Source: Candidatus Eiseniibacteriota bacterium (GTDB taxonomy: Bacteria > Eisenbacteria > RBG-16-71-46). From it: a DNA stretch of 64,000 nucleotides. The position numbers and the translations under genes were made by a program. The notes beneath the pieces were generated by a model. It made no database searches and was not told the DNA's origin. It worked only from the letters and a program-made list of their open reading frames with translations. The stretch lies in the NCBI GenBank assembly GCA_031366795.1, contig JANLOX010000245.1:1691-65690 (forward strand). The letters run 5' to 3'. Of this stretch, positions 1-64,000 are shown in pieces. Numbering within the stretch: position 1 is the stretch's first letter; every line of letters begins with the position of its first letter.

Positions 1-231
1 TTCCGTGAGCATGCCCGTCGACGACCGGCAACCCGTGAGGAAGCCCCGATTGACTGCTGGAACGGCGTAAAACAGCTGCCGTTGACCATGGAACGCGCCT
101 CACCGAGTCGCAACCGGTGGGTTCCACCATGTCCGCTGGGCGGTTGCGCAGTTGCCGGGGCCCAAGCTCAAACCAGTCGCGGCCGCCACAGCGACCGTGA
201 CGACGGCCGCGGAGCCGCAAGGCACGAGTGT

Positions 232-529
232 CCACCCTGGCGCCGCATTACCGGCCCCTGCCAGGCGATGAAGCATCAAGTTTTCATGGACAGCAGTCAT
301 TGCCGCATGGTGCAGACCCACGTCGTCCCGGTCTCCATCGTGGAGCGCACGCGAAGCCGGCAGCAACCCCGAGGACGTTGAGCGCCCCATGCAGCAATGC
401 CAGGTCGACGCCTTCCCCACGCTGGTCGTGTTCTCGCCGCGCACGGGCCGCGCCCTGCGGACGCAAGGAGTTAATGGCCCCGAGGCCACACTGGCCTGGA
501 TCGAGGAGTCCGCGCGGCGTATGCAGTAG
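232..529 (+). pseudogene. thioredoxin-like remnant (frameshifted; active site reads TGPC instead of CGPC)
   Basis: Frame 1 reads PWRRITGPCQAMK (compare FWAEWCGPCKMI). Frame 2 downstream reads NPEDVERPMQQCQVDAFPTLVVF...LAWIEE (compare thioredoxin NPxTAxKYGIxSIPTLLLF). The frame changes around 345-360. No intact ORF >60 aa covers it. Confidence 0.3.
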
Positions 530-588
530 TAGACGAGCGCGGCTGCTGAAACCCCCGATTGCTGCGATGGCTCGCCGCGGCGAGCGCT

Positions 589-2295
589 CTAGTGGCGCAG
601 ACCCGCCGTGGCCGCCCCTTCGGGCGGTCCCTCGGCCAGTAATTCCTTCGCGCGCACGATCGCGGATTCCAGGGTGGGCTGCAGGTTGTGCTCCCCGAGC
701 GTGCGGTGGAATTCAGCCTGGCTCATAAGACGTTCAGGCTGGTCGCGCATGCCGCACAGCACGAGATGCCGTCCCGAGGCGCGCAGCCTGTCCGCCAGGT
801 GCATCAACGCATGCAAGCCCGTGGCGTCGATCGCCGTCATGTTGCGCAGCCGCAGCATCACCACCCGCGGCAACGCGTCCCACTCCTCGTCGATGAGCGA
901 CAGCTTGTCGGTCGCGCCGAACAGGAAGGGGCCGTGGATGCGATAGACGGCGACGCCATCCGGCAGCGCGTGGCATTGCAGGCTGTGCGCGACCCCCTGC
1001 TCGACGTAGTCAGGAGTGACGCGGGCGACCGTGGTGGTGCGCGTCACCTTGCGGATGTACATCAGGGCCGCGAGCATCATCCCCGCCTCAACCGCCACCG
1101 TGAGGTCGGCGAACACCGTTAGCGTGAAGGTGATCAACCACACGGCGATGTCGGCGCGGCTTAGTTTAAGGATCTCCGGGATCTGCCGCCATTCGCCCAT
1201 GTTCCAGGCGACGATGAACAGAATCGCCGATAGCACCGCCAGCGGTACATGGGCGGCCAATGAGGCGGCGAACACCAGGATCGCCAGCAGCGTCAGCGCG
1301 TGGATCATGCCCGCGACGGGTGTCTTCGCACCGGAGCGGATGTTGGTGGCGGTGCGCGCGATGGCGCCGGTGGCCGGCAGGCCGCCGAACAGCGGGGACA
1401 TCACATTCGCGATGCCCTGCGCCACGAGCTCCACATTGGGGTTGTGATGGTCCCCCGTGGCGCCGTCCGCGACGACGGCGGAGAGCAACGACTCGATGGC
1501 GCCCAGCATCGCCACGGTGAGGGCCGGGGACAGCAGCGGCAGGATCAAGTCGAGGCGGAATTTCGGGAAGTGAAGGCTCGGCAAACCGCTTGGCACGCCA
1601 CCGAAGCGCGTGCCGATGGTCTCCAACGGCAACTGCAAGGCCCACGCGAGTCCGGTGCCGAGGAACAGGGCGACGATGCTGCCCGGGACGCGCCTGGAGA
1701 ACCGCATCATGACGATCAGCAGCAGCATCGTTGCGGCCGAGACGAGCGTCGTCAACGGCGACAGGCTTTGCCAGTGTGCCCCGATGGCGCCCAGGCGGCC
1801 GATGAAGTCGCCGGGGACGTGAACGATGGTGAGCCCGAAGAAGTCCTTGATCTGCGTGCTGGCGATCAACACCGCGATGCCGTTGGTGAAGCCGATCACC
1901 ACGGGCCGCGGGAAGTACTTGACCGCCGTGCCGAGGCCGGTGACCCCCAGCAGGATGAGCATCACGCCCGCGATCAGCGTGCACATGAACAGCCCGTCGA
2001 TGCCGTGCGTCTGGATGATGCCGGCGATCACCACGACGAAGGCGCCGGTGGGTCCGCCGATCTGGGTGCGTGAACCCCCGAGTGCCGAGATGATGAAGCC
2101 GGCGATGATCGCGCAGTAGATGCCTGATTGGGGCGGCACTCCCGAGGCGATCGCGAACGCCATCGCGAGCGGCAGGGCGACGAGACCCACGGTGAGGCCC
2201 GCGGTCAGGTCGGCGCCGAATGTCTTGAGCGAGTACCCCCTCAGCGACTGTATCGATTTGGGAAGAATGCTCTCCCCGTCCGCCTTGAACTGCAT
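589..2295 (-). CDS. SulP family sulfate/anion permease with C-terminal STAS domain
   Basis: Multi-TM core plus C-terminal STAS-like segment (VAVYRIHGPFLFGATDKL...). Internal ATG at 2295 chosen; the upstream 32 codons look spurious. Confidence 0.8.
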   Translation of the reverse strand: MQFKADGESILPKSIQSLRGYSLKTFGADLTAGLTVGLVALPLAMAFAIASGVPPQSGIYCAIIAGFIISALGGSRTQIGGPTGAFVVVIAGIIQTHGIDGLFMCTLIAGVMLILLGVTGLGTAVKYFPRPVVIGFTNGIAVLIASTQIKDFFGLTIVHVPGDFIGRLGAIGAHWQSLSPLTTLVSAATMLLLIVMMRFSRRVPGSIVALFLGTGLAWALQLPLETIGTRFGGVPSGLPSLHFPKFRLDLILPLLSPALTVAMLGAIESLLSAVVADGATGDHHNPNVELVAQGIANVMSPLFGGLPATGAIARTATNIRSGAKTPVAGMIHALTLLAILVFAASLAAHVPLAVLSAILFIVAWNMGEWRQIPEILKLSRADIAVWLITFTLTVFADLTVAVEAGMMLAALMYIRKVTRTTTVARVTPDYVEQGVAHSLQCHALPDGVAVYRIHGPFLFGATDKLSLIDEEWDALPRVVMLRLRNMTAIDATGLHALMHLADRLRASGRHLVLCGMRDQPERLMSQAEFHRTLGEHNLQPTLESAIVRAKELLAEGPPEGAATAGLRH

Positions 2296-2362
2296 CGCGC
2301 GACAGCGCTCCCTTCCTGTGTCGCCGGTCGTGTCTGGCGCGTGGGTAACGCCGAACGTCGGC

Positions 2363-3337
2363 TCATGCTCCGAGCGATTTGTGCCCCACAAGATGGTCGC
2401 GGACGTATTGGCTCACGGCGTCCTCGAGCGGTGTAAAAGCTCGGTGCCAGCCTGCTGTGCGCAGCTTGGTGATGTCAGCCTGGGTGAAATACTGGTACTT
2501 GCCGCGAAGCTCCTCGGGCATGTCGATGTACTCAATCTGCGGCTCGCGACGGATCGCGGCGAAGATCGCGTTCATCAGGCGGTTCCAGGTGTTCGCCTCG
2601 CCGGTGCCGACGTTGTAAATGCCGTTGGCATGCGCGTGCGAATGGAACCACTCGGTGGTCGCCACGGCGTCTTTCACGTAGATGAAGTCGCGGCGCTGGC
2701 CGCCATCATCGACACCGGGCTGGTCGCTGCGAAACAGGCGCACGCGGCCGGTGTCGCGAATCTGCTCGAACCCCTTGCACACCATCGAACGCATCGCCCC
2801 CTTGTGCCACTCGTTGGGCCCGTAAACATTGAAGTATTTGAGCACGGCGATGCGGTCGAGCAGCCCGGCATCGCGAGCCCACAGGTCGAAGTGCTGCTTG
2901 GACCAGGCGTAGGGATTCAAGGGCTTCAAGTCATCGAGGTGGCGATGGTCGTCGCTGTAGCCCTCGCTCCCATCGCCATAGGTGGCGGCACTGCCGGCAT
3001 GCACAAATCTCCCGCCGGCATCGAGGGTGGCGAGGCAAAGCTCGCGCGCGTAGTCGAGATTGTTGCGGCGCAGGTACGCCTCGTCCATCTCGGTGGTGCT
3101 GCTGCACGCGCCCATGTGGAACACGCAGCGAAGCTCGCCCTGCCAGGCGCCCGACTTGAGCCGGGTGAGGAATGCGGTGTGACCGAGATATTCGCGAAAC
3201 GCGAGGGGTGCGAGATTGGGATAGTCCCGTGAGTCCGGGTGCGTATCGACGCACAGGATGTCGCGCTCGCCGAGTTGGTTGAGGTGCCACACCAGGACGC
3301 TGCCGATGAATCCGCCTGCTCCGGTGACCACGATCAT
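2363..3337 (-). CDS. hldD: ADP-L-glycero-D-manno-heptose-6-epimerase
   Basis: Near-colinear with E. coli HldD: MIVVTGAGGFIGS, HMGACSSTTE, YFNVYGPNEWHKG, KYQYFTQADITKLRTAGW. Confidence 0.85.
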   Translation of the reverse strand: MIVVTGAGGFIGSVLVWHLNQLGERDILCVDTHPDSRDYPNLAPLAFREYLGHTAFLTRLKSGAWQGELRCVFHMGACSSTTEMDEAYLRRNNLDYARELCLATLDAGGRFVHAGSAATYGDGSEGYSDDHRHLDDLKPLNPYAWSKQHFDLWARDAGLLDRIAVLKYFNVYGPNEWHKGAMRSMVCKGFEQIRDTGRVRLFRSDQPGVDDGGQRRDFIYVKDAVATTEWFHSHAHANGIYNVGTGEANTWNRLMNAIFAAIRREPQIEYIDMPEELRGKYQYFTQADITKLRTAGWHRAFTPLEDAVSQYVRDHLVGHKSLGA

Positions 3338-3413
3338 GGGGTTGCTCCGCGAAATGCCATGTCCGCCCCATGCTGCCCAGGCAGCAGGCTCGCCCTGCGG
3401 ATTCCCGGCGGCA

Positions 3414-4499
3414 TCAGAAGAAGTGCTTGGCGAGCCCGAGCGCGCCCTGTTTCCACGGCACCCGGTGCGAGACGCCGGAACTCTGGGCGAACTCGGACTT
3501 GTGCGCCATGTACCACTCGAAGTTGCGCACCAGTGCCTGCTTGTTCGAGAACTTTGGCGCGTAGCCGATCACCCGCTCCGCCTTCTCGATCGAGACGAAC
3601 GAATCTTTGCTGGCGGTTTCGTATACCCACTTGTAGAGCGGCGAGACACGCAACGCATCGAGCAGGCGCAGAGTCCAGATCACTGGCGCCGCCGGGAAGC
3701 CCAGAACGTGCTTGCCATGTCCCGCGTAGTCCAGCACCGACTGGTATTCCTCGCCCATCGTCGTGAATGCCTTCGCGCCGATGTTGAAGGTGTCGTTGAC
3801 GATTTGCGCATCGAGCGTCATGCAGAGATGAATCGCCTGGCACAGGTCCTCGACGTCCAGCAGTTGGTAGCGGTTCCTGCCATTGCCGATCATGGGGAAG
3901 CCGCGTCCATCCTGCGCCCAATCGTAAAGCAGCGCGAACACGCCCAGTCGCTCAGGGCCGATGAAACTCTTCGGCCGGATGACGGGCACGCACAGGCCAC
4001 GTTTGCGGAACTCCTCGCACACCCCTTCGGCCGCGACCTTCGCCTTGCCGTAGGGCCCCACCCCATCGAGTTTGTCGGTCTCCAGCAACGGGTGGTGATC
4101 GGGGATCCCGTAGACCGCTGTCGATGAGATGTGCACGAACCGCCGCACGTGGTGGCGTTCGGCACTTTCGAGCAGGCGGCGGGTCCCGTCGATGCCGGTG
4201 GTCAGGATGTCGTAGGCCGGGTACAGCGGCAGCGCCATGGCGCAGTGCACCACGAGGTCTACGCCGGCCATCGCGGATTCGACGGTGGCCGGGTTGCGAA
4301 TGTCGCCGATGATCGTCTCAATCCTGTCGCGGGAGTCGGCATAGTCAAACGGCAGCAGGTCGAGCGAGCGAATGTGGTAGCCGAGCGGCAGCAGGTAGCG
4401 GATCAGGTTGATCCCGTTGAACCCGGACCCTCCCGTGACCAGCACTAATGGCTGCGCGCCCGGCCCACCCGTTGTGTCCGCTTCAAGGAATGCCTTCAA
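3414..4499 (-). CDS. NAD-dependent epimerase/dehydratase family protein (extended SDR)
   Basis: GGSGFNG Rossmann motif, YGKAK catalytic YxxxK. TTG start per ORF track. Confidence 0.7.
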   Translation of the reverse strand: MKAFLEADTTGGPGAQPLVLVTGGSGFNGINLIRYLLPLGYHIRSLDLLPFDYADSRDRIETIIGDIRNPATVESAMAGVDLVVHCAMALPLYPAYDILTTGIDGTRRLLESAERHHVRRFVHISSTAVYGIPDHHPLLETDKLDGVGPYGKAKVAAEGVCEEFRKRGLCVPVIRPKSFIGPERLGVFALLYDWAQDGRGFPMIGNGRNRYQLLDVEDLCQAIHLCMTLDAQIVNDTFNIGAKAFTTMGEEYQSVLDYAGHGKHVLGFPAAPVIWTLRLLDALRVSPLYKWVYETASKDSFVSIEKAERVIGYAPKFSNKQALVRNFEWYMAHKSEFAQSSGVSHRVPWKQGALGLAKHFF

Positions 4500-4529
4500 G
4501 CGATGCGTCTCCTTGCGGGGGACATCCGC

Positions 4530-5528
4530 CTACCAGCCCATCACGATGGCGAACATCAAGGGGGCGACGATCGAGGCGTCGGACTCGACAATGAAGCGCG
4601 GCGTGTCGACAGCGAGTTTGCCCCAGGTGATCTTCTCGTTGGGCACGGCGCCCGAGTACGAGCCGTAGCTCGTGGTGGAGTCGCTGATCTGGGCGAAGTA
4701 GCTCCACACCGGGATGTCGGGCAGTTGCAGGTCCTGGTGCAGCATCGGCACGACGCAGATCGGGAAGTCGCCTGCGATGCCGCCGCCAATCTGGAACAGC
4801 CCGACGGGGTGCTGCGCGGCCGTTTCGGGATACCACTTGGCGAGCCGCAGCATGTAGCCGATGCCGCCCTGCACCGTGCGCGAATCCTGGATGTCGCCGC
4901 TGATGCAATGGCCGGCGTACATGTTGCCGAGCGTCGAGTCCTCCCACCCCGGCACGAACAGCGGCAGGTTCTTCTCGACGGCGGCGTGCAGCCAGCTATT
5001 GGCCGGGTCCACGCCGGGGCTCGGCTTGCAGACGCCCTTGCGGATCACCCGGTAGAGGAACTCGTGCGGTAGCGCGCTCTCACCGTTACGGTCCGCCGCC
5101 TGCCACTCCTCGAGCACATGGGTTTCGATCAGGCGCATCGCCTCGAACTCGGGGATACAGGTGTCAGTGACGCGGTTCATGTGGCGTTTGAGCAGTGCGG
5201 CTTCATCGCCTGGCGTCAGGTCGCGGTAGTTGGGCAGACGCTCGTAGTGATCGTGAGCGACGTAGTTGAACAGGTCCTCTTCGAGGTTGGCGCCGGTGCA
5301 CGAGATGGCGTGCACCTTGTCGGCGCGGATCATCGTCGCGAGCGAGACGCCCAGTTCCGCCGTGCTCATTGCGCCGGCTAAGGCGATCATCATCTTGCCG
5401 CCACCGTCCAAGTGCTTGCGATAACCCTCGGCGGCGTCGATCAGTGCCGCTGCATTGAAGTGCCGGTAGTGATGCCGCAGGAATGACGAGATCGGTGCGG
5501 TCTTCGAATCGGGCTGGGGCGCGGACAT
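4530..5528 (-). CDS. deoxyhypusine synthase-like protein
   Basis: ~332 aa with DHS-family signature regions (GGGKMMIALAGAMSTAE, CTGANLEED, GGIAGDF). ATG at 5528 chosen; upstream ORF extension is R/P-rich. Confidence 0.65.
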   Translation of the reverse strand: MSAPQPDSKTAPISSFLRHHYRHFNAAALIDAAEGYRKHLDGGGKMMIALAGAMSTAELGVSLATMIRADKVHAISCTGANLEEDLFNYVAHDHYERLPNYRDLTPGDEAALLKRHMNRVTDTCIPEFEAMRLIETHVLEEWQAADRNGESALPHEFLYRVIRKGVCKPSPGVDPANSWLHAAVEKNLPLFVPGWEDSTLGNMYAGHCISGDIQDSRTVQGGIGYMLRLAKWYPETAAQHPVGLFQIGGGIAGDFPICVVPMLHQDLQLPDIPVWSYFAQISDSTTSYGSYSGAVPNEKITWGKLAVDTPRFIVESDASIVAPLMFAIVMGW

Positions 5529-5725
5529 TGGGCTTCCCGGTGTGCGCGGGACCTTAAGGGCCTGGGGCTCGGGCGCACGCCGGGCCTGGGGCGCCCTACG
5601 GCCACGCAACCAAAGGATGCGCGGCCGCCATCGGGACAGCGGGTGGCTTGTGAGAAGTCGTGCGCAGATTATCGCGGGCTGCCGCTCAAGCCAAGCGGCC
5701 GCGGCTGGATGCCTCTGGATTGCGG

Positions 5726-6283
5726 TTAGATCTCGGGAGGTTCGAGTCCCATCAGCCGGAAATAGAGGTTGAGCTGGGCACGGTGATGCACTTCGTGCTC
5801 CTGCATCCGGTCGAGGATCCAATGCAGCGTGAACGTGCGCGCGGGGCCATCCAAAGGGTGCGTCGTGAAGATGCGATCCAGTCTGGCAATGGGCTGGTCG
5901 AGCCAGAACTGGGTTCGTACGTGCGCGCGTTCGAGCAACGCGACCAACGCGGCGTGATCGGGCGCGCCGATGGCGAGTTCCCAGCCTTGAGCGGGGGGAA
6001 GCGCGGGCACGGTCCAGTCCTCGAAGTTGCCGCCGTCGAGCACATTCGTGATCCAGCCGTGTTCGGCCTCGGCGATGTGCACGATGAGCTGTCGCGCGGT
6101 GTACATCTCGGGGCGCGGCTTGAAATCAAATTGCTCAACGGGGAGCGCCTGGACCGAGCGCAGCAGGAAGGGACGAATTCTCGTATCCCAGTATGGGAAG
6201 CAGGACGGAATGACCCCCGGGTAAGCGGGTGCCGACAACGCCCGCGCATGCGCGCGAATGTCGGCCCCTGTCGAGATACTCAT
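5726..6283 (-). CDS. DinB/YfiT-like (DinB_2) family protein
   Basis: Four-helix-bundle His motifs (HIAEAEHGW ... HWILDRMQEHEVHHRAQL). Confidence 0.55.
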   Translation of the reverse strand: MSISTGADIRAHARALSAPAYPGVIPSCFPYWDTRIRPFLLRSVQALPVEQFDFKPRPEMYTARQLIVHIAEAEHGWITNVLDGGNFEDWTVPALPPAQGWELAIGAPDHAALVALLERAHVRTQFWLDQPIARLDRIFTTHPLDGPARTFTLHWILDRMQEHEVHHRAQLNLYFRLMGLEPPEI

Positions 6284-6313
6284 GCGTGGTTGCCTTCCCA
6301 GACCGTCGCCTGG

Positions 6314-7812
6314 TTACTGCTGCAGCGCGTACGAGACCTTGGTGAAGGCCTGGTTCCCGCTGCGTTCGAGGCGGTTGGAGGTGTCGTCGAATGTGCGGCT
6401 GTCACCGTAGCCCGCGAACAGCACCGTCTGCCAGTTCAACTTGTAGGCAAACAACGCCGAGGCGCCGAAGTCCGCGCTCTTGTCGCCCACCGGGAACAGG
6501 TAGCGAGCCGGCTCGCGACGCGTTTCGACGTATTGGTTGATCACGCGAATAAACGATCGGGAATTGAACGACCAGGTCGCGCGCAGGCGTTCGACGGTGG
6601 CGATGAACAAGCGCCCTGACTCTCCCGTCGCATCGCGCACGTTCAGCCATCGCACATTCGCGTTGCCGCGCAGTTCGAGGTGTGCGTTGGGGCGGACCAA
6701 TGCACTGTTGAGGAGGGTGGCACCGCTGCCCTTGCGGCCATTGGCGAAATCGATCTCGTCGCCGACGTAGGCGTCGACGGTGATGCTGTTGAGCACCCTG
6801 CCCGGGCTCGCCTGCAACTGGATGCGCGGGCGGAAGCGTTGCAGCCACGCCTCGCCGACGCGGAAGTTTTCGCGGTTGAGCGCGATGCGGCAGAAGCTGT
6901 TCCATCGCCCGTCCATGCCGGCGCCAACGGTGATGCGCTGCGAGAGCGCGTCGCCGTTCAGGCCGGCGTCGTAGCTATTGATACTGAACATGCGCACACG
7001 CGAGAGAAACGTGTCTTGGGGGCGGACGGTGTAGCCCGCCTCGGCGTAGCCTTCACGGTAGCCGACTTGGGGAATGAATCCATCATCCGCGCGGAACTCG
7101 TCGCCGATATCCTGTCCCTGGAGGTACCAATCGGCGTGATTACCCGAGTGTGACCACCCCAGCTGCGCCGCGTGATCCGACAGCTCGCATCCATCCCACT
7201 CGATTGTAGGGTCCGGGCGGCGCGGCGTGTGGCTGCGGCTCCACAGCGCTTGTCCGGTGAAGGCATCCGTGGGCCGGGGGCGCCATTGAACGTCCGGGCC
7301 CACCACGACGTTGTCGCCGGCCGGATCCCAATTGAATTGCGGTATCGACCCGACGTTGCTCAGGCCCCTTTGGATCACGCGCCCGGTCACCAGCATGCTG
7401 ACAAACGAGGGCCCGAGATCACGGCGCGCGCGAAACACGCCGACGTCGGAGACGAAGTCCTGGTCTACCGTTCGCGATCCCCCAGGGGACCGCGTACGCC
7501 CGCGGGATTCGGGTCATCGAGCCGGAACGCGGCGTAGAGATATTGATCATCATAGGTCAGGTAGCCCACCGTCTTGACCGGCGACGGCGTATTGTCGGTG
7601 ACGTTGGTCTCGTACCACGTCGTGTCCGGCGCGATGCCCTGCCACCCATCGTCGTCGAGGTTGCCATCAACCACGATCGTACCCTTGGCGCGCTCGATGT
7701 GGATGACGGGCTTGGGCGGAGCATCATCGCCTTGAGCTACGCCGCGCATCATGACCCAGGCCGACATCACGAGCAGGAACATCCAGCGGCACACGAGGCG
7801 GCGAGCAGGCAT
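6314..7812 (-). pseudogene. secreted DUF5916-like protein (signal peptide + CBM9-like N-domain + beta-rich C-domain), split by a frameshift near 7440-7490
   Basis: ORF 7465..7812 has a signal peptide and GYLTYDDQYLYAAFRLDDPN. ORF 6314..7438 continues in another frame. A C5G4 homopolymer lies at ~7480-7488. Confidence 0.35.
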
Positions 7813-7951
7813 GGGGACTCGAAAGGTTTGAAGAGCGCGGCCTCTCCACGACGAAGGCGTGGAGGCGATCGTCAGGAGACTAGCGGGATCCCCGAGTTCA
7901 ACAACGGTTCCCTGCCGAACGTTGATAAGCGGTTCACCAAAGCGGCGCAAC

Positions 7952-8617
7952 TCACCGCGAACGCCCCGGGACTGCCGCTGTGCGTGGCTTCAGGTGATCG
8001 AGCGCGATCAGCAGCAGACCCAACGCGAGAAACCCGGCGGCGATCCAGCCGCAGTTGACGAGCACGCGCGCCAGTCCCCATCGCTGGACGTCGAGGAAGA
8101 AGTAGGGCGGGCCAGCGCTCGCCCATCTGCGCACCATCACGGTAAGGCAATAGCACGCCGGAAACACGAGCCACTGCCCCAGCGAGCGAAGTCGCGGATT
8201 GAACCGTGGCACCCCTATCGCCCAGTACAACGCATAGCTCCAGGGAGCGACGTACTGGAGGAACACATTGGCAATGTGTTGGAGTCCGGCGGAGGGCCAG
8301 AGCTTGCGCAGGAAGATGCTGTAGACGGCGCCGATCATGACCATGCTGAGTGTGACGCCGGTCGCAATATCGGGATGCGCGAAAAAGCGTCCCAGCCGGC
8401 TGCGCGGTTGGAGCACCGCAACAGTGAGCGACACCGCAACCAGCGCGTTGGTCAGCACCGCGAAGTAGCCCAGCATGTGCGCCACGGCAGCGGGCGCGCT
8501 GTCACCCAGTGCCATCCGCGCCGGCACGGTGACCGAGGCTTGGAGCGCCACCCCCGTCCACGCGATGACGGCGACGGCGATCATCACCGCCGTTTGAAAG
8601 GCGGATGCTCCGCGCAT
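7952..8617 (-). CDS. integral membrane protein (Pr6Pr/FAR-17a-like candidate)
   Basis: ~6 TM helices; YWAIGVPRF and PPYFFLDV motifs. Start set to internal ATG 8617 because the upstream 113 codons are His/Arg-rich junk. Confidence 0.4.
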   Translation of the reverse strand: MRGASAFQTAVMIAVAVIAWTGVALQASVTVPARMALGDSAPAAVAHMLGYFAVLTNALVAVSLTVAVLQPRSRLGRFFAHPDIATGVTLSMVMIGAVYSIFLRKLWPSAGLQHIANVFLQYVAPWSYALYWAIGVPRFNPRLRSLGQWLVFPACYCLTVMVRRWASAGPPYFFLDVQRWGLARVLVNCGWIAAGFLALGLLLIALDHLKPRTAAVPGRSR

Positions 8618-8628
8618 GGCGAGCGGTG

Positions 8629-9792
8629 TCAGGGCGCCACGGTGAATGGAGCCGAGGCGCGGGTCGTGTCCCAGTCGAAATGGAGGATTCCGCCCTGCGC
8701 CGACGTTTCCACGCTGAGCGTGAAGCGTTCGACCTCGGCCGGCAGCGTGCTGACCGTCATGTCGATGGTGGCGATGTCCTTGGTGGCGTCGTGCTCGGTG
8801 CCCCATTGGCCGGTTTGGCTGTTGACCAAGAGCTTCCAACCGGAGCGCGAAGGCAGCGTCCACAGGGTATAGAACCCGGCCGGGATCACCGTGCCGCCGA
8901 ACGACAGTGCCTTGTCGGTCTTGAACTGCGTCGCCGCGTTGGCCCCGGTCCGCCACACTTCACCGTAGGGCACCACATTGCCAAAGATCTCACGGCCACG
9001 CTTGCCGGGACGCCCGTAGTCGATCCACAGCGATGCCCCACCGGCGTTGGAGACGATGACCGAATCGCGCGGGGACAGCACGCCGAGACCGGCGCCGTTG
9101 TGTTCGCGTGCGGCGAACGAGGAGGCCAGCCCATCAAGATCCAGGCTCGCGACGCGCGCCACGGCGAACTTGCCAGTGCCCGAGATCGGAAGCGCTCGGA
9201 GCACGCGCCCTGTCCCGTCCACGTAAATGTGGAACACGTCGTTGTGCTCGTTCGTCAGGCCGATGGAGTCCCTGCCCAGCTTGCGCAGCGTGAAATGGGC
9301 CACGGCATCGGCGCCGAGGAAGTACTGGGTGCCCCGCAGCGAATCGGCCTTGCTGTTCACCAACCGCATGAGCTGCTGCTCGTAGACCGACCACGGGCTG
9401 GAGGACGGCTGCACCACCGCTCCCCTGGGGAACGCGATGCTCGAATTGCGCGGAGCCGTAGCACCGGTGCGTGTGGTGATCCGCAACGAATCGCCGTCCA
9501 CGCGCGCGGTCACCCGTTGCGTCGCCACCGTGTCGCCGGGTGGTGTGACCCGCATCAGGAAGGTCGCGAGGTTGGCGCCCGCGTACGTGTACTCGAAGTG
9601 CCGGCGCATCACCCGCGGCGCGCGTCCGACCTGGTCGACGACGACTCGTGCCCCCTCGCGCGTCACCCGTTCCACACTGGTCGTGTCGCGGCCCAGCGTG
9701 ACCACGAACGCATTCGTCTCCGGTGCGGCGGATACGGGCGCTGCAAGGGCGAGCATTGTCGCGAGGACCGTGGTTCGGATGGCAGCATGCAT
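8629..9792 (-). CDS. secreted DUF2911 domain protein
   Basis: Signal peptide MHAAIRTTVLATMLALAAPVSA. C-terminal PYGEVWRTGANAATQFKTDKALSFGGTVIPAGFYTLWTLP resembles DUF2911. Confidence 0.55.
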   Translation of the reverse strand: MHAAIRTTVLATMLALAAPVSAAPETNAFVVTLGRDTTSVERVTREGARVVVDQVGRAPRVMRRHFEYTYAGANLATFLMRVTPPGDTVATQRVTARVDGDSLRITTRTGATAPRNSSIAFPRGAVVQPSSSPWSVYEQQLMRLVNSKADSLRGTQYFLGADAVAHFTLRKLGRDSIGLTNEHNDVFHIYVDGTGRVLRALPISGTGKFAVARVASLDLDGLASSFAAREHNGAGLGVLSPRDSVIVSNAGGASLWIDYGRPGKRGREIFGNVVPYGEVWRTGANAATQFKTDKALSFGGTVIPAGFYTLWTLPSRSGWKLLVNSQTGQWGTEHDATKDIATIDMTVSTLPAEVERFTLSVETSAQGGILHFDWDTTRASAPFTVAP

Positions 9793-9871
9793 GCGGTGGC
9801 TCCGGGGATGGATGGGTTCAGCGAAGGGCTCGCGCCGCCGCGCGGTAGCCCCTTCAGGGCTTGGGCGCGTG

Positions 9872-10090
9872 CTAGTTGGCGTCCTCGTCCGCGTCGTCGT
9901 CGTCGCCGGAGTCCATGTCGGACGGCTCACCGGCGAGGTCGGTGATTCCCAACTCCTCGAGGCTGCCCATCTCGGGCCCGCCGCCGGTCCGCTTGCGTTC
10001 GAGCCGGGTTTGGCGCTTTTCGTTGGCTTTTGCGATACGAGCCTGTTCTTTTTGCCGCTTGAGGTAACTCGGGCGTCTGCTGGTTGCCAT
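9872..10090 (-). CDS. small hypothetical protein (basic N-terminus, poly-acidic C-terminus)
   Basis: 72 aa. GGAGGAGG Shine-Dalgarno 7-8 nt upstream of the ATG. Lies 80 nt upstream of the DUF2911 gene on the same strand. Confidence 0.4.
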   Translation of the reverse strand: MATSRRPSYLKRQKEQARIAKANEKRQTRLERKRTGGGPEMGSLEELGITDLAGEPSDMDSGDDDDADEDAN

Positions 10091-10214
10091 GTGGGCCTCC
10101 TCCCTGGGGTGCCGGCCAAATCCTGTTGTCGAGCGTTATTCATTACATGTCTGAGGCGGCACCGCAACCGGCGCCGCCTCAGTCGCCCGTCTCGATCGTG
10201 TAATCGCGACCGTT

Positions 10215-13200
10215 TTAGTGCATCAGGAGCAGCTTCTTCTGCTGCACCACCCCGCCGGTCTTGAGCCGGTAGAAGTAGACCCCGCTCGACAGTCCGCCCG
10301 CGCTGAGCTCGACCCGGTAGCGTCCCGGAGCCTGCGTGGTATTGACGAGCGACTTGAGCTCACGGCCCTGAATGTCGAACAGGCTGAGTTCGACCTTCTG
10401 CGTCGAGGGAATCGAGTAGACGATGCCCGTCTTGCCGTGGAACGGATTGGGGAAATTCTGGGCCAGCGCGACCGCGCGGCCGCCGCTGCCGATCTGCTCG
10501 ACCGCGACCCGCACGGAGTCGGTGCCGCCGAACTGGTAGTAGCGCGCCGCCATCTCCTGCAGGTACTGGTTGGCGATGTCGAAGTCGCGCACGATCACGG
10601 TGTTCTCGTTGTTCGAGTTCTCCGCCGAGCTGGACCAGTTGTGCGAGCCCGTCAGCACCGCGGCGTTGTAGAGCGGGTTCTCGGCATCGACCACGCAGTA
10701 CTTGTGGTGCAGCAATCCGGCGCCACCATTCTTGACGTGGACATCGACGCCGGCGGTGATGAGCGCCGGGTACTCCGTTCCCGAGTCCGAGTTGTTGTCG
10801 AGATCGCCGCGGACTGCCACTCCGGCGTTGTGGCGCGAGATCAGCGCGGCGGAAATGTCCGAGCGCGTCAGCGTCAGCAGCTCGAAGCCCACCGAGTGCT
10901 GCGCCCCGTTGATCAGCGAGATGATCTTGCCGGTCACGTAGTCCGAGGGACTGAAGTAGCACTCGACCGGCTTGCCGCCAATCACGAAGAAGTGCGGCGT
11001 GTTGTCCTGCTTGCGGGCGCCGAAGCGCGAGACGCCTGAGTTCGGGGTGTCGGTGCTGCTCCCCCACATCTCGTTGAATTCGAGCGTGTAGGTGTTGGCG
11101 AGCGCCTGGTCCTGGATCTCGATCGAGTTCTGGTAGTCGTCGTTCGTGCCCGGGTCCGTGGGGTTCCACGAACCGGTCCACACCCAGGTGCTCTCGGGCG
11201 CTCCGCCGCGCGAGTCGACCGAGACGAACTTGTTATGCATCAGCCCTAGCCCGCCGTTGAGCGGGTCGAAGCGGTCGTTGATCAGTGGCACGCCGCCGGA
11301 CGTCAGCGCCGTGAAGCCGGAGGCCGTGCTGTTGTCGTACTCGCAGATCACCCGGACCTTGACGCCGCGGTTCTTGGCTGCCACCAGTGCGGCCGCGATG
11401 GCGTTGCCGGGGGTGCCGCTCAGGTTGTAGAACGACGCGTCGATTGAACGCTTGGCGTTGTCGAGACGCGGCAACAGTTGGGCGAGCAGGTCGGCATTAC
11501 CGTTCGCTGCATGCCACGCGGCGGCATTCGTCGTCACGCTCTTGTTGAAGTACGCGTTGATCGCCCCGCTCGACTGCGGCGGCGAGGCCGTGCTGAACAC
11601 GGCGACCGGCGAGAAGTTCGCGCCGAGCCCGTCGGCGGAACCCGCGCTGTAGTAGTACACGGTCGCCGGGGTCAGCCCCGTGACCGGCAGCGCGTGCGCG
11701 GTGGTGTTGGTGTTGTCCACTGCGCTGTCGCCCAGGGCTGGCGTCAGGCCATAGCGGACGACGCTCGTGGAGGACACGTCGGTGGTCCAATTGATCCGCA
11801 CGGACGTCGGGGTGATGTTGTCCTCGCGCGGCGTCGTCAGGATGACGGGACCCGCGTGCGGAATAATGTCATCAGGCGTGCGCGGCGAGATTTCGTAGTC
11901 GGCGGTGTACGGCGGCCCCGGGGCCGGGGTGCCGGGCTTGAACTGCTTGAGGATGCCGATGATGTCGAACTGCGACGGCGTGGGCGGGAACGTGGCCGGG
12001 ATGAACACGTTCGTCGTGCCGGAAGCGTCGGTAAGGGTCGAGGCCGCCGAGTTGTAAGTGACGCCATTGATGCGAATCAGCCGACCCTCGTTCGGCTCGG
12101 TAAAGTCGGGCTTGAACGTGGCGTTGACGCCGGCGCAGGTCACCAGCATTGGATCGGGCAACGGGCGCCCGGCGGCGTGTCGCACCAACTGGCTGAAATC
12201 GATGGTGAGTTCGAGCAGGCCGCGGAACTGGGTGACCGAGCCGGTCGCCGTGATGCTGTCCCCGGGCGCGAGCGTGATCGGCGCCAGCGCGGCATTGAAC
12301 AAGTCCACGCCGCCCGAGGCGTCCTGCACATAGACGTCGGTGCGCGTGTCATTCAGGTTCGCGGTGACGATGCCGGTGACGCTGGCTTCCGCTCCGACTG
12401 CGTAGGGCGCGGCGCACACGCCCGAGGCGTTGTTGACGTGGAGCGACACGATCGGCACGAGATCGAGCACGCGGATGCTCGGCTGCTTGAGGATCGAAAC
12501 GAGCGTGCCGGCAGCGACGGCGGTGCGCGTGGTGAAGGTCGTGCCCCCCTTGGTGGCGGGCGTGGTCAGGTTTGCGATGGTCACGGTGCCGCTGTCGACG
12601 GCCGTGACTGCCGCGTTGTTCACGAAGATCGAGTCGCCGAGCAGGGAGACCGAGGCGCTGGCGAACGCCGTTCCCGCCAGGCTCACGTCACCGACGGTGT
12701 GCGACCAGGTCCACGATGATGGAACGAGGATGGCGACCTTGGTCAGCGTGTAAGCGGAGTCCTGCCCCACCGAGAGGGTGATCGCGCTGAGCGAACGGTT
12801 GGTGTACACGACCGTCGGCGAGATTCGTGCGAGGCCCGTGCCATTACCCCCCGCGGCGAGCGGCGGTTCGATTGGGCTCGAGGCGTTCTGCGGGTTGCGG
12901 CTGTGCGTCTGCAGCACGAAGTCGCTGCCATTGACGTCGGTGTCCTGGCCATTGCCCGCGAGGGCGTGCAGTCCGCCGGTAAACATCGAGTCCGCGGTCG
13001 AGGTCGCGAAGGCTTTGCGCTCGACGCTGTTGCTGGTGGTGCTGGTGCCGACCGACGGGGCGTCGCTACCCCCTTCGGGGCTGACGGCCGTGCCGTAGCC
13101 GACCTTGTCCACCTGCGCAGAGCTGGCGTCGAGAATGCGCAGATGGGCGTTGTCGGATAGACCGACGGTCCAGCTCGCCGCGTTGTAGTCAGGCGCCGCA

Positions 13201-13526
13201 GCACCGGTGTACACGGTTTGGTTCGCGATCAAGAAATAGCCGTGCGGCGCGATGACGGTGTTCGAGGGCAGCGTGGCGCGGTCGCTCCACGTGGTGCCAC
13301 TGCTGCCCGAGGAGTACTGCAGCTTCCAACCCGAGATATCCACCTGCACATTCGTCGGGTTGTACCACTCGCAGAATTCATCGAACGCGCCCGCCGGTCC
13401 GCGCGAGGCGAATTCCGAGATCACGACGTGATTGGCGGCCGCGTGCGCCGTGGGCACCGCCGTCGCGGCGAGCCCAAGGCCAATCAGGGCCATGGAGAGA
13501 ATGAGCAATCGGGGCAAACAACGCAT
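10215..13526 (-). CDS. secreted phospholipase D/HKD-family enzyme with N-terminal lamin-tail domain, FN3-like domain and T9SS-type C-terminal sorting domain
   Basis: Signal peptide; LTD-like block (NHVVISEF...GWKLQY...GYFLIAN). Two HxKxxxxD motifs (MHNKFVSVD...TGSWNPT and LHHKYCVVD...TGSHNWS). Tail NFPNPFHGKTGIVYSI...GVYFYRLKTGG. GGAG Shine-Dalgarno. Confidence 0.8.
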   Translation of the reverse strand: MRCLPRLLILSMALIGLGLAATAVPTAHAAANHVVISEFASRGPAGAFDEFCEWYNPTNVQVDISGWKLQYSSGSSGTTWSDRATLPSNTVIAPHGYFLIANQTVYTGAAAPDYNAASWTVGLSDNAHLRILDASSAQVDKVGYGTAVSPEGGSDAPSVGTSTTSNSVERKAFATSTADSMFTGGLHALAGNGQDTDVNGSDFVLQTHSRNPQNASSPIEPPLAAGGNGTGLARISPTVVYTNRSLSAITLSVGQDSAYTLTKVAILVPSSWTWSHTVGDVSLAGTAFASASVSLLGDSIFVNNAAVTAVDSGTVTIANLTTPATKGGTTFTTRTAVAAGTLVSILKQPSIRVLDLVPIVSLHVNNASGVCAAPYAVGAEASVTGIVTANLNDTRTDVYVQDASGGVDLFNAALAPITLAPGDSITATGSVTQFRGLLELTIDFSQLVRHAAGRPLPDPMLVTCAGVNATFKPDFTEPNEGRLIRINGVTYNSAASTLTDASGTTNVFIPATFPPTPSQFDIIGILKQFKPGTPAPGPPYTADYEISPRTPDDIIPHAGPVILTTPREDNITPTSVRINWTTDVSSTSVVRYGLTPALGDSAVDNTNTTAHALPVTGLTPATVYYYSAGSADGLGANFSPVAVFSTASPPQSSGAINAYFNKSVTTNAAAWHAANGNADLLAQLLPRLDNAKRSIDASFYNLSGTPGNAIAAALVAAKNRGVKVRVICEYDNSTASGFTALTSGGVPLINDRFDPLNGGLGLMHNKFVSVDSRGGAPESTWVWTGSWNPTDPGTNDDYQNSIEIQDQALANTYTLEFNEMWGSSTDTPNSGVSRFGARKQDNTPHFFVIGGKPVECYFSPSDYVTGKIISLINGAQHSVGFELLTLTRSDISAALISRHNAGVAVRGDLDNNSDSGTEYPALITAGVDVHVKNGGAGLLHHKYCVVDAENPLYNAAVLTGSHNWSSSAENSNNENTVIVRDFDIANQYLQEMAARYYQFGGTDSVRVAVEQIGSGGRAVALAQNFPNPFHGKTGIVYSIPSTQKVELSLFDIQGRELKSLVNTTQAPGRYRVELSAGGLSSGVYFYRLKTGGVVQQKKLLLMH

Positions 13527-13663
13527 GGGAACTCCAGGTCGGTAGGGTAGTGATTTGCCCGGTTTGGGGTCGCCGGCTCGCCCTACAAGGGTATCACGCC
13601 CAGCTTGCGGCCCGGTAGACTTGGCTGCGCCCCGGCGGCTGCGCTGAGGGGGCTGGTGTTTGG

Positions 13664-15496
13664 CTATTTACCCAGCAGATGGAGCACGCCGACCGACATC
13701 TGCGGGAAGTACGTGATCAGCAGCACGCCTATCCCTAAGATGATCACGAACGGCACCACATGTTTGTACAGTTCAGGCAGCGGCCGATTGAAGCGGGATG
13801 AGGCTAGGAATAGGTTGAGCCCGGCCGGCGGGAACAGGAATCCCAGCTCGAGATTCGCGAGGAAGATGACGCCCAGGTGAACGGGATCGATGCCGAAGGC
13901 GGCGCCGATCGGAGCGACCAGCGGCGCCAAAATGATGATCGCCGAGTAGATCTCGAGCACGCTGCCCAGCACGAGCAGCACGACGTTCAGCACCAACAGG
14001 AAGATGTAGGGCGAATGGATGTGCGTCTTCACGGCCGTCAGCAGCGCGTCCGGGATCTGCGCGTCGACGAGCCAGCTGGTGAGCCCGAGCGCGCAGGCGA
14101 GCAGCAGCAGTACCGCCCCACACAGCACGCTCGCCTTGATCAGCACGTTCGGCAGGTCGCGCACCGGGTGGATGTCGCGCGTGATGAAGCACTCGACGAT
14201 GATGGCGTAGCCGAACGCAACCGCCGCGGCTTCCACCATGGTGGCGAGCCCGGTGATAAACAGCGCCACGACGAGGATAGGCACCGACAGTTCCCACTTG
14301 GCGGCCCACCCCGCGGCCAGCGCCTCGCGGAGCGAGAACGCCTGGCGGCGTGACTTCACCTTGCGCCCGATGTGAATGCCGTACAGCGCCACGAGCACGA
14401 CGAGCAACAACCCCGGCACGAGCCCCGCGAGGTAGAGCGAATCCGCCGGCACCTTGGCCACGATGGAATAAAGAATGACCGGAAGGCTGGGCGGGAACAG
14501 TAGCCCGAGGCTACCGGCGGCGGTCACCAGTCCGAGCGAGAAGCCATCGGGATAGCCGTCATCCGCGAGGATCGAATACAGCAGCGCTCCCAGCGCCATG
14601 ATCGTGACGCCCGAGCCACCCGTGAAGGTGGTGAACAGCGCGCACACCGCGGCCACCAGCACGGCGACGCCGCCGGGCATCCAACCGAACAGCGAGCGGA
14701 AGAACCGCACCAGGCGGCGTGATGCCTGCGACTCGGCCATGACGTAGCCGCACGCCGTGAGCAGCGGCACGGCCGGCAGCGTCGGCGACACCATCAGGCG
14801 GTAGATGTCCGCTGTGACCGCCGAGACCGGAACGCCATCGCGGAAGAACAGCACGAGCGCCACGCCGCCCATCGCGACGAACACGGGTGCGCCGACGAGC
14901 GCGGCCAAGAGGATCACGGCGAGCAGAGGCCAGGCGAGCGAGTGCCCGAGTGCGGGCACCAGCCCGAGGGCGAAGGCCACGCCGATGGCGCCGAAGGAGA
15001 TGGCGCGGCCCCTCCAGTGGTCTGCCGCCCCCCACGCCAGCCGCACGGCGATCAGGGCAAGCGCCAGCGGCATGACGCTCTCGCTGACCCACGCGGGGAG
15101 TCCGATGGTGAGGACGTCGCCTTGCGTGCGATCCGCAGCGACCACGCCATACGCCGAATAGGCCAGCACGGCGCAGACCGCTGCGGCGACCGATGACGAG
15201 AACAACCGCGCCGCGTTGCGCACGCTGACCTTGCCGATGGCTTCGGCGGTCGACAGCGTCAGGTGCTTGCCCTCGCCCGCCGCCAGCAGGCCGCCGAGGA
15301 ATGAAAGCCACAGCGTCAACTGGGCACGGTAGGCCGCGGAGCCGGGGACGCTGAAGCCGCCGAGTGGGCGGCCGAAGGCGTCGATCAGCGGCAGCACCAT
15401 GGAGACGAGAAACGCGAACACCAGCACCCCTCCCTCGACACTACGAAGGGCGGTGCCGATGCGTCCGCGTTGGGGCTGTATGGTGTCGTCGTGCAT
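13664..15496 (-). CDS. TRAP transporter fused (DctQ-DctM type) permease
   Basis: ~16 TM helices. DctM hallmark GIDPVHLGVIF...LGFLFPPAGLNLF. ATG 15496 chosen. Confidence 0.65.
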   Translation of the reverse strand: MHDDTIQPQRGRIGTALRSVEGGVLVFAFLVSMVLPLIDAFGRPLGGFSVPGSAAYRAQLTLWLSFLGGLLAAGEGKHLTLSTAEAIGKVSVRNAARLFSSSVAAAVCAVLAYSAYGVVAADRTQGDVLTIGLPAWVSESVMPLALALIAVRLAWGAADHWRGRAISFGAIGVAFALGLVPALGHSLAWPLLAVILLAALVGAPVFVAMGGVALVLFFRDGVPVSAVTADIYRLMVSPTLPAVPLLTACGYVMAESQASRRLVRFFRSLFGWMPGGVAVLVAAVCALFTTFTGGSGVTIMALGALLYSILADDGYPDGFSLGLVTAAGSLGLLFPPSLPVILYSIVAKVPADSLYLAGLVPGLLLVVLVALYGIHIGRKVKSRRQAFSLREALAAGWAAKWELSVPILVVALFITGLATMVEAAAVAFGYAIIVECFITRDIHPVRDLPNVLIKASVLCGAVLLLLACALGLTSWLVDAQIPDALLTAVKTHIHSPYIFLLVLNVVLLVLGSVLEIYSAIIILAPLVAPIGAAFGIDPVHLGVIFLANLELGFLFPPAGLNLFLASSRFNRPLPELYKHVVPFVIILGIGVLLITYFPQMSVGVLHLLGK

Positions 15497-15638
15497 GAGC
15501 GGCGGCAGGTTAGCATTAAGTTCGCGGCGATGCAGGCGTTGCGGCCGGTACGCGAAGGTCACACGCTTAGCGCGTGACGCCCTCGGGTAGGATGTTGACG
15601 TCGCGCCGCGTGAGTGAACCTTCAGCAGCGGAGGTCCT

Positions 15639-16237
15639 GTGTCGATCCGCCCCGTCAGACGAATGATCGAAGCCCAGCCCACCGTCGAAGGGGCTGGCGT
15701 GAAGCTGCGCCGCGCGTTTGGTTTTGGCGAAACGGATGACACCGATCCGTTCCTGCTGTTCGACGACTTTCGCAACGATGATCCGAACGACTATCGCGCC
15801 GGGTTCCCGTGGCATCCGCACCGCGGCATCCTCCACCAGGAAATGTCGCAGGGCGACGCGCAGGGTCACATGCACGGCTTCCCGCTGTGGGCGAACCTTC
15901 CCTCCTCCTTGAAGCCGACCATGCCGCGCAACCAGGATGTGGGCGCGCGCGCGACATCCCCGACATCCCCGACGACCCACGCGGCGTGCCCGTCGAGCAG
16001 CTCGGTCCTGTCGAAATCGTGAAGCGCGAACAGGCGATCGACCGCTCCCTGGTGCTGTTCGATGCCGGCGACGAGGTCGTCGTCCAGGCGGGCGAACAGG
16101 GCATCCGCTTCCTGCTGGTGTCGGGGCGCCCCATCGAGGAGCCGGTGGCGTGGTATGGCCCGATCGTGATGAATACGCAGAGCGAATTGCGCCAGGCGAT
16201 TTCAGAATTGCGCTCCGGGACGTTCATCAAGGAATGA
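15639..16237 (+). pseudogene. pirin-family cupin remnant (internal in-frame deletion, frameshift at a (GC)5 run, 9-bp tandem duplication)
   Basis: Frame 0: RPV..VEGAGV.LRRAFG...DPFLLFDDF...GFPWHPHRGI, then a jump to GFPLWANLP (about 35 residues missing). Frame 2: PIEEPVAWYGPIVMNTQSELRQAISELRSGTF is the pirin C-terminus. Confidence 0.5.
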
Positions 16238-16800
16238 GCCTCGCGTTTCCATCCGTGTTTCCGGTGCTCGTGACGCCGCGGCTCGTGCTGCGCCGGATCG
16301 AGGAGCGCGACCGCGAAGCGATCTTCAGGATGTTCGGCAACCCTGAGGCGATGCGATTCTGGAGCGCGCCTGCGTGGACGCGGCCGGAGCTGGCCGCGGC
16401 GTGGATCGAGCGAGTCCACGCCGCGTTCGAGGCGCGTGAGGCGATCCGTTGGGCAATCGTACGCCGCGAGAGCGATAACTTCGTGGGCACCTGCACGTTC
16501 TTCAACATCGACCCCCAGAACCGGCGCGCGGAGGTCGGCTACATCCTTGATCGGGCCGCGTGGGGCCAGGGTGTCATGCGCGAGGCCCTGACCGCGATGC
16601 TGGAGTATGGCTTTAGGGCAGTCGGCTTGCACCGTATCGAAGCCGACATCGATCCGCGCAATGCCGCCTCAGTGCGTACGCTGGAACATTTCGGCTTCGC
16701 CCGGGAAGGCCTGTTCCGCGAACGCTGGCGGGTCGGCGACGAGATTACCGATTCGTTGATGATGGGATTGTTGGCGCGCGAGTGGCTGTCGCACGCGTGA
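16234..16800 (+). CDS. GNAT family N-acetyltransferase (RimJ/RimL-like)
   Basis: 188 aa, intact Acetyltransf_3-like fold motifs. ATG overlaps the stop of the pirin remnant (ATGA). Confidence 0.8.
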   Translation: MSLAFPSVFPVLVTPRLVLRRIEERDREAIFRMFGNPEAMRFWSAPAWTRPELAAAWIERVHAAFEAREAIRWAIVRRESDNFVGTCTFFNIDPQNRRAEVGYILDRAAWGQGVMREALTAMLEYGFRAVGLHRIEADIDPRNAASVRTLEHFGFAREGLFRERWRVGDEITDSLMMGLLAREWLSHA

Positions 16801-16867
16801 AGCGCATGCGCGCGCGTCGCAGGCTGCCGGATCGCGTTCCCAGGCCGCGCTGCGTGACCAGCTCGAA

Positions 16868-18187
16868 TTAACTTCCCGAGACGGTCAACCCCTCGAAGCG
16901 CACCGCCGCGGGGCCGAGGTAATCGCCACGGAATACTACTTCTTTGGAGTAGTGCGCCGTGCCCAGCGCGCTGAACACATTGCCGCTCACGGTGCCGCCC
17001 TTGATCGGGGTGATAACGCCCCTGTTGTAGAGCGTGCCCACGCGGATCTCGCTGGCGAACGCGCCGCGCGCATTATCCGGGGTCAGCCACGAAAACGATT
17101 GCACGTACAGCACCGGGCCATCGTGCGACAGTAGCTCGGCGAGCGGTGTCTTACCGGCGGGAAGTTCCCAGTTGGCGAAGCCGCCCGTGGGCTCGACCTT
17201 GAGATAGTCGGCGTACTGCTTCGTCGTCACTGGGCGGTTGAACACGCCGTCCTTGATGACCTCGATGCGCTGCCCGGGGACACCGTTGCCGTCGAACGCG
17301 TAGCTGGCCAGCCCAAATGGCATCAGGGCATTGGACACGACATTGAAGGGTTCGCCCCCTGTGGTGTCGATCGGCAGCGGCTTGCCCTGCTCAAACCGCG
17401 AGGACTTCTGGTAGAGCGATTCCGCCAAAGCATTGTTCTGCACCGGCGAGAGCAAGCCGGTCAACTCCGACGCATCGATCACCACCGCGAACTTGCCGGA
17501 CGGCGGCGCCTGGGCGCGCGTCAGCGCATGAGCCTCATCGGCGGCGCGTCCCACCAGGTTGGCGACGTCGAGATCCGCGATGCGCCGGCGTTCATCCCAT
17601 GAGTAGCGTTCCGATGCTTTGGTGCCATCGGCCAGCAGCAGCGTCAGCAGGGACACCCGCGTGGAACGCGAGTGCGCGAGCAGCCCCGCGGAATTCTCGA
17701 GTGTCTGTTCAGCCTCGCCGCAGAATAATTCCATCGATGAGGGCCGCACTTCGCCGCCGTGCTGCTTGACTGCGTTGCGCCAGGCATCTGCGAGCTGCGC
17801 CGACGTTTCCGCCACGGCATTACTCCCGAGCGCCGGATCGTAGGTGTCCAGCAGCGGAAAGGTGGCGGCACCCGGGAGGCTCCAGGGGTTGACGCCGCCG
17901 AGTCCGGCCATGAAGACGGCGTCGTCGACGCGGCGGTCGAGCTGCAGCACATCGTCCTCGCGGAAGGTCAGGCTCGAGCTGCCGAGCTTGTCACGGTGCT
18001 GGACGAACACGGTCGCGACCACCGTCTCGCCGCTCACCTGCCGCTGCGATTCCAGCTGGGTCTTGACGAGGTAGGTCTGCAGGCCTGCCTGCGAGGTGCG
18101 CGCGAGCTGCCATGCGGCGATGCCCTTGTGCTTCGCGAGTGCAACGCGCGCCGCATCGGCCAACCGGGAACGTGAGGAGATGGTCAT
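16868..18187 (-). CDS. TldD/PmbA-family metalloprotease partner (PmbA/TldE-like)
   Basis: PmbA_TldD-family conservation across the length. Start ATG overlaps the tldD stop (ATGA). Confidence 0.7.
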   Translation of the reverse strand: MTISSRSRLADAARVALAKHKGIAAWQLARTSQAGLQTYLVKTQLESQRQVSGETVVATVFVQHRDKLGSSSLTFREDDVLQLDRRVDDAVFMAGLGGVNPWSLPGAATFPLLDTYDPALGSNAVAETSAQLADAWRNAVKQHGGEVRPSSMELFCGEAEQTLENSAGLLAHSRSTRVSLLTLLLADGTKASERYSWDERRRIADLDVANLVGRAADEAHALTRAQAPPSGKFAVVIDASELTGLLSPVQNNALAESLYQKSSRFEQGKPLPIDTTGGEPFNVVSNALMPFGLASYAFDGNGVPGQRIEVIKDGVFNRPVTTKQYADYLKVEPTGGFANWELPAGKTPLAELLSHDGPVLYVQSFSWLTPDNARGAFASEIRVGTLYNRGVITPIKGGTVSGNVFSALGTAHYSKEVVFRGDYLGPAAVRFEGLTVSGS

Positions 18188-19725
18188 GACACCTTCGCCT
18201 TGGTGCGCAGGTGGGGTCCGCCGCTGGTGACCGCGACGAATTCCTTGAAGCCCTTGCCGCACGAGCCGGGTTCGAGCGCGAAGTCATTGCCGACCATGGT
18301 GATGTTGCCGAGGATCTCGGGAACGTAGCCGGTGATCGTCGGTGGTGCGAAGATGCGGCCGGTGAACTTGCCGTTCTTGACCTCGCGCGCCGTGCCCGCG
18401 GTGAACTGGATGCCCCACCCCTGCGGGTCCTCGATGCCGTTGCGAAAGCCCTCGAGATAGAGACCGTCCTTCAGGCTGTCGAGCATTTCCTGCGGATCGC
18501 TGGTGCCGCGCGCGAAGAATGTGTTCGACATGCGCGCATAGACCTTGCGGTCCCAGCTCTGGGTGCGGCCATTCGGGGTGCGCGAGGTGCGAAGGAACGT
18601 CGCGGACATCAGGTCCGTCAGTGGTTGCACGAAGATGCCATCCTTGATGATGGTCGTGGGCTGGGCCGTGGCGCCTTCATCGTCAAACGCGTACGAACCG
18701 CGCGCGCCCGCGAACGAGGGGTCGTCGAGCAGCGTCACCAGTTTGGAGGCCACCGGCTTGTTGAGGAACTCGCGCGACTTGGCGCGGTCCTTCACGAACT
18801 GGTCCATCTCGACGCCGTGGCCGAAGCTCTCGTGCGCCAGCAATCCCGAGACCTCGGGAGCGAACACCACTTCGTACTCGCCTGCCGGCACGGGCTCGGC
18901 GGTGAGCGACTCGACGAAGTCCTTGCGCAGCTTCTCGATGTCCGTGTCGTTCAAGTGAGCGAGTTCGAGTCCCGCCTGTCCGACGTGGCGGCGAAAGCCG
19001 AAGCCGGGCTTGCCTTTGTCGAAGCCAAACATGAACCCGGTGTGCGCCACCATGGTGCTGACGCTAGCCAGCCGGCGCGTGCGGTCCACGAATACCCGTT
19101 GCGTCTCGGTGACGTCGGTCGAGACGCGCACACCGCGGACGCGGGGATCATCCCAGTTGCAGCGGTCGAATTCCTGGTCGAGCAGGGCCGCGCGGTCCTT
19201 CAGCGGGAGCGCTGCAGGGTCGCGTTCCATCGCGGTATGCCACGTCTGCTGCAATTGCGGGAGCCGCTCGATCCGGTAGCGGTCGGCGGCACGCGGAACC
19301 GAGCGCTTGAGCGCCGCGGCGGCGGCGTGCAAGGCCTGCGGCGAGGTGCTGCCCACGGCGGTCTCGTGAAACGCCCCACCATCGAAGATGCGAATCGAGG
19401 CACCCAACGTAGGTGTACCGGCCTCGCTGACGCGCTTGCCCTTGCGGTCGCGGCTGATCGAAACGCCGCCCGTCGCGATGAACAGCGCCGAGGCGTATGG
19501 GAACTTCGTCTCGAGGTCAGCGACGATGGCGGACAACTCGTCGAGCAGGCCCCCGGGGAATCCAGGGCCCGTTGCGGGGTGGTGCGGAATAGCAGTCGTG
19601 CGATGTGGCATCGAACCCGCGCGGGTGGCGGCGCGCAGCGAGTCGGCGAATGACGACGCGACCACGGCGCCTGCCAACGAGGCGCCGCCTCGGATCAGGA
19701 ACTGCCTGCGGTTCATGGCGGCCAT
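18184..19725 (-). CDS. tldD: TldD-family zinc metalloprotease with twin-arginine (Tat) signal peptide
   Basis: MNRRQFLIRGGASLAGAVVA Tat motif; HESFGHGVE metal-binding motif. Confidence 0.75.
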   Translation of the reverse strand: MAAMNRRQFLIRGGASLAGAVVASSFADSLRAATRAGSMPHRTTAIPHHPATGPGFPGGLLDELSAIVADLETKFPYASALFIATGGVSISRDRKGKRVSEAGTPTLGASIRIFDGGAFHETAVGSTSPQALHAAAAALKRSVPRAADRYRIERLPQLQQTWHTAMERDPAALPLKDRAALLDQEFDRCNWDDPRVRGVRVSTDVTETQRVFVDRTRRLASVSTMVAHTGFMFGFDKGKPGFGFRRHVGQAGLELAHLNDTDIEKLRKDFVESLTAEPVPAGEYEVVFAPEVSGLLAHESFGHGVEMDQFVKDRAKSREFLNKPVASKLVTLLDDPSFAGARGSYAFDDEGATAQPTTIIKDGIFVQPLTDLMSATFLRTSRTPNGRTQSWDRKVYARMSNTFFARGTSDPQEMLDSLKDGLYLEGFRNGIEDPQGWGIQFTAGTAREVKNGKFTGRIFAPPTITGYVPEILGNITMVGNDFALEPGSCGKGFKEFVAVTSGGPHLRTKAKVS

Positions 19726-19895
19726 GAGAGGCACACTAGGACCATCCGCGCTAGGAATCCACGCGAATGTGTGCGCGATGCGCGCCCTCGTGACGAACGC
19801 CGAATTCACGGGGACGACCGCGAGTGTGCGCGGGGGTTTGGGGCACCAAGCGCCGCGACGCGCCGGCCTGCGGTTCGAGTGGTGCGCGCAACCCC

Positions 19896-21110
19896 CTATC
19901 GCGTCGCGGCCGCTCCCGCGGCGCGAATGCCGCACAGGTCGAGGATGCGTTCGTAGCATGCGTCGCCATCAAATTCCGTCCGCACGCGGTGGATTGCATT
20001 CGCGCGCAGCGTGGCAATCCGGGCCCCATCGGTCGACAAGCACTCATGCATCGCCAGCGCCAGCGCGGCGGGATCCTCGGGGGGCACGAGCCAGCCTATC
20101 TCCCCGGAATCCACGGCCTCCCCCATCCCGCCGATCCGCGTGACGATGGGAACGCAGCCGGCCGCCATGCCCTCGAGGAGCGCAAGTGGCAGACCTTCGA
20201 ACCGGCTTGAGAACAGAATCACGTCGAACGCCGACAGCGCATCGAGCGGACGTGCGACGGGGCCCACGAACAGGGCGCGGCGTCCTAACCCAAGTTCACT
20301 CGCCAGCGCAGCGAGGGAGTCGTGATCGGGCCCCTCGCCCGCGATCACCAAAGTGAATGCGCGTGAACCCCCGAGGTCCGCCGTCCGGCGCGCGGCCTCA
20401 AGAGCCAGATCGATACCCTTGACTCCGGTGAGCCGGGTCATCATCCCGAAGACGAATGTCTTGGAGTCGACGCCGTGGGCCGCGCGAAATTGCGACCCGG
20501 CGTCGTCGTCGCGCTGGAAATCATGCCAGCGCACGCCATTGCGCACCACGACGATGTCGTCTGGGGACGCATCCCAATCGCGCACGAGACGGTCGCGTAC
20601 CTTCGAGCTGACGGCGATCACCAGATCGGCGCAACGCGCGGCGTCCTGCTGGCGGTGCTTGCGGCGGCGCCACGCCAGGCCGAGGCTCGGGAGGAAGCCG
20701 AACAATGGCCGCTCGCGCGCAGCGGGCTTAGGGGGAGCCTCGAGATGTTCGATGAACACGACGCTCTTGAACTTCTTGCGGAACGCACGCAGCAGCGGCA
20801 ACTGCCCGTGATAGAAGTGTCCCTTGGGGAAGATCAAGAGTTCGCTGCGCAGCGATTCGAGCACGCGTTTCCACTCGCCCATGTCCACCGGCTGCTCGGG
20901 AGTGATCCCCGGCAGTTCCGTCGGAATCACGCGCACGCTTGGCCCCAGTCCACGTGCCGCCACCCACTCCGTATAGGGATCGAATCGGTTGGCGACGACC
21001 TCAATCGTGGCGCCGCGGCGCACCAGCGCTTCGATCAGGCCGAACGTATGCACCACCGAGCCACCGAACGCCTCCGCTTCCGTGATGATCGCGACATTGC
21101 GGCGTGGCAT
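19896..21110 (-). CDS. glycosyltransferase family 4 (GT-B, retaining)
   Basis: EX7E region FEGLPLALLEGMAAG. Start 3 nt downstream of the GT2 stop. Confidence 0.8.
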   Translation of the reverse strand: MPRRNVAIITEAEAFGGSVVHTFGLIEALVRRGATIEVVANRFDPYTEWVAARGLGPSVRVIPTELPGITPEQPVDMGEWKRVLESLRSELLIFPKGHFYHGQLPLLRAFRKKFKSVVFIEHLEAPPKPAARERPLFGFLPSLGLAWRRRKHRQQDAARCADLVIAVSSKVRDRLVRDWDASPDDIVVVRNGVRWHDFQRDDDAGSQFRAAHGVDSKTFVFGMMTRLTGVKGIDLALEAARRTADLGGSRAFTLVIAGEGPDHDSLAALASELGLGRRALFVGPVARPLDALSAFDVILFSSRFEGLPLALLEGMAAGCVPIVTRIGGMGEAVDSGEIGWLVPPEDPAALALAMHECLSTDGARIATLRANAIHRVRTEFDGDACYERILDLCGIRAAGAAATR

Positions 21111-21113
21111 GTC

Positions 21114-22205
21114 TCAGCGCGCTCCTGGAGCCGCGAAAGCGCGGGCTTCCGCGCGCGGCCACATCGCGAAGGGGGCAGCCACCAAGCCGAGCAGGACGCC
21201 GCGTGACTGTGCGCGACGGCGGAGAGCAGCTTCGCAGTCTTCGCCCGCGTGCTGCCTCCAACGCGCGGGCTGCGACAACACCAGTCGCACGAGCCGGCGC
21301 AACGCCACGCCATCGCCGCACAACACGTGCTTCACGAGATGACCTGAGAGTCCCTTGCCGTAGCTGAATTCCATGTGGCACACCTGCTCGATCTGTGTCC
21401 GGTCGTGATCGTGATGCACCAGGATGTTCGGGGCATAGCGCTGCGTGTACCCAGCCCTTAGCGCGCGATAGAACAGGTCTACTTCCTCGGCCCCGGCGAA
21501 CCAGGCGCCGGCCCCGAGGCGTGTGTCGAATCCGCCCACGCGTCCGAACACTTCGCGCCGGAACGCCATGTTGGCGCCGATCACGAAACTGCCGCTCGCG
21601 GGAAAGGCGAACTCCTGACGCTCCATCGAGGGCTGGTAGGACACCTTCTGCAATCCTCCGTGCGCGAGCAGGACGCGTCCCCCGAGCATGCCGAGCTGGG
21701 GGCTGCTAGCGAACTCTGCCGCGATCTGGTCGAGCCAGCCGGGATCTGGGCGCACATCGTCATCGGTGAACACGATGATTTCACCCCGCGCCGCAGCGAG
21801 CGCGGCATTGCGCGCGTGCGACAGGCCGGATTGGGCCTCGTGCACGTAGCGCACTTGCGGGTGTGCCACGGCACAGGTCTCGATCACCTCGCGCGTCGCG
21901 TCGTTCGAGCCGTTGTCGACGACGATCAGCTCGTGGGCGTAGTCGCCGGAGAAGCGCTGCTCGAAGTACTGCCGGAGGGTGATGGCGAGCGATGCCGCGC
22001 GGTTGCGCGTGCAGAGAGCCACGCTGATCAGCACGAGTTCCCTCCCGTGGGCGCCATCCTGACTTCGAGCCGGCCTGCAATCCGCAGCATGTGCAAGCTC
22101 CAAGCCCGCAGGGTCTGCTGGGTCGATTGGCGCAGCCGCTAGGGTGAAACGCAGCGGCGGGTCGCCAATATCCCGCCGTGAGGCGGGTGGAGCATGCATG
22201 CACAT
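21114..22205 (-). CDS. glycosyltransferase family 2
   Basis: ISVALCTRNRA...VVDNGSNDAT...FTDDDV GT-A motifs. Start uncertain (ATG 22205/22199, or further upstream to 22376). Confidence 0.65.
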   Translation of the reverse strand: MCMHAPPASRRDIGDPPLRFTLAAAPIDPADPAGLELAHAADCRPARSQDGAHGRELVLISVALCTRNRAASLAITLRQYFEQRFSGDYAHELIVVDNGSNDATREVIETCAVAHPQVRYVHEAQSGLSHARNAALAAARGEIIVFTDDDVRPDPGWLDQIAAEFASSPQLGMLGGRVLLAHGGLQKVSYQPSMERQEFAFPASGSFVIGANMAFRREVFGRVGGFDTRLGAGAWFAGAEEVDLFYRALRAGYTQRYAPNILVHHDHDRTQIEQVCHMEFSYGKGLSGHLVKHVLCGDGVALRRLVRLVLSQPARWRQHAGEDCEAALRRRAQSRGVLLGLVAAPFAMWPRAEARAFAAPGAR

Positions 22206-22469
22206 GGTGAGCGTGACGCGCCATCCTAATGCGATGGCGTTGCTTGGGCCAAGCCCCGCGTTCCGGTGGCGCATGGCACCGACTATGCAGTGTAGGGGTA
22301 CGAGACCTCGAAGGGTGCCATGCGTCCGCAGGGTCGACAGGCGTCCTGCCCTCGCGGCAAGGCGCACCTGTTGCATCCTGCGAACGGCAACTCCTCCTTG
22401 CCCCGGTTCGCAGGTCGGATCGTCCGATGCCTGATCAACCTGCCCGCAGTTCCAGAGGGGAATGCTTTC

Positions 22470-25400
22470 GTGCAGCGACGCTTGAGTAACGGGTGCCTTG
22501 CGGTTGTGGTGAGTCTCATGGTGCCTGCCTTAGCCGCGGCGGCCACCGTGCCGCCCCAGTTCGTCGATGAGAACATCGCTCCAGGATCGACGTTCACCGA
22601 CCCCACCGCGATCGCCTACCTGCCCGGGGGCCGGCTGCTCGTCGCGGAGAAGCGCGGCCGCGTCTACTCGATCACGCAGGGCGTCAAGAGCGCGAACCCC
22701 CTGTGGTCGCGCGAGAACGAAGTGATGAATGACGGCGACCGCGGCCTGCTGGGTCTCGCGGTCGATCCCAACTACGCCACCAACCACTACATCTACCTGC
22801 TGTACTCGGTCGACCCTGATTCGGACGGCGTCGACACCGCCCCCACGGACGACTTCGGCCGGCTCACGCGTTATCGCATCAGCTTCACCGACTCCACGAC
22901 CGTCGATGCCGCCTCACGCACAATCCTGATGGGCGTCAGCTGGCGCTATGGCCCCGTTCACTGCTTCAACTCGCATGCGGTGGGATCGCTGCGCTTTGGC
23001 GCAGACGGCAGCCTGCTGGTCTCGGCAGGCGATGGCGCCTCGTGGGCCACGACCGACGCGGGTGGGCTCGATGCGGGTGATTTCGGCGCGAGCGTCAACC
23101 AGACGGATCCCTACCAGGACATCGGTTCGTTCCGGGCGCAGTCGCTGAGCAGCCTCAACGGCAAGGTGCTGCGCATCAATCCCGCCAACGGCGCGGGTTA
23201 CCGCAGCAATCCCTACTTCGACGGCAATCCCTACTCGGTCCGCTCGCGCATCTGGGCGTATGGAATGCGCAACCCGTTCCGCTTCTGCGTCCGCCCTTCC
23301 ACCGGCGTTGCCGACACCTCGGCCGGAAATCCGGGCACGCTGTTCATCGGCGATGTGGGATGGGAGACATGGGAAGAAGTCAATGTGGTCACCGCACCCG
23401 GACCGAATTTCGGCTGGCCCTGCTATGAAGGCAACGGCACCCAGCCCGCGTACCAGGCCGCCAATCCTGCCCACAACGGTTGTGGCAGCAACGGCACCGC
23501 CGACAACCCGGCGATGCAGTCCTCCCCGCTGATGACGTGGCATCACTTGGATGCCGCGCTGGGTTCGCCGGCCGGCTTCGCGGGCAACTGCGTGATCGGT
23601 GGCATGTTTTACACCGCCACGAAATATCCCGCGGTCTATCGCGGCGGTTACTTCTTCGCGGATTTCGGCACCAACTGGATTCGCTGTGCCACGCTCAACG
23701 CCAGCAACCAGGTCGTCTCGGTGAGCGACTTCGCCACCGGCCTCACCGGCCCGGTCGACTTCGCGCCCGATCCCGTGACCGGTGATCTTGTCTACGTTGC
23801 CATCATGACCGGCGAAGTGCGGCGCATCCGCTTCACCGGCATCAATGGCAACGCGCCGCCGGTGGCCATGGGCGTAGCCAGTGTGAGCTACGGCACCTCG
23901 CCTCTGACCGTGAGCTTCTCGAGTGCGGGCACCTATGATCCGGAGGCGCAGCCGGTCACGGTGTCGTGGGCGTTCGGCGATGGTCCCTCGAGCAACATCC
24001 CAAACCCGAGTCACACCTACTTGTCGCCGGGGACTTACGCGGCGGTGCTCACCGCCGACGATGGGCAGGGGGGTGTCGGCCGCGACACCCTCATGATCGT
24101 GGTTGCCGGCTCGACCGCATTCCCTGCCTCCCCAGTGCTCGACTTGTTCAATCGCGCCGATGCCGCCTTGGCAACGCCCTGGACCGGCAACCTTACGGGA
24201 CTCACCGTAACGGCCAATGCCCTCGTCTCGAGCGGCGAATACTCCTCCGCCCTGTGGGGAACCGCCGCCTACGGCGTGAACCAGGAAGCCTACGTGACAC
24301 TCTCCACCGCATCGCCGCTGGCCACCGAGCAGGATCTGTTGCTCAAGGTGCAGGGTGCCGGGCCGGACGACGCCGCGATCGAAGTCTGGTACTCCGCTTC
24401 GTCCACCAGCGTCAACGTACTCACCTTCGCGCTCCAGCAGGGTTGGGTGCAACGCGGCGTGCTGTCTCCCATCAACTTCGGCCCGGGCGACCGTTTCGGC
24501 GCGCGCGCGTTGGCGAATGGCGATCTGCAAGTGTTCAGCGGGCGCGACCTGCTCGGCACGGTGAGCCTCGGCGATTGGCCATTCGCGCGGCGCGGCGGAC
24601 GCATTGGGTGTTCGTTCACCGATGCCGGTGGTTCACGCTTCGACGATTTTGGCGGTGGCGACTCCAACCTCGGCGTCAGCGCCGCGCCCGTCGTACACGT
24701 GCTCATGCCCAATGGCGGCGAAGCATGGACGGGCGGCACGGCCCACGCCATCACATGGAATGCGACGGACGACTTTGGCGTTACCTCGGTCGATGTCGCC
24801 TATCGGGAAGCCGCGAGCCCCGCGTGGCTTCCGCTGTCACTCGGCCAGGCCAACAACGGCAGCTACACGTGGTTCGTCCAGAACACCCCGAGTTCGACCG
24901 TGAAGGTCCGGGTCACCGCGCGCGACGCTTCGGGCAACGCGGGGGTTGATTCGAGCGATGCCGTCATGTCGATTCTCGCGACCCCCGGTGGTCACGTCCC
25001 GACGACCCTGCGCGATTTCCACCAGCCGGGCACGCAACCGCTCGAGGCGGGAACCTTCAGCAGCCACGACGCGTGCTACAGCTGCCATGGCGGCTACAAC
25101 GCCGCGGTGGAACCCGGGCAGGGATTCCGCGGCACCATGATGGCCCAGGCGGCACGCGACCCGCTGTTCTACGCCTGCCTCGCGGTCGCCGAACAGGACG
25201 CGCCGTCGTCGGGCGACCTGTGCATCCGTTGTCACGCTCCGCTCGATTGGCTCGGCGGCCGCAGCCAGCCGACCAGTGGCGCCAACATCTCGACGCTGGG
25301 ACGCGACGGCGTCACCTGCGACTTCTGCCACCGCATGGTGGATCCCATTTACAAGCCCGGCGTCAGCCCGGCGGAGGACCAGACCGTGCTCGCCGGCATG

Positions 25401-26894
25401 CTTCCCGCACATGTGCCCACCAGCCGCTCGAATGGCCAGTATGTGGTCGACGCCAACACACGCCGCCGCGGCCCCTTCACCGACCCCGCGACACCGCACG
25501 CCTTCGTGGCGTCGCCGTTCCATTCATCGAGCGACTTGTGCGCGACCTGCCATGAAGTGTCGAACCCAGTGTTCGCCCGCGCGCACGGATCCAAGTACGT
25601 GGCGGGTCCATTCAATACCCCCGCCGACTCGATCAGCTCGGCGACGCTGATGCCGCTCGAGCGCACCTATAGCGAATGGAAAAACAGCGCATTCCCCACC
25701 GGCGTGTTCGCGCCGCAGTTCGCGGGCAACATTCCCGATGGCACGGTGCGCTCCTGCCAGGATTGCCACATGCGCGACGTGACCGGGCAGGGCTGTGACT
25801 ACGGCACGCCGCCGGTGCGCTCCAACCTGCCGATGCACGACATGATGGGCGGCAATGCCTGGGCGGGCGGCGTCATTGCCTCGATGTTCCCGAATGAAGT
25901 CGATGCCGCTGCGCTGGCCGCGGGTGCGGCGCGTGCGGTGTCGATGCTGCAGAAGGCCGCGACCGTGGATGTCCGCGTGCTGCCGCAGGGGGATAGCCTG
26001 CGCGCCACCGTGGTGGTCACGAACCACACCGGTCACAAGCTGCCGACGGGCTACCCGGAAGGCCGCAGGATGTGGATCCATCTCGTGGCGAAGGATGGCG
26101 CAGGCAACGTCGTCTACCAGTCGGGCGTTTACAACGCGTCGACGGGTGTGTTGGCGCGCGATGCCAAGGCGCGGATTTACGAAGCCGAACTCGGGCTCTC
26201 CCCCGCATTCGCGACGCAGCTGGGCCTGCCGGCGGGACCGAGCTTCCACTTCGCCTTGAACGACACGCTGTATAAGGACAACCGCATTCCGCCGGCGGGT
26301 TTCACCAACGCGGCGTACGATGTGTTCGGTGGCGCGCCGGTGGATCTCGAGGGGCCGACGCCGCGCTACGCCGACAACCAGAACTGGGACATCGCGACCT
26401 ACACGCTGCCCGCCGCCGCGGCCTCGGTGGTGGCGACGCTCTACTACCAGACGACCTCGAAGGAATACGTCGAATTCCTCAAATCGGAGAATACCACCAA
26501 CGCCGCAGGGCAGACCCTGCAGACGGCGTGGACCAGCAACGGCCGCGCGGCGCCGGTGGTGATGGCGAGTGACTCGACACGCACCCAGGTGCTCAGCGTC
26601 ACGGACTCAGCCTTGCCGCGCACCGTGGCGTTGCGCGCGCTGGCGAACCCGTTCCGCGGCCCCCTCAACCTGATGCTGTCGCTGCCGCGCTCCGCCAGCG
26701 TGCGCTTCGAAATCATCGATGTCGCAGGCCGCGTGGTGCGGCGAATGACGCCGCAGCGCGTCGCCGCGGGCGAGCAGCGCCTGAGTTGGGATGGCCGCGA
26801 TGCCGATGGTCACGCCGCCCATCCGGGCGCCTACTGGGCGAGCGTATGGGTGGATGACCAGCGCCTGGTGAAGAACGTCGTTTCATTGCGCTAG
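22470..26894 (+). CDS. secreted fusion protein: soluble quinoprotein-type glucose/sorbosone dehydrogenase beta-propeller + PKD domain + Ig-like domain + pentaheme c-type cytochrome domain + T9SS-type C-terminal sorting domain
   Basis: GTG start with GAGGGG Shine-Dalgarno and a signal peptide. GDVGWETWEEVN...NFGWPCYEG (GSDH). WAFGDGPSSNIPNPSHTY (PKD). CxxCH motifs CYSCH, CIRCH, CDFCH, CATCH, CQDCH at ~25072-25768. Tail ANPFRGPLNLMLSLP...GAYWASVWVDD. Confidence 0.8.
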   Translation: MQRRLSNGCLAVVVSLMVPALAAAATVPPQFVDENIAPGSTFTDPTAIAYLPGGRLLVAEKRGRVYSITQGVKSANPLWSRENEVMNDGDRGLLGLAVDPNYATNHYIYLLYSVDPDSDGVDTAPTDDFGRLTRYRISFTDSTTVDAASRTILMGVSWRYGPVHCFNSHAVGSLRFGADGSLLVSAGDGASWATTDAGGLDAGDFGASVNQTDPYQDIGSFRAQSLSSLNGKVLRINPANGAGYRSNPYFDGNPYSVRSRIWAYGMRNPFRFCVRPSTGVADTSAGNPGTLFIGDVGWETWEEVNVVTAPGPNFGWPCYEGNGTQPAYQAANPAHNGCGSNGTADNPAMQSSPLMTWHHLDAALGSPAGFAGNCVIGGMFYTATKYPAVYRGGYFFADFGTNWIRCATLNASNQVVSVSDFATGLTGPVDFAPDPVTGDLVYVAIMTGEVRRIRFTGINGNAPPVAMGVASVSYGTSPLTVSFSSAGTYDPEAQPVTVSWAFGDGPSSNIPNPSHTYLSPGTYAAVLTADDGQGGVGRDTLMIVVAGSTAFPASPVLDLFNRADAALATPWTGNLTGLTVTANALVSSGEYSSALWGTAAYGVNQEAYVTLSTASPLATEQDLLLKVQGAGPDDAAIEVWYSASSTSVNVLTFALQQGWVQRGVLSPINFGPGDRFGARALANGDLQVFSGRDLLGTVSLGDWPFARRGGRIGCSFTDAGGSRFDDFGGGDSNLGVSAAPVVHVLMPNGGEAWTGGTAHAITWNATDDFGVTSVDVAYREAASPAWLPLSLGQANNGSYTWFVQNTPSSTVKVRVTARDASGNAGVDSSDAVMSILATPGGHVPTTLRDFHQPGTQPLEAGTFSSHDACYSCHGGYNAAVEPGQGFRGTMMAQAARDPLFYACLAVAEQDAPSSGDLCIRCHAPLDWLGGRSQPTSGANISTLGRDGVTCDFCHRMVDPIYKPGVSPAEDQTVLAGMLPAHVPTSRSNGQYVVDANTRRRGPFTDPATPHAFVASPFHSSSDLCATCHEVSNPVFARAHGSKYVAGPFNTPADSISSATLMPLERTYSEWKNSAFPTGVFAPQFAGNIPDGTVRSCQDCHMRDVTGQGCDYGTPPVRSNLPMHDMMGGNAWAGGVIASMFPNEVDAAALAAGAARAVSMLQKAATVDVRVLPQGDSLRATVVVTNHTGHKLPTGYPEGRRMWIHLVAKDGAGNVVYQSGVYNASTGVLARDAKARIYEAELGLSPAFATQLGLPAGPSFHFALNDTLYKDNRIPPAGFTNAAYDVFGGAPVDLEGPTPRYADNQNWDIATYTLPAAAASVVATLYYQTTSKEYVEFLKSENTTNAAGQTLQTAWTSNGRAAPVVMASDSTRTQVLSVTDSALPRTVALRALANPFRGPLNLMLSLPRSASVRFEIIDVAGRVVRRMTPQRVAAGEQRLSWDGRDADGHAAHPGAYWASVWVDDQRLVKNVVSLR

Positions 26895-27214
26895 CCGGCC
26901 GCTCCAAACCCCCGATTGTTGCGTGGGCTTGTTGCGTTGATTTCGTAGCCCCCTGGGTGTGAGCGGCTGTGCTCGTCCGTGAAAGAGTGCGGTTCCATGC
27001 GCGGCGGCAACCCGCGTGTGAACTGGCCGCGCAGCCTGAGCATGGCGCGCAGCGCAGGCCGGGTCAGCGGCAGCGGCTGTAGGAAGCCGAACGAGCGCAA
27101 CCTATCGTCGTCCAGCATGGCACAGATGCCCTAGCGCCAGTCGGGAGTATGAGCCGCGGGGGCATCCCCACCCTTCGCAGGGATGCACCCGCACCCTTCG
27201 CAAAAACAAAGCTT

Positions 27215-27261
27215 TGACGGATCCCGGGTACTGGTGCTAGATTTTCAGCACATGCTGAAAA
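27215..27261 (+). promoter_or_regulatory. sigma-70-like promoter (TTGACG-17-TAGATT) overlapped by an 18-bp inverted repeat operator, TTTTCAGCA(ca)TGCTGAAAA, upstream of blaI
   Basis: -35 at 27215-27220 and -10 at 27238-27243. Perfect palindrome arms at 27242-27261, ~25 nt upstream of the blaI ATG. Confidence 0.45.
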
Positions 27262-27286
27262 AACAACAGTCGATCCGGAGGGGCGC

Positions 27287-27676
27287 ATGAAGGAACTCCA
27301 AACATTGAGCCGCCGTGAGCGTGAGATCATGGACATCGTGTTCGGCACCGGCGCCGCGTGTGCCACCGCCACCGAAGTGCGTGAACGCATGCCCGATGCG
27401 CCGAGCTATTCCGCGGTGCGCGCGACGATGCGCGTGCTTGAGCAGAAGGGCCTGCTCAAGCATGAACACGACGGCAAGCGCTATGTTTACCGGCCGACGC
27501 TGCATCCGCTGAAGGCGCGCAAGAACGCCATCACCCACCTCGTGAACACCTTCTTTGATGGCTCGGCCGCCGGAGCCTTGCTGACGCTGCTCGAACAGCC
27601 CGGCAATGACATCACGCCTGCCGAGTTGGACCGCATGGCGCAATGGATCGATCGCGCGCGAAAGGAAGGCCGCTAA
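27287..27676 (+). CDS. BlaI/MecI/CopY family transcriptional repressor
   Basis: Penicillinase_R-type winged helix (LSRREREIMDIVF...TATEV...YSAVRATMRVLEQKGLL). Stop overlaps the downstream start (TAATG). Confidence 0.85.
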   Translation: MKELQTLSRREREIMDIVFGTGAACATATEVRERMPDAPSYSAVRATMRVLEQKGLLKHEHDGKRYVYRPTLHPLKARKNAITHLVNTFFDGSAAGALLTLLEQPGNDITPAELDRMAQWIDRARKEGR

Positions 27677-30126
27677 TGGGTTCCTGGAGCTCCGCCGTGG
27701 GGTCAGCCGCGGATGCGGTGACTGCAGGTTCCGTGCTGCTGTTCCTCCTGCGCGTGACGATTGTCGCCGCGACCGGGCGCCTGCTGCTGGCCCTGTTGCC
27801 GAAGGCCTCAGCCGCGTCGCGCCACTTGGTCGCCACCGTGACGCTGGCGGCACTCGTGGCTTTGCCCATCGTGATGGCGGTGGTTCCCGCCTGGAAGTTG
27901 CCGATGCTTCCCCAGCGGGAGTCGTTCCGCGTTGCGGCTCCCGCCTTGTCGGTGACGACCGCGGAGACATTCGTTCGTCGCACCTACGATGAGGTGGATG
28001 GCGATGTTCCGTTCGCTGCCGCAACACCGCGTTCCACCCCTGCCGCGCCTCGTGCGGCGCTTCCCAGCGCAACGCCCCGCTCGCCCGCGATTCCCATGAC
28101 GTGGCCACTGGCGTTGACCCTCGTGGTGATTGGCGCCTCCGAGCTGATGCTGTTGCGCTGCGCGTTGTCGCTGGCGGCGGCTGCATGGTTCGCGCGCTGC
28201 GCGGACGACGTGACGGAGCCCGGGTTGATCGAGGCATTCGATGCGGCTCGCGGCCAGCTCAATGTAGGGCGCAACGTCAACCTGCGTATCACCTCGCGCG
28301 TTTCGGTTCCCGTCGTCGCGGGAGTATTCCATCCGACGCTGCTGCTGCCCCCCGAAGCGCGCGCCTGGAGTCGTGAGCGCCTGGACGTCGTGTTCCTCCA
28401 CGAGTTGGCTCACGTCCAGCGGCTCGACACCTTATCGCTGGTGGTGGCGCGCCTGGCCGGTGGACTCTATTGGTTCCATCCCATCGTTCGCGGGCTGGCG
28501 CTCGAGGCGCGACGCGATTGCGAACAGGCGTGTGACGATCGCGTGCTGGCGAGCGGGATCCGCGCTTCAGTCTATGCAGAGCATTTGCTGACCATCGCCC
28601 GCACAGCCGCGGTCCGCGATCCGTTGGGCACTGCGGTGCTGGCGATCGCGCGGCCGTCCAACCTCGAACAACGCCTGTCATCGATCCTGAGCTTGGGCGT
28701 TGAACGCGCCCCTGCCTCACGCGGCGCCGTCGCGCTCGCCGCGCTACTCGGTGCGCTGCTGCTGCTGCCGCTGGCCTCGGTACATGTCACCGCGGCGCCC
28801 GCTCACGCTGCGAGCAAGACTGACACGCTCGTTTGGCGCTCGAACCGCGTGGCGCCCGTCGCGCCGGTGGCATCACGCCGGCCTGCCCCGGCTTTGCGCG
28901 CGCTCGCACCACCGGCAGCTCCCGCAGCCCCTTCGGCGCCTGGCATCCCGGCTCCCGTGGGTAATTCATGGAGCAGCTCGTCAAACTCCGGGGGGGACAA
29001 CTACCCGGACCGTTCCGGACGCGATTGGTATTCACGCGCGCGCCGTAACTACGAGCGCGACCATTACGCCGAGTCGGGCGACCAGTACGAACGCGCGGCT
29101 CGCGCCGGCTACAACATCGAAACGGCGTTCTACGATGCCGCCTGCTCCTACTCCCTGGCGCACCAGACCGAACGCGCCTTCTCGGCGCTGCGTGACGCGG
29201 CCAATGCGGGTTGGGACGATGCGGACCAGATGAACTCGGACGATGACTTCGACTTCATCCGCCATGACCACCGCTTCAAGGAGATCGTCGAGGAGGTGCG
29301 TCACGCCGATCCCGATGAGGCGGATCGCAAGTCTGCGAGCGCAGAATTAAAGGCGCTGCGCTCGCAGCGCTCGAGCGACGCCAATGACTGGGGCAGCAGC
29401 GGCGTGTCCCTGATGCACTCGGGCGACCCGGCGAAGGCCGTGACTGCATTCGAGACCCAGATCAAGATCAGGCCAACGGCGAACGCGCTGTACAACCTGG
29501 CGTGCGCCCATGCGCTCAATGGCGACCACCGTGCGGCGTATGAGGCGCTGGAGCGTTCAATCGCCGCCGGATTCAGCAGCCCGGAGCACATGCGCAAGGA
29601 TGATGACCTCGAAGCCCTGCAGGGTGAGAAGCGCTTCGATGAACTCGTACGCATGACGGAGATGCTCGAGTTGAACGACGAGCACCTGAGCGACAACGAG
29701 CCGGCCGGCTGGAGCAAGACGCTGCCCCGCTACCAGCGGGTGTCGCAGCAATATCCCAACGTGGGCAGGGCGTGGTTCAACCTCGGCTATGCGCAACTTC
29801 GCGCGCGCCGGTTCGAGGACAGCCGCGCGTCGTTCGAACGGGGGCTGGAACTCGGCTACCGCCGCGGCACCTCGATGTACGACTTGGCCTGCGTCTCGGC
29901 GCAACTGCGCGAGCCGAGCGAAGCGGTGAAATGGCTGCAGCGCGCGAAGGCCGAAGGCATGGAGCTCGCCCTCTATCTCGCGACCGATCGCGACCTCGAC
30001 CCCATTCGCTCGGATTCCGGTTTCCGTGAATTCAAGCGCAGCGTTGGGGACGAAACCTTCGAGCGGGGACGCCGGACACTGAAGCAGAAGCTCGACAAGC
30101 TGGGACGCGCGCTCGACGATATGTAG
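27676..30126 (+). CDS. BlaR1-like M56 family membrane peptidase/sensor with C-terminal TPR domain (no penicillin-binding domain)
   Basis: TM helices; VVFLHELAHVQRLD (HExxH). Ala/Pro-rich linker, then >=4 TPR-like repeats. Confidence 0.8.
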   Translation: MGSWSSAVGSAADAVTAGSVLLFLLRVTIVAATGRLLLALLPKASAASRHLVATVTLAALVALPIVMAVVPAWKLPMLPQRESFRVAAPALSVTTAETFVRRTYDEVDGDVPFAAATPRSTPAAPRAALPSATPRSPAIPMTWPLALTLVVIGASELMLLRCALSLAAAAWFARCADDVTEPGLIEAFDAARGQLNVGRNVNLRITSRVSVPVVAGVFHPTLLLPPEARAWSRERLDVVFLHELAHVQRLDTLSLVVARLAGGLYWFHPIVRGLALEARRDCEQACDDRVLASGIRASVYAEHLLTIARTAAVRDPLGTAVLAIARPSNLEQRLSSILSLGVERAPASRGAVALAALLGALLLLPLASVHVTAAPAHAASKTDTLVWRSNRVAPVAPVASRRPAPALRALAPPAAPAAPSAPGIPAPVGNSWSSSSNSGGDNYPDRSGRDWYSRARRNYERDHYAESGDQYERAARAGYNIETAFYDAACSYSLAHQTERAFSALRDAANAGWDDADQMNSDDDFDFIRHDHRFKEIVEEVRHADPDEADRKSASAELKALRSQRSSDANDWGSSGVSLMHSGDPAKAVTAFETQIKIRPTANALYNLACAHALNGDHRAAYEALERSIAAGFSSPEHMRKDDDLEALQGEKRFDELVRMTEMLELNDEHLSDNEPAGWSKTLPRYQRVSQQYPNVGRAWFNLGYAQLRARRFEDSRASFERGLELGYRRGTSMYDLACVSAQLREPSEAVKWLQRAKAEGMELALYLATDRDLDPIRSDSGFREFKRSVGDETFERGRRTLKQKLDKLGRALDDM

Positions 30127-30365
30127 CCGGTGGAGCACGGCGGCGATCCCGCTGCCACGCCCGCCCTCCAAGTGCCCGGAACCGTAGCTGGACGCGAGAC
30201 GGGTCGTCGCGCGCCGGAGCGGCACGCAATCGCAGGGCCGCGAGGCGCCGGGATTGCATCCGGGCACTTTGAGTTGCTGTCTTGCGCGGGCAGACGTCCC
30301 TCCTGCCCTGTGATAGTGGCCCTCAAGTGCCAGGGAGTCGTCGCTTCGGGTATCATTGGGGCCAC

Positions 30366-30764
30366 ATGAAGACCCTCAGCACGGAAGAGGCGGCCCGGCT
30401 GCTGCAGCTCAACGTAAAAGCGGTCCAACGCAGGGCCAGGGCGGGAACGCTCCCGGCGGTGCGGGTCGGCCGCAAGTGGCTGTTTCACGAGGACCAACTG
30501 CAGCGCCTGCTCGGCCGCGCCACAAATGACGCCTCGGCTCCGGTGCTCGAACTGAGCGCCCGCAACCGGCTCAAGGGAACCATCACGCGACTCCACGTCG
30601 ATGGCCTGATGGCGGAGGTCCTGTTGCGCATCGGCGACCAGGAACTGGTGGCGATCATCACGCGCTCTTCATGCGAGCGGATGGGTCTCGAGGTGGGCGC
30701 CGAAGTGTTCGCCGTCATCAAGTCCACCGAAGTGATGATCGGGCGGCTGGGGCGCGACGCGTGA
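30366..30764 (+). CDS. HTH (excisionase/MerR-like) + TOBE (molybdate-binding Mop) domain regulator
   Basis: HTH: LLQLNVKAVQRRARAGTLPAVRVGRKWLF. TOBE: NRLKGTITRLHVDGLMAEVLLRIGDQELVAIIT...VFAVIKSTEVMIG. Confidence 0.7.
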   Translation: MKTLSTEEAARLLQLNVKAVQRRARAGTLPAVRVGRKWLFHEDQLQRLLGRATNDASAPVLELSARNRLKGTITRLHVDGLMAEVLLRIGDQELVAIITRSSCERMGLEVGAEVFAVIKSTEVMIGRLGRDA

Positions 30765-30810
30765 CGCCTCGGGCGTTGAGCGCATCGCGATGAGATTGCG
30801 GGCGACCGCT

Positions 30811-30848
30811 GGCGCGGGACGCGCGGGACGCGCGGGATGCGCGGGACG
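30811..30848 (+). repeat. tandem 9-bp repeat (cgcgggacg x4, one variant) between the TOBE gene and modB
   Basis: gcgcgggacg cgcgggacgc gcgggatgcg cgggacgcga read directly from the sequence. Confidence 0.5.
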
Positions 30849-30864
30849 CGACGCCTCGAGCTGG

Positions 30865-31662
30865 ATGGTGCTGTCGGTGTGCGCCAGCGGACTGTTGCTC
30901 GTGTTCCTGGGGCTGCCCTTTGTCAGCCTGCTGTTGCGCGCCTCACCCTCACAACTGCTTGAGCATCTCACCCACCCCACGGTCTTGTCGGCCCTGCGTT
31001 TGAGTCTTGTGACCGCAGCGAGTTCGACGCTGTTGACCGTGGTGTTCGGCACCCCGCTCGCCTGGCTGCTGGCCACACGCGAGTTCCGGGGCAAACGTGT
31101 CATCGAAACGCTGGTCGACCTGCCGATGGTCCTGCCACCCACCGTGGCGGGCTTCGCCTTGCTCCTGGCTTTTGGCCGCATGGGGCTGGCGGGACGCGCG
31201 CTCGATGCAGTGGGCATCCACCTGCCCTTCACGACACTGGGAGTGGTGGCGGCCCAGTTGTTCATGTCCGTGCCCTTCTACGTGTCCCCCGCGCGCGCGG
31301 GGTTCGCCGCGGTGGACCGCCGCTACCTCGATGCGGCGGCAACGCTCGGCGCTTCGGAAACCTTCCGCTTCACCCGCGTGGTGCTGCCGCTCGCGCGTCC
31401 CGCGCTGATTGCCGGCATCGCCATGGCGACGGCGCGCGCCTTGGGCGAGTTCGGCGCCACCATCATGTTCGCCGGCAACCTCCCCGGCACGACGCAGACC
31501 ATGCCGCTCGCGGTCTATGTCGCGATGAATTCCGATCTCGATACCGCCATCGTGCTTGCCATCCTGCTGTTGGTGATGTCGTTCACCCTGTTGCTGGGTC
31601 TACGCGCCTCGCCTTCGACCTTCCTGTGGAACCGCGGCCGTGCTGCAAGTCCAGCTTCGTAA
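30865..31662 (+). CDS. modB: molybdate ABC transporter permease
   Basis: Aligns with E. coli ModB from the first TM onward (LPPTVAGFALLLAFGRMG...ARALGEFGATIMFAGNLPG). Alternative start at 30790 would read through the tandem repeat. Confidence 0.8.
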   Translation: MVLSVCASGLLLVFLGLPFVSLLLRASPSQLLEHLTHPTVLSALRLSLVTAASSTLLTVVFGTPLAWLLATREFRGKRVIETLVDLPMVLPPTVAGFALLLAFGRMGLAGRALDAVGIHLPFTTLGVVAAQLFMSVPFYVSPARAGFAAVDRRYLDAAATLGASETFRFTRVVLPLARPALIAGIAMATARALGEFGATIMFAGNLPGTTQTMPLAVYVAMNSDLDTAIVLAILLLVMSFTLLLGLRASPSTFLWNRGRAASPAS

Positions 31663-32713
31663 GCGGCTGGGCGCGTTCGAGCTCGAGGCGAGCTTCGAGG
31701 CCGCCCTGCCCGGCACGCTCGTGCTGGTCGGTGAGAGCGGCTCGGGCAAGTCCACACTGCTGAAGTTGCTGGCGGGATTGCAGGAACCCGACGCCGGTTT
31801 CATTCGGCTGGACGGGACCGCCGCGGTCGATGTGGCGAGCGGAGCGTGGCAACCGGCGCGCCTGCGACGGATCGGCTACGTCGCCCAGGACTACGCGCTG
31901 TTTCCCCACCTGCGTGTGCGCGACAATGTCGCATTCGGCCTGCGCGCCACGGGCGTGCTGCGCTACGAGGTGGCGGCGCGCGTGGAGCGCACGCTCGGCC
32001 GCCTGGGGCTCGCGGCGCTGGCCTCGCGGTGGCCGCACGAATTGTCCGGGGGCCAGCAGCAACGCGTGGCGTTGGCGCGGGCACTGGTGATCGAGCCGCG
32101 GTTATTGCTGCTCGATGAACCCCTCGCGGCGCTCGACCAGCGGACCCGCCGCGAAGTGCGGCGCGAGTTGCGCGTGCTGATGAGCGAACTGCCGTGTCTC
32201 ACGATCCTCGTCACGCACAGCCCGGCGGATGCCGTGGCGCTCGGGGAGCAGATCGTCGTGCTCGAGGGCGGGCGCATCACGCAGGCCGGCTCGCGCCAGG
32301 ACATGCTGCAGCGGCCACGCACGCCTTACGTGGCGGAGTTCCTCGGCACCAATTTGTTCGCGGCACGGGTCGTCCCGGGAGCCGTCGGGGCGCCGGTGCG
32401 GCTGGACGTCGATGGCGCCGAACTCGCGGTCGCCGATGGCGCGGAAGTGGGCGACGTCATGGCGGTCGTGGATCCGCGCGACATCACCCTGTCGCGCGAG
32501 CGGCCCTCGGGCAGCGCCCAGAATGTGCTGCCCGGCGCTGTCATCGAGTTGACGCCCGAGCCGCCGAGCGGCGATCGCGTGCGCGTTGCGCTGGCGACGC
32601 GACCACCGCTGGTGGCCGAGATCACCCATGCCGCCGCCGAGCGGCTGGGACTGGCGCCGGGCGTGCCGGTGTTCGCTTCGTTCAAGGCGACCGGCGTGCG
32701 CGTGTTCCGCTAG
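31640..32713 (+). CDS. modC: molybdate ABC transporter ATP-binding protein with C-terminal TOBE domain
   Basis: Walker A GESGSGKST, LSGGQQQRVALARAL, Walker B LLLDEP. C-terminal Mop/TOBE segment. Confidence 0.85.
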   Translation: MLQVQLRKRLGAFELEASFEAALPGTLVLVGESGSGKSTLLKLLAGLQEPDAGFIRLDGTAAVDVASGAWQPARLRRIGYVAQDYALFPHLRVRDNVAFGLRATGVLRYEVAARVERTLGRLGLAALASRWPHELSGGQQQRVALARALVIEPRLLLLDEPLAALDQRTRREVRRELRVLMSELPCLTILVTHSPADAVALGEQIVVLEGGRITQAGSRQDMLQRPRTPYVAEFLGTNLFAARVVPGAVGAPVRLDVDGAELAVADGAEVGDVMAVVDPRDITLSRERPSGSAQNVLPGAVIELTPEPPSGDRVRVALATRPPLVAEITHAAAERLGLAPGVPVFASFKATGVRVFR

Positions 32714-32730
32714 CCAGTCGCCCCTCCGCC

Positions 32731-33303
32731 TCAGCGGTGTGTCGAGTCCGCGGCAGCTGGCGCTGCCGCGGGTGCCGCGGCTTCGGTCTGGACTTTGAGC
32801 TGGGCCAATCCCTTCTCGAAGTCCTTGCCCACTGCCTGGTCCATGCTCATGAACAGGCTGATGGCCTTGGTCGTGAAGCTCTGGTCACCGTCCATCGACC
32901 AGGTGACCTGGGTGCCGTTCGGCGCGGGCAGGAATGCGAAGGTGGCGACACTCGTGCTGGCGAACGGCTTGATGAAGTCGAGCTTGATCGCGATGTTCTG
33001 GTTGGGCACAGATTCCAGGATGGTCATCTGGCCTTCGCCGACATCCTTGTTGCCCACCCAATGATAGATCGCGCCCTTGCCGGAGTCCGTTCCGCTGTAG
33101 GCCACGGTCATGCGTGGATCGATCTTTCCCCACGGTGACCAAGCTTGCCAGTGATGGAAGTCGTTCACCAACGCGAACGCCGGGGCCGCCGGGCCGGCGA
33201 GAGTCGTGGAGCGCTCGACGTGGTAGGTGTTGGGGCGCGTGAAGATGAACACCAGCAATGCCGCAATGATGACGAAGAACACGGGTAGCAATCGCTTCAG
33301 CAT
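32731..33303 (-). CDS. SRPBCC (polyketide cyclase/dehydrase-like) family protein with N-terminal membrane anchor
   Basis: N-terminal TM helix; SRPBCC-like beta-rich body; Ala/Pro-rich tail. Confidence 0.55.
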   Translation of the reverse strand: MLKRLLPVFFVIIAALLVFIFTRPNTYHVERSTTLAGPAAPAFALVNDFHHWQAWSPWGKIDPRMTVAYSGTDSGKGAIYHWVGNKDVGEGQMTILESVPNQNIAIKLDFIKPFASTSVATFAFLPAPNGTQVTWSMDGDQSFTTKAISLFMSMDQAVGKDFEKGLAQLKVQTEAAAPAAAPAAADSTHR

Positions 33304-33477
33304 GGAACCCTCCTAGAGCGTTGCGCGGCAGGCGCAACGGCGGCGGACTCTAGCGGATTGCGGGGTGGGGTTCCTATTCGAATCTCAAGGCTTCGATCGG
33401 GTTCAGCGAAGCCGCGCGCCGCGCGAACCACACGCGGCAGCATCCTGCAAGCTGCCCGGCCGATGCATCCCGAAGGG

Positions 33478-33630
33478 TTTACGGGGTTTGCCTCTCGCAC
33501 CACGCTGTTGTTCCTGCCCATCGCCGGTCTCGCCTCGCTGTTCGCGGGTCTCGTCGTGGTGCGCTTGCTGGTGCGGCGCCTGCGTGGCATCACCCACGAG
33601 TTGGCGACGCCGTTGAGCTCGATTCGGGCG
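33478..33630 (+). pseudogene. histidine kinase fragment (TM helix + HisKA H-box, then truncated)
   Basis: LLFLPIAGLASLFAGLVVVRLLVRRLRGITHELATPLSSIR inside ORF 33358..33753. No dimerisation-helix continuation and no ATPase domain follow. Confidence 0.3.
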
Positions 33631-33648
33631 GGTGGTGCTCGGTGGCTG

Positions 33649-33999
33649 CTAGAGCACCCACTCCATCTCGTCGTTGCGCGGCTGGAAACCGTGAGCGCGG
33701 TACACATTCATGCTGTAGCCCTCGCGGGTGCGCGGGTTCCGTGGGCTCGGTAGCCGCGGGTAGTCGAGCAGGATGGCGGAGGCACACGCAGCGCCATCGG
33801 GGGAGAATGCAAGCCACGCGCTGGCCCCGGCAGAACTCATCATCGACCCGAGCTGTATGCTGCAAGCCGTTGCAAACGTATTCGTTGCGAAACCTTCTGG
33901 AAGCTCTCCCAGCTCTGTGAACAGCGCGATCCGCGCGGCGGTCAGCGCCTCGAGATCCGTGAGCGTCGCACGCCGGATCACCAGCTCGGGTTCCGCCAT
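33649..33999 (-). CDS. GNAT-like acetyltransferase, short/possibly truncated (acetyl-CoA-binding motif A missing)
   Basis: LVIRRATLTDLEAL...AWLAFSPDGAACASAILL...EGYSMNVY, then directly ...AHGFQP. About 116 aa from ATG 33999. Confidence 0.35.
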   Translation of the reverse strand: MAEPELVIRRATLTDLEALTAARIALFTELGELPEGFATNTFATACSIQLGSMMSSAGASAWLAFSPDGAACASAILLDYPRLPSPRNPRTREGYSMNVYRAHGFQPRNDEMEWVL

Positions 34000-34024
34000 G
34001 AGCGCGTGCCGACCCCAGCGCCCT

Positions 34025-36709
34025 CTAGCGTTCGACGACCCAGCGGCGCACGCGGCGGCCCGCAGGGGTGTCAAGTCGCACGAGGTAAACGCCGGGTTGC
34101 GTAACTCCCCCCCGCGCCATCGTCCAGTTGGCGGAGTGGCGCCCTGCGGCCATCATCCCCTCGGCGAGGCGCGCCACTTCGCGTCCCTGCAAGTCGACGA
34201 CGGTGAGCCGCACGTTCGCCTCGCGCGGCAAAGTGAAGAACACGCGAGCCGCGCGCGACACCGGGTTGGGGGCCAGCGGCTCGATGGCGAAATCCCTTCC
34301 CCTCCCATTCGGCGCCGAGAGGACGCCGTGGATGGTGAAGGCCGACGTGCTGTGATCCGTTCCGGTGAAACCATCCGCGTCGTGAACCGTGGCGCGAACC
34401 ACCGCGGAGTCCGTCCCGGCGCCCGCGACCGTCCAAGCGTATAGACCGGTGTTCGGGACTCCCATGGCGATCGCTTCGTAGGGCCCACCGAGCCCAGTGC
34501 GCGACAACTCGATATCGACGGTCGCCGTAGGGACGCTGTCGGAGACGGCCCACGTGATGTTCGCGCTCGTCCCCACCGTCATGGTCTCGCCGCCATTGGG
34601 AGCGGTAAGGTCGATCACCGGGATGAAATCCGCCTCGAGGTAAATGGGGCCATCGACGGTCACGGTCAAGGGATTCGCCGTGGACGACTGGTCACCCGCC
34701 CACGCGCTAAATGCGTAGCCGGGTCTTGGATTCGCCGTCAGCGTCACGTTCGAGAAGTAATCATACAGCGGCAGGTCGGGCTGGCGCGCGATGGTGCCAT
34801 GTACCACCGGCACGGCAGCCACCGCAAACTGGTCGGAGGCGAAGTGAGCCACCACCGCGGCGCTCGCATTGAGGACGAGCGAAGCGGGGTTCGTGATGCC
34901 GGTGAGGGCACCGCTCCAGCCGGTGAAGTGCGCGGCGCCATTCGCCGTGGCCGTCAGTGTCACGCTCGTACCCGGTGCGTATTCCACCTGGTTGGGCGTC
35001 CACGCGACCGCACCCGGGCCGTCGATCGTCACCGAGAGCGTGTAGAGGCTGACGACGAATGTCGCGGAGATGGTGTGCGCCGCCAACACATTCGAGAACG
35101 TGTAGCTGGAGAGCGCTCCCACCGCGACGCCGTCCACCGTGAGGCCGGCGATGCGAAAGCCCGCATCGGCGGTGATCGCGAACGACTGGCTTACGGCATA
35201 GGGGACCATTACTGCTCCCGCAGGCGATATCTGCCCGTGCGTCCCGGCGCTCGCGGTGATCGTGTACATCCGCACCCCGAAACTTGCGTCGAGCGTGTGA
35301 TTCGTTAGCACATTGACGAACGTGTAGCTGGCGACGGCCCCGACGGAGAGCCCATCGACCAGCACATTCGCGACCTGGAAACCGGTGAAGGCGCTGAGCG
35401 TGTAGAGCTGGGCGGCGCCCTGGCTCACCGCCGTGATCCCGCTCGGCGCAACGGAACCGCCGGAGCCAGCAGTAGAAGTGATATGCCACTTGCTCACGGT
35501 AAAATTGGCATTGCCGGCATCTGCCGCCGAATTATTCGCCCCATCGCGCGCGGTGGCGCGAATACGGAACGCGGTGCCTTCGGCGGTGTTGACGGTCCAA
35601 GCGTAGGAGCCGGTGTTGGCGAGATTGCCCGCGAGGGCCGTCGGGTACGTGGCGCCGCCATCCAACGACAGGCTCAAGTCGATGAGCACGCCGCCGGCAT
35701 TGTCACTGGCGGTCCAGGTGATGGAGTGCGTCGAACCGGCCTTCCAGTCCTCCCCGCCATTCGGTGAGGTCAGCGTGATCACCGGGGGAATCGTGTCCAG
35801 CACGGTGACTTTCCGCGTGGCCCACAACGTGCCATTCAAGATCAGCGTGCTGTCGGTGGCTTCCTCCCAGCCGTTGAAGATACTGGAGTTGCCGGGCTGC
35901 GCGGTGCCGTCATCCACCGGGGAGCTATCGCCGATGAACAGTACACGGCCGGAGCCATAGACCGACGATGCCACCATGGCATTGGTCGTGCTGCCCTTCG
36001 CTGTACCCGTCATCCACACCTCCCCGCGAACGCTGGGGTTGGCCGCCGGGTAGAGTGTCATCGTCGTGCCGTTGTGGAAAGCGAAGCTGCCCACGGTGCC
36101 GTAGGCGCCGGCGATGATCGAATCACCGAAGGTGATGTTCAGGTTCGAGGACGTCTCGACGATGTTGTTGTTCGCATCGGTCGAGATGCCGAAGTGAACG
36201 CCCAATAGATGCGTCGGGTCCAGCGCGTTCCAGGCGATCGGGGAATCCACGCCATCGCTGTTGCGATCCGATCCCGAGTGGTCGCTGATCGCCACGAGCC
36301 CGCCGCCGTCGCGCACGAAATTGAGGATCGCCGTGGCCTCGGCGGCGCTGAAGGATGAATTCGGCTCGTCGACGATCAGCACGTCGTAGTTCGAAAGGTC
36401 GTAAGGGTTCGAGGTGTTCTGGTAAGTGAGCGCGCTGGTGTTCGTCGCGACGGTGTAGCCGAGTTTGACGAGGTTGATCCCGTACGTCGATATCGCGCCG
36501 AGCCAGTAATTGTCGGGAGTGCTCGCGGTGATCGCCGACTGCGTAGGCACGGGAATCGGCTGCTCGGTGTCGATGATCCAGTCGGCGTTGCCGGCGGTCT
36601 GGGCGTGAAAATTGTCGAACAACGCGCGCTTGGCGGCGGCGGCCGGAAGGGCGAACAGGATGAACGACAGCACAAGCACTGGCAGGCTGTGGAAGAACTT
36701 CCGGGGCAT
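34025..36709 (-). CDS. secreted multidomain protein: N-terminal unknown domain + PNGGE-type Ig-like domains + InlB B-repeat-like domains + T9SS-type C-terminal sorting domain
   Basis: Signal peptide. LTSPNGGEDWKAGSTHSITW and LTAPNGGETMTVGTSANITW. Repeated ~70-aa YTL(S/T)...GxGxV units. Tail APNPVSRAARVFFTLP...GVYLVRLDTPAG. Confidence 0.7.
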   Translation of the reverse strand: MPRKFFHSLPVLVLSFILFALPAAAAKRALFDNFHAQTAGNADWIIDTEQPIPVPTQSAITASTPDNYWLGAISTYGINLVKLGYTVATNTSALTYQNTSNPYDLSNYDVLIVDEPNSSFSAAEATAILNFVRDGGGLVAISDHSGSDRNSDGVDSPIAWNALDPTHLLGVHFGISTDANNNIVETSSNLNITFGDSIIAGAYGTVGSFAFHNGTTMTLYPAANPSVRGEVWMTGTAKGSTTNAMVASSVYGSGRVLFIGDSSPVDDGTAQPGNSSIFNGWEEATDSTLILNGTLWATRKVTVLDTIPPVITLTSPNGGEDWKAGSTHSITWTASDNAGGVLIDLSLSLDGGATYPTALAGNLANTGSYAWTVNTAEGTAFRIRATARDGANNSAADAGNANFTVSKWHITSTAGSGGSVAPSGITAVSQGAAQLYTLSAFTGFQVANVLVDGLSVGAVASYTFVNVLTNHTLDASFGVRMYTITASAGTHGQISPAGAVMVPYAVSQSFAITADAGFRIAGLTVDGVAVGALSSYTFSNVLAAHTISATFVVSLYTLSVTIDGPGAVAWTPNQVEYAPGTSVTLTATANGAAHFTGWSGALTGITNPASLVLNASAAVVAHFASDQFAVAAVPVVHGTIARQPDLPLYDYFSNVTLTANPRPGYAFSAWAGDQSSTANPLTVTVDGPIYLEADFIPVIDLTAPNGGETMTVGTSANITWAVSDSVPTATVDIELSRTGLGGPYEAIAMGVPNTGLYAWTVAGAGTDSAVVRATVHDADGFTGTDHSTSAFTIHGVLSAPNGRGRDFAIEPLAPNPVSRAARVFFTLPREANVRLTVVDLQGREVARLAEGMMAAGRHSANWTMARGGVTQPGVYLVRLDTPAGRRVRRWVVER

Positions 36710-36859
36710 CTAGGGGGTCGCCTTTCCCGGGGGTGTGGGCGGCACATGGAGTAAAAGGGCGCACGGCTCATTTACCCAGACGACTGGCTCCGGAGGGAGG
36801 GTCGCGAGCGCACCAATTCTACTGCTCCGCGCGGTACTACGGCAACGAGTCTAATGCCC

Positions 36860-37714
36860 CTACCTTGTCGTTCCCATGACGCGCTGCAGCACGCTGCCGG
36901 CATCGAGCGTCAGGCCCACCTGCGCGGTGATCGCGTCGGGTCCGACACCGCCGTCAGTGTCGGCGCCCAGCTCGACGAAGATGCGCAACGGCGAGCCCAT
37001 GGGAGGGCCGGGAATCGTCCCGGGCTTGCCCGCCACCGGCCGGGCCGCGGGCAACGGGCTTCCCGCCGGGCCCAGCAGGGTCTGGATGCGAAAGCGCGCG
37101 GCCCACCGGTTGGAGGCGTCGTCGAGGCCCCACGATTCGTTGTGTCCGTACGCCATCTCTGCGAGCGAACCCTGGAACAACCCTTGGGTCCGGTCGAAAC
37201 CGAATACCACCTGCTTGAGCCGCAGGAAGTCCTGCGCCTTGCCGCCCGCGACCACCATCCCACCCTGGTACCCCGCGTAGAATTCCGCCCCTGCATTCGG
37301 GTCGATGATGGCCATCGGCACATGCAGGGCGAAGCCCGCATTCATTTCCACCACCGGCGTCACCTTGAGTGTGAACGGAGTGCCGGCGCCACCGGGCGAG
37401 GCGAGGATCGCCACCGCGCGGCGAGTGGTGAGCGCGCCACCCACGATGTGAATGGAGGGCTGGGCGGGTGCCATCAGCGGCAACTCGGCCACGCGGAAAT
37501 CGAAGCCGAGCACGGCGCGATTCGCATGGGTCAGGCTCAGCCGGAGGCTGTCGGCCAGCGGGGAGTTCAGGCGGTCGGCCTGGTACGCCGCGGACATCGT
37601 CAGGTGGAACGGTTCGGAATCCGCCGCATAGGCGGCGGGCACGGCGCCCAGCGCGAACGCGCATGCGAGTACGAGTACCAGGCACCGGCGGACGCGCAAT
37701 GAATGGACGGACAT
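36860..37714 (-). CDS. hypothetical secreted protein
   Basis: Signal peptide MSVHSLRVRRCLVLVLACAFALGAVPAAYA. ATG 37714 chosen over the long R/S-rich upstream extension. Confidence 0.4.
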   Translation of the reverse strand: MSVHSLRVRRCLVLVLACAFALGAVPAAYAADSEPFHLTMSAAYQADRLNSPLADSLRLSLTHANRAVLGFDFRVAELPLMAPAQPSIHIVGGALTTRRAVAILASPGGAGTPFTLKVTPVVEMNAGFALHVPMAIIDPNAGAEFYAGYQGGMVVAGGKAQDFLRLKQVVFGFDRTQGLFQGSLAEMAYGHNESWGLDDASNRWAARFRIQTLLGPAGSPLPAARPVAGKPGTIPGPPMGSPLRIFVELGADTDGGVGPDAITAQVGLTLDAGSVLQRVMGTTR

Positions 37715-37862
37715 CGGAGGAGGCCCTCGCGGAAGACAACCGGACGAACGGTGAAGGTAGTCACGGATGTTTTCGGCAGCAGGCCGCCCGCGCGTGAGCG
37801 CTGCTTTGCCCTGACTCCAGCACCCCAGGGGCGTGGCTTCGGGGCACTTGAACGATGATTGC

Positions 37863-39074
37863 CTAGGGGCCGGCGGCGAAGCGGCGGACGTAGTCCTGGA
37901 ACGCCGCCTCGAGACCGACGTCTCCCTGCGCGCGCTCCGAGAGAAACCATTTGTGCTCGAGCACCTGGCAGAACAACTCGACGGGTTCGCCACCGGCCTC
38001 AATGGGCTGCTGGAGTGCGGCGAGCGTCGGTTCCCAGCGGGTGTTCTGCCAGCGAAACGCGGCCTCCCCCAGCGAGACGCTGCGGCTCGTCTCGCGCACG
38101 AGTCGCGCCTGCGTCTCGCGAATGTCATTGAGCAGCAACTGTGCCTGCCGCTCTTCGGCCACCAGACCCGTCAGGTCGTGCACACGATGGCGGTGGTAGT
38201 CGCGGTCCGTGACGAGCGTGCGCATCTTGAGCTTCGTGCCATCGGCCGCGGGCACGAGTTCGATCTCTCCCACCGAGAAGCCCAGCGCGTTGAGGCTGCG
38301 GACCCGTTCCTGGATGCGCCACGTCTCACCGGGTGCTACGTCCTCGACGCGGGCAATCTCCGCCCACAATGCGTCGTAACGCTGGCGGATCCGCGCCGCG
38401 GCGTCGTCGTCGCGCAGCGAGTCGGGCAATCCATTCGCGATGGCGACGTCGGCGAACTCGCCCGCGACGTTTTCGTCCATGATCTCGAGGTCATGGACGC
38501 GCCGCCGTTCGGACAGCGACTCGTGCGATTCGGCGGTCTCGGCATCCACGAGGTATGCGCCCAACTCCCCCGCATCGCGGCGGAACAGCGTGTTCGAAAG
38601 TGAACAGTCGCCCCAGTAGACGCCGGCCAGGTGCAAGCGCACCAGCAGTCCCGCCAGCGCATCGAGCAATCGCTCGCCATAGCGCAACAAACCGGGATTG
38701 GCGAACAGCACGCGGTACGGCAGCGCCCCGTCGAGGAAGCGTGTCACGAGGATGCCGGCGCGGTCCTCACCCTCGCGCCGCACGAGCGCCCAGCCCACCG
38801 CCGTGACCACCGGCAGGCGCCGGGCTTCGAGTTCGAGGAGTTGCTCGTACTCACGCTTCGCGTCCTGCGCGCCGAGTTCCTTGAACGCGTAGACGCGCGA
38901 GTCCCATGCCGCGAAGCGCACCTCGTGACGCGAGATACCGCGCGGCAACTCGACGAGCCGCGGGCAAATGCCATCCCACGCGCCCACCGGGACACCCCAG
39001 GGCATGTCGAGGAATTCGGGCGTGCCTTCACGCAGGTGAAGCTCGAGCAGCCCTGCCGGGGGGCCGGGGGTCAC
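37863..39074 (-). CDS. DUF4032 domain-containing protein (Kdo/lipopolysaccharide-kinase-like N-terminal region)
   Basis: C-terminal LEHKWFLSERAQGDVGLEAAFQDY resembles the DUF4032 signature. Start (GTG) overlaps the stop of the upstream serine hydrolase gene. Confidence 0.5.
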   Translation of the reverse strand: MTPGPPAGLLELHLREGTPEFLDMPWGVPVGAWDGICPRLVELPRGISRHEVRFAAWDSRVYAFKELGAQDAKREYEQLLELEARRLPVVTAVGWALVRREGEDRAGILVTRFLDGALPYRVLFANPGLLRYGERLLDALAGLLVRLHLAGVYWGDCSLSNTLFRRDAGELGAYLVDAETAESHESLSERRRVHDLEIMDENVAGEFADVAIANGLPDSLRDDDAAARIRQRYDALWAEIARVEDVAPGETWRIQERVRSLNALGFSVGEIELVPAADGTKLKMRTLVTDRDYHRHRVHDLTGLVAEERQAQLLLNDIRETQARLVRETSRSVSLGEAAFRWQNTRWEPTLAALQQPIEAGGEPVELFCQVLEHKWFLSERAQGDVGLEAAFQDYVRRFAAGP

Positions 39075-40024
39075 GGCTTGCCGAGTGCCGTGAGCACGCT
39101 GCGCGCGATCGCTGGCACTATACCCCGCTCATCGCCGTGACCTTCCGTGAAGGTCACGAGCACGAAGCGGCGGCCGTCCTTCAACTGGATGCACGCCGCA
39201 TCGTGACGCACGCGGCGGGTCCAGCCGGCCTTGGACCAGAGCTTCATATCAGAAGTGAGCGCGCCGCCCGAGAAGCCACGCCCCTGGTCGTCGGGATCGT
39301 CCGCAGGGCGTTGCGGGTCGCGCGCCAACATTTCCATCATCTGCTTGCAGCGCTCCGGCGTGCTGGCGTGTCCCGTCGCAATTTCGCTGAGCAATCGCCC
39401 CGTCGCGTCGGTGGTGAGCAGGTTTCGTCCCGGCGCAAACGCTTGGCTGGCCTGGGTCTCGCGCCCATAGGGGCCATCTCCCCATGGCTTCTTGTTGCAG
39501 TTGATTCCTGCGTAGCCTCGCGCGGCGAACACGCGGTTCACGGCGTTGCGCTGGTCGGCCCAGGCGGCGAGCCCGAGCGAGTCGAGCTCCGGCCCGCTGG
39601 TCGTGCCGGTCAGCACGTCGAGCACATACGATGTCGCGTCGTTCGAGGAATCCACGATCATGTCGTGCAGCGCGCGCTGGAGTTCTTCGGAATCGTTCAG
39701 GCGATGGGATTCAAGCGCATCGTGCGCGGCGACCAGATAGAACAGCTTGACGACGCTCGCGGGATAAATAGGCGATTGGCCGCGCGTGCTGGCCCACTCG
39801 GCCGTGGGCTTGGAAATGTCGACCAGCGTGACTGCCACCTGGCTCGTATCCAACGCGGTGGGGCCAAACTCGGTGGTCGCGGCGCGCACGGCATCGTCGA
39901 CAAAGGCCTGCAGCTTCTGCGAGTGCTTCGATCCCGGCAGGCCCGCGAGGGTACCCGGCGCGGGGTTCGCGGCTCCTGCGAGCGCACCCAGTACCAGCGT
40001 CATCAACACGGTTGAAAGTGTCAT
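39071..40024 (-). CDS. class A beta-lactamase-related serine hydrolase (secreted)
   Basis: Signal peptide. SVVK (SxxK), SSN (SDN-like), KAGW (KTG-like). GGGAGGAG Shine-Dalgarno 6 nt upstream of ATG 40024. Confidence 0.7.
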   Translation of the reverse strand: MTLSTVLMTLVLGALAGAANPAPGTLAGLPGSKHSQKLQAFVDDAVRAATTEFGPTALDTSQVAVTLVDISKPTAEWASTRGQSPIYPASVVKLFYLVAAHDALESHRLNDSEELQRALHDMIVDSSNDATSYVLDVLTGTTSGPELDSLGLAAWADQRNAVNRVFAARGYAGINCNKKPWGDGPYGRETQASQAFAPGRNLLTTDATGRLLSEIATGHASTPERCKQMMEMLARDPQRPADDPDDQGRGFSGGALTSDMKLWSKAGWTRRVRHDAACIQLKDGRRFVLVTFTEGHGDERGIVPAIARSVLTALGKP

Positions 40025-40222
40025 GCGGTCTCCTCCCTTCAAAGGATCGGCGCAGTATACCCTTGGGGCCGCGCAACCCGCAGGCTGCTCACTCGCCTGG
40101 GACGACGCTTTCGCAGCATTGGAGCCCGCGACCGATTCTGCTTAGACTGCGCCGCGCGAACCCGCTGGCCTCCGCGCGCCTGCTCATCGCCGAATTGCGC
40201 ATCCGATCACGACTGGGAGCCC

Positions 40223-42076
40223 ATGCCAACGTCTCTTCTGCACCGCATTCCCGCGGCGGTTGCTTCAGTAGTGTTGGCAGCGGTGCTGGTTGCACGCAGC
40301 GGCAGCGCAATGCCACCCGAATCCACAACGACCGCGGTGACGCCCACGACGCCTCCTCGCGGCATCGATGCGCTCCTGAAGGGTGGATCGCACCCGTGGT
40401 TGGCGCACAGGAATCTCGCGGATGTGCGCGACAGCCTGCGGGTGTTCTACGCGCGCCGCGACAACCGCACGGCGTGGATCGAGGGAGGCAGGCCCACCGA
40501 ACGCGCGCGCTCCTGGGTGGAGGCGTTGGAGCACCTCGATGAGTATGGCGTGCCGCCCGCGGATGTCGATGCGCCTCAACTCGCCGACCGGCTGGCGGAG
40601 CTCGAGGCGGGTGGTTCGCGCAGCGAGCTCGAACTGGGGGATGCCGATGTCGCGATGAGCGCCGTGGTCGCGCGCGCGCTGCGTGCCCTGCACAGCGGCC
40701 GCGTGCTTCCGGCGACCGTCGACAGCACCCTGATTCTGCTGCACCGCCCGCTCGCGCTGGGATCGACGCTGGATTCCCTGCTCGCGGGCGGCGAGCCGCG
40801 CGTGTGGTTGGAGCGCGTACAGCCTTCCTTCCGCCAGTACTGGATGCTGCTGCAGACGCTGGCGCGCTACCGCGACTTCGCAGGCGACATGGACAGGGCC
40901 ATCAGCGCCACCCCGCCACGTCTCGCGGTGGCTCGGCCCTCAGGCGACATCGCGCGGCTTAAACTTCTGCTCGAGCGCGTGGGTGACGTGAAGTGGGGCA
41001 CCGTGCGGGGCAGTGCCGCGGATTCCGTGTCTGATGCGAAGCTGCTCGCCGCAATCGGCCGCTTCCAGCGCCGCCATCACCTCCAGCCCTCGGGCCGTCT
41101 CGATGCCGCGACGTGGGACGCCATGCACGGCGCGCTAGATGAGCGGATCTCCGAGATGGGTCGCACGCTCGAGCAATTTCGCTGGTTGCCTCACGAGCTG
41201 AGCGCCCCCCTGTTGATGGTCAACATCCCCGCCTTCAAGCTCGAGGCGATGTCGACGCTCGACGAACCCGACTCCACTGTGCTGCACATCGACGTCGTGG
41301 TGGGCACCGCATACAAGACGCAAACGCCGGTGCTCACGGCCGCGCTGACCTCGATCGACTTCATGCCGACGTGGGACGTGCCGCCTTCGATCCAGAAGGC
41401 CGAAGTTCAGCCTGAAGCACTCAAGGATTCAACCTACCTGTCGAAAAACCACATGGACCTGATCCGCGACTCGCGCATTGTCCCCCCCTTGCGCAAGAAC
41501 ATCGAGCACATCGGCAGCGGCGTTCGAGTGCGGCAGCAGTGTGGTCCCGACAATCCACTCGGCCGCGTCAAATTCGTGATGCCGAACTTCTACGACGTCT
41601 ACCTACACGACACCCCATCGAAGCATCTGTTCGGCGCGCGGATGCGCGACTTCAGCCATGGTTGCATCCGCCTCGGCAATCCCCTGGCGTTGGCGCGATT
41701 CGCCCTGCGCGACCGCCCCGACTGGACGGACGCGCGCATCGACTCCGCCATGAATGGCAGCGAGACGGTAAAGGTGCGCCTGCCGATGCCGATGCTGGTG
41801 GCGATCATCTACGCCACCGTGGAAGCCCGCTCGGACGGGGAGGTGTTGTTCCACCCGGATGTCTACGGTCACGATCGCACGCTCGAGCTGCTGCTCGCCG
41901 GCGCCCCACGCGACAGCGTCCGGTCGAATCGCTGGCGCGCCATGGCCGCACGGCACCGGCTGCCGAAGCCAATCACGCCGCCACAGCCCGAAGCACCGCA
42001 CGCGCCTGGACTGCCCGCGCCAACGCAGCAGCAGGCACCCGCGCCTCCGCGAGGACCGAAGCCGCGGACGCCTTAG
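40223..42076 (+). CDS. L,D-transpeptidase (YcbB/LdtD-like) with peptidoglycan-binding domain
   Basis: PG_binding_1-like LLAAIGRFQRRHHLQPSGRLDAATW. YkuD catalytic region HDTP...FSHGCIRL. Confidence 0.8.
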   Translation: MPTSLLHRIPAAVASVVLAAVLVARSGSAMPPESTTTAVTPTTPPRGIDALLKGGSHPWLAHRNLADVRDSLRVFYARRDNRTAWIEGGRPTERARSWVEALEHLDEYGVPPADVDAPQLADRLAELEAGGSRSELELGDADVAMSAVVARALRALHSGRVLPATVDSTLILLHRPLALGSTLDSLLAGGEPRVWLERVQPSFRQYWMLLQTLARYRDFAGDMDRAISATPPRLAVARPSGDIARLKLLLERVGDVKWGTVRGSAADSVSDAKLLAAIGRFQRRHHLQPSGRLDAATWDAMHGALDERISEMGRTLEQFRWLPHELSAPLLMVNIPAFKLEAMSTLDEPDSTVLHIDVVVGTAYKTQTPVLTAALTSIDFMPTWDVPPSIQKAEVQPEALKDSTYLSKNHMDLIRDSRIVPPLRKNIEHIGSGVRVRQQCGPDNPLGRVKFVMPNFYDVYLHDTPSKHLFGARMRDFSHGCIRLGNPLALARFALRDRPDWTDARIDSAMNGSETVKVRLPMPMLVAIIYATVEARSDGEVLFHPDVYGHDRTLELLLAGAPRDSVRSNRWRAMAARHRLPKPITPPQPEAPHAPGLPAPTQQQAPAPPRGPKPRTP

Positions 42077-42588
42077 ACATACTGGATCAGCGCCTGGACG
42101 TTGTACCCGGCAAGTCGATTGCGACCCCCCAGGCTGCCCAACTCCGCCAGAAACAACAGCGACTCGACTTTCGCGCCGAGCTGTTCCACGAGCTTCGCCG
42201 TCGCGGCGGCCGTGCCGCCAGTGGCGAGCAGGTCGTCGACGACCACCACGCGCGTATTACGCTCCAATGAATCAGCCTGGAGCTCGAGCACGTCTTCGCC
42301 ATATTCGAGCGAATACTGTTGGCGGACGGTGGCGCCGGGCAGTTTGCCGAATTTGCGCGCGGCCACAAACTTGACGCCCCAGTGGAGCGCGAGTGGGGCA
42401 CCAAAGATGAAGCCGCGCGACTCGATCCCCACGACGGCATCCGGCCGCGTGACGAGCGCCGCCATCCCATCGATGGACTGGCGAAACGTGACGGGCTCCC
42501 ACAGCAACGGGGCGATGTCCTTGAAGATGATTCCCTGCTTGGGGAAATCCGCGCAATCACGAATCCGTTGCCGCAAGTTCTGGGACAT
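42073..42588 (-). CDS. apt: adenine phosphoribosyltransferase
   Basis: VVVVDDLLATGGTAAA PRPP-binding motif; full-length match to Apt. Confidence 0.9.
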   Translation of the reverse strand: MSQNLRQRIRDCADFPKQGIIFKDIAPLLWEPVTFRQSIDGMAALVTRPDAVVGIESRGFIFGAPLALHWGVKFVAARKFGKLPGATVRQQYSLEYGEDVLELQADSLERNTRVVVVDDLLATGGTAAATAKLVEQLGAKVESLLFLAELGSLGGRNRLAGYNVQALIQYV

Positions 42589-42597
42589 GACCCTCCC

Positions 42598-43683
42598 TTA
42601 GTGAAGTCGCGACCGCGTTTCGTCGCTCTGGTCATCCAGTTCGAGGGCGCGGCGCAACTTTTCGATCGCGCGTGCCTCGATTTGCCGTACGCGTTCGCGA
42701 GTGATCCCGAAGTGCTCTCCCGTTTGCGCCAGTGTACGCGATTCGCCGTCATAAAAGCCGTAGCGAATGCGGATGATCCGCTCTTCGCGCTCCGACAGGG
42801 AGCGCAGCAACTGGTCCAGCCGTTCGTGTTCGAGTTGTAATTCGATCAGGCGTTCGATCGACACCGGCGCCACGGCTGCCGCATCGGCGCTCAGCGCTTC
42901 GAAAGCGTCGAGGCTCGAGGACTCATCGAGCGAACGCATGCCACCGACCAGCGCAGACAGCCGTTCCGCGCGTACCGCGGAGATACCCAGCTCGGCGCCG
43001 ATCTCCGCGGCCGAGGGCTCACGGCCGAGCCGCGCGACCATTGCCCTGCCGGTGCGCATGAAGCGGTTCGCCTGCTGGAACATCTGGACCGGGATGCGGA
43101 TCGAGCGGGATTGTTCCGCGATGCCGCGCAACATGGATTGGCGGATCCAGATCGAGGCGTAGGTGCTGAAGCGCAGGCCCCGCTCGGGCTCGAAGCGGTC
43201 CACCGCGTGGATCAGCCCGAGATTGCCTTCCTCGATCAGGTCGAGCATCGGCAGGCCGCGCGTGCGGTAGGCGCGCGCCAGGTGCACGACGAGGCGGAGG
43301 TTGGCGAGAATGATGCGCCGCCGCGCGAGCTCATCGCCCGTTCGCGCGCGCGACGCAAGCGCGAGCAACTCCTCGTGCTGGAGCAGGTTGATGCGCCCGA
43401 TGTCGTCGAGATAGACATCCAGCAGGTCGCGGCCCGAGTTGGAACCGTCGGGCAGGTCGCGCAGATCGCGCACGATCGTGGCCGTGGGCTCCGGGTCGTC
43501 ATCGGGAAGAGCGATGCCTTCCTGCCGCGCGGTCTCACGGAAGCGCTCGAAGGCGATATCGTCGAAGTCCGGGTCGAGCAGCAGCGACTCGATGACCTGT
43601 GGCTCTAGGGTTCGCGTGGCGCGGGCGTGATCCAGCGTCTCCGTGAGACAATCGCTGAAGCTGCGCAGCCGTGGCAAAGTCAC
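42598..43683 (-). CDS. RNA polymerase sigma-70 family factor (RpoD/RpoS group)
   Basis: Region 2 (DLIEEGNLGLIHAVDRFEPERGLRFSTYASIWIRQ). Region 4 HTH (TLAQTGEHFGITRERVRQIEARA). Confidence 0.85.
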   Translation of the reverse strand: MTLPRLRSFSDCLTETLDHARATRTLEPQVIESLLLDPDFDDIAFERFRETARQEGIALPDDDPEPTATIVRDLRDLPDGSNSGRDLLDVYLDDIGRINLLQHEELLALASRARTGDELARRRIILANLRLVVHLARAYRTRGLPMLDLIEEGNLGLIHAVDRFEPERGLRFSTYASIWIRQSMLRGIAEQSRSIRIPVQMFQQANRFMRTGRAMVARLGREPSAAEIGAELGISAVRAERLSALVGGMRSLDESSSLDAFEALSADAAAVAPVSIERLIELQLEHERLDQLLRSLSEREERIIRIRYGFYDGESRTLAQTGEHFGITRERVRQIEARAIEKLRRALELDDQSDETRSRLH

Positions 43684-43781
43684 CGGCAGGGCTCCCGGAA
43701 GAGTGCGAGTTCGTCAGCGCCCGGGACTTAAGGGGCCTAGCGGCAGCTCAAGCGGGTCAACGAGCGCGACGCCCAAGAAAG

Positions 43782-43858
<77 letters not shown>

Positions 43859-44004
43859 GACATTGTGTTCCCGGGATCCCCCGAACCGTAAGGTATGGCG
43901 ACCGATGCGGAGGAATGAAGCCCTGTGGATGAAGCGGCGAGCACCCTAGCATAGCCCGCAATGGCCTGCCAATTGAGCGGTGTTGCGAAGCGGCCCCTCC
44001 CAGC

Positions 44005-44751
44005 TCAGATCGTCAGGTCCCAATGGTTAAGCCCATCGACCGCGCCTTCGTCCGTCAGGTCGAGGCGCATCGGAGTCACCGACACGTACCCGGCATCCAC
44101 CGCGTTGAAGTCGCTGCCCTCCCGGTTCTCCCACACGGCGTCCTGGCCACCGATCCAGTAGTAGTCGCGTCCGCGGGGGTCGACCTTATGGATCAGGGTG
44201 TCCTGGTAGACACGGCTGCCGAGCCGCGTGATCTTGACGCCGTTGACCTGGTCCCACGGCCGATGCGGCAAGTTCACGTTGAGCAGGCGGCGTTTCCCCA
44301 GACCCCGCTCGAGCACGGTGCGCGCGAGTCGTCCGATGAAACGCGCCGGCTCCGCGAAGTCGGTGAGTTCGCGTGTCACCAGCGACGCCGCGATGGCGGG
44401 TGCCCCCTGCAGCGTTCCTTCAATGGCGGCGGCGACGGTCCCGGAATAGAACACGTCCTCCCCCATGTTGGGCCCGTGGTTTATCCCTGAGACGACGAGA
44501 CCGGGTTGTTCGACCAGCAGCCCATGGCAGGCGGCGACCACGCAGTCCGTCGGCGTACCATCGACGCTGTACATGTCGTCGGCGTGTTTGTGGATGCGGA
44601 ACGGCCGGTTGAGCGTAAGCGAGTGCGAGGTCGCGCTCTGGTCGCGGTCGGGCGCCACGATGATCACGCGGCCGAGTGGTTGGAGCTCGTCGCGCAGCCG
44701 CAACAGTGCCGGTGAAGCGATGCCATCGTCATTGGTGACCAGGATGATCAA
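44005..44751 (-). CDS. surE: 5'/3'-nucleotidase SurE
   Basis: N-terminus (M)IILVTNDDGIASPAL from a TTG start with AAGGAG 8 nt upstream; GINHGPNMG. The long upstream ORF extension is R/S-rich junk. Confidence 0.8.
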   Translation of the reverse strand: MIILVTNDDGIASPALLRLRDELQPLGRVIIVAPDRDQSATSHSLTLNRPFRIHKHADDMYSVDGTPTDCVVAACHGLLVEQPGLVVSGINHGPNMGEDVFYSGTVAAAIEGTLQGAPAIAASLVTRELTDFAEPARFIGRLARTVLERGLGKRRLLNVNLPHRPWDQVNGVKITRLGSRVYQDTLIHKVDPRGRDYYWIGGQDAVWENREGSDFNAVDAGYVSVTPMRLDLTDEGAVDGLNHWDLTI

Positions 44752-44794
44752 GCGCAGCACTCCTTCATGGAACGGTGTGGGCGATTCGGAACCG

Positions 44795-45508
44795 TCAGCG
44801 GGGCTCCGCTGCGGCGCGGGCGGCGCGCATCGAGCCCGGCTGCAGGACACCCTCGAGTGTGAGCCGCAACAGGGTACCGCCGATGCGCGGTACGTCGCGG
44901 AACGCGCTGATCTGGCTCTTCTCGGCCCCGTAGATGGTGGGAATCTCAACTTCCCTGAGCTTGAAGCCGAGTCGCGCGGCGCGCACCGCCACCTCGGTTT
45001 CCACTTCGTAGCGTCCCGGCGTGATCGGCGTGCGTTCGAGCAGACGCCGGCCGTACAGGCGAAAGCCGCTCTGGCTGTCCGAGATCCGCTGCCCCGCCAT
45101 CGCGGTTGCCCAACCCGAGGACATGGCATTGGCGAACCGCCGCGCCGCCGGCATGTCGGGCGTGCGCGCGCGCGCGCCGAGCACGAGATCCGTGGACTCG
45201 TCGAACGCCGCGATGAACGACGGGATGCACTCGGGCGGATGCTGTCCATCCGCATCGAGCGTGACGACGCCGTCGTATTCGCGCAGCAGGTCGAATCCCG
45301 CCAGCAGCGCGTAGCCCTTGCCGCGATTGGCCGCGAACGAGTGGACACGGCCGCCGAACATGCGCCCGACCTCAGCCGTGGCATCGCGCGAGCCGTCGTC
45401 CACCACCAGCACCGGCAGGTCAGGCAGGATGCGCGTGATGCGCGTCAGGACATCGCCAAGATGCGCCGCGGCCTGGTACGCGGGTACCAGCGCTGCAATG
45501 CGCCTCAT
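44795..45508 (-). CDS. glycosyltransferase family 2 (polyprenol-phosphate mannose/glucose synthase-like)
   Basis: VVDDGSRDAT, TLDADGQHPP, SGFRLY Dpm1-like motifs. Confidence 0.75.
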   Translation of the reverse strand: MRRIAALVPAYQAAAHLGDVLTRITRILPDLPVLVVDDGSRDATAEVGRMFGGRVHSFAANRGKGYALLAGFDLLREYDGVVTLDADGQHPPECIPSFIAAFDESTDLVLGARARTPDMPAARRFANAMSSGWATAMAGQRISDSQSGFRLYGRRLLERTPITPGRYEVETEVAVRAARLGFKLREVEIPTIYGAEKSQISAFRDVPRIGGTLLRLTLEGVLQPGSMRAARAAAEPR

Positions 45509-45551
45509 CGCGCGGTCCCCGGGCAAAGTTGGTTCATGCGTGGGACGCGGC

Positions 45552-46391
45552 TCACGCGAGCCCCTCGGGCAGCGGCTCGAACGCGTACCACTGGCCGGAC
45601 GAGCGGTCGAGATGCTTGAGCAGCGCCTTGCGAATGCCACCCTCACGGGCCGAAGCGTCGGACACCGGCGCGTCACACCACAGCACATGCCGCCCATCGG
45701 GTTTGCGTGTCATCGCGACGGGCAGCAGCGTTGCCCCCGAACGCCGCGCCAGGGCTCCCGCCCACAGGCACAGCGAACCGCGCAGTTCGGGCACCGCGCG
45801 ATCGCCCATCACAGCCACCCATTCGCCGCGACGCAATGCGCGCGAAGTGGCGAGCCATAGGGGTGCACCGCGCAGGGCCTTCACCCCCCAGGCCTCCCGC
45901 CGGTGATTGAAGAAGCGTTCCACGCGCGGGCTCGGGTGCGGGCGCGCCAACAGGCGCATGGGCACTCCCTGCAGGGCAAGGCGCGCGGCACCCCACTCCC
46001 AGTTGCCCGTGTGGACCGACATCAGCACGCACCCGCGGCCGCTGGCGCGCGCCGCCTCGAGGTGCTCCCCACCCCGGATCTCGACGCGTTGCGCCAGTTC
46101 CGCGGGCGTCAACGCATCCAGGCGCAGGAAGTCGGCGACCGCCATGGCGAATTGTTCAAAGGTTTCCCGCGAGCGCTCCTCGAGTTGGCGCGGCTCGAAC
46201 GGCGAAAGCCGCAGGAGGTTCGCTTCGAGAGTGCCGCGGGCCGGTAGTCCCGCCCTGTGCGCCAGGCGCGCGCACAGGCGGGCGGCACGGTGGCTCCACG
46301 CTTCGGGCAATGAACGCGCGAGGGCTCCGGCGAGGGAATAGGCGAGCGCGGGGAGCATAGGGGGGTACGCGCGGCCTCCCTGGCGCCGCAT
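45552..46391 (-). CDS. lysophospholipid/lipid A acyltransferase family protein (LpxL/HtrB-like)
   Basis: HTGNWE (Hx4D/E) acyltransferase motif; ~280 aa. Start ATG 46391 or 46358. Confidence 0.65.
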   Translation of the reverse strand: MRRQGGRAYPPMLPALAYSLAGALARSLPEAWSHRAARLCARLAHRAGLPARGTLEANLLRLSPFEPRQLEERSRETFEQFAMAVADFLRLDALTPAELAQRVEIRGGEHLEAARASGRGCVLMSVHTGNWEWGAARLALQGVPMRLLARPHPSPRVERFFNHRREAWGVKALRGAPLWLATSRALRRGEWVAVMGDRAVPELRGSLCLWAGALARRSGATLLPVAMTRKPDGRHVLWCDAPVSDASAREGGIRKALLKHLDRSSGQWYAFEPLPEGLA

Positions 46392-46476
46392 CGTTCCGGA
46401 CGGCCACGTGGGGCGGTCGAACGGGACAGGCCCGGAACGCTGCCGGGCTGCATGCGACGCGGCGGATCAAGAGAAA

Positions 46477-46553
46477 TGGTCGGGGCGACTGGATTTGAAC
46501 CAGCGACCACCTGCCCCCCATGCAGGTGCGCTACCGGGCTGCGCTACGCCCCG
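46477..46553 (-). tRNA. tRNA-Pro (anticodon GGG)
   Basis: 77 nt. Identical to the CGG isoacceptor in acceptor, D and T arms; anticodon loop ATGGGGG; encoded CCA. Confidence 0.85.
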
Positions 46554-46677
46554 ACCTCAAGAAGGGGACCATTGAATCCGTGAAACTAGGGGGTATTGAG
46601 GAAACTCGCAAGTGAGCCGCCTGATCGACAGCCGCAGGCGCGTACTCCCGGCGCTCGCGCACCACGAAAGCTCCGCG

Positions 46678-47064
46678 TTAAACTTGCGTCGTGGGCCCGC
46701 GGCGCAACTGGCTGGCGAGACGGCGCAACTCGCTCTTGATCTCATGCAGCAGCAGCTTGTTCACCGCTTCCCCGAACCCCACTTCAGGCGCCGGCTCCTC
46801 CTGCCGCGTCTCGACGAGCTTCTTCTTCGCGCCTTCGATCGTGAAGCGGCGCGCATAGAGGAGATCCTTGATCTGCATGAGCGTGGTGATCTCTTCGGGC
46901 CGGTACATGCGATTGCCTGCCCGGTTCTTGCGGGGCCGCAAGGTGCTGAACTGCGTTTCCCAATAGCGCAGCACATGCGGGCGCACACCGATCAATTCGG
47001 CCACTTCGCTGATCGACCGGTAGGGGCGGCTTTCGAGATCGAGGTCTTTTTTCAGCACGCTCAT
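46678..47064 (-). CDS. MerR family transcriptional regulator
   Basis: YSISEVAELIGVRPHVLRYWETQF HTH plus a coiled-coil tail. Confidence 0.75.
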   Translation of the reverse strand: MSVLKKDLDLESRPYRSISEVAELIGVRPHVLRYWETQFSTLRPRKNRAGNRMYRPEEITTLMQIKDLLYARRFTIEGAKKKLVETRQEEPAPEVGFGEAVNKLLLHEIKSELRRLASQLRRGPTTQV

Positions 47065-47085
47065 CCGCGACTCCTCAATGTGTCC

Positions 47086-48078
47086 TCATGCTTCGCTGCG
47101 CAGGTCGCGGGTCATTAGCGCCTGCAGTGCCTCGCGCGGGCTGCGCTGCTCGAACAGCATCGCGCAGACTTGCTCCGTGATCGGCATGTCCACGCCGAAC
47201 AGCATCCCCAACTCCCGCGTCGCGCGCGCGGCGGGAACCCCTTCCGCGACCATCGTCATGGAACCCAGAACTTCATCGAGCGTCTCGCCGCGGCCCAGCC
47301 GCTCGCCGACGAATCGATTCCTGCTGTGCCTGCTCATGGCAGTCGCGACCAAGTCGCCCATCCCCGCCAAACCAAAGAACGTCTCGCGCCGCCCGCCCAT
47401 TGCGCTGCCCAGCCGGGCGATCTCCGCCAATCCGCGCGTCAGCAACGCGCCCTTCGTGTTGTCCCCGAACCCCACTCCGTCGCACACGCCGGCCGCAATG
47501 GCGATCACGTTCTTGACTCCCGCCCCCACCTCACAGCCTGTGACATCGGTGTTCGTGTAAACCCTGAACGACGGTGACGAGAGCAACTGTTGCACCACCA
47601 CGGCCGAGGGTTCGTGTTCAGAGGCGGCCACCACCGATGTGGGAATCCCGCGGCTGACTTCTTCCGCGTGACTCGGTCCCGTGACCACCACCACGCGTGA
47701 GTCCGGCAGCGTGCCTGCAATCACCTGGCTCAGGCGCTGGCGTGTTTCGAGTTCAAAGCCTTTTGAAGCACTGATCGCGATCGCCACCGGCACCGAAGTG
47801 TTCGCGACGCGCTGGGCGACTTCACGCATCACTTGAGACGGCACCGCGAACACCACGCCGTCAGTATCCTTCAATGCCGCTGACAGTTCCGTCCGGACCT
47901 TAACGCCGTCGGGTAGCGGGATGGAAGGCAAAAACTTGGCGTTCTCGCGCAGCCTTTCCATCCGCTCGAGCTCGGCGGCATCATTGCCCCACAGCCGTGC
48001 CTCATGACCGGACAGGGCGAGATGAATCGCCAGGGTTGTTCCCCACGATCCTGCCCCGAGAATGGCGACGCGGCTCAT
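47086..48078 (-). CDS. gpsA: NAD(P)H-dependent glycerol-3-phosphate dehydrogenase
   Basis: MSRVAILGAGSWGT...GVKNVIAIAAG; ATG 48078 overlaps the plsY stop (ATGA). Confidence 0.9.
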   Translation of the reverse strand: MSRVAILGAGSWGTTLAIHLALSGHEARLWGNDAAELERMERLRENAKFLPSIPLPDGVKVRTELSAALKDTDGVVFAVPSQVMREVAQRVANTSVPVAIAISASKGFELETRQRLSQVIAGTLPDSRVVVVTGPSHAEEVSRGIPTSVVAASEHEPSAVVVQQLLSSPSFRVYTNTDVTGCEVGAGVKNVIAIAAGVCDGVGFGDNTKGALLTRGLAEIARLGSAMGGRRETFFGLAGMGDLVATAMSRHSRNRFVGERLGRGETLDEVLGSMTMVAEGVPAARATRELGMLFGVDMPITEQVCAMLFEQRSPREALQALMTRDLRSEA

Positions 48079-48719
48079 GTCTGGCGCCCCCGGTGCCAAT
48101 CGAACTGGCGCTCGGTGCCCTCGCGCAGCCGGCGGATATTGTCGCGGTGCCGGACGATCACGAGCACCGCGATCACCACTGCAAACATGAATGTCGGGCT
48201 GGTCAGTCCTCCCTTGCCGAGCAGGGCCAACGCCACGGTGAATGCAACGGCCCCGAGGATCGAGCCCAATGAAATAAAGCGCGTCGTGCCCACCGTCAGG
48301 AAGAACACCACGACGAAGGCGAGGAAGGCGAGCGGCGCCAGCGCCAGCAGCACACCGACGGTCGTCGCGACGCCCTTGCCCCCTTTGAAGCCGGCTAGGA
48401 ACGTCCAGACGTGTCCGGCGATCGCCGCGAATCCCACGGCCAGGGCGCACATCTCACGCCCACCGGGGAACGCGGCGGCGAGCGGCAGTTGAGGCACGAA
48501 CCAAACGGGCAGCGCGCCCTTGAGGATGTCGAGCAGCAGCGTGGCGATCCCGAGGCCGCGCCCGAGCGAGCGGAATACATTGGTCGCTCCGAGGTTTCGC
48601 GATCCGAGGGTACGCACGTCGGCGCCGCGAAACCACCTGCCCAGCCACAGCCCGAAGGGCAGCGATCCTGAAATGTAGCCGAGCGCCATGCAGGCGAGCA
48701 CGGAAAGTGCGGGCGTCAT
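48075..48719 (-). CDS. plsY: glycerol-3-phosphate acyltransferase PlsY
   Basis: GSRNLGATNVFR and HVWTFLAGFKGGKGVAT motifs. Confidence 0.9.
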   Translation of the reverse strand: MTPALSVLACMALGYISGSLPFGLWLGRWFRGADVRTLGSRNLGATNVFRSLGRGLGIATLLLDILKGALPVWFVPQLPLAAAFPGGREMCALAVGFAAIAGHVWTFLAGFKGGKGVATTVGVLLALAPLAFLAFVVVFFLTVGTTRFISLGSILGAVAFTVALALLGKGGLTSPTFMFAVVIAVLVIVRHRDNIRRLREGTERQFDWHRGRQT

Positions 48720-48749
48720 GTTGCCTCGCTCATCCCCGACGCTGGCGGC

Positions 48750-50060
48750 CTATTCACTCTTGCGGAATTTGAGTTGCACTGGCGTGCCATAGAACCCAAA
48801 CGTATCGCAGAGATCGAGCAGCAGGAAGCGCCGGTAGCTGTCGCTCAGGCGCGCGGGAGAATTGCAGAACAAGGTGACCTCGGGCGGCCGGAACCCGGTT
48901 TGGGTGCCGTAATACACCTTGGCGGTGCGGCCGGCGCTGTTGCTCGGCACCGCTCGGCGCTGCTGCACCGTTTCGAGCCAGCGATTGAGCTCGGACGTGG
49001 TGAGCTTGCGGCTGTGTTCTTCCATCCGCTGCACCAGTGCCGCCGGCAGCCGCTGGAGGTGCGTATGCTCGAGCGCGGACAGCGGCATTGCCGGCAGGTC
49101 GGCCAGGGTCGGGTAGCGCCGCGCGCGGTCGGCCACGGCCTTCTTCCAGGCCTGCTCACGATCCTCGATCAGGTCCCACTTGTTGTAGAGCAACTGCACC
49201 GTGCAGCCACTCTCGAGCGCCTCGGCGGCGAGGCGTGCTTCCTGTCGCAGGAACCCTTGAGTCGCGTCGACCACGAGGCAGGCGAGATTGGCGCGTTGCA
49301 TCGCCTGCAGTGCGCGCATCGAAGCGTAGAACTCGGACTCATCCTTGAAGTGCGCCTGGCGGCGGATGCCTGCGGTATCGACCAGCGTGAACACGCCGGT
49401 GGGGGTGGTCCACGCGGAGTCGACGGCATCCACCGTCGTGCCGGCGCGAGCCTCGACGACCATGCGGTCCTCGCCGAGCAGCGAGTTGACCAGCGAGGAC
49501 TTGCCGACGTTGGGCCGGCCGATGATGGCGATGCGGCCCTGCGTCTCGGCCTCGTCCGGCTCCTCGGGCGGCATCTCGGAGAGAATGCGATCGAGCAGGT
49601 CGCCGATGCCGAAGCCGTTTTCGGAGGAAATCGGGATGGGTTCGCCGAGGCCCAGCGCATGGAACTCGTGCACCACGGGATCGTGCGGTTTGTCGACCTT
49701 GTTGACCACAAGCAGGCAGGTGCGGCCCGTTTTCAGCAGGCTGCGAGCGATGGCGCGATCGAGGTCCGTGGCGCCGGTCAGCGCGTCGACCATCAGGATC
49801 ACCACATTCGCCAGGCCGATCGCGGTTTCCGCCTGGCGGCGCACCAGCACGTCGCGGCCCTCGGCGGAGGCCGGTAGGAAGCCGCCGGTGTCCACGAGCA
49901 TGAACGGACGTCCCGCCCACTCGGCGCGCACCGCATTGCGGTCACGGGTAATGCCGGGGCGATCGTGGACCACCGCTCTTCGCTCGCCGAGCACGCGGTT
50001 GAAGAACGTGGATTTGCCCACGTTGGGACGGCCGATGATCGCGACGACGGAAGTGGCCAT
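48750..50060 (-). CDS. der: ribosome-associated GTPase Der (EngA), tandem GTPase domains + KH-like domain
   Basis: Two G-domains (GRPNVGKST twice, DTGG/DTAG). Confidence 0.9.
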   Translation of the reverse strand: MATSVVAIIGRPNVGKSTFFNRVLGERRAVVHDRPGITRDRNAVRAEWAGRPFMLVDTGGFLPASAEGRDVLVRRQAETAIGLANVVILMVDALTGATDLDRAIARSLLKTGRTCLLVVNKVDKPHDPVVHEFHALGLGEPIPISSENGFGIGDLLDRILSEMPPEEPDEAETQGRIAIIGRPNVGKSSLVNSLLGEDRMVVEARAGTTVDAVDSAWTTPTGVFTLVDTAGIRRQAHFKDESEFYASMRALQAMQRANLACLVVDATQGFLRQEARLAAEALESGCTVQLLYNKWDLIEDREQAWKKAVADRARRYPTLADLPAMPLSALEHTHLQRLPAALVQRMEEHSRKLTTSELNRWLETVQQRRAVPSNSAGRTAKVYYGTQTGFRPPEVTLFCNSPARLSDSYRRFLLLDLCDTFGFYGTPVQLKFRKSE

Positions 50061-50121
50061 GGTCCTTAAACGAATCGGCGCGCCGGGACCCGCCCGGAGC
50101 GCCGATCTCGATGTGCTGGAA

Positions 50122-50197
50122 TGGAGCGGGCAACGGGGGTCGAACCCGCGACCTCAAGCTTGGGAAGCTCGCGCTCTACCAACTGAGCTATGCCCGC
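50122..50197 (-). tRNA. tRNA-Gly (anticodon CCC)
   Basis: 76-nt cloverleaf: acceptor GCGGGCA, anticodon loop TTCCCAA, T-loop TTCGACC, encoded CCA. Confidence 0.85.
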
Positions 50198-50280
50198 GAA
50201 TGAACAGAAGTTGCGACACCGTTGAAACGTAGTTTCGGAAGCCCAAACTGTCAACTCACGCGGGAACGGCAAGTCCCCGG

Positions 50281-51213
50281 TCAGCGCCGGAATGCCTCGA
50301 GAATGTCCCCCCCGATCGCGGCAATGTGGCGTCCTGACACAGGGATGAGCACCGCCTCGAGTTGGTTGCGAAACCATGTGCGCTGGCGTTTTGCGAGTTG
50401 CCGGGTGCGCAACGAGGTGTTTGCTTCGGCTTGTTCGCGCGTCAGCCGGCCGTGAAGCAGTTCAAGCGTCTCGTCATAGCCGACGGCTCGCAGGCGGGCA
50501 AGTTCAGCTTCGCGGCCCGCAGTGACCAGCGCCTGCGTCTCTTCGATGAGGCCCGAATTGAACATCGCGCCAGTCCGCGCCTCAATGAGCGGGTAGTGCT
50601 CCTCGCCTGTGAGGGTGATCTCGATGGCGGTCCAATCGGCATCGAACCCCGGGCTCGAGGGTTGCTCGCGCCACCAGGCGGTGGTGTGGCCGCTCGATTC
50701 GACGATCTCGAGCGCCCGCAGGATGCGCTGGGTGTCGGTCGGCGCGAGCTTCGCGGCGCGCGCCGGATCGAGCACGCTGAGACGCCGGTGCAACGGGCGC
50801 GGTCCCCATTCAGCGGCCTCCCCCATCAGCCTGAGCCGCAGTTCCGCATCGCGTGGAGGCTGCGCCGACAATCCGCTCATCAAGGCGCGCAGGTAGAGGC
50901 CCGAGCCGCCGACGAACAACGCGACACCATCCGCCGCTTCGATCGCGCGCAGCGCACCGGCGGCGGCCTCCGCGTACCAACCGGCGCTTGGGCGTTGATC
51001 GAGCGACAACGCGTCGAACAGCATGTGCGGAAGTGCGGCGAGTTCCGCCGGAGCCGGCTTGCCGGTGCCGATGTTCAGCTCGCGAAACACCTGTCGCGAA
51101 TCGGCGCACACGATCGTGGCGCCGAGCCGTTCCGCGAGCCACTCCGCGACGGCCGTCTTGCCCGTGGCGGTGGCGCCGGCGATGACCAGGCTGCGGATCC
51201 TGCGAGGCGGCAT
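50281..51213 (-). CDS. miaA: tRNA dimethylallyltransferase
   Basis: P-loop GATATGKT; full-length MiaA similarity. Confidence 0.9.
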   Translation of the reverse strand: MPPRRIRSLVIAGATATGKTAVAEWLAERLGATIVCADSRQVFRELNIGTGKPAPAELAALPHMLFDALSLDQRPSAGWYAEAAAGALRAIEAADGVALFVGGSGLYLRALMSGLSAQPPRDAELRLRLMGEAAEWGPRPLHRRLSVLDPARAAKLAPTDTQRILRALEIVESSGHTTAWWREQPSSPGFDADWTAIEITLTGEEHYPLIEARTGAMFNSGLIEETQALVTAGREAELARLRAVGYDETLELLHGRLTREQAEANTSLRTRQLAKRQRTWFRNQLEAVLIPVSGRHIAAIGGDILEAFRR

Positions 51214-51235
51214 GCCGGTGCGCGTCCTGTGAGAA

Positions 51236-53047
51236 TCAGCTGCGTCCGAAGCGGCGATGCAATTCTTCGAGGTCGAGCCGCACGAAGGTCACGCGGCCGT
51301 GCGGATCGCCATGCGGCTGTGACGTCGCGAACAGGCGGTCGACGAGCGCGCGCATTTCCGGTGGGCTGAGCACATCACCGGCCTTCACCGCGGCGTGGCA
51401 GGCATAGGTGCGCGCGAGGTGTTCCGCGACATCCTGGTCGCTGGTCTTCCCCGTTGCTTCACTCACTCCATCGAGGACGTCCTGGAGGAAGCGGCCGGGA
51501 TGATCCGCGCTGATCTCGGGAGGCACACCGCGCACGACCACGGAGGGAGCGCCCAGCGGTGAGAGGTCCCACCCCAACTGCTGCAGCCACGGACCCAACT
51601 CCAGCACAAGGTCGAACTGGCTCTGCGACAAGTCGACGAGCGTCGGGAATAACAGCTGCTGCGAAGTGCCCGCAGCACCTTCGAGCCGCGCACGCGCCTG
51701 CTCGAACAGGATCCGCTCATGGGCGGCGTGCTGGTCGACGATCACGAGACCGCCGCGCACCGGGGCGAGGATATAGGTGCGGTGCAACTGCCAAAGGTCG
51801 GGAGTGTCCCCGGCCGGCGTCGTGGCTCCCTGCGCGAACGCCGCGGCATCCTGGGCCGCGCGCTGCGGGATGGCCGGTGCGAGCACCGCGTGGCCTGCTG
51901 CGGTGGCGACCGGAGCCGGCGCGCTCAACGCGAGCGCGCCCTGCGTCGAGGGACGCTCGAACACGCGATCACCCCACTGCGGGGTGTCGCTGCCGCCGCG
52001 CACGACCGCGAAGGGCGGCGTCAGGTTGGCGAGCGGGCGCGCGCAGGCGCCCGCCACCAGCGACAGCACGGCACCGTCATCGGCGAAGCGCACCTCGCGC
52101 TTGGTGGGATGCACGTTCACATCGAGGCGATCAGGCGGCACCGTGAGCCACAGCGTACAGGCGGGAAAGCGGCCGGATGGCAGCAGGTTGCCATACGCCT
52201 GGCGCAGCGCGTGCGACAGCAAGGGGCTGTGGATCCAGCGCCGGTTGACGAGGAACACCTGGCCCTCGCGCGTAGCACGTGCGTGCTCCGGCAATCCCAG
52301 CAGCGCGGTCACCGCATAGCCATCGCGTTCCGCGTGGGTTTCCATCAACTGCTCGGCGTGGCGCGCGCCCCACAACGCCAGCGCGCGTTCACGACGCTGC
52401 GCCAACAGTGCTGGGGGATCCGTCGCCCCGTTGCCGCGCACCGCGGGCCAGTCGAGCCGGGTGCGCTGGTCCACGATCAAGCGCAACGCTACCTCGGGGA
52501 AGCCTAAGCCGTAGCATTCGAGCAGCCGGATGGCCGCGCGCAATTCCCCGGTGGGTGTGTTCATGAACTTACGCCGCGCCGGTGTGTTGAAGAACAGGTT
52601 CGACACCTCGACGGTGGTGCCCGTCGCGCGGGGCGAATCGCCGCGCTCGATCACCGTGCCGCCTTCCATGACCACGAATGCGGCGGCATCGTCCTGACGG
52701 CGGCGGCTCGACAAGCGCAGGCGGCTCACCGCGGCGATGCTGGGGAGCGCTTCGCCCCGGAAGCCGAGGCTCGAAAGCGCATCGAGGTCGTCGAACGCTT
52801 CGAGCTTGCTGGTGGCGTGGGGCGGGCGCGCCAGGTCGAGTTCCGCGGCGGCGATGCCGTGGCCGTCATCGGCGACGCTGAAGAACTGGTCGAGCGAGCG
52901 CTCCACGCGGATTTCGATCGCGTGGGCACCCGCATCCAAGGCGTTCTCGAGTATTTCCTTGATGGCGGACAGCGGCCGCTCGATGACCTCGCCCGCGGCG
53001 ATGCGCGAGGCAGTTTCGGGAGCCAGCCGCCGGATCGAATGTGACAT
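51236..53047 (-). CDS. mutL: DNA mismatch repair protein MutL
   Basis: GHKL ATPase N-terminus (IKEILENALDAGA, DDGHGI); C-terminal dimerisation region. Confidence 0.9.
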   Translation of the reverse strand: MSHSIRRLAPETASRIAAGEVIERPLSAIKEILENALDAGAHAIEIRVERSLDQFFSVADDGHGIAAAELDLARPPHATSKLEAFDDLDALSSLGFRGEALPSIAAVSRLRLSSRRRQDDAAAFVVMEGGTVIERGDSPRATGTTVEVSNLFFNTPARRKFMNTPTGELRAAIRLLECYGLGFPEVALRLIVDQRTRLDWPAVRGNGATDPPALLAQRRERALALWGARHAEQLMETHAERDGYAVTALLGLPEHARATREGQVFLVNRRWIHSPLLSHALRQAYGNLLPSGRFPACTLWLTVPPDRLDVNVHPTKREVRFADDGAVLSLVAGACARPLANLTPPFAVVRGGSDTPQWGDRVFERPSTQGALALSAPAPVATAAGHAVLAPAIPQRAAQDAAAFAQGATTPAGDTPDLWQLHRTYILAPVRGGLVIVDQHAAHERILFEQARARLEGAAGTSQQLLFPTLVDLSQSQFDLVLELGPWLQQLGWDLSPLGAPSVVVRGVPPEISADHPGRFLQDVLDGVSEATGKTSDQDVAEHLARTYACHAAVKAGDVLSPPEMRALVDRLFATSQPHGDPHGRVTFVRLDLEELHRRFGRS

Positions 53048-53133
53048 GGGGCCTCCCGACGAAGAAGGCCAAGGATTACACGACGCTCGGAGCGAGGGTC
53101 AAGGACGCGAGTTGTCGCAGCCTTAAGCGAGCC

Positions 53134-54411
53134 CTATCCGCGGGAGTCGCCGCCGCCCACCCAGTCCTGCGCCGAGGAAAGAAAATCGTGCGTCTCCGCA
53201 GCACCTGGCAACCCGGACAATTCGATTCGCTCGTCGTGAATGAGCGAAACACCAGCGGCATCGCCCAACGAGCCGCACGCTTGCCGCCACAGGAACTCGA
53301 TGCGGCGGCGCACCTGCTGGTAGGCGCGCGTGGATCCGGCGCACAGCAGCAGCAATTCATCCGGAGCGGGACGGCAAACGCAATCCGTACCGCGCAAGCG
53401 TTCAGGCAATTCCGCGAGCAATGCGGTCAGCGCCTCCTCGGGGCCTGTGAAGCTCAGGCGGTAGAGCGCGAAGCGGAAGCCCTCGGCGTGATGACGGTCC
53501 ACCGCCATCTGCAGCCGGTGCGTGAACGCAGCGGGTTCGAACAAGGTCAGTCGCGGCGTCTCGGCCACTTCGCCATGCTCTGCGACACTCCAGGCGACAC
53601 ACAGCGATTGCACCGCCGATTCCCATACGGCGCGCGCCATCGCGCCATCCGCTCCGGCCACCGCCACGACGGCGCGGCGGTGCTCGGTGTGGAAGGGCCA
53701 CGCCGCCCACAGCCGGCCACGCTGGGCACCGTCCTCGCGCCGCATGACGTGCGGCGTGTCCAGCCGGAACGCCAGCGCCACCAGCGACTCGAGCAGAGGA
53801 TCTTCGGGGCCGAAGCGGCACAGCCGCGTCAGTCCCTCCCCCGCGGCATGGTGGATGGAGGCCGACGACGCGGAGGTCTCGGCAACCCAGTTGGCGAGAC
53901 ATCGCTCGAGCCCGAGCGGGTCCTCCGGAGGCGGCAGCACGACGATCCGCTCGCCCATGGCTTCGGTGCCGGCGGCCGAGGGCGCGAGCCCTTCCGGCAA
54001 CCAGCCGCTGGTGGCGAACGTTTCGACATCGGGCGCCGCGTCCGTGGCCGGGTCGTTGCACCTTTCACGGCGCTCTTCGTGATGCCCGTTGCGCAGGAAT
54101 TGCTGCGGTGACTCGATGGGCGTACCCAACGCGCGAAGCAGGCGGTCGAGTTGTTCGAGCCGCGGGCTGCGCTCGCTCACCAATGCCACGTCGAAGATCT
54201 CGCGCGTCAGGTCCGCGAGTTCGACGCTCCGCGGCAGGCCGCACAGCGAAGCGACGCGAACTCCGGCGTCTTCAGTGGAGGTCCCTGCAACCAGCCGGAT
54301 GGCGACACCCGGCATGCGCAGCAGGCTGGGCAGGTGGTCGGCATCCTGCCAGTCGAAATCAATCAACACGATTCGGCGGGGCGAACCCCCCGGGCGATCC
54401 AATGGTGTCAT
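53134..54411 (-). CDS. hypothetical protein with degenerate GGDEF-like C-terminal region
   Basis: RFALYRLSFTGPEE...TDCVCRPAPDELLLLC resembles the GGDEF fold with the catalytic GG(D/E)EF replaced. Start ATG 54411 has GAAGGA upstream. Confidence 0.35.
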   Translation of the reverse strand: MTPLDRPGGSPRRIVLIDFDWQDADHLPSLLRMPGVAIRLVAGTSTEDAGVRVASLCGLPRSVELADLTREIFDVALVSERSPRLEQLDRLLRALGTPIESPQQFLRNGHHEERRERCNDPATDAAPDVETFATSGWLPEGLAPSAAGTEAMGERIVVLPPPEDPLGLERCLANWVAETSASSASIHHAAGEGLTRLCRFGPEDPLLESLVALAFRLDTPHVMRREDGAQRGRLWAAWPFHTEHRRAVVAVAGADGAMARAVWESAVQSLCVAWSVAEHGEVAETPRLTLFEPAAFTHRLQMAVDRHHAEGFRFALYRLSFTGPEEALTALLAELPERLRGTDCVCRPAPDELLLLCAGSTRAYQQVRRRIEFLWRQACGSLGDAAGVSLIHDERIELSGLPGAAETHDFLSSAQDWVGGGDSRG

Positions 54412-54590
54412 GGCGTTCCTTCGCAGGGCGATGTTGGATTCGTCGGAGGTGAAACGCAGGGACCATACCACCGCGTACATCACGGGCCGGCGCGTGTTTC
54501 AGTGTATGGCGCGCGGCCCCGTCTCCCACCCTCGTGCCAATTGCAATGGCCGGGGCCGTTTTGCGCACGGCCTGCCCGGGCCAACAGGCG

Positions 54591-57509
54591 CTAGAGTTCG
54601 GGACGAGGTGGCAATGGCGGAAGGGAAACTTCACGCAGCACCGGGTCGACGATGCGCACCGGGAACTGGCGTTTGAGCTCCTTGAGCTCGTCGCGCAGCC
54701 CGTACTCGATCTCGAGACCGCGAATGGGTCCCATCTGCTGCTCGACTTCCGCAGCGGATGGCGTGCCATGACGGTTGACGCGCAAGCGTGCGCTGAAGTC
54801 GGACAGCGGTACCCAGCCGCTCAAGCTACCCGCGGCGAGCCCCGGGGTGCCGGGCAAACCGAAAACCACCGAGTCCACCAGATCCGAAGCGCCCAGCTTA
54901 CCGAGCGCCTTGCGACGAACGTAATGGTTGTCGCCCGCGAGGCCTCCCCACAATTCGCCGAGACTTTCGAACGTCCAACCCGCGCGCATCAGCGAATCCA
55001 TCTCGGCCTGCTTCGCTGCGAGGGCATGCGCACTCAAGCGCCGGCGGTATTCGATCAATACCGGCGTCTGCGCGAAGGCCCAATCCTGAATTCGCGGCGA
55101 GGCGATGCTGTCGACCCACATGGCCGCCGCACCCTGCCCCAGGAAGTATTCGCTTCCCGGATAGATCTCCCCAGGCTTCATGCGATCGAGACGCTCGGCC
55201 ATGGGGATCAGGTTCTCGGGATAACCGCGATCACCCGGGCGATGGCGGTACTGTTCGACCTGCAGCCCGAGCTTGTCCGCAACTGCCCGGCCCTGCGCGG
55301 GATTGCGAATGACCTGTGCGAGGCTGTCGGCGAACTGACGCGCCAGCGTCTGGGACTTTTTGATGGCGGCGTCCGCGCCCACGGCGGTGTAGACCCAGGC
55401 GAGTGGCTCGGTAACTTCCGCGACGTGCTCCTCGAGCTTCAGCAAATGGTAGCCGTCCGTGGCCAGCACGGGGTCGCTGACCTGTCCCAGCTTGAGGGCG
55501 AACCCTACCTTCTGGATCTCGGGCACCAACTCCCCGGCGGAGCGGTAACCCAGGTCGCCGCCATCGTCACGTGTCTTGTCGTCGTCCGACAGACGACGCG
55601 CAAGCTCCTGGAAGTTCTCGCCCGCGCGAATCCGTTTGAGGGCGTCAGCGGCCCGCGCGCGCGCCTGTTGTTGGGAGGCAGCTTCGCCGCCGCTGAGCTT
55701 GAACAGAATGTGGCGAAGACGGAAGCGCTCCGGTGAGCCGTAGTCGGCGAGGTGCTGCCGGTAGTACGACTCGACTTCCTGCCGGGACAGCGGCACGTCG
55801 ATCAGCTCCGGCTGGGGACACCACAGCCGTGAGTAATAGACCAGCTTGCCGGTCAGGTACTGGTACGGGTTGCGCTCATAGATCTTGCGCGCTTCCTCGA
55901 CTTCGGCCGTCTCCTGTGCCGCGCGCATCCGGTCCAGCAGCTGCGCGCGGACCTGGTCGAGCGAGGGCACGAGGCGCTCGACCAGTTCGTAGGCGTGCAC
56001 GACCGCGTAGCCTGCGGCAAACGGCACCACTTCGAGTGTGCGGCCGTAGATCCGGTTGTTGAGGGTGTCGCTGACGACCTTGCTGGCCCCGCCCAGGTCG
56101 AGCGTGCCGCCATAGGGCACAGCACCCAGTTCATACAGGGTCGCTTGCGCTTCGAGCGTGCGGTCGCGGCGGTCCTGGCTCCAGGCATCCTCGATGCGAT
56201 TGGCCAGGTCGCGCGCGAACAGGTCGCGCCGGCTGGACCGCCAGCGGTCGTTAAGTTCGCCGCGCACCTCGGCAAAGGGCCGCGCCGTCAACGACTGGGA
56301 GACGGGGTCGAACCGTGAATAGTCCGCGAGCCGCGACTGGTAAAAGCTCTTGAGGTCGTCTTGCGAAGGCTCGGGAACCTTCAGCTTGGCAGCGTCGACG
56401 ACAGCGCAGCGCAACCGGTATCCCGGCCGGCCGAGACTATCGCGTACCGAGGCGTAGAAACGCTTCAATTCGACCTGCTCTGTCCCAGCGCTCAGCTCGG
56501 TGCGCAACTGCGCGCGAACGATCGGGGATGCCTCGGCGAGCGTGCCCGGCCGGCGCGCGGCGGAGGTGTCGACCTCGACGACGTAGAAGCCCTGGGCGCC
56601 CGGAACGGGCTCGGGGATCAAGGTGCCCGGAGGCGCGCTGAAGATGCGCGCGTTCTGCGCGGGTGTGGCTCGCCACGACCCGGGCAGATTGTCGTCGCGC
56701 AGGGTGATCCGGCGCTGCCGTCCGCCCAACTGGTCCCCCACATCGGAAAGCGCCGTGCCGCCCTGGTTCCCGGTGATCGCGCTCAGCGCTTTCTGCTTCA
56801 TCGTGGCGAGCGCGGCGTTATCCGGCGCATCGGTTTCGAATAACAGTGCGTGAACGGTCGCTTCCGCCGGCCGGTCGAAGTCGTGCATGTGCGCGCGGTA
56901 CTCTTCGAGCACTTCCTTCTCTGACGGCTCGCGTGCGCGGCCCGTGAATGACGCCATGGGCAGGGCGAGATAGTTCAAGTTCGCGCTCTCGAGCGTCCGC
57001 GTCGCGGCGCGGCGAAGCGCGTCATCGGAAGGCGTGTATTTCTTGCGGAGGTTCTCGGACAGGCGCTGGGCGCCCAACTCGCGCCGGGCTTCGTCGGCCG
57101 CCCGCTTGAATGAGGCCGGGTCATTGCGGTGGGCGTTATCCCAGGCGCGCTGGCTGAATTGCCCATTCGGATTGAAGATGGGCATGTGCTTGAGATAAGC
57201 CTCGACCTCGGCATCGCTGACTTGAGCGCGGCCTGCGCCGAGTACGTAGAGACGCTGGCGCACAAGCGTCTCGAGCGCCTGCCTGCGGATCGAGGCGCGC
57301 TGCTGCGCATTAAGGTCGGCCCCCATCCGTCCGCGGTAGGCGACCTCCATCTCCGCGGCCCGCGCGTCGAGTTCGTCCTGCCGGATGCCGCTACTGCCCA
57401 CCGTCGCGACGATGGTGCCGGGCGCGCCCAGTACCCGCGCGGGCGCTCCGCCCAGCGTGAAGCCCAACACCAACAGCGCGACCCAGATCCTGCTCAGGCT
57501 CGACCTCAC
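54591..57509 (-). CDS. large periplasmic chaperone with parvulin-type peptidyl-prolyl isomerase domain (PpiD/SurA-like), ~972 aa
   Basis: GTG 57509 with AAGGAG 7 nt upstream; signal/anchor RIWVALLVLGFTLGG. Parvulin block FRLRHILFKL...GGDLGY...DGYHLLKLEE. Confidence 0.7.
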   Translation of the reverse strand: MRSSLSRIWVALLVLGFTLGGAPARVLGAPGTIVATVGSSGIRQDELDARAAEMEVAYRGRMGADLNAQQRASIRRQALETLVRQRLYVLGAGRAQVSDAEVEAYLKHMPIFNPNGQFSQRAWDNAHRNDPASFKRAADEARRELGAQRLSENLRKKYTPSDDALRRAATRTLESANLNYLALPMASFTGRAREPSEKEVLEEYRAHMHDFDRPAEATVHALLFETDAPDNAALATMKQKALSAITGNQGGTALSDVGDQLGGRQRRITLRDDNLPGSWRATPAQNARIFSAPPGTLIPEPVPGAQGFYVVEVDTSAARRPGTLAEASPIVRAQLRTELSAGTEQVELKRFYASVRDSLGRPGYRLRCAVVDAAKLKVPEPSQDDLKSFYQSRLADYSRFDPVSQSLTARPFAEVRGELNDRWRSSRRDLFARDLANRIEDAWSQDRRDRTLEAQATLYELGAVPYGGTLDLGGASKVVSDTLNNRIYGRTLEVVPFAAGYAVVHAYELVERLVPSLDQVRAQLLDRMRAAQETAEVEEARKIYERNPYQYLTGKLVYYSRLWCPQPELIDVPLSRQEVESYYRQHLADYGSPERFRLRHILFKLSGGEAASQQQARARAADALKRIRAGENFQELARRLSDDDKTRDDGGDLGYRSAGELVPEIQKVGFALKLGQVSDPVLATDGYHLLKLEEHVAEVTEPLAWVYTAVGADAAIKKSQTLARQFADSLAQVIRNPAQGRAVADKLGLQVEQYRHRPGDRGYPENLIPMAERLDRMKPGEIYPGSEYFLGQGAAAMWVDSIASPRIQDWAFAQTPVLIEYRRRLSAHALAAKQAEMDSLMRAGWTFESLGELWGGLAGDNHYVRRKALGKLGASDLVDSVVFGLPGTPGLAAGSLSGWVPLSDFSARLRVNRHGTPSAAEVEQQMGPIRGLEIEYGLRDELKELKRQFPVRIVDPVLREVSLPPLPPRPEL

Positions 57510-57578
57510 TCCTGGACTCCTTGTGTGGATGTGCTCGCGGCCTTGACCCTCGAACGTGGTGCTGAATAGCCTGCCCAC

Positions 57579-58331
57579 ATGTCCTGGATCCTCGAAACGT
57601 CCCAACATGTAATGATGTGGCGCCCCACCTTCACCCCCGCGGGTTGCGTCGTCGCCATGACGACACGCCGCGGGGGCGTCAGCCTGGCACCCTATGACGA
57701 TCTGAATCTCGGGCGATCCACCGCCGATGCACCCGGCTCGGTGACCGAGAACCGGCGGCGCGTTTTGGCCGCCCTTGGGGTAGACCCCGAGCGGCTCGCG
57801 ACCGCGGGGCAGATCCATGGCACGCGCGTAAGCGAAGCCACGGCGGCTGGGCTCCACACCGAAACCGACGCGCTGTTGACCCGGGAAACGGGACTCGCGA
57901 TTGCCGTCAGTGGTGCCGATTGTCTCCCCCTTGCCCTGTGCAGCGGCAGCGTCGTCGCTGTCGCCCACTCCGGATGGCGCGGCACGGTGGAAGGAATGCC
58001 CGGCGCCGTCCTGCGCGCGGCACTCGAATCCTCCGCTGCGTCCGCCGCGGATGCCTATGTCTACCTCGGGCCCTGCATCGGGCCTTGCTGCTATGTCGTG
58101 GGTGAAGACGTTGCCCGGTACTTCCCGGAAGCGGCAATCGTTCGCCGCGGGGCCGACGTGTACGCCGATATCGCTCTCGCTGCGCGCCTGCAACTTGAAG
58201 CCGCCGGCGTTCCCGCCGGCCAGATTCTCGACCCACCCGCCTGTACGTCCTGTGCCGCTGACTTCTGTTTCTCGCACCGGCGCGATCACGGACTCACCGG
58301 ACGGCTCTGGGGAATCGCCGCCCGCTGCTAG
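57579..58331 (+). CDS. pgeF: peptidoglycan editing factor PgeF (YfiH/DUF152 laccase-domain protein)
   Basis: Colinear with E. coli YfiH (GGVSLAPYDDLNLG, ADCLPLAL, HSGWRG, FSHRRD). Confidence 0.85.
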   Translation: MSWILETSQHVMMWRPTFTPAGCVVAMTTRRGGVSLAPYDDLNLGRSTADAPGSVTENRRRVLAALGVDPERLATAGQIHGTRVSEATAAGLHTETDALLTRETGLAIAVSGADCLPLALCSGSVVAVAHSGWRGTVEGMPGAVLRAALESSAASAADAYVYLGPCIGPCCYVVGEDVARYFPEAAIVRRGADVYADIALAARLQLEAAGVPAGQILDPPACTSCAADFCFSHRRDHGLTGRLWGIAARC

Positions 58332-58529
58332 CACCGTGCCTGCCGTTGCGGGCGGAAAGTATAGCAAGCGAGCCATATCCGCCGCACGCCGCATCCCGGC
58401 CCGAAGTGATTGACGCTGGCTTGTCATGTGTGCTCGGTCCGGAATCTTGACCGTGGTGAAAGCTCACTCCTAGACTACATTGCAGGAATACGCTCCGCTC
58501 CCCGCTTTCAAATTTCGACAGGAGGATTC

Positions 58530-59216
58530 ATGCGTCGCAGTGTCTCAGGGGCTGTAGTACTTGGCGTGATGTTGCTCACGACCGCATCGGCGTATGCCGC
58601 ACCGGCCGCCACCGCCGCCAGACCTAAGGCTTCGCTCAAGACGGCCCATGTCGCGGAAGTCGCGGTGCTCGAGACGACGCAGGGCAAGATCGTGATCAAG
58701 TTCCACAATGCGGACGCGCCGAAGACGGTGGCGAATTTCAAGAAGCTGGTGCGCGCGAAGTTTTACGACGGGACGTATTTCCACCGTGTCATCCCCCAGT
58801 TCATGATCCAGGGTGGCGATCCGAACACCAAGAATGCCGATCCCAACGACGACGGTATGGGCGGCCCGGGTTACACGGTGCCGGCCGAGATCAAGGGGCT
58901 GCACCTGCGTGGCTCGGTGGCGACCGCCCGGACGGGTGACGGCCAGAACCCAAAGAAGGATTCAAGCGGCTCGCAGTTCTTCATCGACGTGGCGCCCCAG
59001 CCTTCGCTCGATGCCGGCGGCTACACGGTGTTCGGCGAGGTCATCTCAGGAATGGACGCCGTGGATAAGATTGTGGCACTCGGGGCGGATCCCTCAACGC
59101 CGCGTGGCGGCGCCGGTCCGAACCCGGGCCAGAAGGCGCTGATCAAGCAGGCGACGATCGAGCCGTTGTCCAAGTATGAGAAGCCGGCCGCGGCGGAAGC
59201 CCCGGCAGTGAAGTAA
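58530..59216 (+). CDS. secreted cyclophilin-type peptidyl-prolyl cis-trans isomerase
   Basis: AGGAGGA Shine-Dalgarno + ATG; signal peptide; FHRVIPQFMIQGGDP and FFI motifs. Confidence 0.9.
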   Translation: MRRSVSGAVVLGVMLLTTASAYAAPAATAARPKASLKTAHVAEVAVLETTQGKIVIKFHNADAPKTVANFKKLVRAKFYDGTYFHRVIPQFMIQGGDPNTKNADPNDDGMGGPGYTVPAEIKGLHLRGSVATARTGDGQNPKKDSSGSQFFIDVAPQPSLDAGGYTVFGEVISGMDAVDKIVALGADPSTPRGGAGPNPGQKALIKQATIEPLSKYEKPAAAEAPAVK

Positions 59217-59241
59217 GACGGCACACCGCCGGAGGCTAGAC

Positions 59242-59270
59242 GACGGGCGGCCTCATCGGGGCCGCCCGTC
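59242..59270. terminator. GC-rich hairpin (11-bp perfect stem, 7-nt loop) between convergent genes
   Basis: gacgggcggcc-tcatcgg-ggccgcccgtc. Lies between the cyclophilin stop (59216, +) and the M28-like stop (59335, -). No T-tract. Confidence 0.4.
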
Positions 59271-59334
59271 GCGCTCGATGGTGCGGTGTGACGGCGTGAA
59301 CGTTCAACTGGGCAGCGGGCCGCTGGCGCATCGC

Positions 59335-61215
59335 CTAATCGCTGCGCCAGCGGCTCAGGCCCATCCGTGTCGTAAGATCGTAGAACTCGCTGATAGCCCC
59401 CCCTGCGTCCCGCCCCGTTTCGAGCGCCACATGCCACGCGATCTGGGCGACGCTGCGCTTCCCGTCCGCCGCGAACCACGCCAGTTCGAGTTCCGGGTCC
59501 GGGCAACGCTGCCTGAGCGCACGCCATGCCGCCTGTCCGGCGGCGTCCAGGCGCTCCCAGCCCGGGTTCAGGTAGTCGATGAAGTCGAGCGGCCCTTGCT
59601 TGAGTCTTTCCGGGACCCGCGCATCGGGTGAGGCGGAAGCGGGCATCACGGCGATGGGCAACTCCGCGGCGGCGAACGCCTCAAAACGCTTCACGGGTGC
59701 ATCGATTGCCGTTCCCGCAATTCCGAGCCGCGCCAGGCTGCGAATCGCCGACGCACCGCGCAAGTGCTCGCGCGTCAACGCGCGCGCGGCGTCCGGCTGG
59801 TCGCCCGCGGCCAGCAGCCGGCGGCGCGCGCCACGCTCGACGAGCTCCATCAGCCAGCGGACTTCGGGCTCCCCCGCGTTCGCGAGAAACAGCGCATAGG
59901 TTGCGGCGATGCGCGTGGTCAACGCGAGCGCCTCGGGGTCCACGCGATCGGCCGTGTCATAAGAGGAGTGATAATAGCGGTCGGGCCACTGGATCAGCAT
60001 CGGGCAGGGCACGCCGATCGAGGGATCCACGAACACCGCGTGGTCACTCCCGCCGGAGTAGGGCACTTCGGCGATGCGCGTCATGGAGACATGCCCGGGC
60101 CCCGAATAGGACAGCACCCAGTCGAGTGACTCGGCGCGGATGCGGCTCACCAATTCCTCGGCGAACGAAGCCGCGAAATGCGGCGGGTGCTCGATCAGGA
60201 AAGTGCTGCCACATTGCACTTGGTCGGCCCCGACCATGTCGAGGTTCAGCGCAGCAGCGAGGCGCCCGATCCGCTGCGGGTCGTTGGCGAGCCAGGCGAA
60301 GGTTCCCGTGAGTTCCGGCATCCACAGGAACCGGATGCCCCGCCGGAGCGGGCCAAACTGCTTGCCAAGTGCCGCCACCACACGCGCGGTCTCCAGTGCC
60401 GCCGCGACTCCCGAGCCATTGTCATGCGCTCCGGGAAGCGGATGGCACAGATGCGCCAGCACGAGCACTTCCTCGGTGGATTGGCCCGGCAGGTGCGCGG
60501 TGACCAACGGGATGGGCGCGGCATACCGCTGGGTGCGCACATCGAGTTCGATCTCGAGACGCTCGCCGTTCGCCAGCCGCTGCCGAAGTGCCGCGCCGGT
60601 GCGGGGTGTCACCACAAGCCCGACCGCGCGCGGCTCATCACCGCCCCACCAGAACGATGTGTAAGCGAGCGAGTCGATATCGTCCTCGGCGGTACGCACC
60701 GGGTGCACGAGCCTGCGCACATCGCACAGCAAGCCCGCGGCGCCGCGCTGTCGCACCAATTGCTCAACGCCACGACGGGCCGGCGCACCGCTCAAGACGA
60801 TCGCACCCCGCACGTCGATCGCCTCGAGTGCTCCGGGATCGAGCGAGTCGGGCACCGCGACGAGCCGGAAGCGTCCTGTGGCGGAACCGGTACGCTGCAC
60901 GATGGACAACGGTCCGCGGGCATAGTCACACAGGGGCTCGCGTTGACCGCCGGTGACGAGCCAGGCCTGGGCGTGATCCACCCGCCACCCTTCCTGTTGC
61001 AGTTCACCGAGGCAGCGGTGCAACCCGTCGCCCGGCACCGTCTCGCGCTGAACATCGAGGCCCAGCGCAGACAGCGATTGCTCGAGCCACGCCGCAGCGT
61101 CGTCATATCCCGGGCTCGACTGGATGCGGTGGAAGCGGCTGACCGAGCGCACGTCTTCCCAGGCGCGCGCGCCGCTCGCCTCGGTCCTTACGCGCTTGAG
61201 CCACTCCCTGAACAT
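59335..61215 (-). CDS. M28-family peptidase-like / DUF4910-type protein
   Basis: HLCHPLPGAHDNGSGVAA and LNLDMVGA zinc-aminopeptidase-like motifs; ATG 61215 chosen. Confidence 0.55.
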   Translation of the reverse strand: MFREWLKRVRTEASGARAWEDVRSVSRFHRIQSSPGYDDAAAWLEQSLSALGLDVQRETVPGDGLHRCLGELQQEGWRVDHAQAWLVTGGQREPLCDYARGPLSIVQRTGSATGRFRLVAVPDSLDPGALEAIDVRGAIVLSGAPARRGVEQLVRQRGAAGLLCDVRRLVHPVRTAEDDIDSLAYTSFWWGGDEPRAVGLVVTPRTGAALRQRLANGERLEIELDVRTQRYAAPIPLVTAHLPGQSTEEVLVLAHLCHPLPGAHDNGSGVAAALETARVVAALGKQFGPLRRGIRFLWMPELTGTFAWLANDPQRIGRLAAALNLDMVGADQVQCGSTFLIEHPPHFAASFAEELVSRIRAESLDWVLSYSGPGHVSMTRIAEVPYSGGSDHAVFVDPSIGVPCPMLIQWPDRYYHSSYDTADRVDPEALALTTRIAATYALFLANAGEPEVRWLMELVERGARRRLLAAGDQPDAARALTREHLRGASAIRSLARLGIAGTAIDAPVKRFEAFAAAELPIAVMPASASPDARVPERLKQGPLDFIDYLNPGWERLDAAGQAAWRALRQRCPDPELELAWFAADGKRSVAQIAWHVALETGRDAGGAISEFYDLTTRMGLSRWRSD

Positions 61216-61234
61216 GCCCGTGCCCGCGGCGCGA

Positions 61235-63388
61235 TCAGCGCGCCGGCAGCATGATGCGCTGGGCTCGCGTGACCGAGTTACCGGCGTCGTCCACGGCGCG
61301 CACCCCGACACTGTGCGCGCCGGGCTTGAGGTTGACGAGCAGTGTGGAGAACTCCACGTGGTGGGAATCCGTGAAGCCACCCTCGGGCGTCACCGCACGC
61401 CAGTCCTCGCCGTCGTATGCCGCTTCGATGCGCGATAGCGCACTGAGGGCATCCTCCGCCGCGCCATGGACGCGGATGCCATCCTTCAATGCCGTCAGCT
61501 CGAGTTGGGTCACCGCGGGCGGCGTATTGTCGATGGTGAACGGCGCGCTCGCTCCGCTCCCCTCGCGTTCCTCTCCCTGCGCGTTGCTGGTGCGATCACT
61601 CGCGCTCACCTTGAGCCGGTAGCGGCCATCGGGCAGCGTGTGCGTATCGAAGGTCCAGGTCGGCGTTTCCAGGTCCTCGGCCAGCAGGATGCCGTTCGAT
61701 TGCCCCTCTTCGCGCACCTCAAGCCGGTAGGTGAGCTTGTCGCCGTTCGGGTCGATGCCGCGCCACTGGGCGCTGCGCAATCCACGCGCCCATACCGGCA
61801 GCTCGCGCAGTTGGCGCGGCGCGGGCTGCTGGGTCAGCGAATACTCGACCTTTTGGCCGCCAGGCAGCGTCTGGGTGATCGGCTCCGAGCGCGGCACCAG
61901 TTCGCCCTCACGCACATTCTGCCCCTGCGCCGAGACCACGACATCCTCGATGCGCGGCGGCAGGTTCTGCTCCCGCCACGAAGCTTCGACGGAACTGAGC
62001 CGCGGGTGCCCTCCCGTCAGGACGATCTTCCATTGGAAGTAACGAGCCGGCGGTGACGCCGTGGCGCGGCCCTCAGGCGCCGCCACGCCGCCCTGCCACG
62101 GAGTCCAGGTCGAATCGGCGGGGTCGCTGTTGCCGCTGCGCGTGAACAGTTCGACCTTCGCTCCCTGTGCCTCCCCCCGCCACACCATGCGGCCGAAGCG
62201 GGCGATGCGCCGCGCATCGAGCGTGGGTGATAACAGTTCGCCGCGTTCCGCCAGTTCGGGCCCGAGCCGCCACAGCGCCACGGGATTCGAAGTCGCGGCG
62301 AACACGCGCGTGCCATTCGCGGCGAGTGCTGTCACCTGGCCCTGGGGTGCCGCGAGCACAAGCGAGGCGCCATCGCCGCGCTCGAGCCGGTAGACCGCCG
62401 CGCGGTCACCCGTCGCCGCCAGCATGCCGTCCGGTCGCGGCAGCAATGCATGCACGAACGGCTGGGCAGAGGTCCACACCAGTGTGACGATGCTGTCGGG
62501 AACGATGCGGTAGACCATCGAGCGCGCATCACTGATCGCGCCGCGGGCCGGAACCGGCGTGGGATCCTCGTCCGTGGCGGCGGGGCCCGCCGAGACGACC
62601 GCGGCGGAGAGTGCTGCGGCGTACAGCGCACCGTCATTGCCGATCGCCAGTGCGCGGATCTCGTCCTCGGTGGCGTCGTACACCGTGTGCGGCACGCCGG
62701 TGGCCGTGACATGGATCACGCGGCCCTTGCTGTCCCCACCCACGTACACCCCGGTGCCCCCGTCGGACACCATCGAGACGAGGTTGCTCTCATCGGAATC
62801 GAACACGAGTTCCGCCTTGCCCGGGCGGACGCGCATCAGCCGGCCGCGCGTCCCGGTGGCGGCGAACCACGCCGAAGGACCGGCAGGCGCCAGTGCCCAC
62901 ACGTAGCGCTCGCCGGTCGAGCAGATGCGCGAGGTATCGCCGTGCGCGCCGATGGAATAAATGAGGCCTTCGGGTCCCGTCCCGGCAACGACGCCATCGC
63001 CATTCGCGGCGAGCGAGAACACCTGGCCCACCGGCAACTTGACCCACGGCTTGATTCCGCCCTGCTCCGTCCAGCGGTCGATGCGGCCGTGATCGCCGGC
63101 GAGTGCCACCGAGCCGTCCTTGAGCACCGCGATGCTCCAGACGGTGGTCATCGAATCGACGCGTGACACCTCGGCGCGGGGCCCGAGTTCGATCGAGCCG
63201 TCTCCGCGCACCACGATGCCGTGCGCTTCGGCCTTGGCGTGATCGGCGGGCGTATCCGATATCCACCACTGGGTGTCGGAGGCCATTGCCGCGGCTCCCC
63301 ACGCCACCAGCGGAAGGCACAACGCCAGCGCGCGCACCGCATGGTGGCAGCGCTTCAACTCGGACACACGCAGCACGCAAACCAACAC
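61235..63388 (-). CDS. secreted beta-propeller repeat protein with C-terminal Ig/FN3-like domains
   Basis: Signal peptide; repeated G..G.(I/V)Y...DG blades; C-terminal beta-sandwich-like segments. Confidence 0.45.
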   Translation of the reverse strand: MLVCVLRVSELKRCHHAVRALALCLPLVAWGAAAMASDTQWWISDTPADHAKAEAHGIVVRGDGSIELGPRAEVSRVDSMTTVWSIAVLKDGSVALAGDHGRIDRWTEQGGIKPWVKLPVGQVFSLAANGDGVVAGTGPEGLIYSIGAHGDTSRICSTGERYVWALAPAGPSAWFAATGTRGRLMRVRPGKAELVFDSDESNLVSMVSDGGTGVYVGGDSKGRVIHVTATGVPHTVYDATEDEIRALAIGNDGALYAAALSAAVVSAGPAATDEDPTPVPARGAISDARSMVYRIVPDSIVTLVWTSAQPFVHALLPRPDGMLAATGDRAAVYRLERGDGASLVLAAPQGQVTALAANGTRVFAATSNPVALWRLGPELAERGELLSPTLDARRIARFGRMVWRGEAQGAKVELFTRSGNSDPADSTWTPWQGGVAAPEGRATASPPARYFQWKIVLTGGHPRLSSVEASWREQNLPPRIEDVVVSAQGQNVREGELVPRSEPITQTLPGGQKVEYSLTQQPAPRQLRELPVWARGLRSAQWRGIDPNGDKLTYRLEVREEGQSNGILLAEDLETPTWTFDTHTLPDGRYRLKVSASDRTSNAQGEEREGSGASAPFTIDNTPPAVTQLELTALKDGIRVHGAAEDALSALSRIEAAYDGEDWRAVTPEGGFTDSHHVEFSTLLVNLKPGAHSVGVRAVDDAGNSVTRAQRIMLPAR

Positions 63389-63399
63389 ACGACCTCCAC

Positions 63400-64000
63400 T
63401 CAGGGCTGGGCCAGGGAACCGTGAGATTCCACGACGACATTCAATTGCAGCTCACCGCGCAAGGCGCCGGGCACCGGTACGCGCCGTAGCGCGAGCCACG
63501 CGAGATCACCGCGACGGATCCGCTCGCCGGCGGAGGCGTCATCGGCCATCAGGGACACCGCGAACAACGGCAGCTCCGGATAATCGCGGCCCTCGGTGGT
63601 GACTTCCGGAGCGCGCGCCGTGAGCGCCAGGTACAAGGCGTCGGATGAGCGCGTGGCAGCCAGTCGCCGCCAGCCATCGTCGAGCGATTCGATGTGGTAG
63701 CGCCCCGGCAGCCGCGCGGCCTCGAAGCGCGACAACTCGGTCCCGCCGCCGATCCACAACGCATAACGCCCATCCGGCAGCTCCTCCGCGACGGGCAACT
63801 CGAGGGTGCGATGTTGTATGCCCCCGCGCCACGCTTCGAGCTCGCAGTCGACATGCAGCATGGAGCCCGGCTTCACCGAGGATTCGAGCAGCCGCGCCGA
63901 ACGCAGCGTCCATGCCTCGCGGCGCGGCGTGGTCTTGAGGGTGATCTCGAGACTATCGAGGCGCAGCCGCTCGTACGGATTGCCCATCAGGAACCGCAGC
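63400..64000 (-). CDS. hypothetical protein, 3' portion only (gene continues beyond the window end)
   Basis: Open frame runs to the window edge; 12 nt upstream of the beta-propeller gene on the same strand. Confidence 0.35.
   Translation of the reverse strand, partial: LRFLMGNPYERLRLDSLEITLKTTPRREAWTLRSARLLESSVKPGSMLHVDCELEAWRGGIQHRTLELPVAEELPDGRYALWIGGGTELSRFEAARLPGRYHIESLDDGWRRLAATRSSDALYLALTARAPEVTTEGRDYPELPLFAVSLMADDASAGERIRRGDLAWLALRRVPVPGALRGELQLNVVVESHGSLAQP

Follow-up and report, generated by a model that had tools for sequence, protein, structure and literature searches.

The window analysed here, a stretch of 64,000 nucleotides with about 45 genes from Candidatus Eisenbacteria or a near relative, encodes three proteins (A, B and C) whose coordinates, obtained from ORF calling and domain scans, are collected in Table 1. 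The first-pass annotation had placed all three ORFs correctly, although in calling the proteins giant it overstated sizes of 894 to 1474 aa. For protein B, the start at the GTG codon of position 22470 gives 1474 aa and the earliest ATG, at position 22320, gives 1524 aa; each of these two starts is used in public gene calls.

Table 1. Positions in the window of the three proteins, their C-terminal tails and the PNGGE-type Ig domains.
Feature	Coordinates	Strand	Remarks
Protein A	10215..13526	-	1103 aa; ORF and domain scan
Tail of A	10218..10472	-	Residues 1019-1103; clear T9SS type A CTD
Protein B	22470..26894	+	1474 aa from GTG 22470; ORF and domain scan
PNGGE-type Ig domain of B (Big_7)	24687..24911	+	Domain scan
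Tail of B	26625..26891	+	Residues 1386-1474; apparently of the same CTD family, but divergent and FlgD_ig-like
Protein C	34025..36709	-	894 aa; ORF and domain scan
First PNGGE Ig domain of C (Kre9_KNH/Big_7)	35531..35785	-	Domain scan
Second PNGGE Ig domain of C	34355..34609	-	Domain scan
Tail of C	34028..34291	-	Residues 807-894; a T9SS type A CTD according to the NCBIfam cut-off alone

The N-termini of A, B and C resembled Sec signal peptides by inspection and with a simple hydrophobicity filter, which makes the Sec export proposed earlier for all three likely. In protein A, the signal peptide is followed by a lamin-tail domain (LTD), a PAP_N/fn3 region, two PLDc_2 domains carrying two HKD motifs and the C-terminal tail; the protein is probably a NucT/ExeM-like secreted nuclease or phosphodiesterase. 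Protein B consists of a signal peptide, a GSDH beta-propeller, a PKD domain, a PNGGE Ig domain (Big_7), a module of five CxxCH motifs and the tail, and protein C of a signal peptide, a DUF4350/GldG-like N-terminal domain, a PNGGE Ig domain, three InlB B-repeats, a second PNGGE Ig domain and the tail. The PNGGE Ig domain is thus found, as had been noted, in two of the three proteins (one copy in B, two in C and none in A).

Comparison of the three tails by BLASTP showed 34% identity between those of A and C (E 8e-13), 35% between those of C and B (E 4e-11) and 27% between those of A and B (E 3e-8). The common C-terminal tail reported for the three proteins is therefore real: the tails, of about 85 aa, are homologous with a similarity far above chance (27 to 35% pairwise identity), and all of them run up to the stop codon. 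When the window, translated in six frames, was searched with an HMM of these tails, no fourth one was detected; the best remaining match had an E-value of 0.29. The functional motifs of CTDs are a D-x-x-G-R loop between beta3 and beta4, with a conserved glycine, and one or more basic residues in the last strand (PMC11285876). Alignment and inspection of our tails placed DIQGRE (A), DVAGRV (B) and DLQGRE (C) in the beta3-beta4 loop and QQKKLLLMH (A), RLVKNVVSLR (B) and RRVRRWVVER (C) at the end, so that, as judged from the alignment, both functional motifs appear to be present in A, B and C.

We then scored the tails with the models of the T9SS type A CTD (TIGR04183, cut-off 23 bits; PF18962, cut-off 27 bits) and of the FlgD Ig-like domain (PF13860, FlgD_ig, cut-off 27 bits). 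The tail of A scored above the cut-offs of both CTD models (44.4 bits with TIGR04183 and 34.1 bits with PF18962) and did not match PF13860. The tail of C passed TIGR04183 (29.6 bits) but neither PF18962 (13.4 bits) nor PF13860 (15 bits), whereas that of B gave no match to TIGR04183 or PF18962 at E<=0.1 and passed PF13860, with 41.8 bits in the whole protein and 47.7 bits for the tail alone. The assignment of the tails to the Por-secretion CTD by HMM scoring consequently held for A, with both models, and for C, with TIGR04183 only, but not for B, which passed neither. None of the three tails matched the type B CTD models (TIGR04131 / PF13585 CHU_C), and the scores of B against the NCBIfam FlgD equivalogs were 14 to 31 bits for cut-offs of 230 to 383.

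The first-pass annotation had proposed that, should the tails fail the CTD models and the genome lack the T9SS core components, the tail would be a generic FlgD-Ig-like domain. This description does not fit the tail of B, which is found as a C-terminal single copy and whose family is homologous to that of A over its whole length: the two tail families aligned over 95 columns with an hhalign probability of 99.6% (E 1.4e-23), and on this result we rejected the possibility that the tail of B has an origin separate from the other two. When 40 diverse tails of the B family were scanned, TIGR04183 was matched by 31/40, the CTD segment of the PorU model NF033707 by 29/40, PF18962 by 20/40 and, weakly, CHU_C by 3/40. 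In sequence, the B-type tails were nearer to FlgD than to PorU, the E-values being 1.4e-8 for FlgD (PDB 7eh9) and 2.8e-3 for PorU. Judged by these profile comparisons, the T9SS type A CTD family seems to grade into the FlgD Ig-like domain, and the tail of B would be a divergent member of the CTD family of A.

The AlphaFold2 model of the A tail was an Ig-like sandwich with a pLDDT of 96.5. Comparison of the A-tail profile with the PDB gave as top match the FspA CTD in its T9SS-bound form (8glj_D, E 2.4e-3); the next matches were PorU and the RgpB CTD. A Foldseek search with the A-tail model retrieved generic Ig-like folds, with T9SS CTDs at ranks 5, 9 and 29 only, and the model of the B tail was structurally nearest to the CTDs of PorU and mirolase, which also speaks against a generic domain. 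The tails are thus predicted to form a compact Ig-like 3+4 beta-sandwich of seven to eight strands, similar to the solved CTDs.

A mixed situation, in which A and C are T9SS cargo and the tail of B has diverged towards a different role, for example as an uncleaved surface anchor or a partner-binding domain like the CTDs of PorU and PorZ, would be consistent with the passing of TIGR04183 by A and C, with the failure of B on TIGR04183 and PF18962 and with PorU and PorZ as the nearest structural matches of B; the CTDs of PorU and PorZ stay uncleaved (PMC11285876). However, the family of B shows a smooth transition to tails passing TIGR04183 (the 31/40 given above), and tails labelled PF18962 and tails labelled PF13860 occur together on one Eisenbacterial contig, on ordinary enzymes. 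Unlike PorU and PorZ, whose CTDs are retained (PDB 6ZA2, 5M11), B has no C25 peptidase region and, being a dehydrogenase-cytochrome, it is cargo-like rather than a part of the machinery. We consider a separate function of the B tail very unlikely.

The FlgD_ig-like core was also found as 4 to 25 internal tandem copies in giant proteins, and the fold by itself is therefore not a sorting signal. The tails could then be plain structural Ig-like modules (FlgD_ig/E-set), for instance spacers or binding domains, of proteins that are periplasmic or exported otherwise; besides the internal repeats, this would account for PF13860 being the only model passed by B and for the many unrelated Ig-like domains among the fold matches of the A tail. 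The position of the tails argues against it. All 146 tail copies examined, in 126 loci, lay at the C-terminal end of their ORF, and the single full-length matches (best 150 of 310,268) all ended at most about 4 residues before the last residue. The terminal copies covered the profile from end to end, with its N-terminal NPF strand and its basic last strand, whereas the internal repeats covered the core alone (profile positions ~19-85). On dozens of unrelated secreted enzymes the tail occurs strictly once, at the very C-terminal end, the carriers in the same lineage including an M36 peptidase, GH92-like enzymes, a glycoamylase and GSDH paralogues. It was also kept in all orthologues of A, of which more than 100 with an identical architecture were found in four phyla (Eisenbacteria, Ignavibacteriae, Bacteroidota and Kryptonia), an Eisenbacterial one being named 'T9SS type A sorting domain-containing protein' by NCBI. 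With A and C also reaching the TIGR04183 cut-off, a purely structural role of the tails is quite unlikely.

A search with the Eisenbacterial tail motif YDLxGREVW led to 49 loci of FCB-group phyla. Among the Bacteroidales hosts of such tails, about 19 matched a PorU HMM made from those same loci, and two of them scored 978.7 and 954.1 bits with the NCBIfam PorU model NF033707 (cut-off 420). PorV was located directly downstream in four of the loci with a seed HMM, and in one of these four with NF033710 as well (509.6 bits, cut-off 250). The Bacteroidales hosts of about 1160 aa had been considered as cargo, which was rejected upon their identification as PorU. A Fermentibacteria protein with C25 and CTD regions was tried as a bridge to PorU; among the matches listed, its family was confined to Fermentibacteria and it was multi-copy, which makes it cargo-like. 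Tails of this kind are ordinary for this group of phyla.

T9SS genes have been reported in several FCB phyla besides Bacteroidota (PMC11285876). None of the approximately 45 genes of the window encodes a T9SS component, as the first-pass annotation had stated, and the window contains no flagellar gene. No PorP/SprF-like gene adjoined the tail ORFs. T9SS components were likewise not found in eight loci with Pfam labels, each spanning about 23 kb, on Eisenbacterial contigs of 0.3 to 3.6 Mb, nor were PorL, PorV, PorU or SprA found with Bacteroidota-seeded HMMs in 0.69 Mb of related high-GC DNA (the PorL, PorV and SprA seeds came from the supplement of PMC7323717 and the PorU seeds from fetched loci). 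These HMMs detected PorU and PorV in low-GC Bacteroidota loci only. A rough estimate gives about 0.5 T9SS genes expected in the 0.69-Mb sample if the system is present, so their absence from it weighs little. An NCBIfam scan of ten further secreted ORFs adjoining tail-bearing genes gave 0/10 T9SS parts; identities obtained among them were a glycosyl hydrolase, an internalin-like LRR protein, an M36 peptidase, a 20-unit multihaem cytochrome, a polysaccharide exporter, GH2 and GH92. Our search of the literature found no link of Eisenbacteria to T9SS or gliding, and for this phylum we know of neither a member in culture nor a description of its secretion biology.

The canonical components not being seen in the Eisenbacterial DNA sampled, the tails might direct sorting by something other than a GldKLMN/SprA T9SS, such as the PorU2/PorV2 'putative type IX sorting system' or an undescribed sortase of the FCB candidate phyla. 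Separate NCBIfam models exist for PorU2 (NF052324) and PorV2 (NF052325), the B-type tails form a distinct FlgD_ig-like subgroup, and the M36 family has T9SS-, myxosortase- and rhombosortase-dependent models, that is, alternative C-terminal tags. We regard such a system as unlikely: the DNA sample is far too small for a claim of absence, PorU2 and PorV2 homologues were not found in the Eisenbacterial DNA sampled either, A and C pass the classical type A model, and the closest likeness of the B-type tails is the classical PorU CTD.

Comparison with known systems showed that our tails resemble the T9SS type A CTDs of RgpB, mirolase, FspA and NucA in their length (about 80 aa), in their location at the very end of multidomain proteins that are exported by Sec, in their Ig-like beta-sandwich with an NPF-type N-terminal strand, a D-x-x-G-R loop, a G-x-Y strand and a basic last strand, and in their carriers, which are hydrolases, nucleases and adhesins. 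They differ from them in that the B tail is below the cut-offs of TIGR04183 and PF18962, and in that the host is Eisenbacteria-like, from a group with no described T9SS. The T9SS type B CTD (TIGR04131 / PF13585 CHU_C) likewise acts as a T9SS signal at the C-terminus and belongs to the same broad superfamily. The FlgD_ig label is sometimes carried by T9SS CTDs (PMC11611037). Unlike FlgD (PF13860; PDB 3OSV, 7EH9), B has neither the FlgD N-terminal domain nor a flagellar context; the FlgD hook cap has about 140 to 290 aa in total, whereas B is a 1474-aa secreted GSDH-cytochrome enzyme, and the terminal tail copies have an extra first and last strand missing from the FlgD-type matches. The PEP-CTERM/exosortase, myxosortase and GlyGly-CTERM/rhombosortase systems share the same logic of one short C-terminal tag on many unrelated secreted proteins per genome. 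However, their tags consist of a transmembrane helix and a basic cluster instead of a folded Ig-like domain, and no motif of these types was found in the three proteins.

Taken as a whole, our preferred explanation, which we hold to be fairly probable, is that the three tails are single-copy, C-terminal, Ig-like CTDs of T9SS type A that serve for sorting by a type IX route. Their homology, their membership in the CTD family, their C-terminal position and their expected fold are the results of this analysis; by analogy with Bacteroidota, we infer that an Eisenbacteria-like host possesses a T9SS and uses these tails. According to what is established in Bacteroidota, each protein would cross the inner membrane via Sec by means of its N-terminal signal peptide and fold in the periplasm, and its CTD would be recognised by the type IX translocon and a shuttle of the SprA/PorV type. 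The protein would then be transported across the outer membrane and a PorU-type sortase would cut off the CTD, the protein being released or covalently anchored at the cell surface, in the latter case by attachment to A-LPS. The nuclease-like PLD enzyme, the PQQ-type sugar dehydrogenase-multihaem cytochrome and the adhesin-like repeat protein would thus all be outside the cell. A more speculative proposal, which we think improbable, is that Eisenbacteria have a type IX-like pathway preferring the FlgD_ig-like CTD, with a machinery that may be non-canonical (of the PorU2/PorV2 type or other), and that one of its uses is to place at the surface a PQQ-type sugar dehydrogenase with a five-haem wire, which would couple the oxidation of sugar outside the cell to extracellular electron transfer.

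Knowledge of the T9SS itself is unchanged by these results, and its range would reach Eisenbacteria only once the machinery is found. For the annotation of FCB candidate phyla, a 'FlgD Ig-like domain' that closes a large secreted protein ought to be interpreted as a CTD of the T9SS type and not as flagellar; one family carries both labels. If the tails work as they do in Bacteroidota, the surface and secreted proteome of this organism would be readable from the genome by a tail scan, with a nuclease-like enzyme, an adhesin-like protein and a dehydrogenase-cytochrome fusion among its members.

We located the three open reading frames of the first-pass annotation where it had placed them, in a window of 66% G+C: a PLD/HKD protein (A), a GSDH-cytochrome fusion (B) and an InlB-repeat protein (C). 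The Sec signal peptides assigned to them agree with N-termini that are all signal-peptide-like by inspection and a hydrophobicity heuristic, and PNGGE Ig domains were recovered in two of the three, as annotated. B has two candidate start codons: translation from the GTG yields a clean signal peptide (MQRRLSNGCLAVVVSLMVPALAAAA/T), whereas from the first ATG of the frame, at 22320, the protein is 1524 aa long and its 50-residue leader does not resemble a signal, and public gene calls are divided between the two. Residues ~84-264 of C gave weak matches, all below cut-off, to DUF4350, ABC_transp_aux and GldG (TIGR03521, E 0.003), by which this N-terminal domain would have the fold common to the gliding-associated ABC-transporter accessory protein.

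Tail-bearing proteins and other genes of the window
Feature	Coordinates	Strand	Description
A	10215..13526	(-)	1103 aa; lamin-tail, PAP_N/fn3, two PLD-like domains with two HKD motifs
B	22470..26894	(+)	1474 aa from GTG 22470; GSDH beta-propeller, PKD, one 'PNGGE' Big_7 Ig, five CxxCH
C	34025..36709	(-)	894 aa; DUF4350/GldG-like N-terminal domain, two PNGGE Ig, three InlB B-repeats
BlaI/BlaR1-type pair	27287..30126	(+)	repressor and sensor-protease, downstream of B
SurA_N + PpiC-type peptidyl-prolyl isomerase	54591..58427	(-)	1278 aa, longer than usual for this type
Cyclophilin-type isomerase	58410..59216	(+)	adjoins the SurA_N + PpiC-type isomerase

Comparison of the C-terminal ends by BLASTP showed that the last ~85 residues of A, B and C are homologous (A-C, E 8e-13; C-B, 4e-11; A-B, 3e-8; pairwise identity 27-35%), which bears out the common tail proposed earlier. 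Searched in six-frame translation with an HMM of the three tails, the window yielded no further copy.

HMM scoring, which the first-pass annotation had proposed, placed A above the cut-offs of both T9SS type A sorting-domain (CTD) models (44.4 bits for TIGR04183, cut-off 23, and 34.1 for PF18962, cut-off 27) and C above that of TIGR04183 (29.6) and below that of PF18962 (13.4), while B matched neither model. B exceeded the cut-off of FlgD_ig (PF13860, 41.8), and its matches to FlgD equivalogs were weak and far under their cut-offs. Alignment by hhalign of A-type (119 homologues) and B-type (117 proteins) tails covered 95 columns with a probability of 99.6% and an E-value of 1.4e-23. Among 40 diverse B-family tails, 31 matched TIGR04183 (best 2e-10), 39 FlgD_ig, 20 PF18962 and 29 positions ~1000-1080 of the PorU model NF033707, which are PorU's own CTD; B's own tail matched this segment with an E-value of 1.2e-4. 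Since B-family tails match both sets of models and align with A-type tails, the PF13860 and TIGR04183/PF18962 labels form one continuum, and the B tail belongs to the same domain family as those of A and C. The type IX reading of the annotation is supported in part: by the family of the tails and the TIGR04183 scores of A and C, and not by the direct scoring of B. FlgD_ig is sometimes used as a label for T9SS CTDs (PMC11611037). Both labels, PF18962 and PF13860, also appear on tails of adjacent genes within single Eisenbacterial contigs (L126 13373..15817; L125 15368..16699); in one example a glycoamylase with a FlgD_ig tail adjoins the A orthologue.

The AlphaFold model of the B tail has eight strands (pLDDT 97.2). 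PorU and PorZ are nearest to it by structure, with FlgD behind them in Foldseek, whereas FlgD is nearest by sequence: the B-type profile matched it best in the PDB (E 1.4e-8), followed by PorU (2.8e-3), the RgpB CTD (7.6e-3) and PorZ (0.05). The A tail model (pLDDT 96.5) has the same sandwich; its Foldseek matches were generic, the CTDs coming in at ranks 5, 9 and 29, and the A-type profile matched T9SS CTDs only (FspA CTD 8glj_D, 2.4e-3; PorU; RgpB CTD). The B tail could be kept on its protein, like the CTDs of PorU and PorZ, its structural neighbours; for a tail of one family with those of A and C, we consider such a mixed case very unlikely.

All tail copies over all loci (146/146) lay at the C-terminal end of the ORF. 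When 1.84 billion cluster representatives were searched in full with HMMER, 310,268 proteins matched at E<=1e-3, and in the best 150 of these each single whole-profile match ended at the last residues of its protein. Internal tandem copies, 4-25 per protein and of the FlgD_ig-like core only, are carried by giant proteins of up to 7779 aa (P0376-P0439). Because whole-profile singles are terminal and internal copies are core only, the core fold is a module of general occurrence; the sorting-type domain is the version at the terminus, which has the first and last strands. That the tails are plain structural Ig-like domains would fit the internal copies and the FlgD_ig score of B, would not fit the terminal position of the whole profile, and is unlikely.

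The tail motif YDLxGREVW, sought in 185,579 species genomes, gave 49 loci, from Eisenbacteria, Marinimicrobia/Fidelibacterota, Zixibacteria, Fermentibacteria, Calditrichia, Coatesbacteria, Chitinivibrionales and many Bacteroidota; the few bins with non-FCB labels (Methylomirabilota, Agathobacter, Wujia) may be mis-binned. A metagenome scan for GVYLARVx[VA][DG] gave 69 loci, mostly of 67-72% G+C. Two or more tail-bearing genes were present at 25/115 loci, so three within 27 kb are not unusual. Named A orthologues at 65-66% identity are Eisenbacterial, and the A homologues place the window in Candidatus Eisenbacteria or a close relative; the architecture, tail included, also occurs in Ignavibacteriae, Bacteroidota and Kryptonia. 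The B family (>2300 matches) is rich in Eisenbacteria, and nearly all its tails are labelled PF13860. Clustered CTD-bearing genes are common and orthologues already carry T9SS annotation, one Eisenbacterial A orthologue being named 'T9SS type A sorting domain-containing protein'. Fermentibacteria have multi-copy ~680-aa C25 (gingipain/PorU-like) cysteine peptidases ending in the same CTD (L022 5155..7341; P0256-P0372). At L067 5178..9659, a protein of 1493 aa whose catalytic region is PorU-like has a CTD-bearing protein on either side.

A PorU HMM made from the loci identified about 19 Bacteroidales YDLxGREVW matches as the CTD of PorU, the sortase itself; NF033707 confirmed two hosts (978.7 and 954.1 bits, cut-off 420). 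PorV lay directly downstream in four loci by seed HMM, once confirmed by NF033710 (509.6 bits, cut-off 250). Seven Bacteroidales loci (L037, L048, L049, L040, L042, L032, L041) hold a second PorU-like paralogue a few kb from PorU; some are in bins labelled Bacteroides fragilis, Agathobacter rectalis or Wujia. This may be mis-binning, or lineages described as lacking T9SS may have PorU-like genes.

Neither Pfam nor NCBIfam identified a T9SS component among the ~45 genes of the window, in agreement with the first-pass annotation. T9SS families were absent from eight Pfam-labelled ~23-kb loci of Eisenbacterial contigs of 0.3-3.6 Mb, and ten secreted neighbours were ordinary enzymes or cytochromes by NCBIfam. 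HMMs for PorL, PorV and SprA (seeds from the PMC7323717 supplement) and PorU (seeds from the loci of this analysis) had no match at E<=0.01 in 0.69 Mb of DNA of at least 64% G+C from 63 sources; these empty searches are uninformative rather than negative, because even with the system present such a sample is roughly estimated to hold only about half a target gene. The literature searched nowhere links Eisenbacteria with T9SS or gliding. A 'putative type IX sorting system' (PorU2/PorV2) is also modelled in NCBIfam (NF052324/NF052325), and we give a small but real chance to the tails being signals for a non-canonical system such as this one.

The route from Sec through type IX secretion to a PorU-type sortase is established in Bacteroidota. 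The tails, whose homology, position and fold are shown here, are probably best explained by the same route: A, B and C would be exported by Sec, translocated by a CTD-dependent type IX system and relieved of their tails by a PorU-type sortase. We infer that a T9SS operates in this organism.

In B, a PQQ-type GSDH beta-propeller is joined to a ~600-aa five-CxxCH module (weak ExtKL-like match), and its architecture and length are shared by ~20 orthologues at 54-69% identity. A BlaI/BlaR1-type pair likewise lies downstream of a B orthologue on a 1.45-Mb Eisenbacterial contig (L120 23531..24419). A secreted cytochrome of 1052 aa from Eisenbacteria, in which 20 paired-CXXCH units were counted (TIGR01905, 688 bits; L122 4057..7215 = L002 1201..4359), suggests extensive extracellular electron-transfer capacity in Eisenbacteria. 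B would be a sugar dehydrogenase that is secreted together with its own multihaem electron wire. Beyond this window, two results are modestly useful: the FlgD_ig/T9SS CTD continuum in FCB candidate phyla and the presence of this conserved dehydrogenase-multihaem fusion among the cargo.

Follow-up and report, generated by a model that had tools for sequence, protein, structure and literature searches.

Nuc (Salmonella, 1BYR), NucT (Helicobacter pylori, 6EHI) and Zucchini/PLD6 (4GGJ, 4GEL) are small nucleases of the phospholipase D (PLD) superfamily, ~155–220 amino acids long, which carry a single HKD motif (HxKx4D...GSxN, with GS) and form homodimers. Their chemistry is metal-independent and proceeds via a phospho-histidine, as is established for Nuc. 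Single-chain, bilobed members with two HKD motifs include Serratia SpPLD (7E0M) and PLD3/PLD4, mammalian endolysosomal 5'-3' ssDNA exonucleases. NucT is a cell-envelope enzyme that has been implicated in purine salvage (PMC5714352). A different catalytic domain is used by ExeM, an extracellular nuclease comprising a lamin-tail domain (LTD), an OB region that is essential, and the catalytic domain (PMC6085458). Separately, DUF5689 (PF18942) occurs in DdbD, which is predicted to be the DNA-binding partner of a Bacteroides thetaiotaomicron DNA-utilisation locus and is proposed to pass DNA to a TonB-dependent transporter (bioRxiv 10.1101/2025.03.18.642099). By genetic evidence, natural transformation of Riemerella also requires a DUF5689 protein (PMC8459023). 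DNA binding by DUF5689 is predicted from genetics and structural similarity.

The bacterium that carries the gene described here is an uncultured member of Candidatus Eisenbacteria, a lineage of the FCB superphylum, from soil or freshwater, and the gene encodes a new architecture built from known kinds of parts. In the literature, no assay has been reported for a member of its family or for a tandem-fused Nuc-like enzyme of such architecture.

Gene, export signals and domain layout

The gene lies at 10215..13526 on the reverse (-) strand, as do all features below, of the window (the whole 64-kb stretch of DNA that was analysed), and has 1,103 codons plus a stop codon (10215-10217). It is confirmed as a genuine gene. 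The GC3 of the ORF (0.89) is typical for real genes of the window, whose GC content is 66%, a GGAG can be read 8 nt upstream of the ATG, and an identical protein is present in public data (P0001). The start codon is sound because homologue alignments begin at residue 1, and a chance match is excluded since the architecture is common to more than 120 homologues (44–89% identity). The secreted 1,103-aa ORF of the initial annotation was exact in its limits.

Export of the protein is supported by predicted signals at both ends. A Sec-type signal peptide with an AHA↓A cleavage motif was read from the sequence at residues 1–29 (13440..13526), where the N-terminus consists of MRCLPR, LLILSMALIGLGLAATAV and PTAHA↓A. 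Residues 5–22 form a low-confidence helix in the AF2 model, and a positive n-region with a hydrophobic h-region recurs in 69 of 72 homologues, based on a sequence and hydrophobicity heuristic. The extreme C-terminus carries a T9SS type-A sorting domain (CTD; residues 1020–1103, 10218..10469), which matched TIGR04183 (44.4 bits, cutoff 23) and Por_Secre_tail (PF18962, residues 1025–1099; 34.1 bits, cutoff 27). CTDs of type A are secretion signals that are cleaved, after which the cargo is released or attached to the surface by other means. The tail that had been proposed to anchor the protein at the surface is present, although an anchoring role is imprecise for a cleaved secretion signal. For T9SS machinery (PorV, SprA/Sov, PorU, GldKLMN) in the same genome, the FCB lineage and two further CTD proteins of the window provide indirect support.

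From N- to C-terminus, the protein comprises the Sec signal peptide, lamin-tail, Ig-like, OB/DUF5689-like and FN3-like domains, two HKD lobes and the T9SS type-A CTD (mean pLDDT 88.3 for the full-length AF2 model). The LTD (residues 30–215, 12882..13439) has a Pfam PF00932 core at residues 29–145 (E = 7e-15; 55.8 bits, cutoff 34.3) followed by a conserved beta extension, in agreement with the lamin-tail domain of the initial annotation. It is followed by an Ig-like all-beta domain (residues 225–352, 12471..12854), modelled by AF2 as strands only (pLDDT ~90) and without a match in a Pfam search. The beta-rich region that had been left unassigned is the OB/DUF5689-like module described below. 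The FN3-like region, likewise anticipated, is of the purple-acid-phosphatase N-terminal type (residues 565–652, 11571..11834; Pur_ac_phosph_N, PF16656, residues 572–646, E = 1.2e-9, 39.1 bits, cutoff 30; fn3, E = 2e-3). Over the fetched loci (L001–L085), the LTD and Ig-like domains vary, with the latter missing in many relatives, and OB-FN3-PLD1-PLD2-CTD is the constant core of the family. All mature domains are acidic (OB module pI 4.5, net charge -9; PLD lobes pI 5.1–5.3).

This layout shares the design of ExeM, Xds and SpnA: signal peptide, N-terminal LTD, OB region, C-terminal nuclease and sorting signal (PMC6085458). The general remark in the initial annotation that lamin-tail domains accompany secreted nucleases is documented by ExeM. 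The N-terminus of SpnA has been described as OB domains (PMC13601614), and a weak profile match links window residues 375–462 to SpnA chain residues 17–117 (E = 0.017). However, the catalytic domain of these nucleases is a Mg/Ca-dependent EEP domain, for which the Pfam scan gave no match in the window protein, whose own catalytic domain is PLD-type and predicted to be metal-independent. Their sorting signals also differ (GlyGly-CTERM/rhombosortase or LPXTG, versus a T9SS CTD). The profile NF033680 matched only the LTD region (24.7 against a cutoff of 1300).

Catalytic core and DUF5689-like module

The two HKD motifs reported near the C-terminus were read directly and lie in two PLDc_2 stretches (E = 1.4e-37; 128.9 bits, cutoff 27); PF00614 (PLDc) had no match to the window protein in the same Pfam scan. 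Lobe 1 (residues 655–848, 10983..11564) includes a conserved basic loop, R834-F-G-A-R-K839, and the motif H764-N-K766-FVSV-D771...G785-S786-W-N788 (11163..11237). Lobe 2 (residues 849–1010, 10497..10982; best PLDc_2 stretch 868–993) carries H940-H-K942-YCVV-D947...G960-S961-H-N963 (10638..10709). Both motifs are invariant in all 72 full-length homologues sampled, and invariant or nearly so across a second sample of 53 more diverse representatives of the catalytic module. This conservation of HKD and GSxN residues argues for a live enzyme. A basic groove for the substrate above the active site would be expected of the Nuc/NucT/Zucchini subfamily; the lobes are net acidic, yet basic residues are conserved within them (R720, R725, R773, R834, K839, R906, K932 and R995).

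When a profile of the family was searched against PDB sequences, Nuc, NucT and Zucchini were the nearest relatives by sequence (9e-19 to 5e-8). Lobe 1 matched Drosophila Zucchini (E = 2e-13), and lobe 2 matched mouse Zucchini/PLD6 (9e-19), Nuc (9e-18) and NucT (5e-8), whereas Serratia PLD (7e0m, 3.5e-3) and PLD3 (0.017) were weaker. NucT was also the best catalytic match in NCBIfam, yet at 40.6 bits it stayed below the equivalog cutoff of 297. Both glycine motifs of the window protein are GS; GS composition is that of nucleases, and true PLDs carry GG in the first motif (PMC8004604). Unlike the small homodimeric nucleases, the window protein holds two diverged copies in one chain (30% identical, E = 2e-13), spaces the motif D from GSxN by 13 and 12 residues in lobes 1 and 2 (6 in Nuc and Zucchini), and embeds this core in a 1,100-aa multidomain T9SS cargo.

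In the AF2 model, the C-terminal module aligns over ~390 columns with bilobed two-HKD monomers (TM 0.60–0.69). Foldseek matches included 7e0m (E = 8e-17, TM 0.65), PLD3/PLD4 (E ~1e-15, TM 0.60) and vaccinia F13, as well as Streptomyces PLD (TM 0.42–0.47) and PssA. PLD3/PLD4 and SpPLD are the best whole-module matches (TM 0.60–0.65), but share only 17–19% identity with the window protein and differ in accessory domains, localisation and lineage. The model places both HKD lobes in one bilobed PLD unit, in keeping with the earlier suggestion of a single PLD-type active site.

Upstream of the FN3-like domain, residues 353–562 (11841..12470) form a putative nucleic-acid-binding module of OB-fold/DUF5689-like (DdbD-like) type, with one canonical OB barrel (~375–455) and a second small beta-barrel (~460–556). 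The module is homologous to DUF5689 (PF18942) by hhalign (99.5%, E = 3.8e-23, 170 columns), with further evidence from tblastn (5e-11) and HMM (7e-12) comparisons; with the E-value limit relaxed to 10, the Pfam DUF5689 model still did not match this segment. Among more distant family members, P0119 passes the Pfam threshold (33.0 versus 28.6), with P0118 and P0113 just below it, and DUF5689 is present in 16 of the 53 diverse representatives (best E = 1.5e-24). HIN domains align across the full double barrel, as reported for the HIN/p202-like double-OB resemblance of DdbD, and every one of the module's top structural neighbours belongs to the nucleic-acid-binding class. The acidity of the window module (pI 4.5) is matched by that of bona fide DUF5689 domains. 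DdbD and RA0C_RS04920, from Bacteroidota DNA-utilisation and natural-transformation loci, are its described homologues. DdbD, however, stands alone and is proposed to act outside the cell as the substrate-binding partner of a TonB-dependent transporter, whereas the window domain forms part of an enzyme, with no DdbC-like transporter encoded next to it.

Proposed function and alternative explanations

We consider it probable that this protein is a T9SS-exported, metal-independent PLD-superfamily nuclease whose substrate is extracellular DNA or RNA. The initial annotation had offered a nuclease or a phospholipase; the choice can be narrowed to the nuclease because of the DUF5689/DdbD-like OB module, the kinship of the lobes with Zucchini, Nuc and NucT, and the GS/GS motifs, and phospholipase activity is less likely.

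The analysis itself shows the export signals, homologies, domain identities, conservation and bilobed model; for the substrate, the catalytic part played by each residue, the fate after secretion and the physiological role, we infer the following course. The Sec signal peptide would deliver the protein to the periplasm, and the type-A CTD would direct it to type IX secretion and then be removed, leaving the enzyme at the cell surface or in the surrounding medium. There, the DUF5689-like double OB module (353–562) may capture nucleic acid, with the FN3-like domain joining it to the catalytic core. An internal duplication would have given rise to two Nuc-like lobes, packed into one pseudo-dimeric active site. 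Within it, His764 or His940 would attack the phosphodiester to form a phospho-histidine intermediate, and the other histidine would protonate the leaving group; Lys766, Lys942, Asn788 and Asn963 would hold the phosphate, so that no metal should be needed. The lamin-tail and Ig-like domains could be optional accessories, serving as spacers or in association with the surface or substrate. The enzyme would probably serve to scavenge phosphorus, nitrogen and carbon or to remodel extracellular DNA (eDNA) of the matrix.

Secreted Streptomyces PLDs act on phospholipid head groups, and a secreted true PLD or lipid phosphodiesterase could likewise hydrolyse or transphosphatidylate those in other cells, in membrane debris or in vesicles. 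Classical PLDs have the same two-HKD single-chain architecture, Foldseek matched the whole catalytic module best to 7e0m (deposited as "phospholipase D"), Streptomyces PLD and PssA are among the structural matches, relatives bear such automatic names at JGI, 15 of 53 relatives match the PF00614 PLDc motif, and the acidic surface has no obvious fit to nucleic acid. We nonetheless regard this reading as unlikely: the profile places the sequence 15 orders of magnitude nearer to Zucchini/Nuc/NucT than to 7e0m, whose substrate is unproven and for which its own authors raise the question of nuclease activity, and GS/GS replaces the GG/GS of true PLDs (PMC8004604). The low TM to Streptomyces PLD and the lack of a PF00614 match in the window protein also speak against it, and a fused nucleic-acid-type OB/DUF5689 module would have no role in lipid hydrolysis. 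OB folds, for their part, can bind oligosaccharides and proteins, which counts towards a phosphodiesterase for some other extracellular polymer (teichoic-acid-like polyol phosphates, phosphodiester-linked glycans or polyphosphate) with a non-nucleic-acid ligand on the OB module. Polyphosphate kinase belongs to the PLD superfamily and its lobes match the model too, the OB module and PLD lobes are acidic, and a purple-acid-phosphatase-type FN3 domain precedes the core. Such a substrate appears quite improbable, however, given the structural neighbours of the OB module, the two independent links of DUF5689 to DNA (DdbD and Riemerella) and the nuclease identity of the lobes' nearest relatives by sequence. 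That the protein is a catalytically dead adhesin or scaffold with a PLD fold only, like FAM83 or vaccinia F13, is highly improbable; F13 and FAM83B do appear among the structural or sequence matches and the protein has many Ig/FN3-type modules, but pseudo-enzymes do not show the invariance found here for the catalytic residues.

A surface nuclease might also serve DNA uptake rather than bulk scavenging, with DUF5689 capturing dsDNA that is nicked or degraded to feed uptake or transformation of the Bacteroidota type. In Riemerella, where DUF5689 proteins are essential for transformation, the dsDNA-to-ssDNA step has no assigned enzyme (PMC8459023). DdbD is proposed to deliver DNA to a TonB-dependent transporter (bioRxiv 10.1101/2025.03.18.642099), and the PLD-family relative NucT affects transformation in H. 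pylori (PMC5714352). Moreover, at some loci of Bacteroidota and Kryptoniota the family gene is followed by one for a non-catalytic surface protein that has DUF5689 and a CTD. Against this, neither a DdbC-like transporter nor ComEC or any other competence gene lies beside the gene, whether in the window or in relatives (123 flanking ORFs), and an uptake role, which we hold to be rather doubtful, is a sub-case of the nuclease explanation with the same in silico signature. The neighbourhood also contains no nucleotidase, phosphatase or nucleoside transporter; gene context is conserved among close relatives only, and the family has no conserved gene partner.

Distribution and potential significance

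Soils and sediments hold a large pool of phosphorus and nitrogen as extracellular DNA, and few of the enzymes with which uncultured phyla break it down are known. If the nuclease assignment is true, a widespread enzyme class would be added to eDNA degradation. A PLD-type nuclease would work without metal and should resist EDTA; it could hence stay active where chelators such as humic substances inhibit Mg/Ca-dependent nucleases. Such a nuclease, if robust, would also be of practical value as a reagent. DUF5689 would also gain a second, enzyme-fused context, thereby strengthening the DNA-capture role proposed for it in the Bacteroidota lineage. More speculatively, and with little expectation that all of it holds, the family could represent a class of surface DNases that has so far been overlooked, secreted by the type IX route and independent of metal, in which a DdbD-type module captures environmental DNA and passes it to a fused tandem-Nuc core. 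Such a class might be a major route of eDNA turnover in uncultured FCB phyla of soils and sediments (Eisenbacteria, Ignavibacteria, Kryptoniota and Chitinophagales), and may also supply the missing outer-surface DNA-processing step of Bacteroidota-type uptake and transformation.

Relatives were found in at least 584 species genomes, and the catalytic module was matched by 713 sequence clusters. The family lies almost wholly within the FCB superphylum and is mostly T9SS-tagged, with Por_Secre_tail in 40 of the 53 diverse catalytic-module representatives. Within the 64-kb window itself, two other proteins carry a homologous CTD.

Gene structure, domain architecture and export

The gene proposed at 10215-13526 on the reverse strand is real: a six-frame ORF list gives it as an ATG-to-stop frame of 1103 aa, its third-position GC content (0.89) is similar to that of other real genes in this 65–69% GC window, a GGAG precedes the ATG by 8 nt, and homologue alignments start at residue 1. 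A promoter and terminator scan around 10215-13526 found nothing exceeding shuffled expectation. The domains named in the initial annotation were recovered by Pfam, namely a lamin-tail domain (LTD; residues 29–145, E 7e-15), an FN3-like domain (Pur_ac_phosph_N; residues 572–646, E 1.2e-9) and PLDc_2, which matched in two stretches (best 868–993, E 1.4e-37). The T9SS type-A C-terminal sorting domain (CTD) exceeds both curated cutoffs (Por_Secre_tail in Pfam, residues 1025–1099, 34.1 bits vs 27; TIGR04183 in NCBIfam, residues 1025–1100, 44.4 bits vs 23).

A full-length AlphaFold model, built from an alignment of 72 homologues, was confident (mean pLDDT 88.3); its pTM of 0.55 fits a beads-on-a-string arrangement. 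Following the signal peptide (residues 1–29), the model comprises the LTD (30–215), an Ig-like all-beta domain (225–352), a beta-barrel module (353–562), the FN3-like domain (565–652), two alpha/beta PLD lobes (655–848 and 849–1010) and a CTD beta-sandwich (1020–1103).

The proposal that the protein is secreted is borne out by the CTD and by an N-terminus organised like a Sec signal peptide (n-, h- and c-regions, AHA|A site); an equivalent signal peptide is present in 69/72 homologues, the remaining three having truncated N-termini. Surface anchoring through the CTD tail had also been proposed. The tail is present, but anchoring by it does not follow, since type-A CTDs are cleaved after T9SS translocation.

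No T9SS machinery genes were seen within the 64 kb window. An HMM of the CTD matched the extreme C-termini of two more window proteins, both likely T9SS cargo judging from these tails. The first (34025-36709, reverse strand, 894 aa; residues 807–892, E 1.2e-16) also carries an InlB B-repeat (Flg_new_2), Big_7/Kre9 Ig domains and an N-terminal DUF4350/ABC_transp_aux-like region. The other (22320-26894, forward strand, 1524 aa) combines a glucose/sorbosone-dehydrogenase beta-propeller, PKD and Big_7 with a C-terminal FlgD_ig/CTD-like tail (E 1.3e-8), and is syntenic in the closest Candidatus Eisenbacteria genome with a homologue (the 89% relative).

Catalytic core and DUF5689-like module

The double-HKD assignment stands, as both HxKx4D...GSxN motifs can be read directly: HNKFVSVD(x13)GSWN from residue 764 and HHKYCVVD(x12)GSHN from residue 940. 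In alignment, Nuc and Zucchini have six residues between the aspartate and GSxN; the spacing here is roughly double. All HKD and GSxN residues are invariant in 72/72 homologues, and invariant or nearly so in 53 far more diverse representatives. The initial annotation had the two motifs forming one active site, and the bilobed model agrees: in Foldseek searches against the PDB, the catalytic module aligned as one unit of ~390 columns with two-HKD monomers, including Serratia SpPLD (7e0m; E 8e-17, TM 0.65), the PLD3/PLD4 ssDNA exonucleases (about 1e-15, TM 0.60) and vaccinia F13 (TM 0.69), while mouse Zucchini fits a single lobe (TM 0.76). Because the lobes also share 30% identity with each other (E 2e-13), the core is a Nuc-like unit duplicated within the chain, and on the model this duplication appears to stand in for the usual homodimer.

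Residues 215–565 had no Pfam match even at E ≤10, and a single-sequence PDB search with them returned only noise. Residues 352–562 modelled alone gave a confident structure (pLDDT 91.8, pTM 0.88), which Foldseek aligned with the HIN domains of p202, p204 and AIM2-type proteins over 200–215 columns, both barrels included, at a modest TM (about 0.4). Distant family members match DUF5689 (PF18942) at the same position (E 7e-8 to 5e-6; one above the gathering score), and a tblastn search with the window segment recovered bona fide DUF5689 domains encoded by neighbouring genes (E 5e-11). In addition, profile-profile comparison with DUF5689 gave 99.5% probability (E 3.8e-23, 170 columns), and an HMM from three bona fide DUF5689 domains matched the window protein (E 7e-12). 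By these comparisons, residues 353–562 are a diverged DUF5689.

Two previous studies of DUF5689 proteins both deal with DNA on the surface of Bacteroidota cells. The ddbABCDEF locus of B. thetaiotaomicron is needed to deplete exogenous DNA; its DUF5689 protein DdbD was modelled as partnering the TonB-dependent transporter DdbC in extracellular substrate binding and resembles the dsDNA-binding HIN domain of p202, PDB 4JBM (bioRxiv 10.1101/2025.03.18.642099), a structure also among the fold-search matches for the window module. Riemerella anatipestifer lost natural transformation when the DUF5689 protein RA0C_RS04920 was removed by markerless deletion (PMC8459023). Conserved aromatics of the module (Y399, F410, F434 and others) are candidate DNA contacts, as are a small number of conserved arginines.

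The acidity of the module (pI 4.5, net charge −9) was unexpected for a proposed DNA-binding domain. Every domain of the window protein except the CTD is acidic (PLD lobes, pI 5.1–5.3), and the same degree of acidity is seen in bona fide DUF5689 domains from other loci (pI 4.3–4.4). Charge was hence discarded as a non-discriminating test of nucleic-acid binding; acidity is a property of the domain family and not a mark against the window protein.

Likely substrate and function

The initial annotation offered a nuclease or a phospholipase, and the evidence favours the former. The family profile matched PDB sequences of Zucchini/PLD6 (9e-19), Nuc (9e-18) and NucT (5e-8), against 3.5e-3 or weaker for lipid-active PLDs. 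Both glycine-serine motifs of the window protein read GS, as they do in four nucleases, whereas in Streptomyces and human PLDs the first is GG (PMC8004604). Fusion of the enzyme to the OB/DUF5689 module was likewise counted for a nucleic-acid substrate. Given the profile, the motifs and this module, a true phospholipase is unlikely, and SpPLD, the best structural match, itself has nuclease-like features with an unsettled substrate (PMC8004604). A phosphodiesterase for another polymer is a quite unlikely reading, and so is a processing nuclease dedicated to DNA uptake. Among NCBIfam models the best catalytic match is NucT, although far short of the equivalog cutoff. NucT is also a precedent, as an envelope nuclease of the PLD family that has been implicated in both purine salvage and transformation (PMC5714352).

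A pseudo-enzyme was rejected on the invariance of the catalytic residues, a dead scaffold being very improbable. An anti-phage defence role (weak DrmC match, NCBIfam, 27.9 bits vs 133) was rejected because the protein is exported and its neighbours are not defence-type. The suggested association of LTDs with secreted nucleases has a precedent in ExeM, an extracellular nuclease with LTD, OB and catalytic domains in which the OB is essential and the LTD partly dispensable (PMC6085458). Literature searches found nothing on LTD + PLD nucleases, secreted Bacteroidetes PLD-type nucleases or Eisenbacteria T9SS.

On balance, we consider it probable from sequence and fold comparisons that the window protein is a nuclease which belongs to the Nuc/Zucchini branch of the PLD superfamily, is exported by the T9SS and needs no metal, with both catalytic lobes fused in one chain and a DdbD-like, predicted DNA-binding module. 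It falls outside the NucT equivalog, the ExeM family and DUF5689 sensu Pfam while combining elements of each. A secreted nuclease is in itself unsurprising, whereas DUF5689 gains a second, enzyme-linked context.

Family spread and gene neighbourhood

The family is large and phylogenetically coherent. A protein search found >120 full-length homologues (44–89% identity) with the same precomputed Pfam architecture in Candidatus Eisenbacteria, Ignavibacteriae, Bacteroidota and Kryptonia, named, where at all, as "lamin tail domain-containing", "phospholipase D-like domain-containing" or "T9SS type A sorting domain-containing" proteins. When one genome per species was scanned, at least 584 genomes held a relative, the best in a Ca. 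Eisenbacteria MAG (89%), followed by other Eisenbacteria (63–65%) and by Ignavibacteria, Kryptoniota and Chitinophagales (36–58%). The 37% homologue in a genome labelled Melioribacter roseus gives the family a cultivable carrier. Hence, the window derives from an uncultured Eisenbacteria genome.

Mapping seven segments of the protein onto 85 homologue loci (L001–L085) showed a constant OB-FN3-PLD1-PLD2-CTD core with variable LTD and Ig. The catalytic module alone matched 713 cluster representatives (exhaustive HMMER, E ≤1e-30). Among 53 diverse representatives, Por_Secre_tail was found in 40, CHU_C (another T9SS signal) in three, FlgD_ig in seven, DUF5689 in 16 (best E 1.5e-24) and LTD in seven; the module is therefore overwhelmingly T9SS cargo, repeatedly fused to the DNA-linked DUF5689. 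Tandem-HKD proteins (P0124–P0272) fall into length classes of ~450, ~550, ~750–800 and ~1100 aa, with the module starting near residues 20, 115, 310 and 650, respectively, which suggests stepwise N-terminal gain of FN3, DUF5689, Ig and LTD modules.

Neither a Pfam run on 30 window ORFs, nor the called genes around three distant homologues, nor 123 flanking ORFs surveyed in 80 genomes revealed a conserved partner gene; the commonest flanking family was NHL repeats (11/123 ORFs), and no Pfam family was more frequent. A TRAP DctQM permease gene lies directly upstream and a DUF2911 gene directly downstream; for both, synteny is confined to the 89% relative, and more distant relatives of the PLD gene lie in unrelated contexts.

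In several Bacteroidota/Kryptoniota loci, the PLD gene is immediately followed by a gene for a T9SS CTD protein that lacks any recognisable catalytic domain (L004:13693-17064, L017:9956-13129, L020:10269-12863, L021:11165-13582 and L077:10987-13656). Its DUF5689-type region matches the window OB segment in 5/5 loci (tblastn), Pfam finds full-profile DUF5689 (positions 2–217) in L020 and L021 and a match below the cutoff in L077, and ASH/HYDIN-type Ig repeats occur in L017, L020, L021 and L077. This gene is absent from the window; where present, its product may be a DNA-binding surface partner of the PLD enzyme.

Elsewhere in the window lie ordinary chromosomal genes (mutL, miaA, der, plsY and those for a sigma-70 factor, glycosyltransferases and transporters). 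The permease (13664-15775, reverse strand) is a DctQ-DctM fusion, and no DctP-type binding protein was seen next to it. The DUF2911 ORF (8629-10167, reverse strand), mechanically called at 512 aa, is probably over-called, with its true start internal, because the gene called in the 89% relative has 388 aa. A tandem pair of PmbA/TldD-type metallopeptidase genes (16868-19959, reverse strand) is followed by GT4 and GT2 glycosyltransferases (19896-22376, reverse strand), an order kept in the 89% relative. Finally, an unusually long ORF at 54591-58427 (reverse strand, 1278 aa) has its SurA_N and PpiC rotamase domains confined to the C-terminal two-thirds, reflecting either a long N-terminal extension or an over-called start.

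Follow-up and report, generated by a model that had tools for sequence, protein, structure and literature searches.

Soluble PQQ glucose/aldose dehydrogenases are small, periplasmic enzymes that pass their electrons to a separate acceptor (cytochrome b562 or ubiquinone). The closest functional analogues of the protein described here are cellobiose dehydrogenase and the fungal pyranose dehydrogenase CcPDH (AA8 cytochrome b, AA12 PQQ propeller, CBM1); in CcPDH, electrons from PQQ pass through a built-in cytochrome to external acceptors, including LPMO (PMC6881789). The idea of a GSDH-like propeller serving a c-type cytochrome recurs in bacteria, where six-bladed PQQ propellers lie next to, or are fused with, mono- or diheme cytochromes c (bioRxiv 10.64898/2026.07.10.737718), and in PVC-type "membrane-bound dehydrogenase + CxxCH" proteins (TIGR02604); the partners there are class I mono- and diheme cytochromes of the periplasm, not pentaheme c552-type modules carried by a secreted protein with a lectin domain.

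Among pentaheme cytochromes, the low-potential c552 of Thermochromatium tepidum (PDB 5ZE8) occurs on its own as a soluble periplasmic protein (385 to 435 aa) with no known function, and the PHC family comprises ExtKL, GSU2801, and the sPHC/lPHC of cable bacteria. One member of the c552/ExtKL family is an enzyme: MccSep/ExtKL (GSU2937-2936), a periplasmic, tetrameric pentaheme selenoprotein polysulfide reductase whose catalytic selenocysteine (Sec) is carried by a stem loop (10.1101/2025.11.18.688581). In the PHC fusions reported to date, the partner is a truncated hemoglobin, not a dehydrogenase.

Domain architecture and conservation

In a 64-kb stretch of DNA (the window) from Candidatus Eisenbacteria, an uncultured soil and sediment bacterium, a single gene encodes a protein that begins with a signal peptide and continues with a GSDH propeller, then PKD, ConA-like lectin, and Big_7 Ig domains, a pentaheme cytochrome c, and finally an FlgD-Ig domain (Table 1). 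The earlier note had not recognized this layout as described; our literature search likewise found no paper on this fusion, and the combination of propeller, lectin-like domain, and five-heme cytochrome is conserved but undescribed. The open frame ending at 26894 (+) could start at ATG 22320, yielding 1524 aa, or at GTG 22470, yielding 1474 aa, and public gene callers disagree between the two; the start at 22470 is favored because full-length homologues measure 1442 to 1493 aa. From this GTG, the N-terminus reads as a typical Sec signal peptide (MQRRLSNGCLAVVVSLMVPALAAAA followed by TVPP), with a Shine-Dalgarno-like AGAGGGGA 8 to 15 nt upstream.

That mis-assembly or a frameshift fused two adjacent genes is effectively refuted, and we assign this origin next to no probability: the protein recurs without change in seven independent assemblies, where its contigs reach 244 kb, a 90%-identical copy is syntenic in MAG GFS_11975, 22 full-length homologues of 54 to 69% identity are collinear with it, and the frame is uninterrupted. 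The single-ORF architecture proposed for 22470-26894 is therefore real, and its domains are not mis-joined. At least six Eisenbacteria MAGs carry the fusion; two copies are present in some of these, and in L006 a pair is arranged in tandem.

Four more clusters, defined at 50% identity, join GSDH to the same heme module via other linkers: PKD only (P0380), DUF11 (P0290), or a Dicty repeat (P0277, from a Myxococcota MAG), with a malectin domain at the N-terminus of the fourth (P0294). The fusion unites two families that are each very common alone in Eisenbacteria: the cytochrome is missing from over 2000 relatives of the propeller half and the propeller from over 7000 relatives of the heme half, and in only 1 of 72 loci are the two families neighbors.

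The gene is divergent from a GT2-GT4 operon with which, according to the earlier note, it shares a 260-bp promoter region. An interval of about that size (~265 bp) requires GT2 to start at Met58 or Met60, and the neighborhood is shared with the closest relative only: the operon is syntenic in the 90%-identical relative, with no such synteny at other fusion loci.

Table 1. Features of the fusion gene and its upstream flank, in window coordinates
Feature	Position	Strand	Basis or remark
Intergenic region next to divergent GT2 gene	22206..22469	.	size set by GT2 start
Whole gene, secreted multidomain protein, 1474 aa	22470..26894	+	GTG start
Sec-type signal peptide, aa 1-25, cut after AAA	22470..22544	+	read from translation
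GSDH-type six-bladed beta-propeller, aa 30-458	22557..23843	+	Pfam PF07995, PDB 2ism, hhalign
PKD domain, aa 461-544	23850..24101	+	PKD_4 PF18911, E 5e-16; ColH PKD matches
ConA-like lectin/jelly-roll beta-sandwich, aa 545-741	24102..24692	+	without Pfam match
Big_7 Ig-like domain, aa 740-835	24687..24974	+	PF17957, aa 740-814, E 5e-5
Pentaheme cytochrome c module, aa 840-1372, ~530 aa	24987..26585	+	
Heme 1 CYSCH, C869/C872/H873	25074..25088	+	invariant
Heme 2 CIRCH, C918/C921/H922	25221..25235	+	invariant in 22; H922 in 53/54
Heme 3 CDFCH, C950/C953/H954	25317..25331	+	invariant
Heme 4 CATCH, C1024/C1027/H1028	25539..25553	+	invariant
Heme 5 CQDCH, C1096/C1099/H1100	25755..25769	+	invariant
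Stem-loop motif NHTGHKLPTGYPEGRRMW, aa 1185-1202	26022..26075	+	alignments to 9wt8, 5ze8; residue frequencies
C-terminal FlgD-Ig type beta-sandwich, aa 1390-1474, candidate T9SS-like sorting domain	26637..26891	+	

The propeller and linker domains

The N-terminal GSDH-type propeller, already noticed from the translation, is confirmed by Pfam PF07995 (aa 43-330, E 5e-29, 102 bits, spanning profile positions 2-230 of 332 only), and it also matches PDB 2ism (E 1.6e-16) and, by hhalign, E. coli YliI (probability 99.2). TIGR03606 reaches 55 bits (cut-off, 434), and matches to DUF7133 and TIGR02604 are weak. This propeller shares its six-bladed fold with those of sGDH (1C9U), Asd/YliI (2G8S), and T. 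thermophilus (2ISM), and it retains the residues in contact with the PQQ quinone oxygens, the catalytic His and an Arg-Asn dyad: His169 (YliI H147) and Arg267-Asn268 (YliI R214-N215) do not vary among the 22 fusion proteins, nor do other active-face motifs (GDVGWxTWEE and NFGWPCxEG). Unlike these enzymes, the fusion propeller has divergent blades 5-6 and extra insertions (e.g., aa 190-222 and 320-360) and, in three independent alignments, offers no counterpart of the sGDH/Asd PQQ-carboxylate ligands R406/R408/K377 (YliI R341/R343); depending on the alignment, R406/R408 correspond to Ser417/Ser419 or Gly427/Val429, and K377 corresponds to Gly400. The PQQ site expected of a quinoprotein sugar dehydrogenase is thus kept in its catalytic residues and lacks its C-terminal Arg pair and Lys, which bind the PQQ carboxylates, so that PQQ dependence is putative.

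The missing ligands speak for a different reading, in which the propeller is non-redox (as in Hedgehog-interacting protein, HHIP) and, with the lectin, would only attach the surface cytochrome to a particle or glycan; the hemes would then be fed by a conduit of the cell rather than by sugar oxidation. HHIP structures, with the same fold and no PQQ, are among the sequence matches for blades 1-3; the propeller+PKD+lectin unit serves generally as a chassis, also for many fused non-redox modules (such as CARDB, Big_9, and fn3); and the heme module is mostly independent of any dehydrogenase. We nonetheless consider this reading unlikely: the invariant His, Arg-Asn dyad, and active-face motifs would be superfluous in a pure binding module; among enzymes, GSDH accompanies the heme module most often (4 of 40 long representatives), joined via several different linkers; and no porin-cytochrome conduit genes flank the fusion gene. 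Malectin, CBM96, and dockerin also co-occur with the heme module, which points to carbohydrate-linked chemistry.

Propeller and hemes are separated by three beta-sandwich domains (~375 aa). Both the PKD domain and the PNGGE-type Ig domain of the earlier description were recovered, the latter as Big_7, which always accompanies the pentaheme module in relatives (their matches start at aa 735-747). What had been taken for an unassigned beta-rich region of ~280 aa is actually ~195 aa long and has a ConA-like lectin/jelly-roll fold; this domain is probably carbohydrate-binding.

The pentaheme module

The protein has exactly five CxxCH motifs, as first read (at coordinates off by ≤3 nt), and CxxCH is absent from every other ORF of the window. 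Their occurrence is not due to chance, since all five are kept in 22/22 full-length homologues and across 54 diverse relatives with identities down to 37% (H922 in 53/54). Distal ligands could come from six conserved His/Met residues (H1010, H1123, and H1189 in 54/54, M891 in 52/54, H1260 in 49/54, and H1018 in 44/54), which, judged from this conservation, would be enough for five six-coordinate electron-transfer hemes.

The module consists of an alpha-helical five-heme cap, an Ig-like stem, and extra beta elements. It weakly matches NF040886 (E 7e-7) and 9wt8 (E 0.003) and belongs to the T. tepidum c552/ExtKL ("PHC") superfamily, most relatives of the module standing alone; it is not an MccSep-type enzyme. 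The supposed five-heme "wire" is, as such, a five-heme cytochrome, although a cap-plus-Ig-stem module of this family rather than a plain wire. Its five CxxCH motifs follow one another as in c552, and the two share an Ig-like stem with an N..GH..PTG.P motif; the module differs in being ~150 aa larger, in its embedding in a 1474-aa secreted multidomain protein, and at the Sec-equivalent position (Tyr in the fusion module, Ala in c552). The cap-plus-Ig-stem design is also that of MccSep/ExtKL, and a conserved stem loop reaching towards a heme is common to MccSep/PHC proteins and the fusion module: here H1189 is invariant, and Y1195 sits where MccSep has its catalytic selenocysteine. Unlike MccSep, the fusion module has neither Sec nor Cys in this loop and no conserved heme-ligating Cys, and its score is far under the MccSep/ExtKL family cut-off (28 versus 250 bits).

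This loop invites the alternative that the pentaheme module is itself catalytic, with one reactive heme (as in the polysulfide reductase MccSep and in NrfA), so that the protein would form an extracellular redox couple oxidizing sugar against a soluble oxidant (sulfur species, nitrogen oxide, peroxide, or O2). The fusion module has the stem loop on which MccSep bears its catalytic Sec, in strongly conserved form (GHKLPTGYPEGRRMW), with Tyr1195 at the Sec position in 46/54 relatives; a five-coordinate heme has been predicted for PHC-family members (PMC11976967); and the low heme density (5 hemes per 530 aa) is enzyme-like. Against this, no conserved non-motif Cys could stand for the heme-ligating C239 of MccSep (C903 is found in 13/54 and C1109 in 29/54), the six conserved His/Met residues may all serve as distal ligands, and the closest solved relative, c552, is without known function, such that we judge a reductase to be quite improbable.

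Localization

The C-terminal tail, first described as a T9SS-type sorting tail, does bear a weak likeness to T9SS CTD models, but it is of the FlgD-Ig type and falls under the model cut-offs: FlgD_ig PF13860 matches aa 1398-1459 (E ~1e-10 to 1.7e-12), compared with E 6e-5 for the PorU CTD region, E 0.096 for PF18962, and 14.6 bits (cut-off, 23; E 0.025) for TIGR04183. Were the tail no secretion signal, the protein would be periplasmic, like sGDH, Asd, MccSep, and c552, and would supply the respiratory chain with electrons from sugar oxidation. Many heme-module relatives in Planctomycetota and Verrucomicrobiota do lack the tail (matches end near aa 1367), and our literature search found no paper linking T9SS to multiheme cytochromes. 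Several observations nevertheless make a periplasmic protein very unlikely in our view: a train of PKD, lectin, and Ig domains is typical for surface proteins; hundreds of relatives share the terminal domain; NCBI names one relative (P0211) a T9SS type A sorting domain protein; three heme-module relatives carry a true Por_Secre_tail and one a dockerin; and the window also encodes a canonical T9SS-CTD cargo, a protein with a bona fide Por_Secre_tail. The tail is a candidate T9SS sorting signal. The window contains no recognizable pqq, ccm, or T9SS genes.

Proposed function

We propose, as an evenly balanced call, that the protein is a Sec-exported multidomain oxidoreductase, probably surface-displayed, that would couple sugar oxidation through five c-hemes to an external acceptor. 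The lectin-like domain would hold the protein on a glycan, and the propeller, with His169 as the base and PQQ or a similar bound quinone as cofactor, would oxidize an aldose or the reducing end of a sugar. Two electrons would then reach the five c-hemes, by intramolecular fold-back docking or between neighboring molecules, and pass to an extracellular acceptor, candidates being metal oxides, humic quinones, O2, and a polysaccharide monooxygenase. Of the self-contained electron-exporting module envisaged earlier, the one-chain architecture stands; the path from sugar through hemes to an outside acceptor is one that we infer, and three beta-sandwich domains part the propeller from the hemes. Also weighing against the proposal are the missing PQQ-carboxylate ligands, the incomplete GSDH profile match, the low TIGR03606 score, the lack of pqq, ccm, and T9SS genes in the window, the abundance of each half without the other, their separation in genomes, and the sub-threshold tail.

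We liken the fusion protein to quinohemoproteins and consider it quinohemoprotein-like. As in CcPDH, a six-bladed propeller (that of CcPDH being a PQQ enzyme), a built-in cytochrome, and a carbohydrate-binding module (a probable one in the fusion protein) lie on one chain, which is probably extracellular here too; in contrast to CcPDH, with its one b-heme in an AA8 domain, the fusion protein is bacterial, has another domain order and a putative cofactor, and carries five c-type hemes in an unrelated fold. If the proposed function is true, the protein would be a bacterial c-heme counterpart of the fungal quinohemoprotein CcPDH (AA12-AA8-CBM1) or of cellobiose dehydrogenase, and its layout may couple extracellular sugar oxidation to electron disposal.

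Gene limits and reality of the fusion

The plus-strand frame is open from either an ATG at 22320 or a GTG at 22470 to the stop codon at 26892 to 26894, and of the public gene calls for the identical protein, some begin at the ATG (1524 aa) and others at the GTG (1474 aa). We favor the GTG because it yields a classical signal peptide, has AGAGGGGA upstream, and gives a length that matches those of full-length homologues (1442 to 1493 aa); only with this start is a signal peptide present and overlap with the divergent GT2 open reading frame (ORF) avoided. The protein contains exactly five CxxCH motifs and is the sole product of an ORF in the 64-kb window to contain any.

Features of the fusion protein, its surroundings, and selected related loci
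Feature	Position	Strand	Remarks
Fusion gene	22470-26894	+	GTG start
GSDH propeller	residues 43-330		Pfam E 5e-29
PKD	residues 461-544		Pfam E 5e-16
Junction of the two halves	near aa 735-740 (nt ~24680)
Big_7	residues 740-814		Pfam E 5e-5
CxxCH motifs	nt 25074, 25221, 25317, 25539, 25755	+
FlgD_ig	residues 1398-1459		Pfam E 1e-10
Secreted 1103-aa protein	10215-13526	-	Lamin-tail, purple-acid-phosphatase N, two PLD-like domains, bona fide Por_Secre_tail
Fused DctQ-DctM TRAP transporter	13664-15775	-	~7 kb upstream of fusion gene
Two TldD/PmbA-type metallopeptidase genes, then GT4 and GT2	16868-22376	-	Divergent from fusion gene
BlaI-type repressor, then BlaR1/M56 sensor-protease	27287-30126	+	Directly downstream of fusion gene; sensor-protease with long C-terminal TPR extension
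ModE-like regulator and molybdate ABC transporter genes	30282-32713	+	Downstream of fusion gene
894-aa protein	34025-36709	-	Signal peptide, DUF4350, Kre9/Big_7 Ig, Flg_new_2 repeats; no heme motifs
Tandem pair of full-length fusion genes	L006:6136-14940		Eisenbacteria MAG EsbW_18-Q3-R4-48
Example of a ~900-aa pentaheme protein	L009:10001-12214
Separate propeller and pentaheme genes	L064:10304-17063		Phycisphaerae MAG; GSDH-like propeller gene (28% identity) ~4 kb from pentaheme gene, opposite strand

The earlier note had read this gene as a single polypeptide, and the fusion is genuine: an identical protein is present in seven assemblies, on contigs of up to 244 kb; the closest genome match (Candidatus Eisenbacteria MAG GFS_11975) has a 90%-identical copy with syntenic flanks; and at least six Eisenbacteria MAGs encode full-length fusions. 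Two copies are present in some of these genomes, either as a tandem pair or, in MAG GFS_11975 (loci L002 and L003) and MAG_AAO_H125.51 (L004 and L005), as two paralogues each. A chimeric assembly is ruled out by these matches, and an artifact is scarcely conceivable. Such fusion genes are already in public databases, under generic names.

Relatives and partners of the two halves

Each half also has abundant relatives. Residues 34 to 767 are 53% identical to ~1000-aa proteins named "PQQ-dependent sugar dehydrogenase" (>2000 relatives, with varied C-terminal modules), and residues 740 to 1474 are 63% identical to ~900-aa proteins composed of Ig, pentaheme, and tail domains (>7000 matches). In a representative library, the heme module forms 2954 clusters at 50% identity. 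Its hosts include Eisenbacteria, Krumholzibacteriia, Fibrobacteraceae, Planctomycetota, Verrucomicrobiota, Kiritimatiellota, and Ignavibacteria.

The ~900-aa proteins (P0121 to P0240; also loci L008 to L081, for example L010 and L025) consist of an N-terminal region of ~165 aa followed by Big_7, the pentaheme module, and the FlgD-Ig tail. Thousands of them, all unannotated, occur in Eisenbacteria, Krumholzibacteriia, and Fibrobacteraceae, with tail-less versions in Planctomycetota, Verrucomicrobiota, and Kiritimatiellota; stand-alone pentaheme genes are arranged in tandem at L022 and L025. The Big_7-pentaheme-FlgD-Ig proteins seem to be a major family of exported multiheme cytochromes that has not been described.

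Joining of the heme module to a GSDH propeller recurs. Within the top 150 representative clusters, GSDH stands beside the heme module, joined via other linkers, in four besides that of the window protein: PKD only, with CBM96 (P0380); DUF11 (P0290); a Dicty repeat, in a Polyangiaceae/Myxococcales MAG (P0277); and malectin plus GSDH (P0294). GSDH is the commonest enzyme partner of the module (4 of 40 long representatives), other partners in this set including malectin, CBM96, MopE copper motifs, and a lysyl oxidase; lysyl oxidases likewise use a quinone cofactor. In P0247, P0294, P0371, and P0380 and in alignment A4, the module is joined to a dockerin, malectin, CBM96, or MopE copper-binding motifs, and in one protein to a lysyl-oxidase domain. 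The recurrence of the GSDH-heme fusion and the range of partner domains favor a redox role of the module in carbohydrate-linked chemistry and electron exchange between it and the propeller.

Placement of the pentaheme module

On its own, the heme region has only subthreshold Pfam matches, to c3, c7, and c554 (E of about 0.01 at best), and a below-threshold NCBIfam match to the ExtKL multiheme (seleno)protein (E 7e-7; NF040886, 28.1 bits against a cutoff of 250); placing it took a profile search and a structure model. A single-sequence search of the PDB returned 5ze8 (the pentaheme c552 of T. tepidum) and 9wt8 (MccSep), at E of about 0.003, over TNHTGHKLPTGYP. With a profile of 54 diverse relatives (alignment A3), the match to 5ze8 reaches E 3.4e-9 in four collinear stretches covering the heme 1 to 3 region, heme 5, and the Ig-like stem, whereas the match to 9wt8 is absent from this profile search of the PDB. 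An AlphaFold2 model of aa 840 to 1380 has a mean pLDDT of 95.2, and the fold contains both an alpha-helical heme cap and an Ig-like stem. The five CxxCH motifs stand in c552/PHC order and are invariant in the 22 full-length homologues and in the 54 relatives; with the 5ze8 profile match, this bears out the proposal that they constitute a cytochrome c module. The "PHC" family unites c552, Geobacter ExtKL/MccSep, GSU2801, and the sPHC/lPHC of cable bacteria; its members combine a five-heme alpha-helical cap with an Ig-like stem, and the family has been connected with a cytochrome nanowire of archaea (PMC11976967; bioRxiv 10.1101/2025.11.18.688581).

One member, MccSep, is a periplasmic polysulfide reductase whose heme 2 is His/Cys ligated and whose catalytic selenocysteine lies in a D-G-U-P stem loop (bioRxiv 10.1101/2025.11.18.688581). 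The fusion protein differs in having Tyr1195 at the Sec position of the D-G-U/C-P loop, where Tyr stands in 46 of the 54 relatives, His in 3, and Phe in 2. None of these relatives' cysteines outside the CxxCH motifs is conserved (C903, 13/54; C1109, after heme 5, 29/54), the comparison with the MccSep heme-2 ligand C239 being one of Cys conservation and not of residue-level alignment. Candidate distal ligands are H1010, H1123, and H1189 (each in all 54), M891 (52), H1260 (49), and H1018 (44). Given the Tyr at the Sec position, the lack of a conserved extra Cys, and the availability of His/Met ligands, the heme module is a member of the c552/PHC superfamily and not an MccSep-type enzyme.

Two specific enzymes can be set aside: an MccSep/ExtKL polysulfide reductase, on the absence of Sec/Cys from the loop and of a conserved heme-2 Cys and on the low NF040886 score, and an NrfA-type pentaheme nitrite reductase, on the failure to find a CxxCK active-site heme or the NrfA fold. 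More generally, with a catalytic heme site the protein would by itself form a full redox couple outside the cell; the family does include a reductase, and the module at hand has conserved His/Met candidates, and we regard this reading as unlikely.

The propeller and its putative cofactor

The propeller scores above the Pfam gathering threshold for GSDH (PF07995; 102.1 bits, cutoff 25), in a match that covers just profile positions 2 to 230 of 332, the first two-thirds of the model; it falls far short of the TIGR03606 subfamily cutoff (54.9 versus 434.55 bits). Among solved GSDH-fold proteins, its homologues include 2ism (E 1.6e-16), 3a9g, 3das, 2g8s, and 1c9u; Hedgehog-interacting protein is also among its PDB matches. 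We aligned it with Escherichia coli YliI, the Asd aldose dehydrogenase, in three ways: by hhalign of profile against single sequence (probability 99.2, 360 columns), by MAFFT with other fused propellers, and profile against profile, the last adding little, as the YliI homologues gathered were close enterobacterial orthologues only and the Asd profile was shallow (Neff 1.4).

All three alignments retain the catalytic base (His169, matching YliI H147 and H144 of soluble glucose dehydrogenase [sGDH]) and an Arg-Asn dyad (Arg267-Asn268, within a GMRNPFR motif, matching YliI R214-N215), each invariant in 22/22 fusion homologues. In sGDH (R228-N229) and the fungal enzyme CcPDH (R430-N431), the corresponding dyad contacts the O4 and O5 atoms of PQQ. 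In sGDH, the PQQ carboxylates are bound by a blade-6 RxR (R406/R408) and a blade-5 Lys (K377) (PMC6881789); the CcPDH counterpart of the Arg is R621. None of the three alignments places a basic residue at the positions of this Arg pair or Lys: YliI R341/R343 fall on Ser417/Ser419 (hhalign) or Gly427/Val429 (MAFFT), alignment confidence in blades 5 and 6 being low, and the Lys equivalent falls on Gly400. The calcium ligands of sGDH/Asd-type enzymes are backbone carbonyls.

The quinoprotein assignment of the earlier note thus stands for the His and the Arg-Asn dyad and fails for the C-terminal Arg pair and Lys. PQQ dependence of the propeller is plausible, and we put it no higher because the carboxylate ligands have no basic counterpart, the Pfam match is partial, and TIGR03606 is below its cutoff. 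The missing Arg pair and Lys, and the Hedgehog-interacting protein match, would suit a propeller serving as a non-redox targeting module; the invariant His and Arg-Asn would not, and we think such a role unlikely.

Gene neighborhood

No conserved neighbors of fusion or stand-alone pentaheme genes emerged from 80 loci; what looked like neighbor clusters were shadow ORFs within the high-GC gene. Of 72 loci, one (L064) has GSDH and pentaheme as separate, adjacent genes. The GT2-GT4 operon, described in the earlier note as sharing the promoter region of the fusion gene, is syntenic along with the TldD/PmbA genes only in the 90%-identical MAG (L002) and is absent from L003 to L007, L016, and L050; we therefore discard a functional link. 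At L016, too, BlaI has a homologue near the fusion gene, at a distance of ~9 kb. TRAP systems, one of which is encoded upstream in the window, often take up organic or sugar acids. No pqq, ccm, or type IX secretion (T9SS) genes were seen within the 64-kb window.

The C-terminal tail and localization

The C-terminal 100 aa have a strong match to FlgD_ig (E 1.7e-12) and weak ones to T9SS models (TIGR04183, E 0.025 and 14.6 bits against a cutoff of 23; PF18962, E 0.096; PorU CTD region, E 6e-5); the proposed T9SS-type sorting tail is a candidate sorting domain. Indirect support for export comes from the same tail closing hundreds of relatives, one of which NCBI names a T9SS type A sorting protein; from relatives of the heme module that carry a true Por_Secre_tail (three) or a dockerin (one); and from the Por_Secre_tail protein encoded at 10215 to 13526, a sign that T9SS-type sorting is in use in this organism. 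We infer that surface display is likely; residence in the periplasm, to which the low T9SS scores might point, is improbable beside these signs of export. The tail of the 894-aa protein ends like that of the fusion protein, placing both in the same surface-protein repertoire. The literature searched yielded no description of T9SS-type tails on multiheme cytochromes and no papers on T9SS in Eisenbacteria or on "type IX secretion" with "multiheme cytochrome."

Proposed function and implications

The most likely reading, to which we would give an even chance, has four steps: the lectin domain would tether the protein to a glycan; the propeller, with a quinone cofactor bound, would oxidize a reducing sugar; electrons would pass to the hemes, whether between neighboring molecules or within one that folds back over its three intervening beta-sandwich domains so that the two ends dock; and the hemes would reduce an extracellular acceptor. 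Of this picture, the domains, their conservation, and the repeated fusion are observed, and the cofactor, the direction of electron flow, the localization, and the acceptor are inferred. More tentatively, and with considerable doubt, we propose a self-contained surface sugar:acceptor oxidoreductase of Eisenbacteria (sporadically of Myxococcota and others), in which the propeller would oxidize external glycans and the linked pentaheme module would discharge the electrons to minerals, humics, oxygen, or oxidative polysaccharide-cleaving enzymes.

Quinohemoproteins, CDH, and CcPDH are known dehydrogenase-cytochrome fusions that pass substrate electrons to external acceptors. In function, the fusion protein comes nearest to CcPDH of fungi (AA8 cytochrome b, AA12 PQQ propeller, and CBM1), from which electrons go on to external acceptors and LPMOs (PMC6881789). 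Mono- or diheme cytochromes fused or adjacent to six-bladed PQQ propellers have also been reported from bacteria (bioRxiv 10.64898/2026.07.10.737718). In the literature searched, we found no description of a bacterial six-bladed GSDH propeller joined to a multiheme c552-type module, nor anything on sorbosone dehydrogenase with multiheme, in agreement with the earlier impression that the architecture is new.

If the propeller is not redox active, the finding is one more mix of common surface-protein modules. If the oxidoreductase proposal is true, the protein would be a bacterial c-heme analogue of fungal CDH/PDH, and the fusion would be a "Rosetta stone" for two abundant stand-alone Eisenbacteria families (GSDH-PKD-lectin and T9SS-like-exported Ig-pentaheme-CTD) that together would form a previously unrecognized extracellular redox system. 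Should the electron flow be real, the protein would be a candidate for the redox partner that bacteria use in the oxidative breakdown of polysaccharides, or a means of conduit-free extracellular electron disposal; as a sugar dehydrogenase already "wired" by nature, it would be of interest for bioelectrocatalysis; it would also provide a first function for thousands of unannotated pentaheme surface proteins of Eisenbacteria, Krumholzibacteriia, Fibrobacterota, and the PVC phyla.
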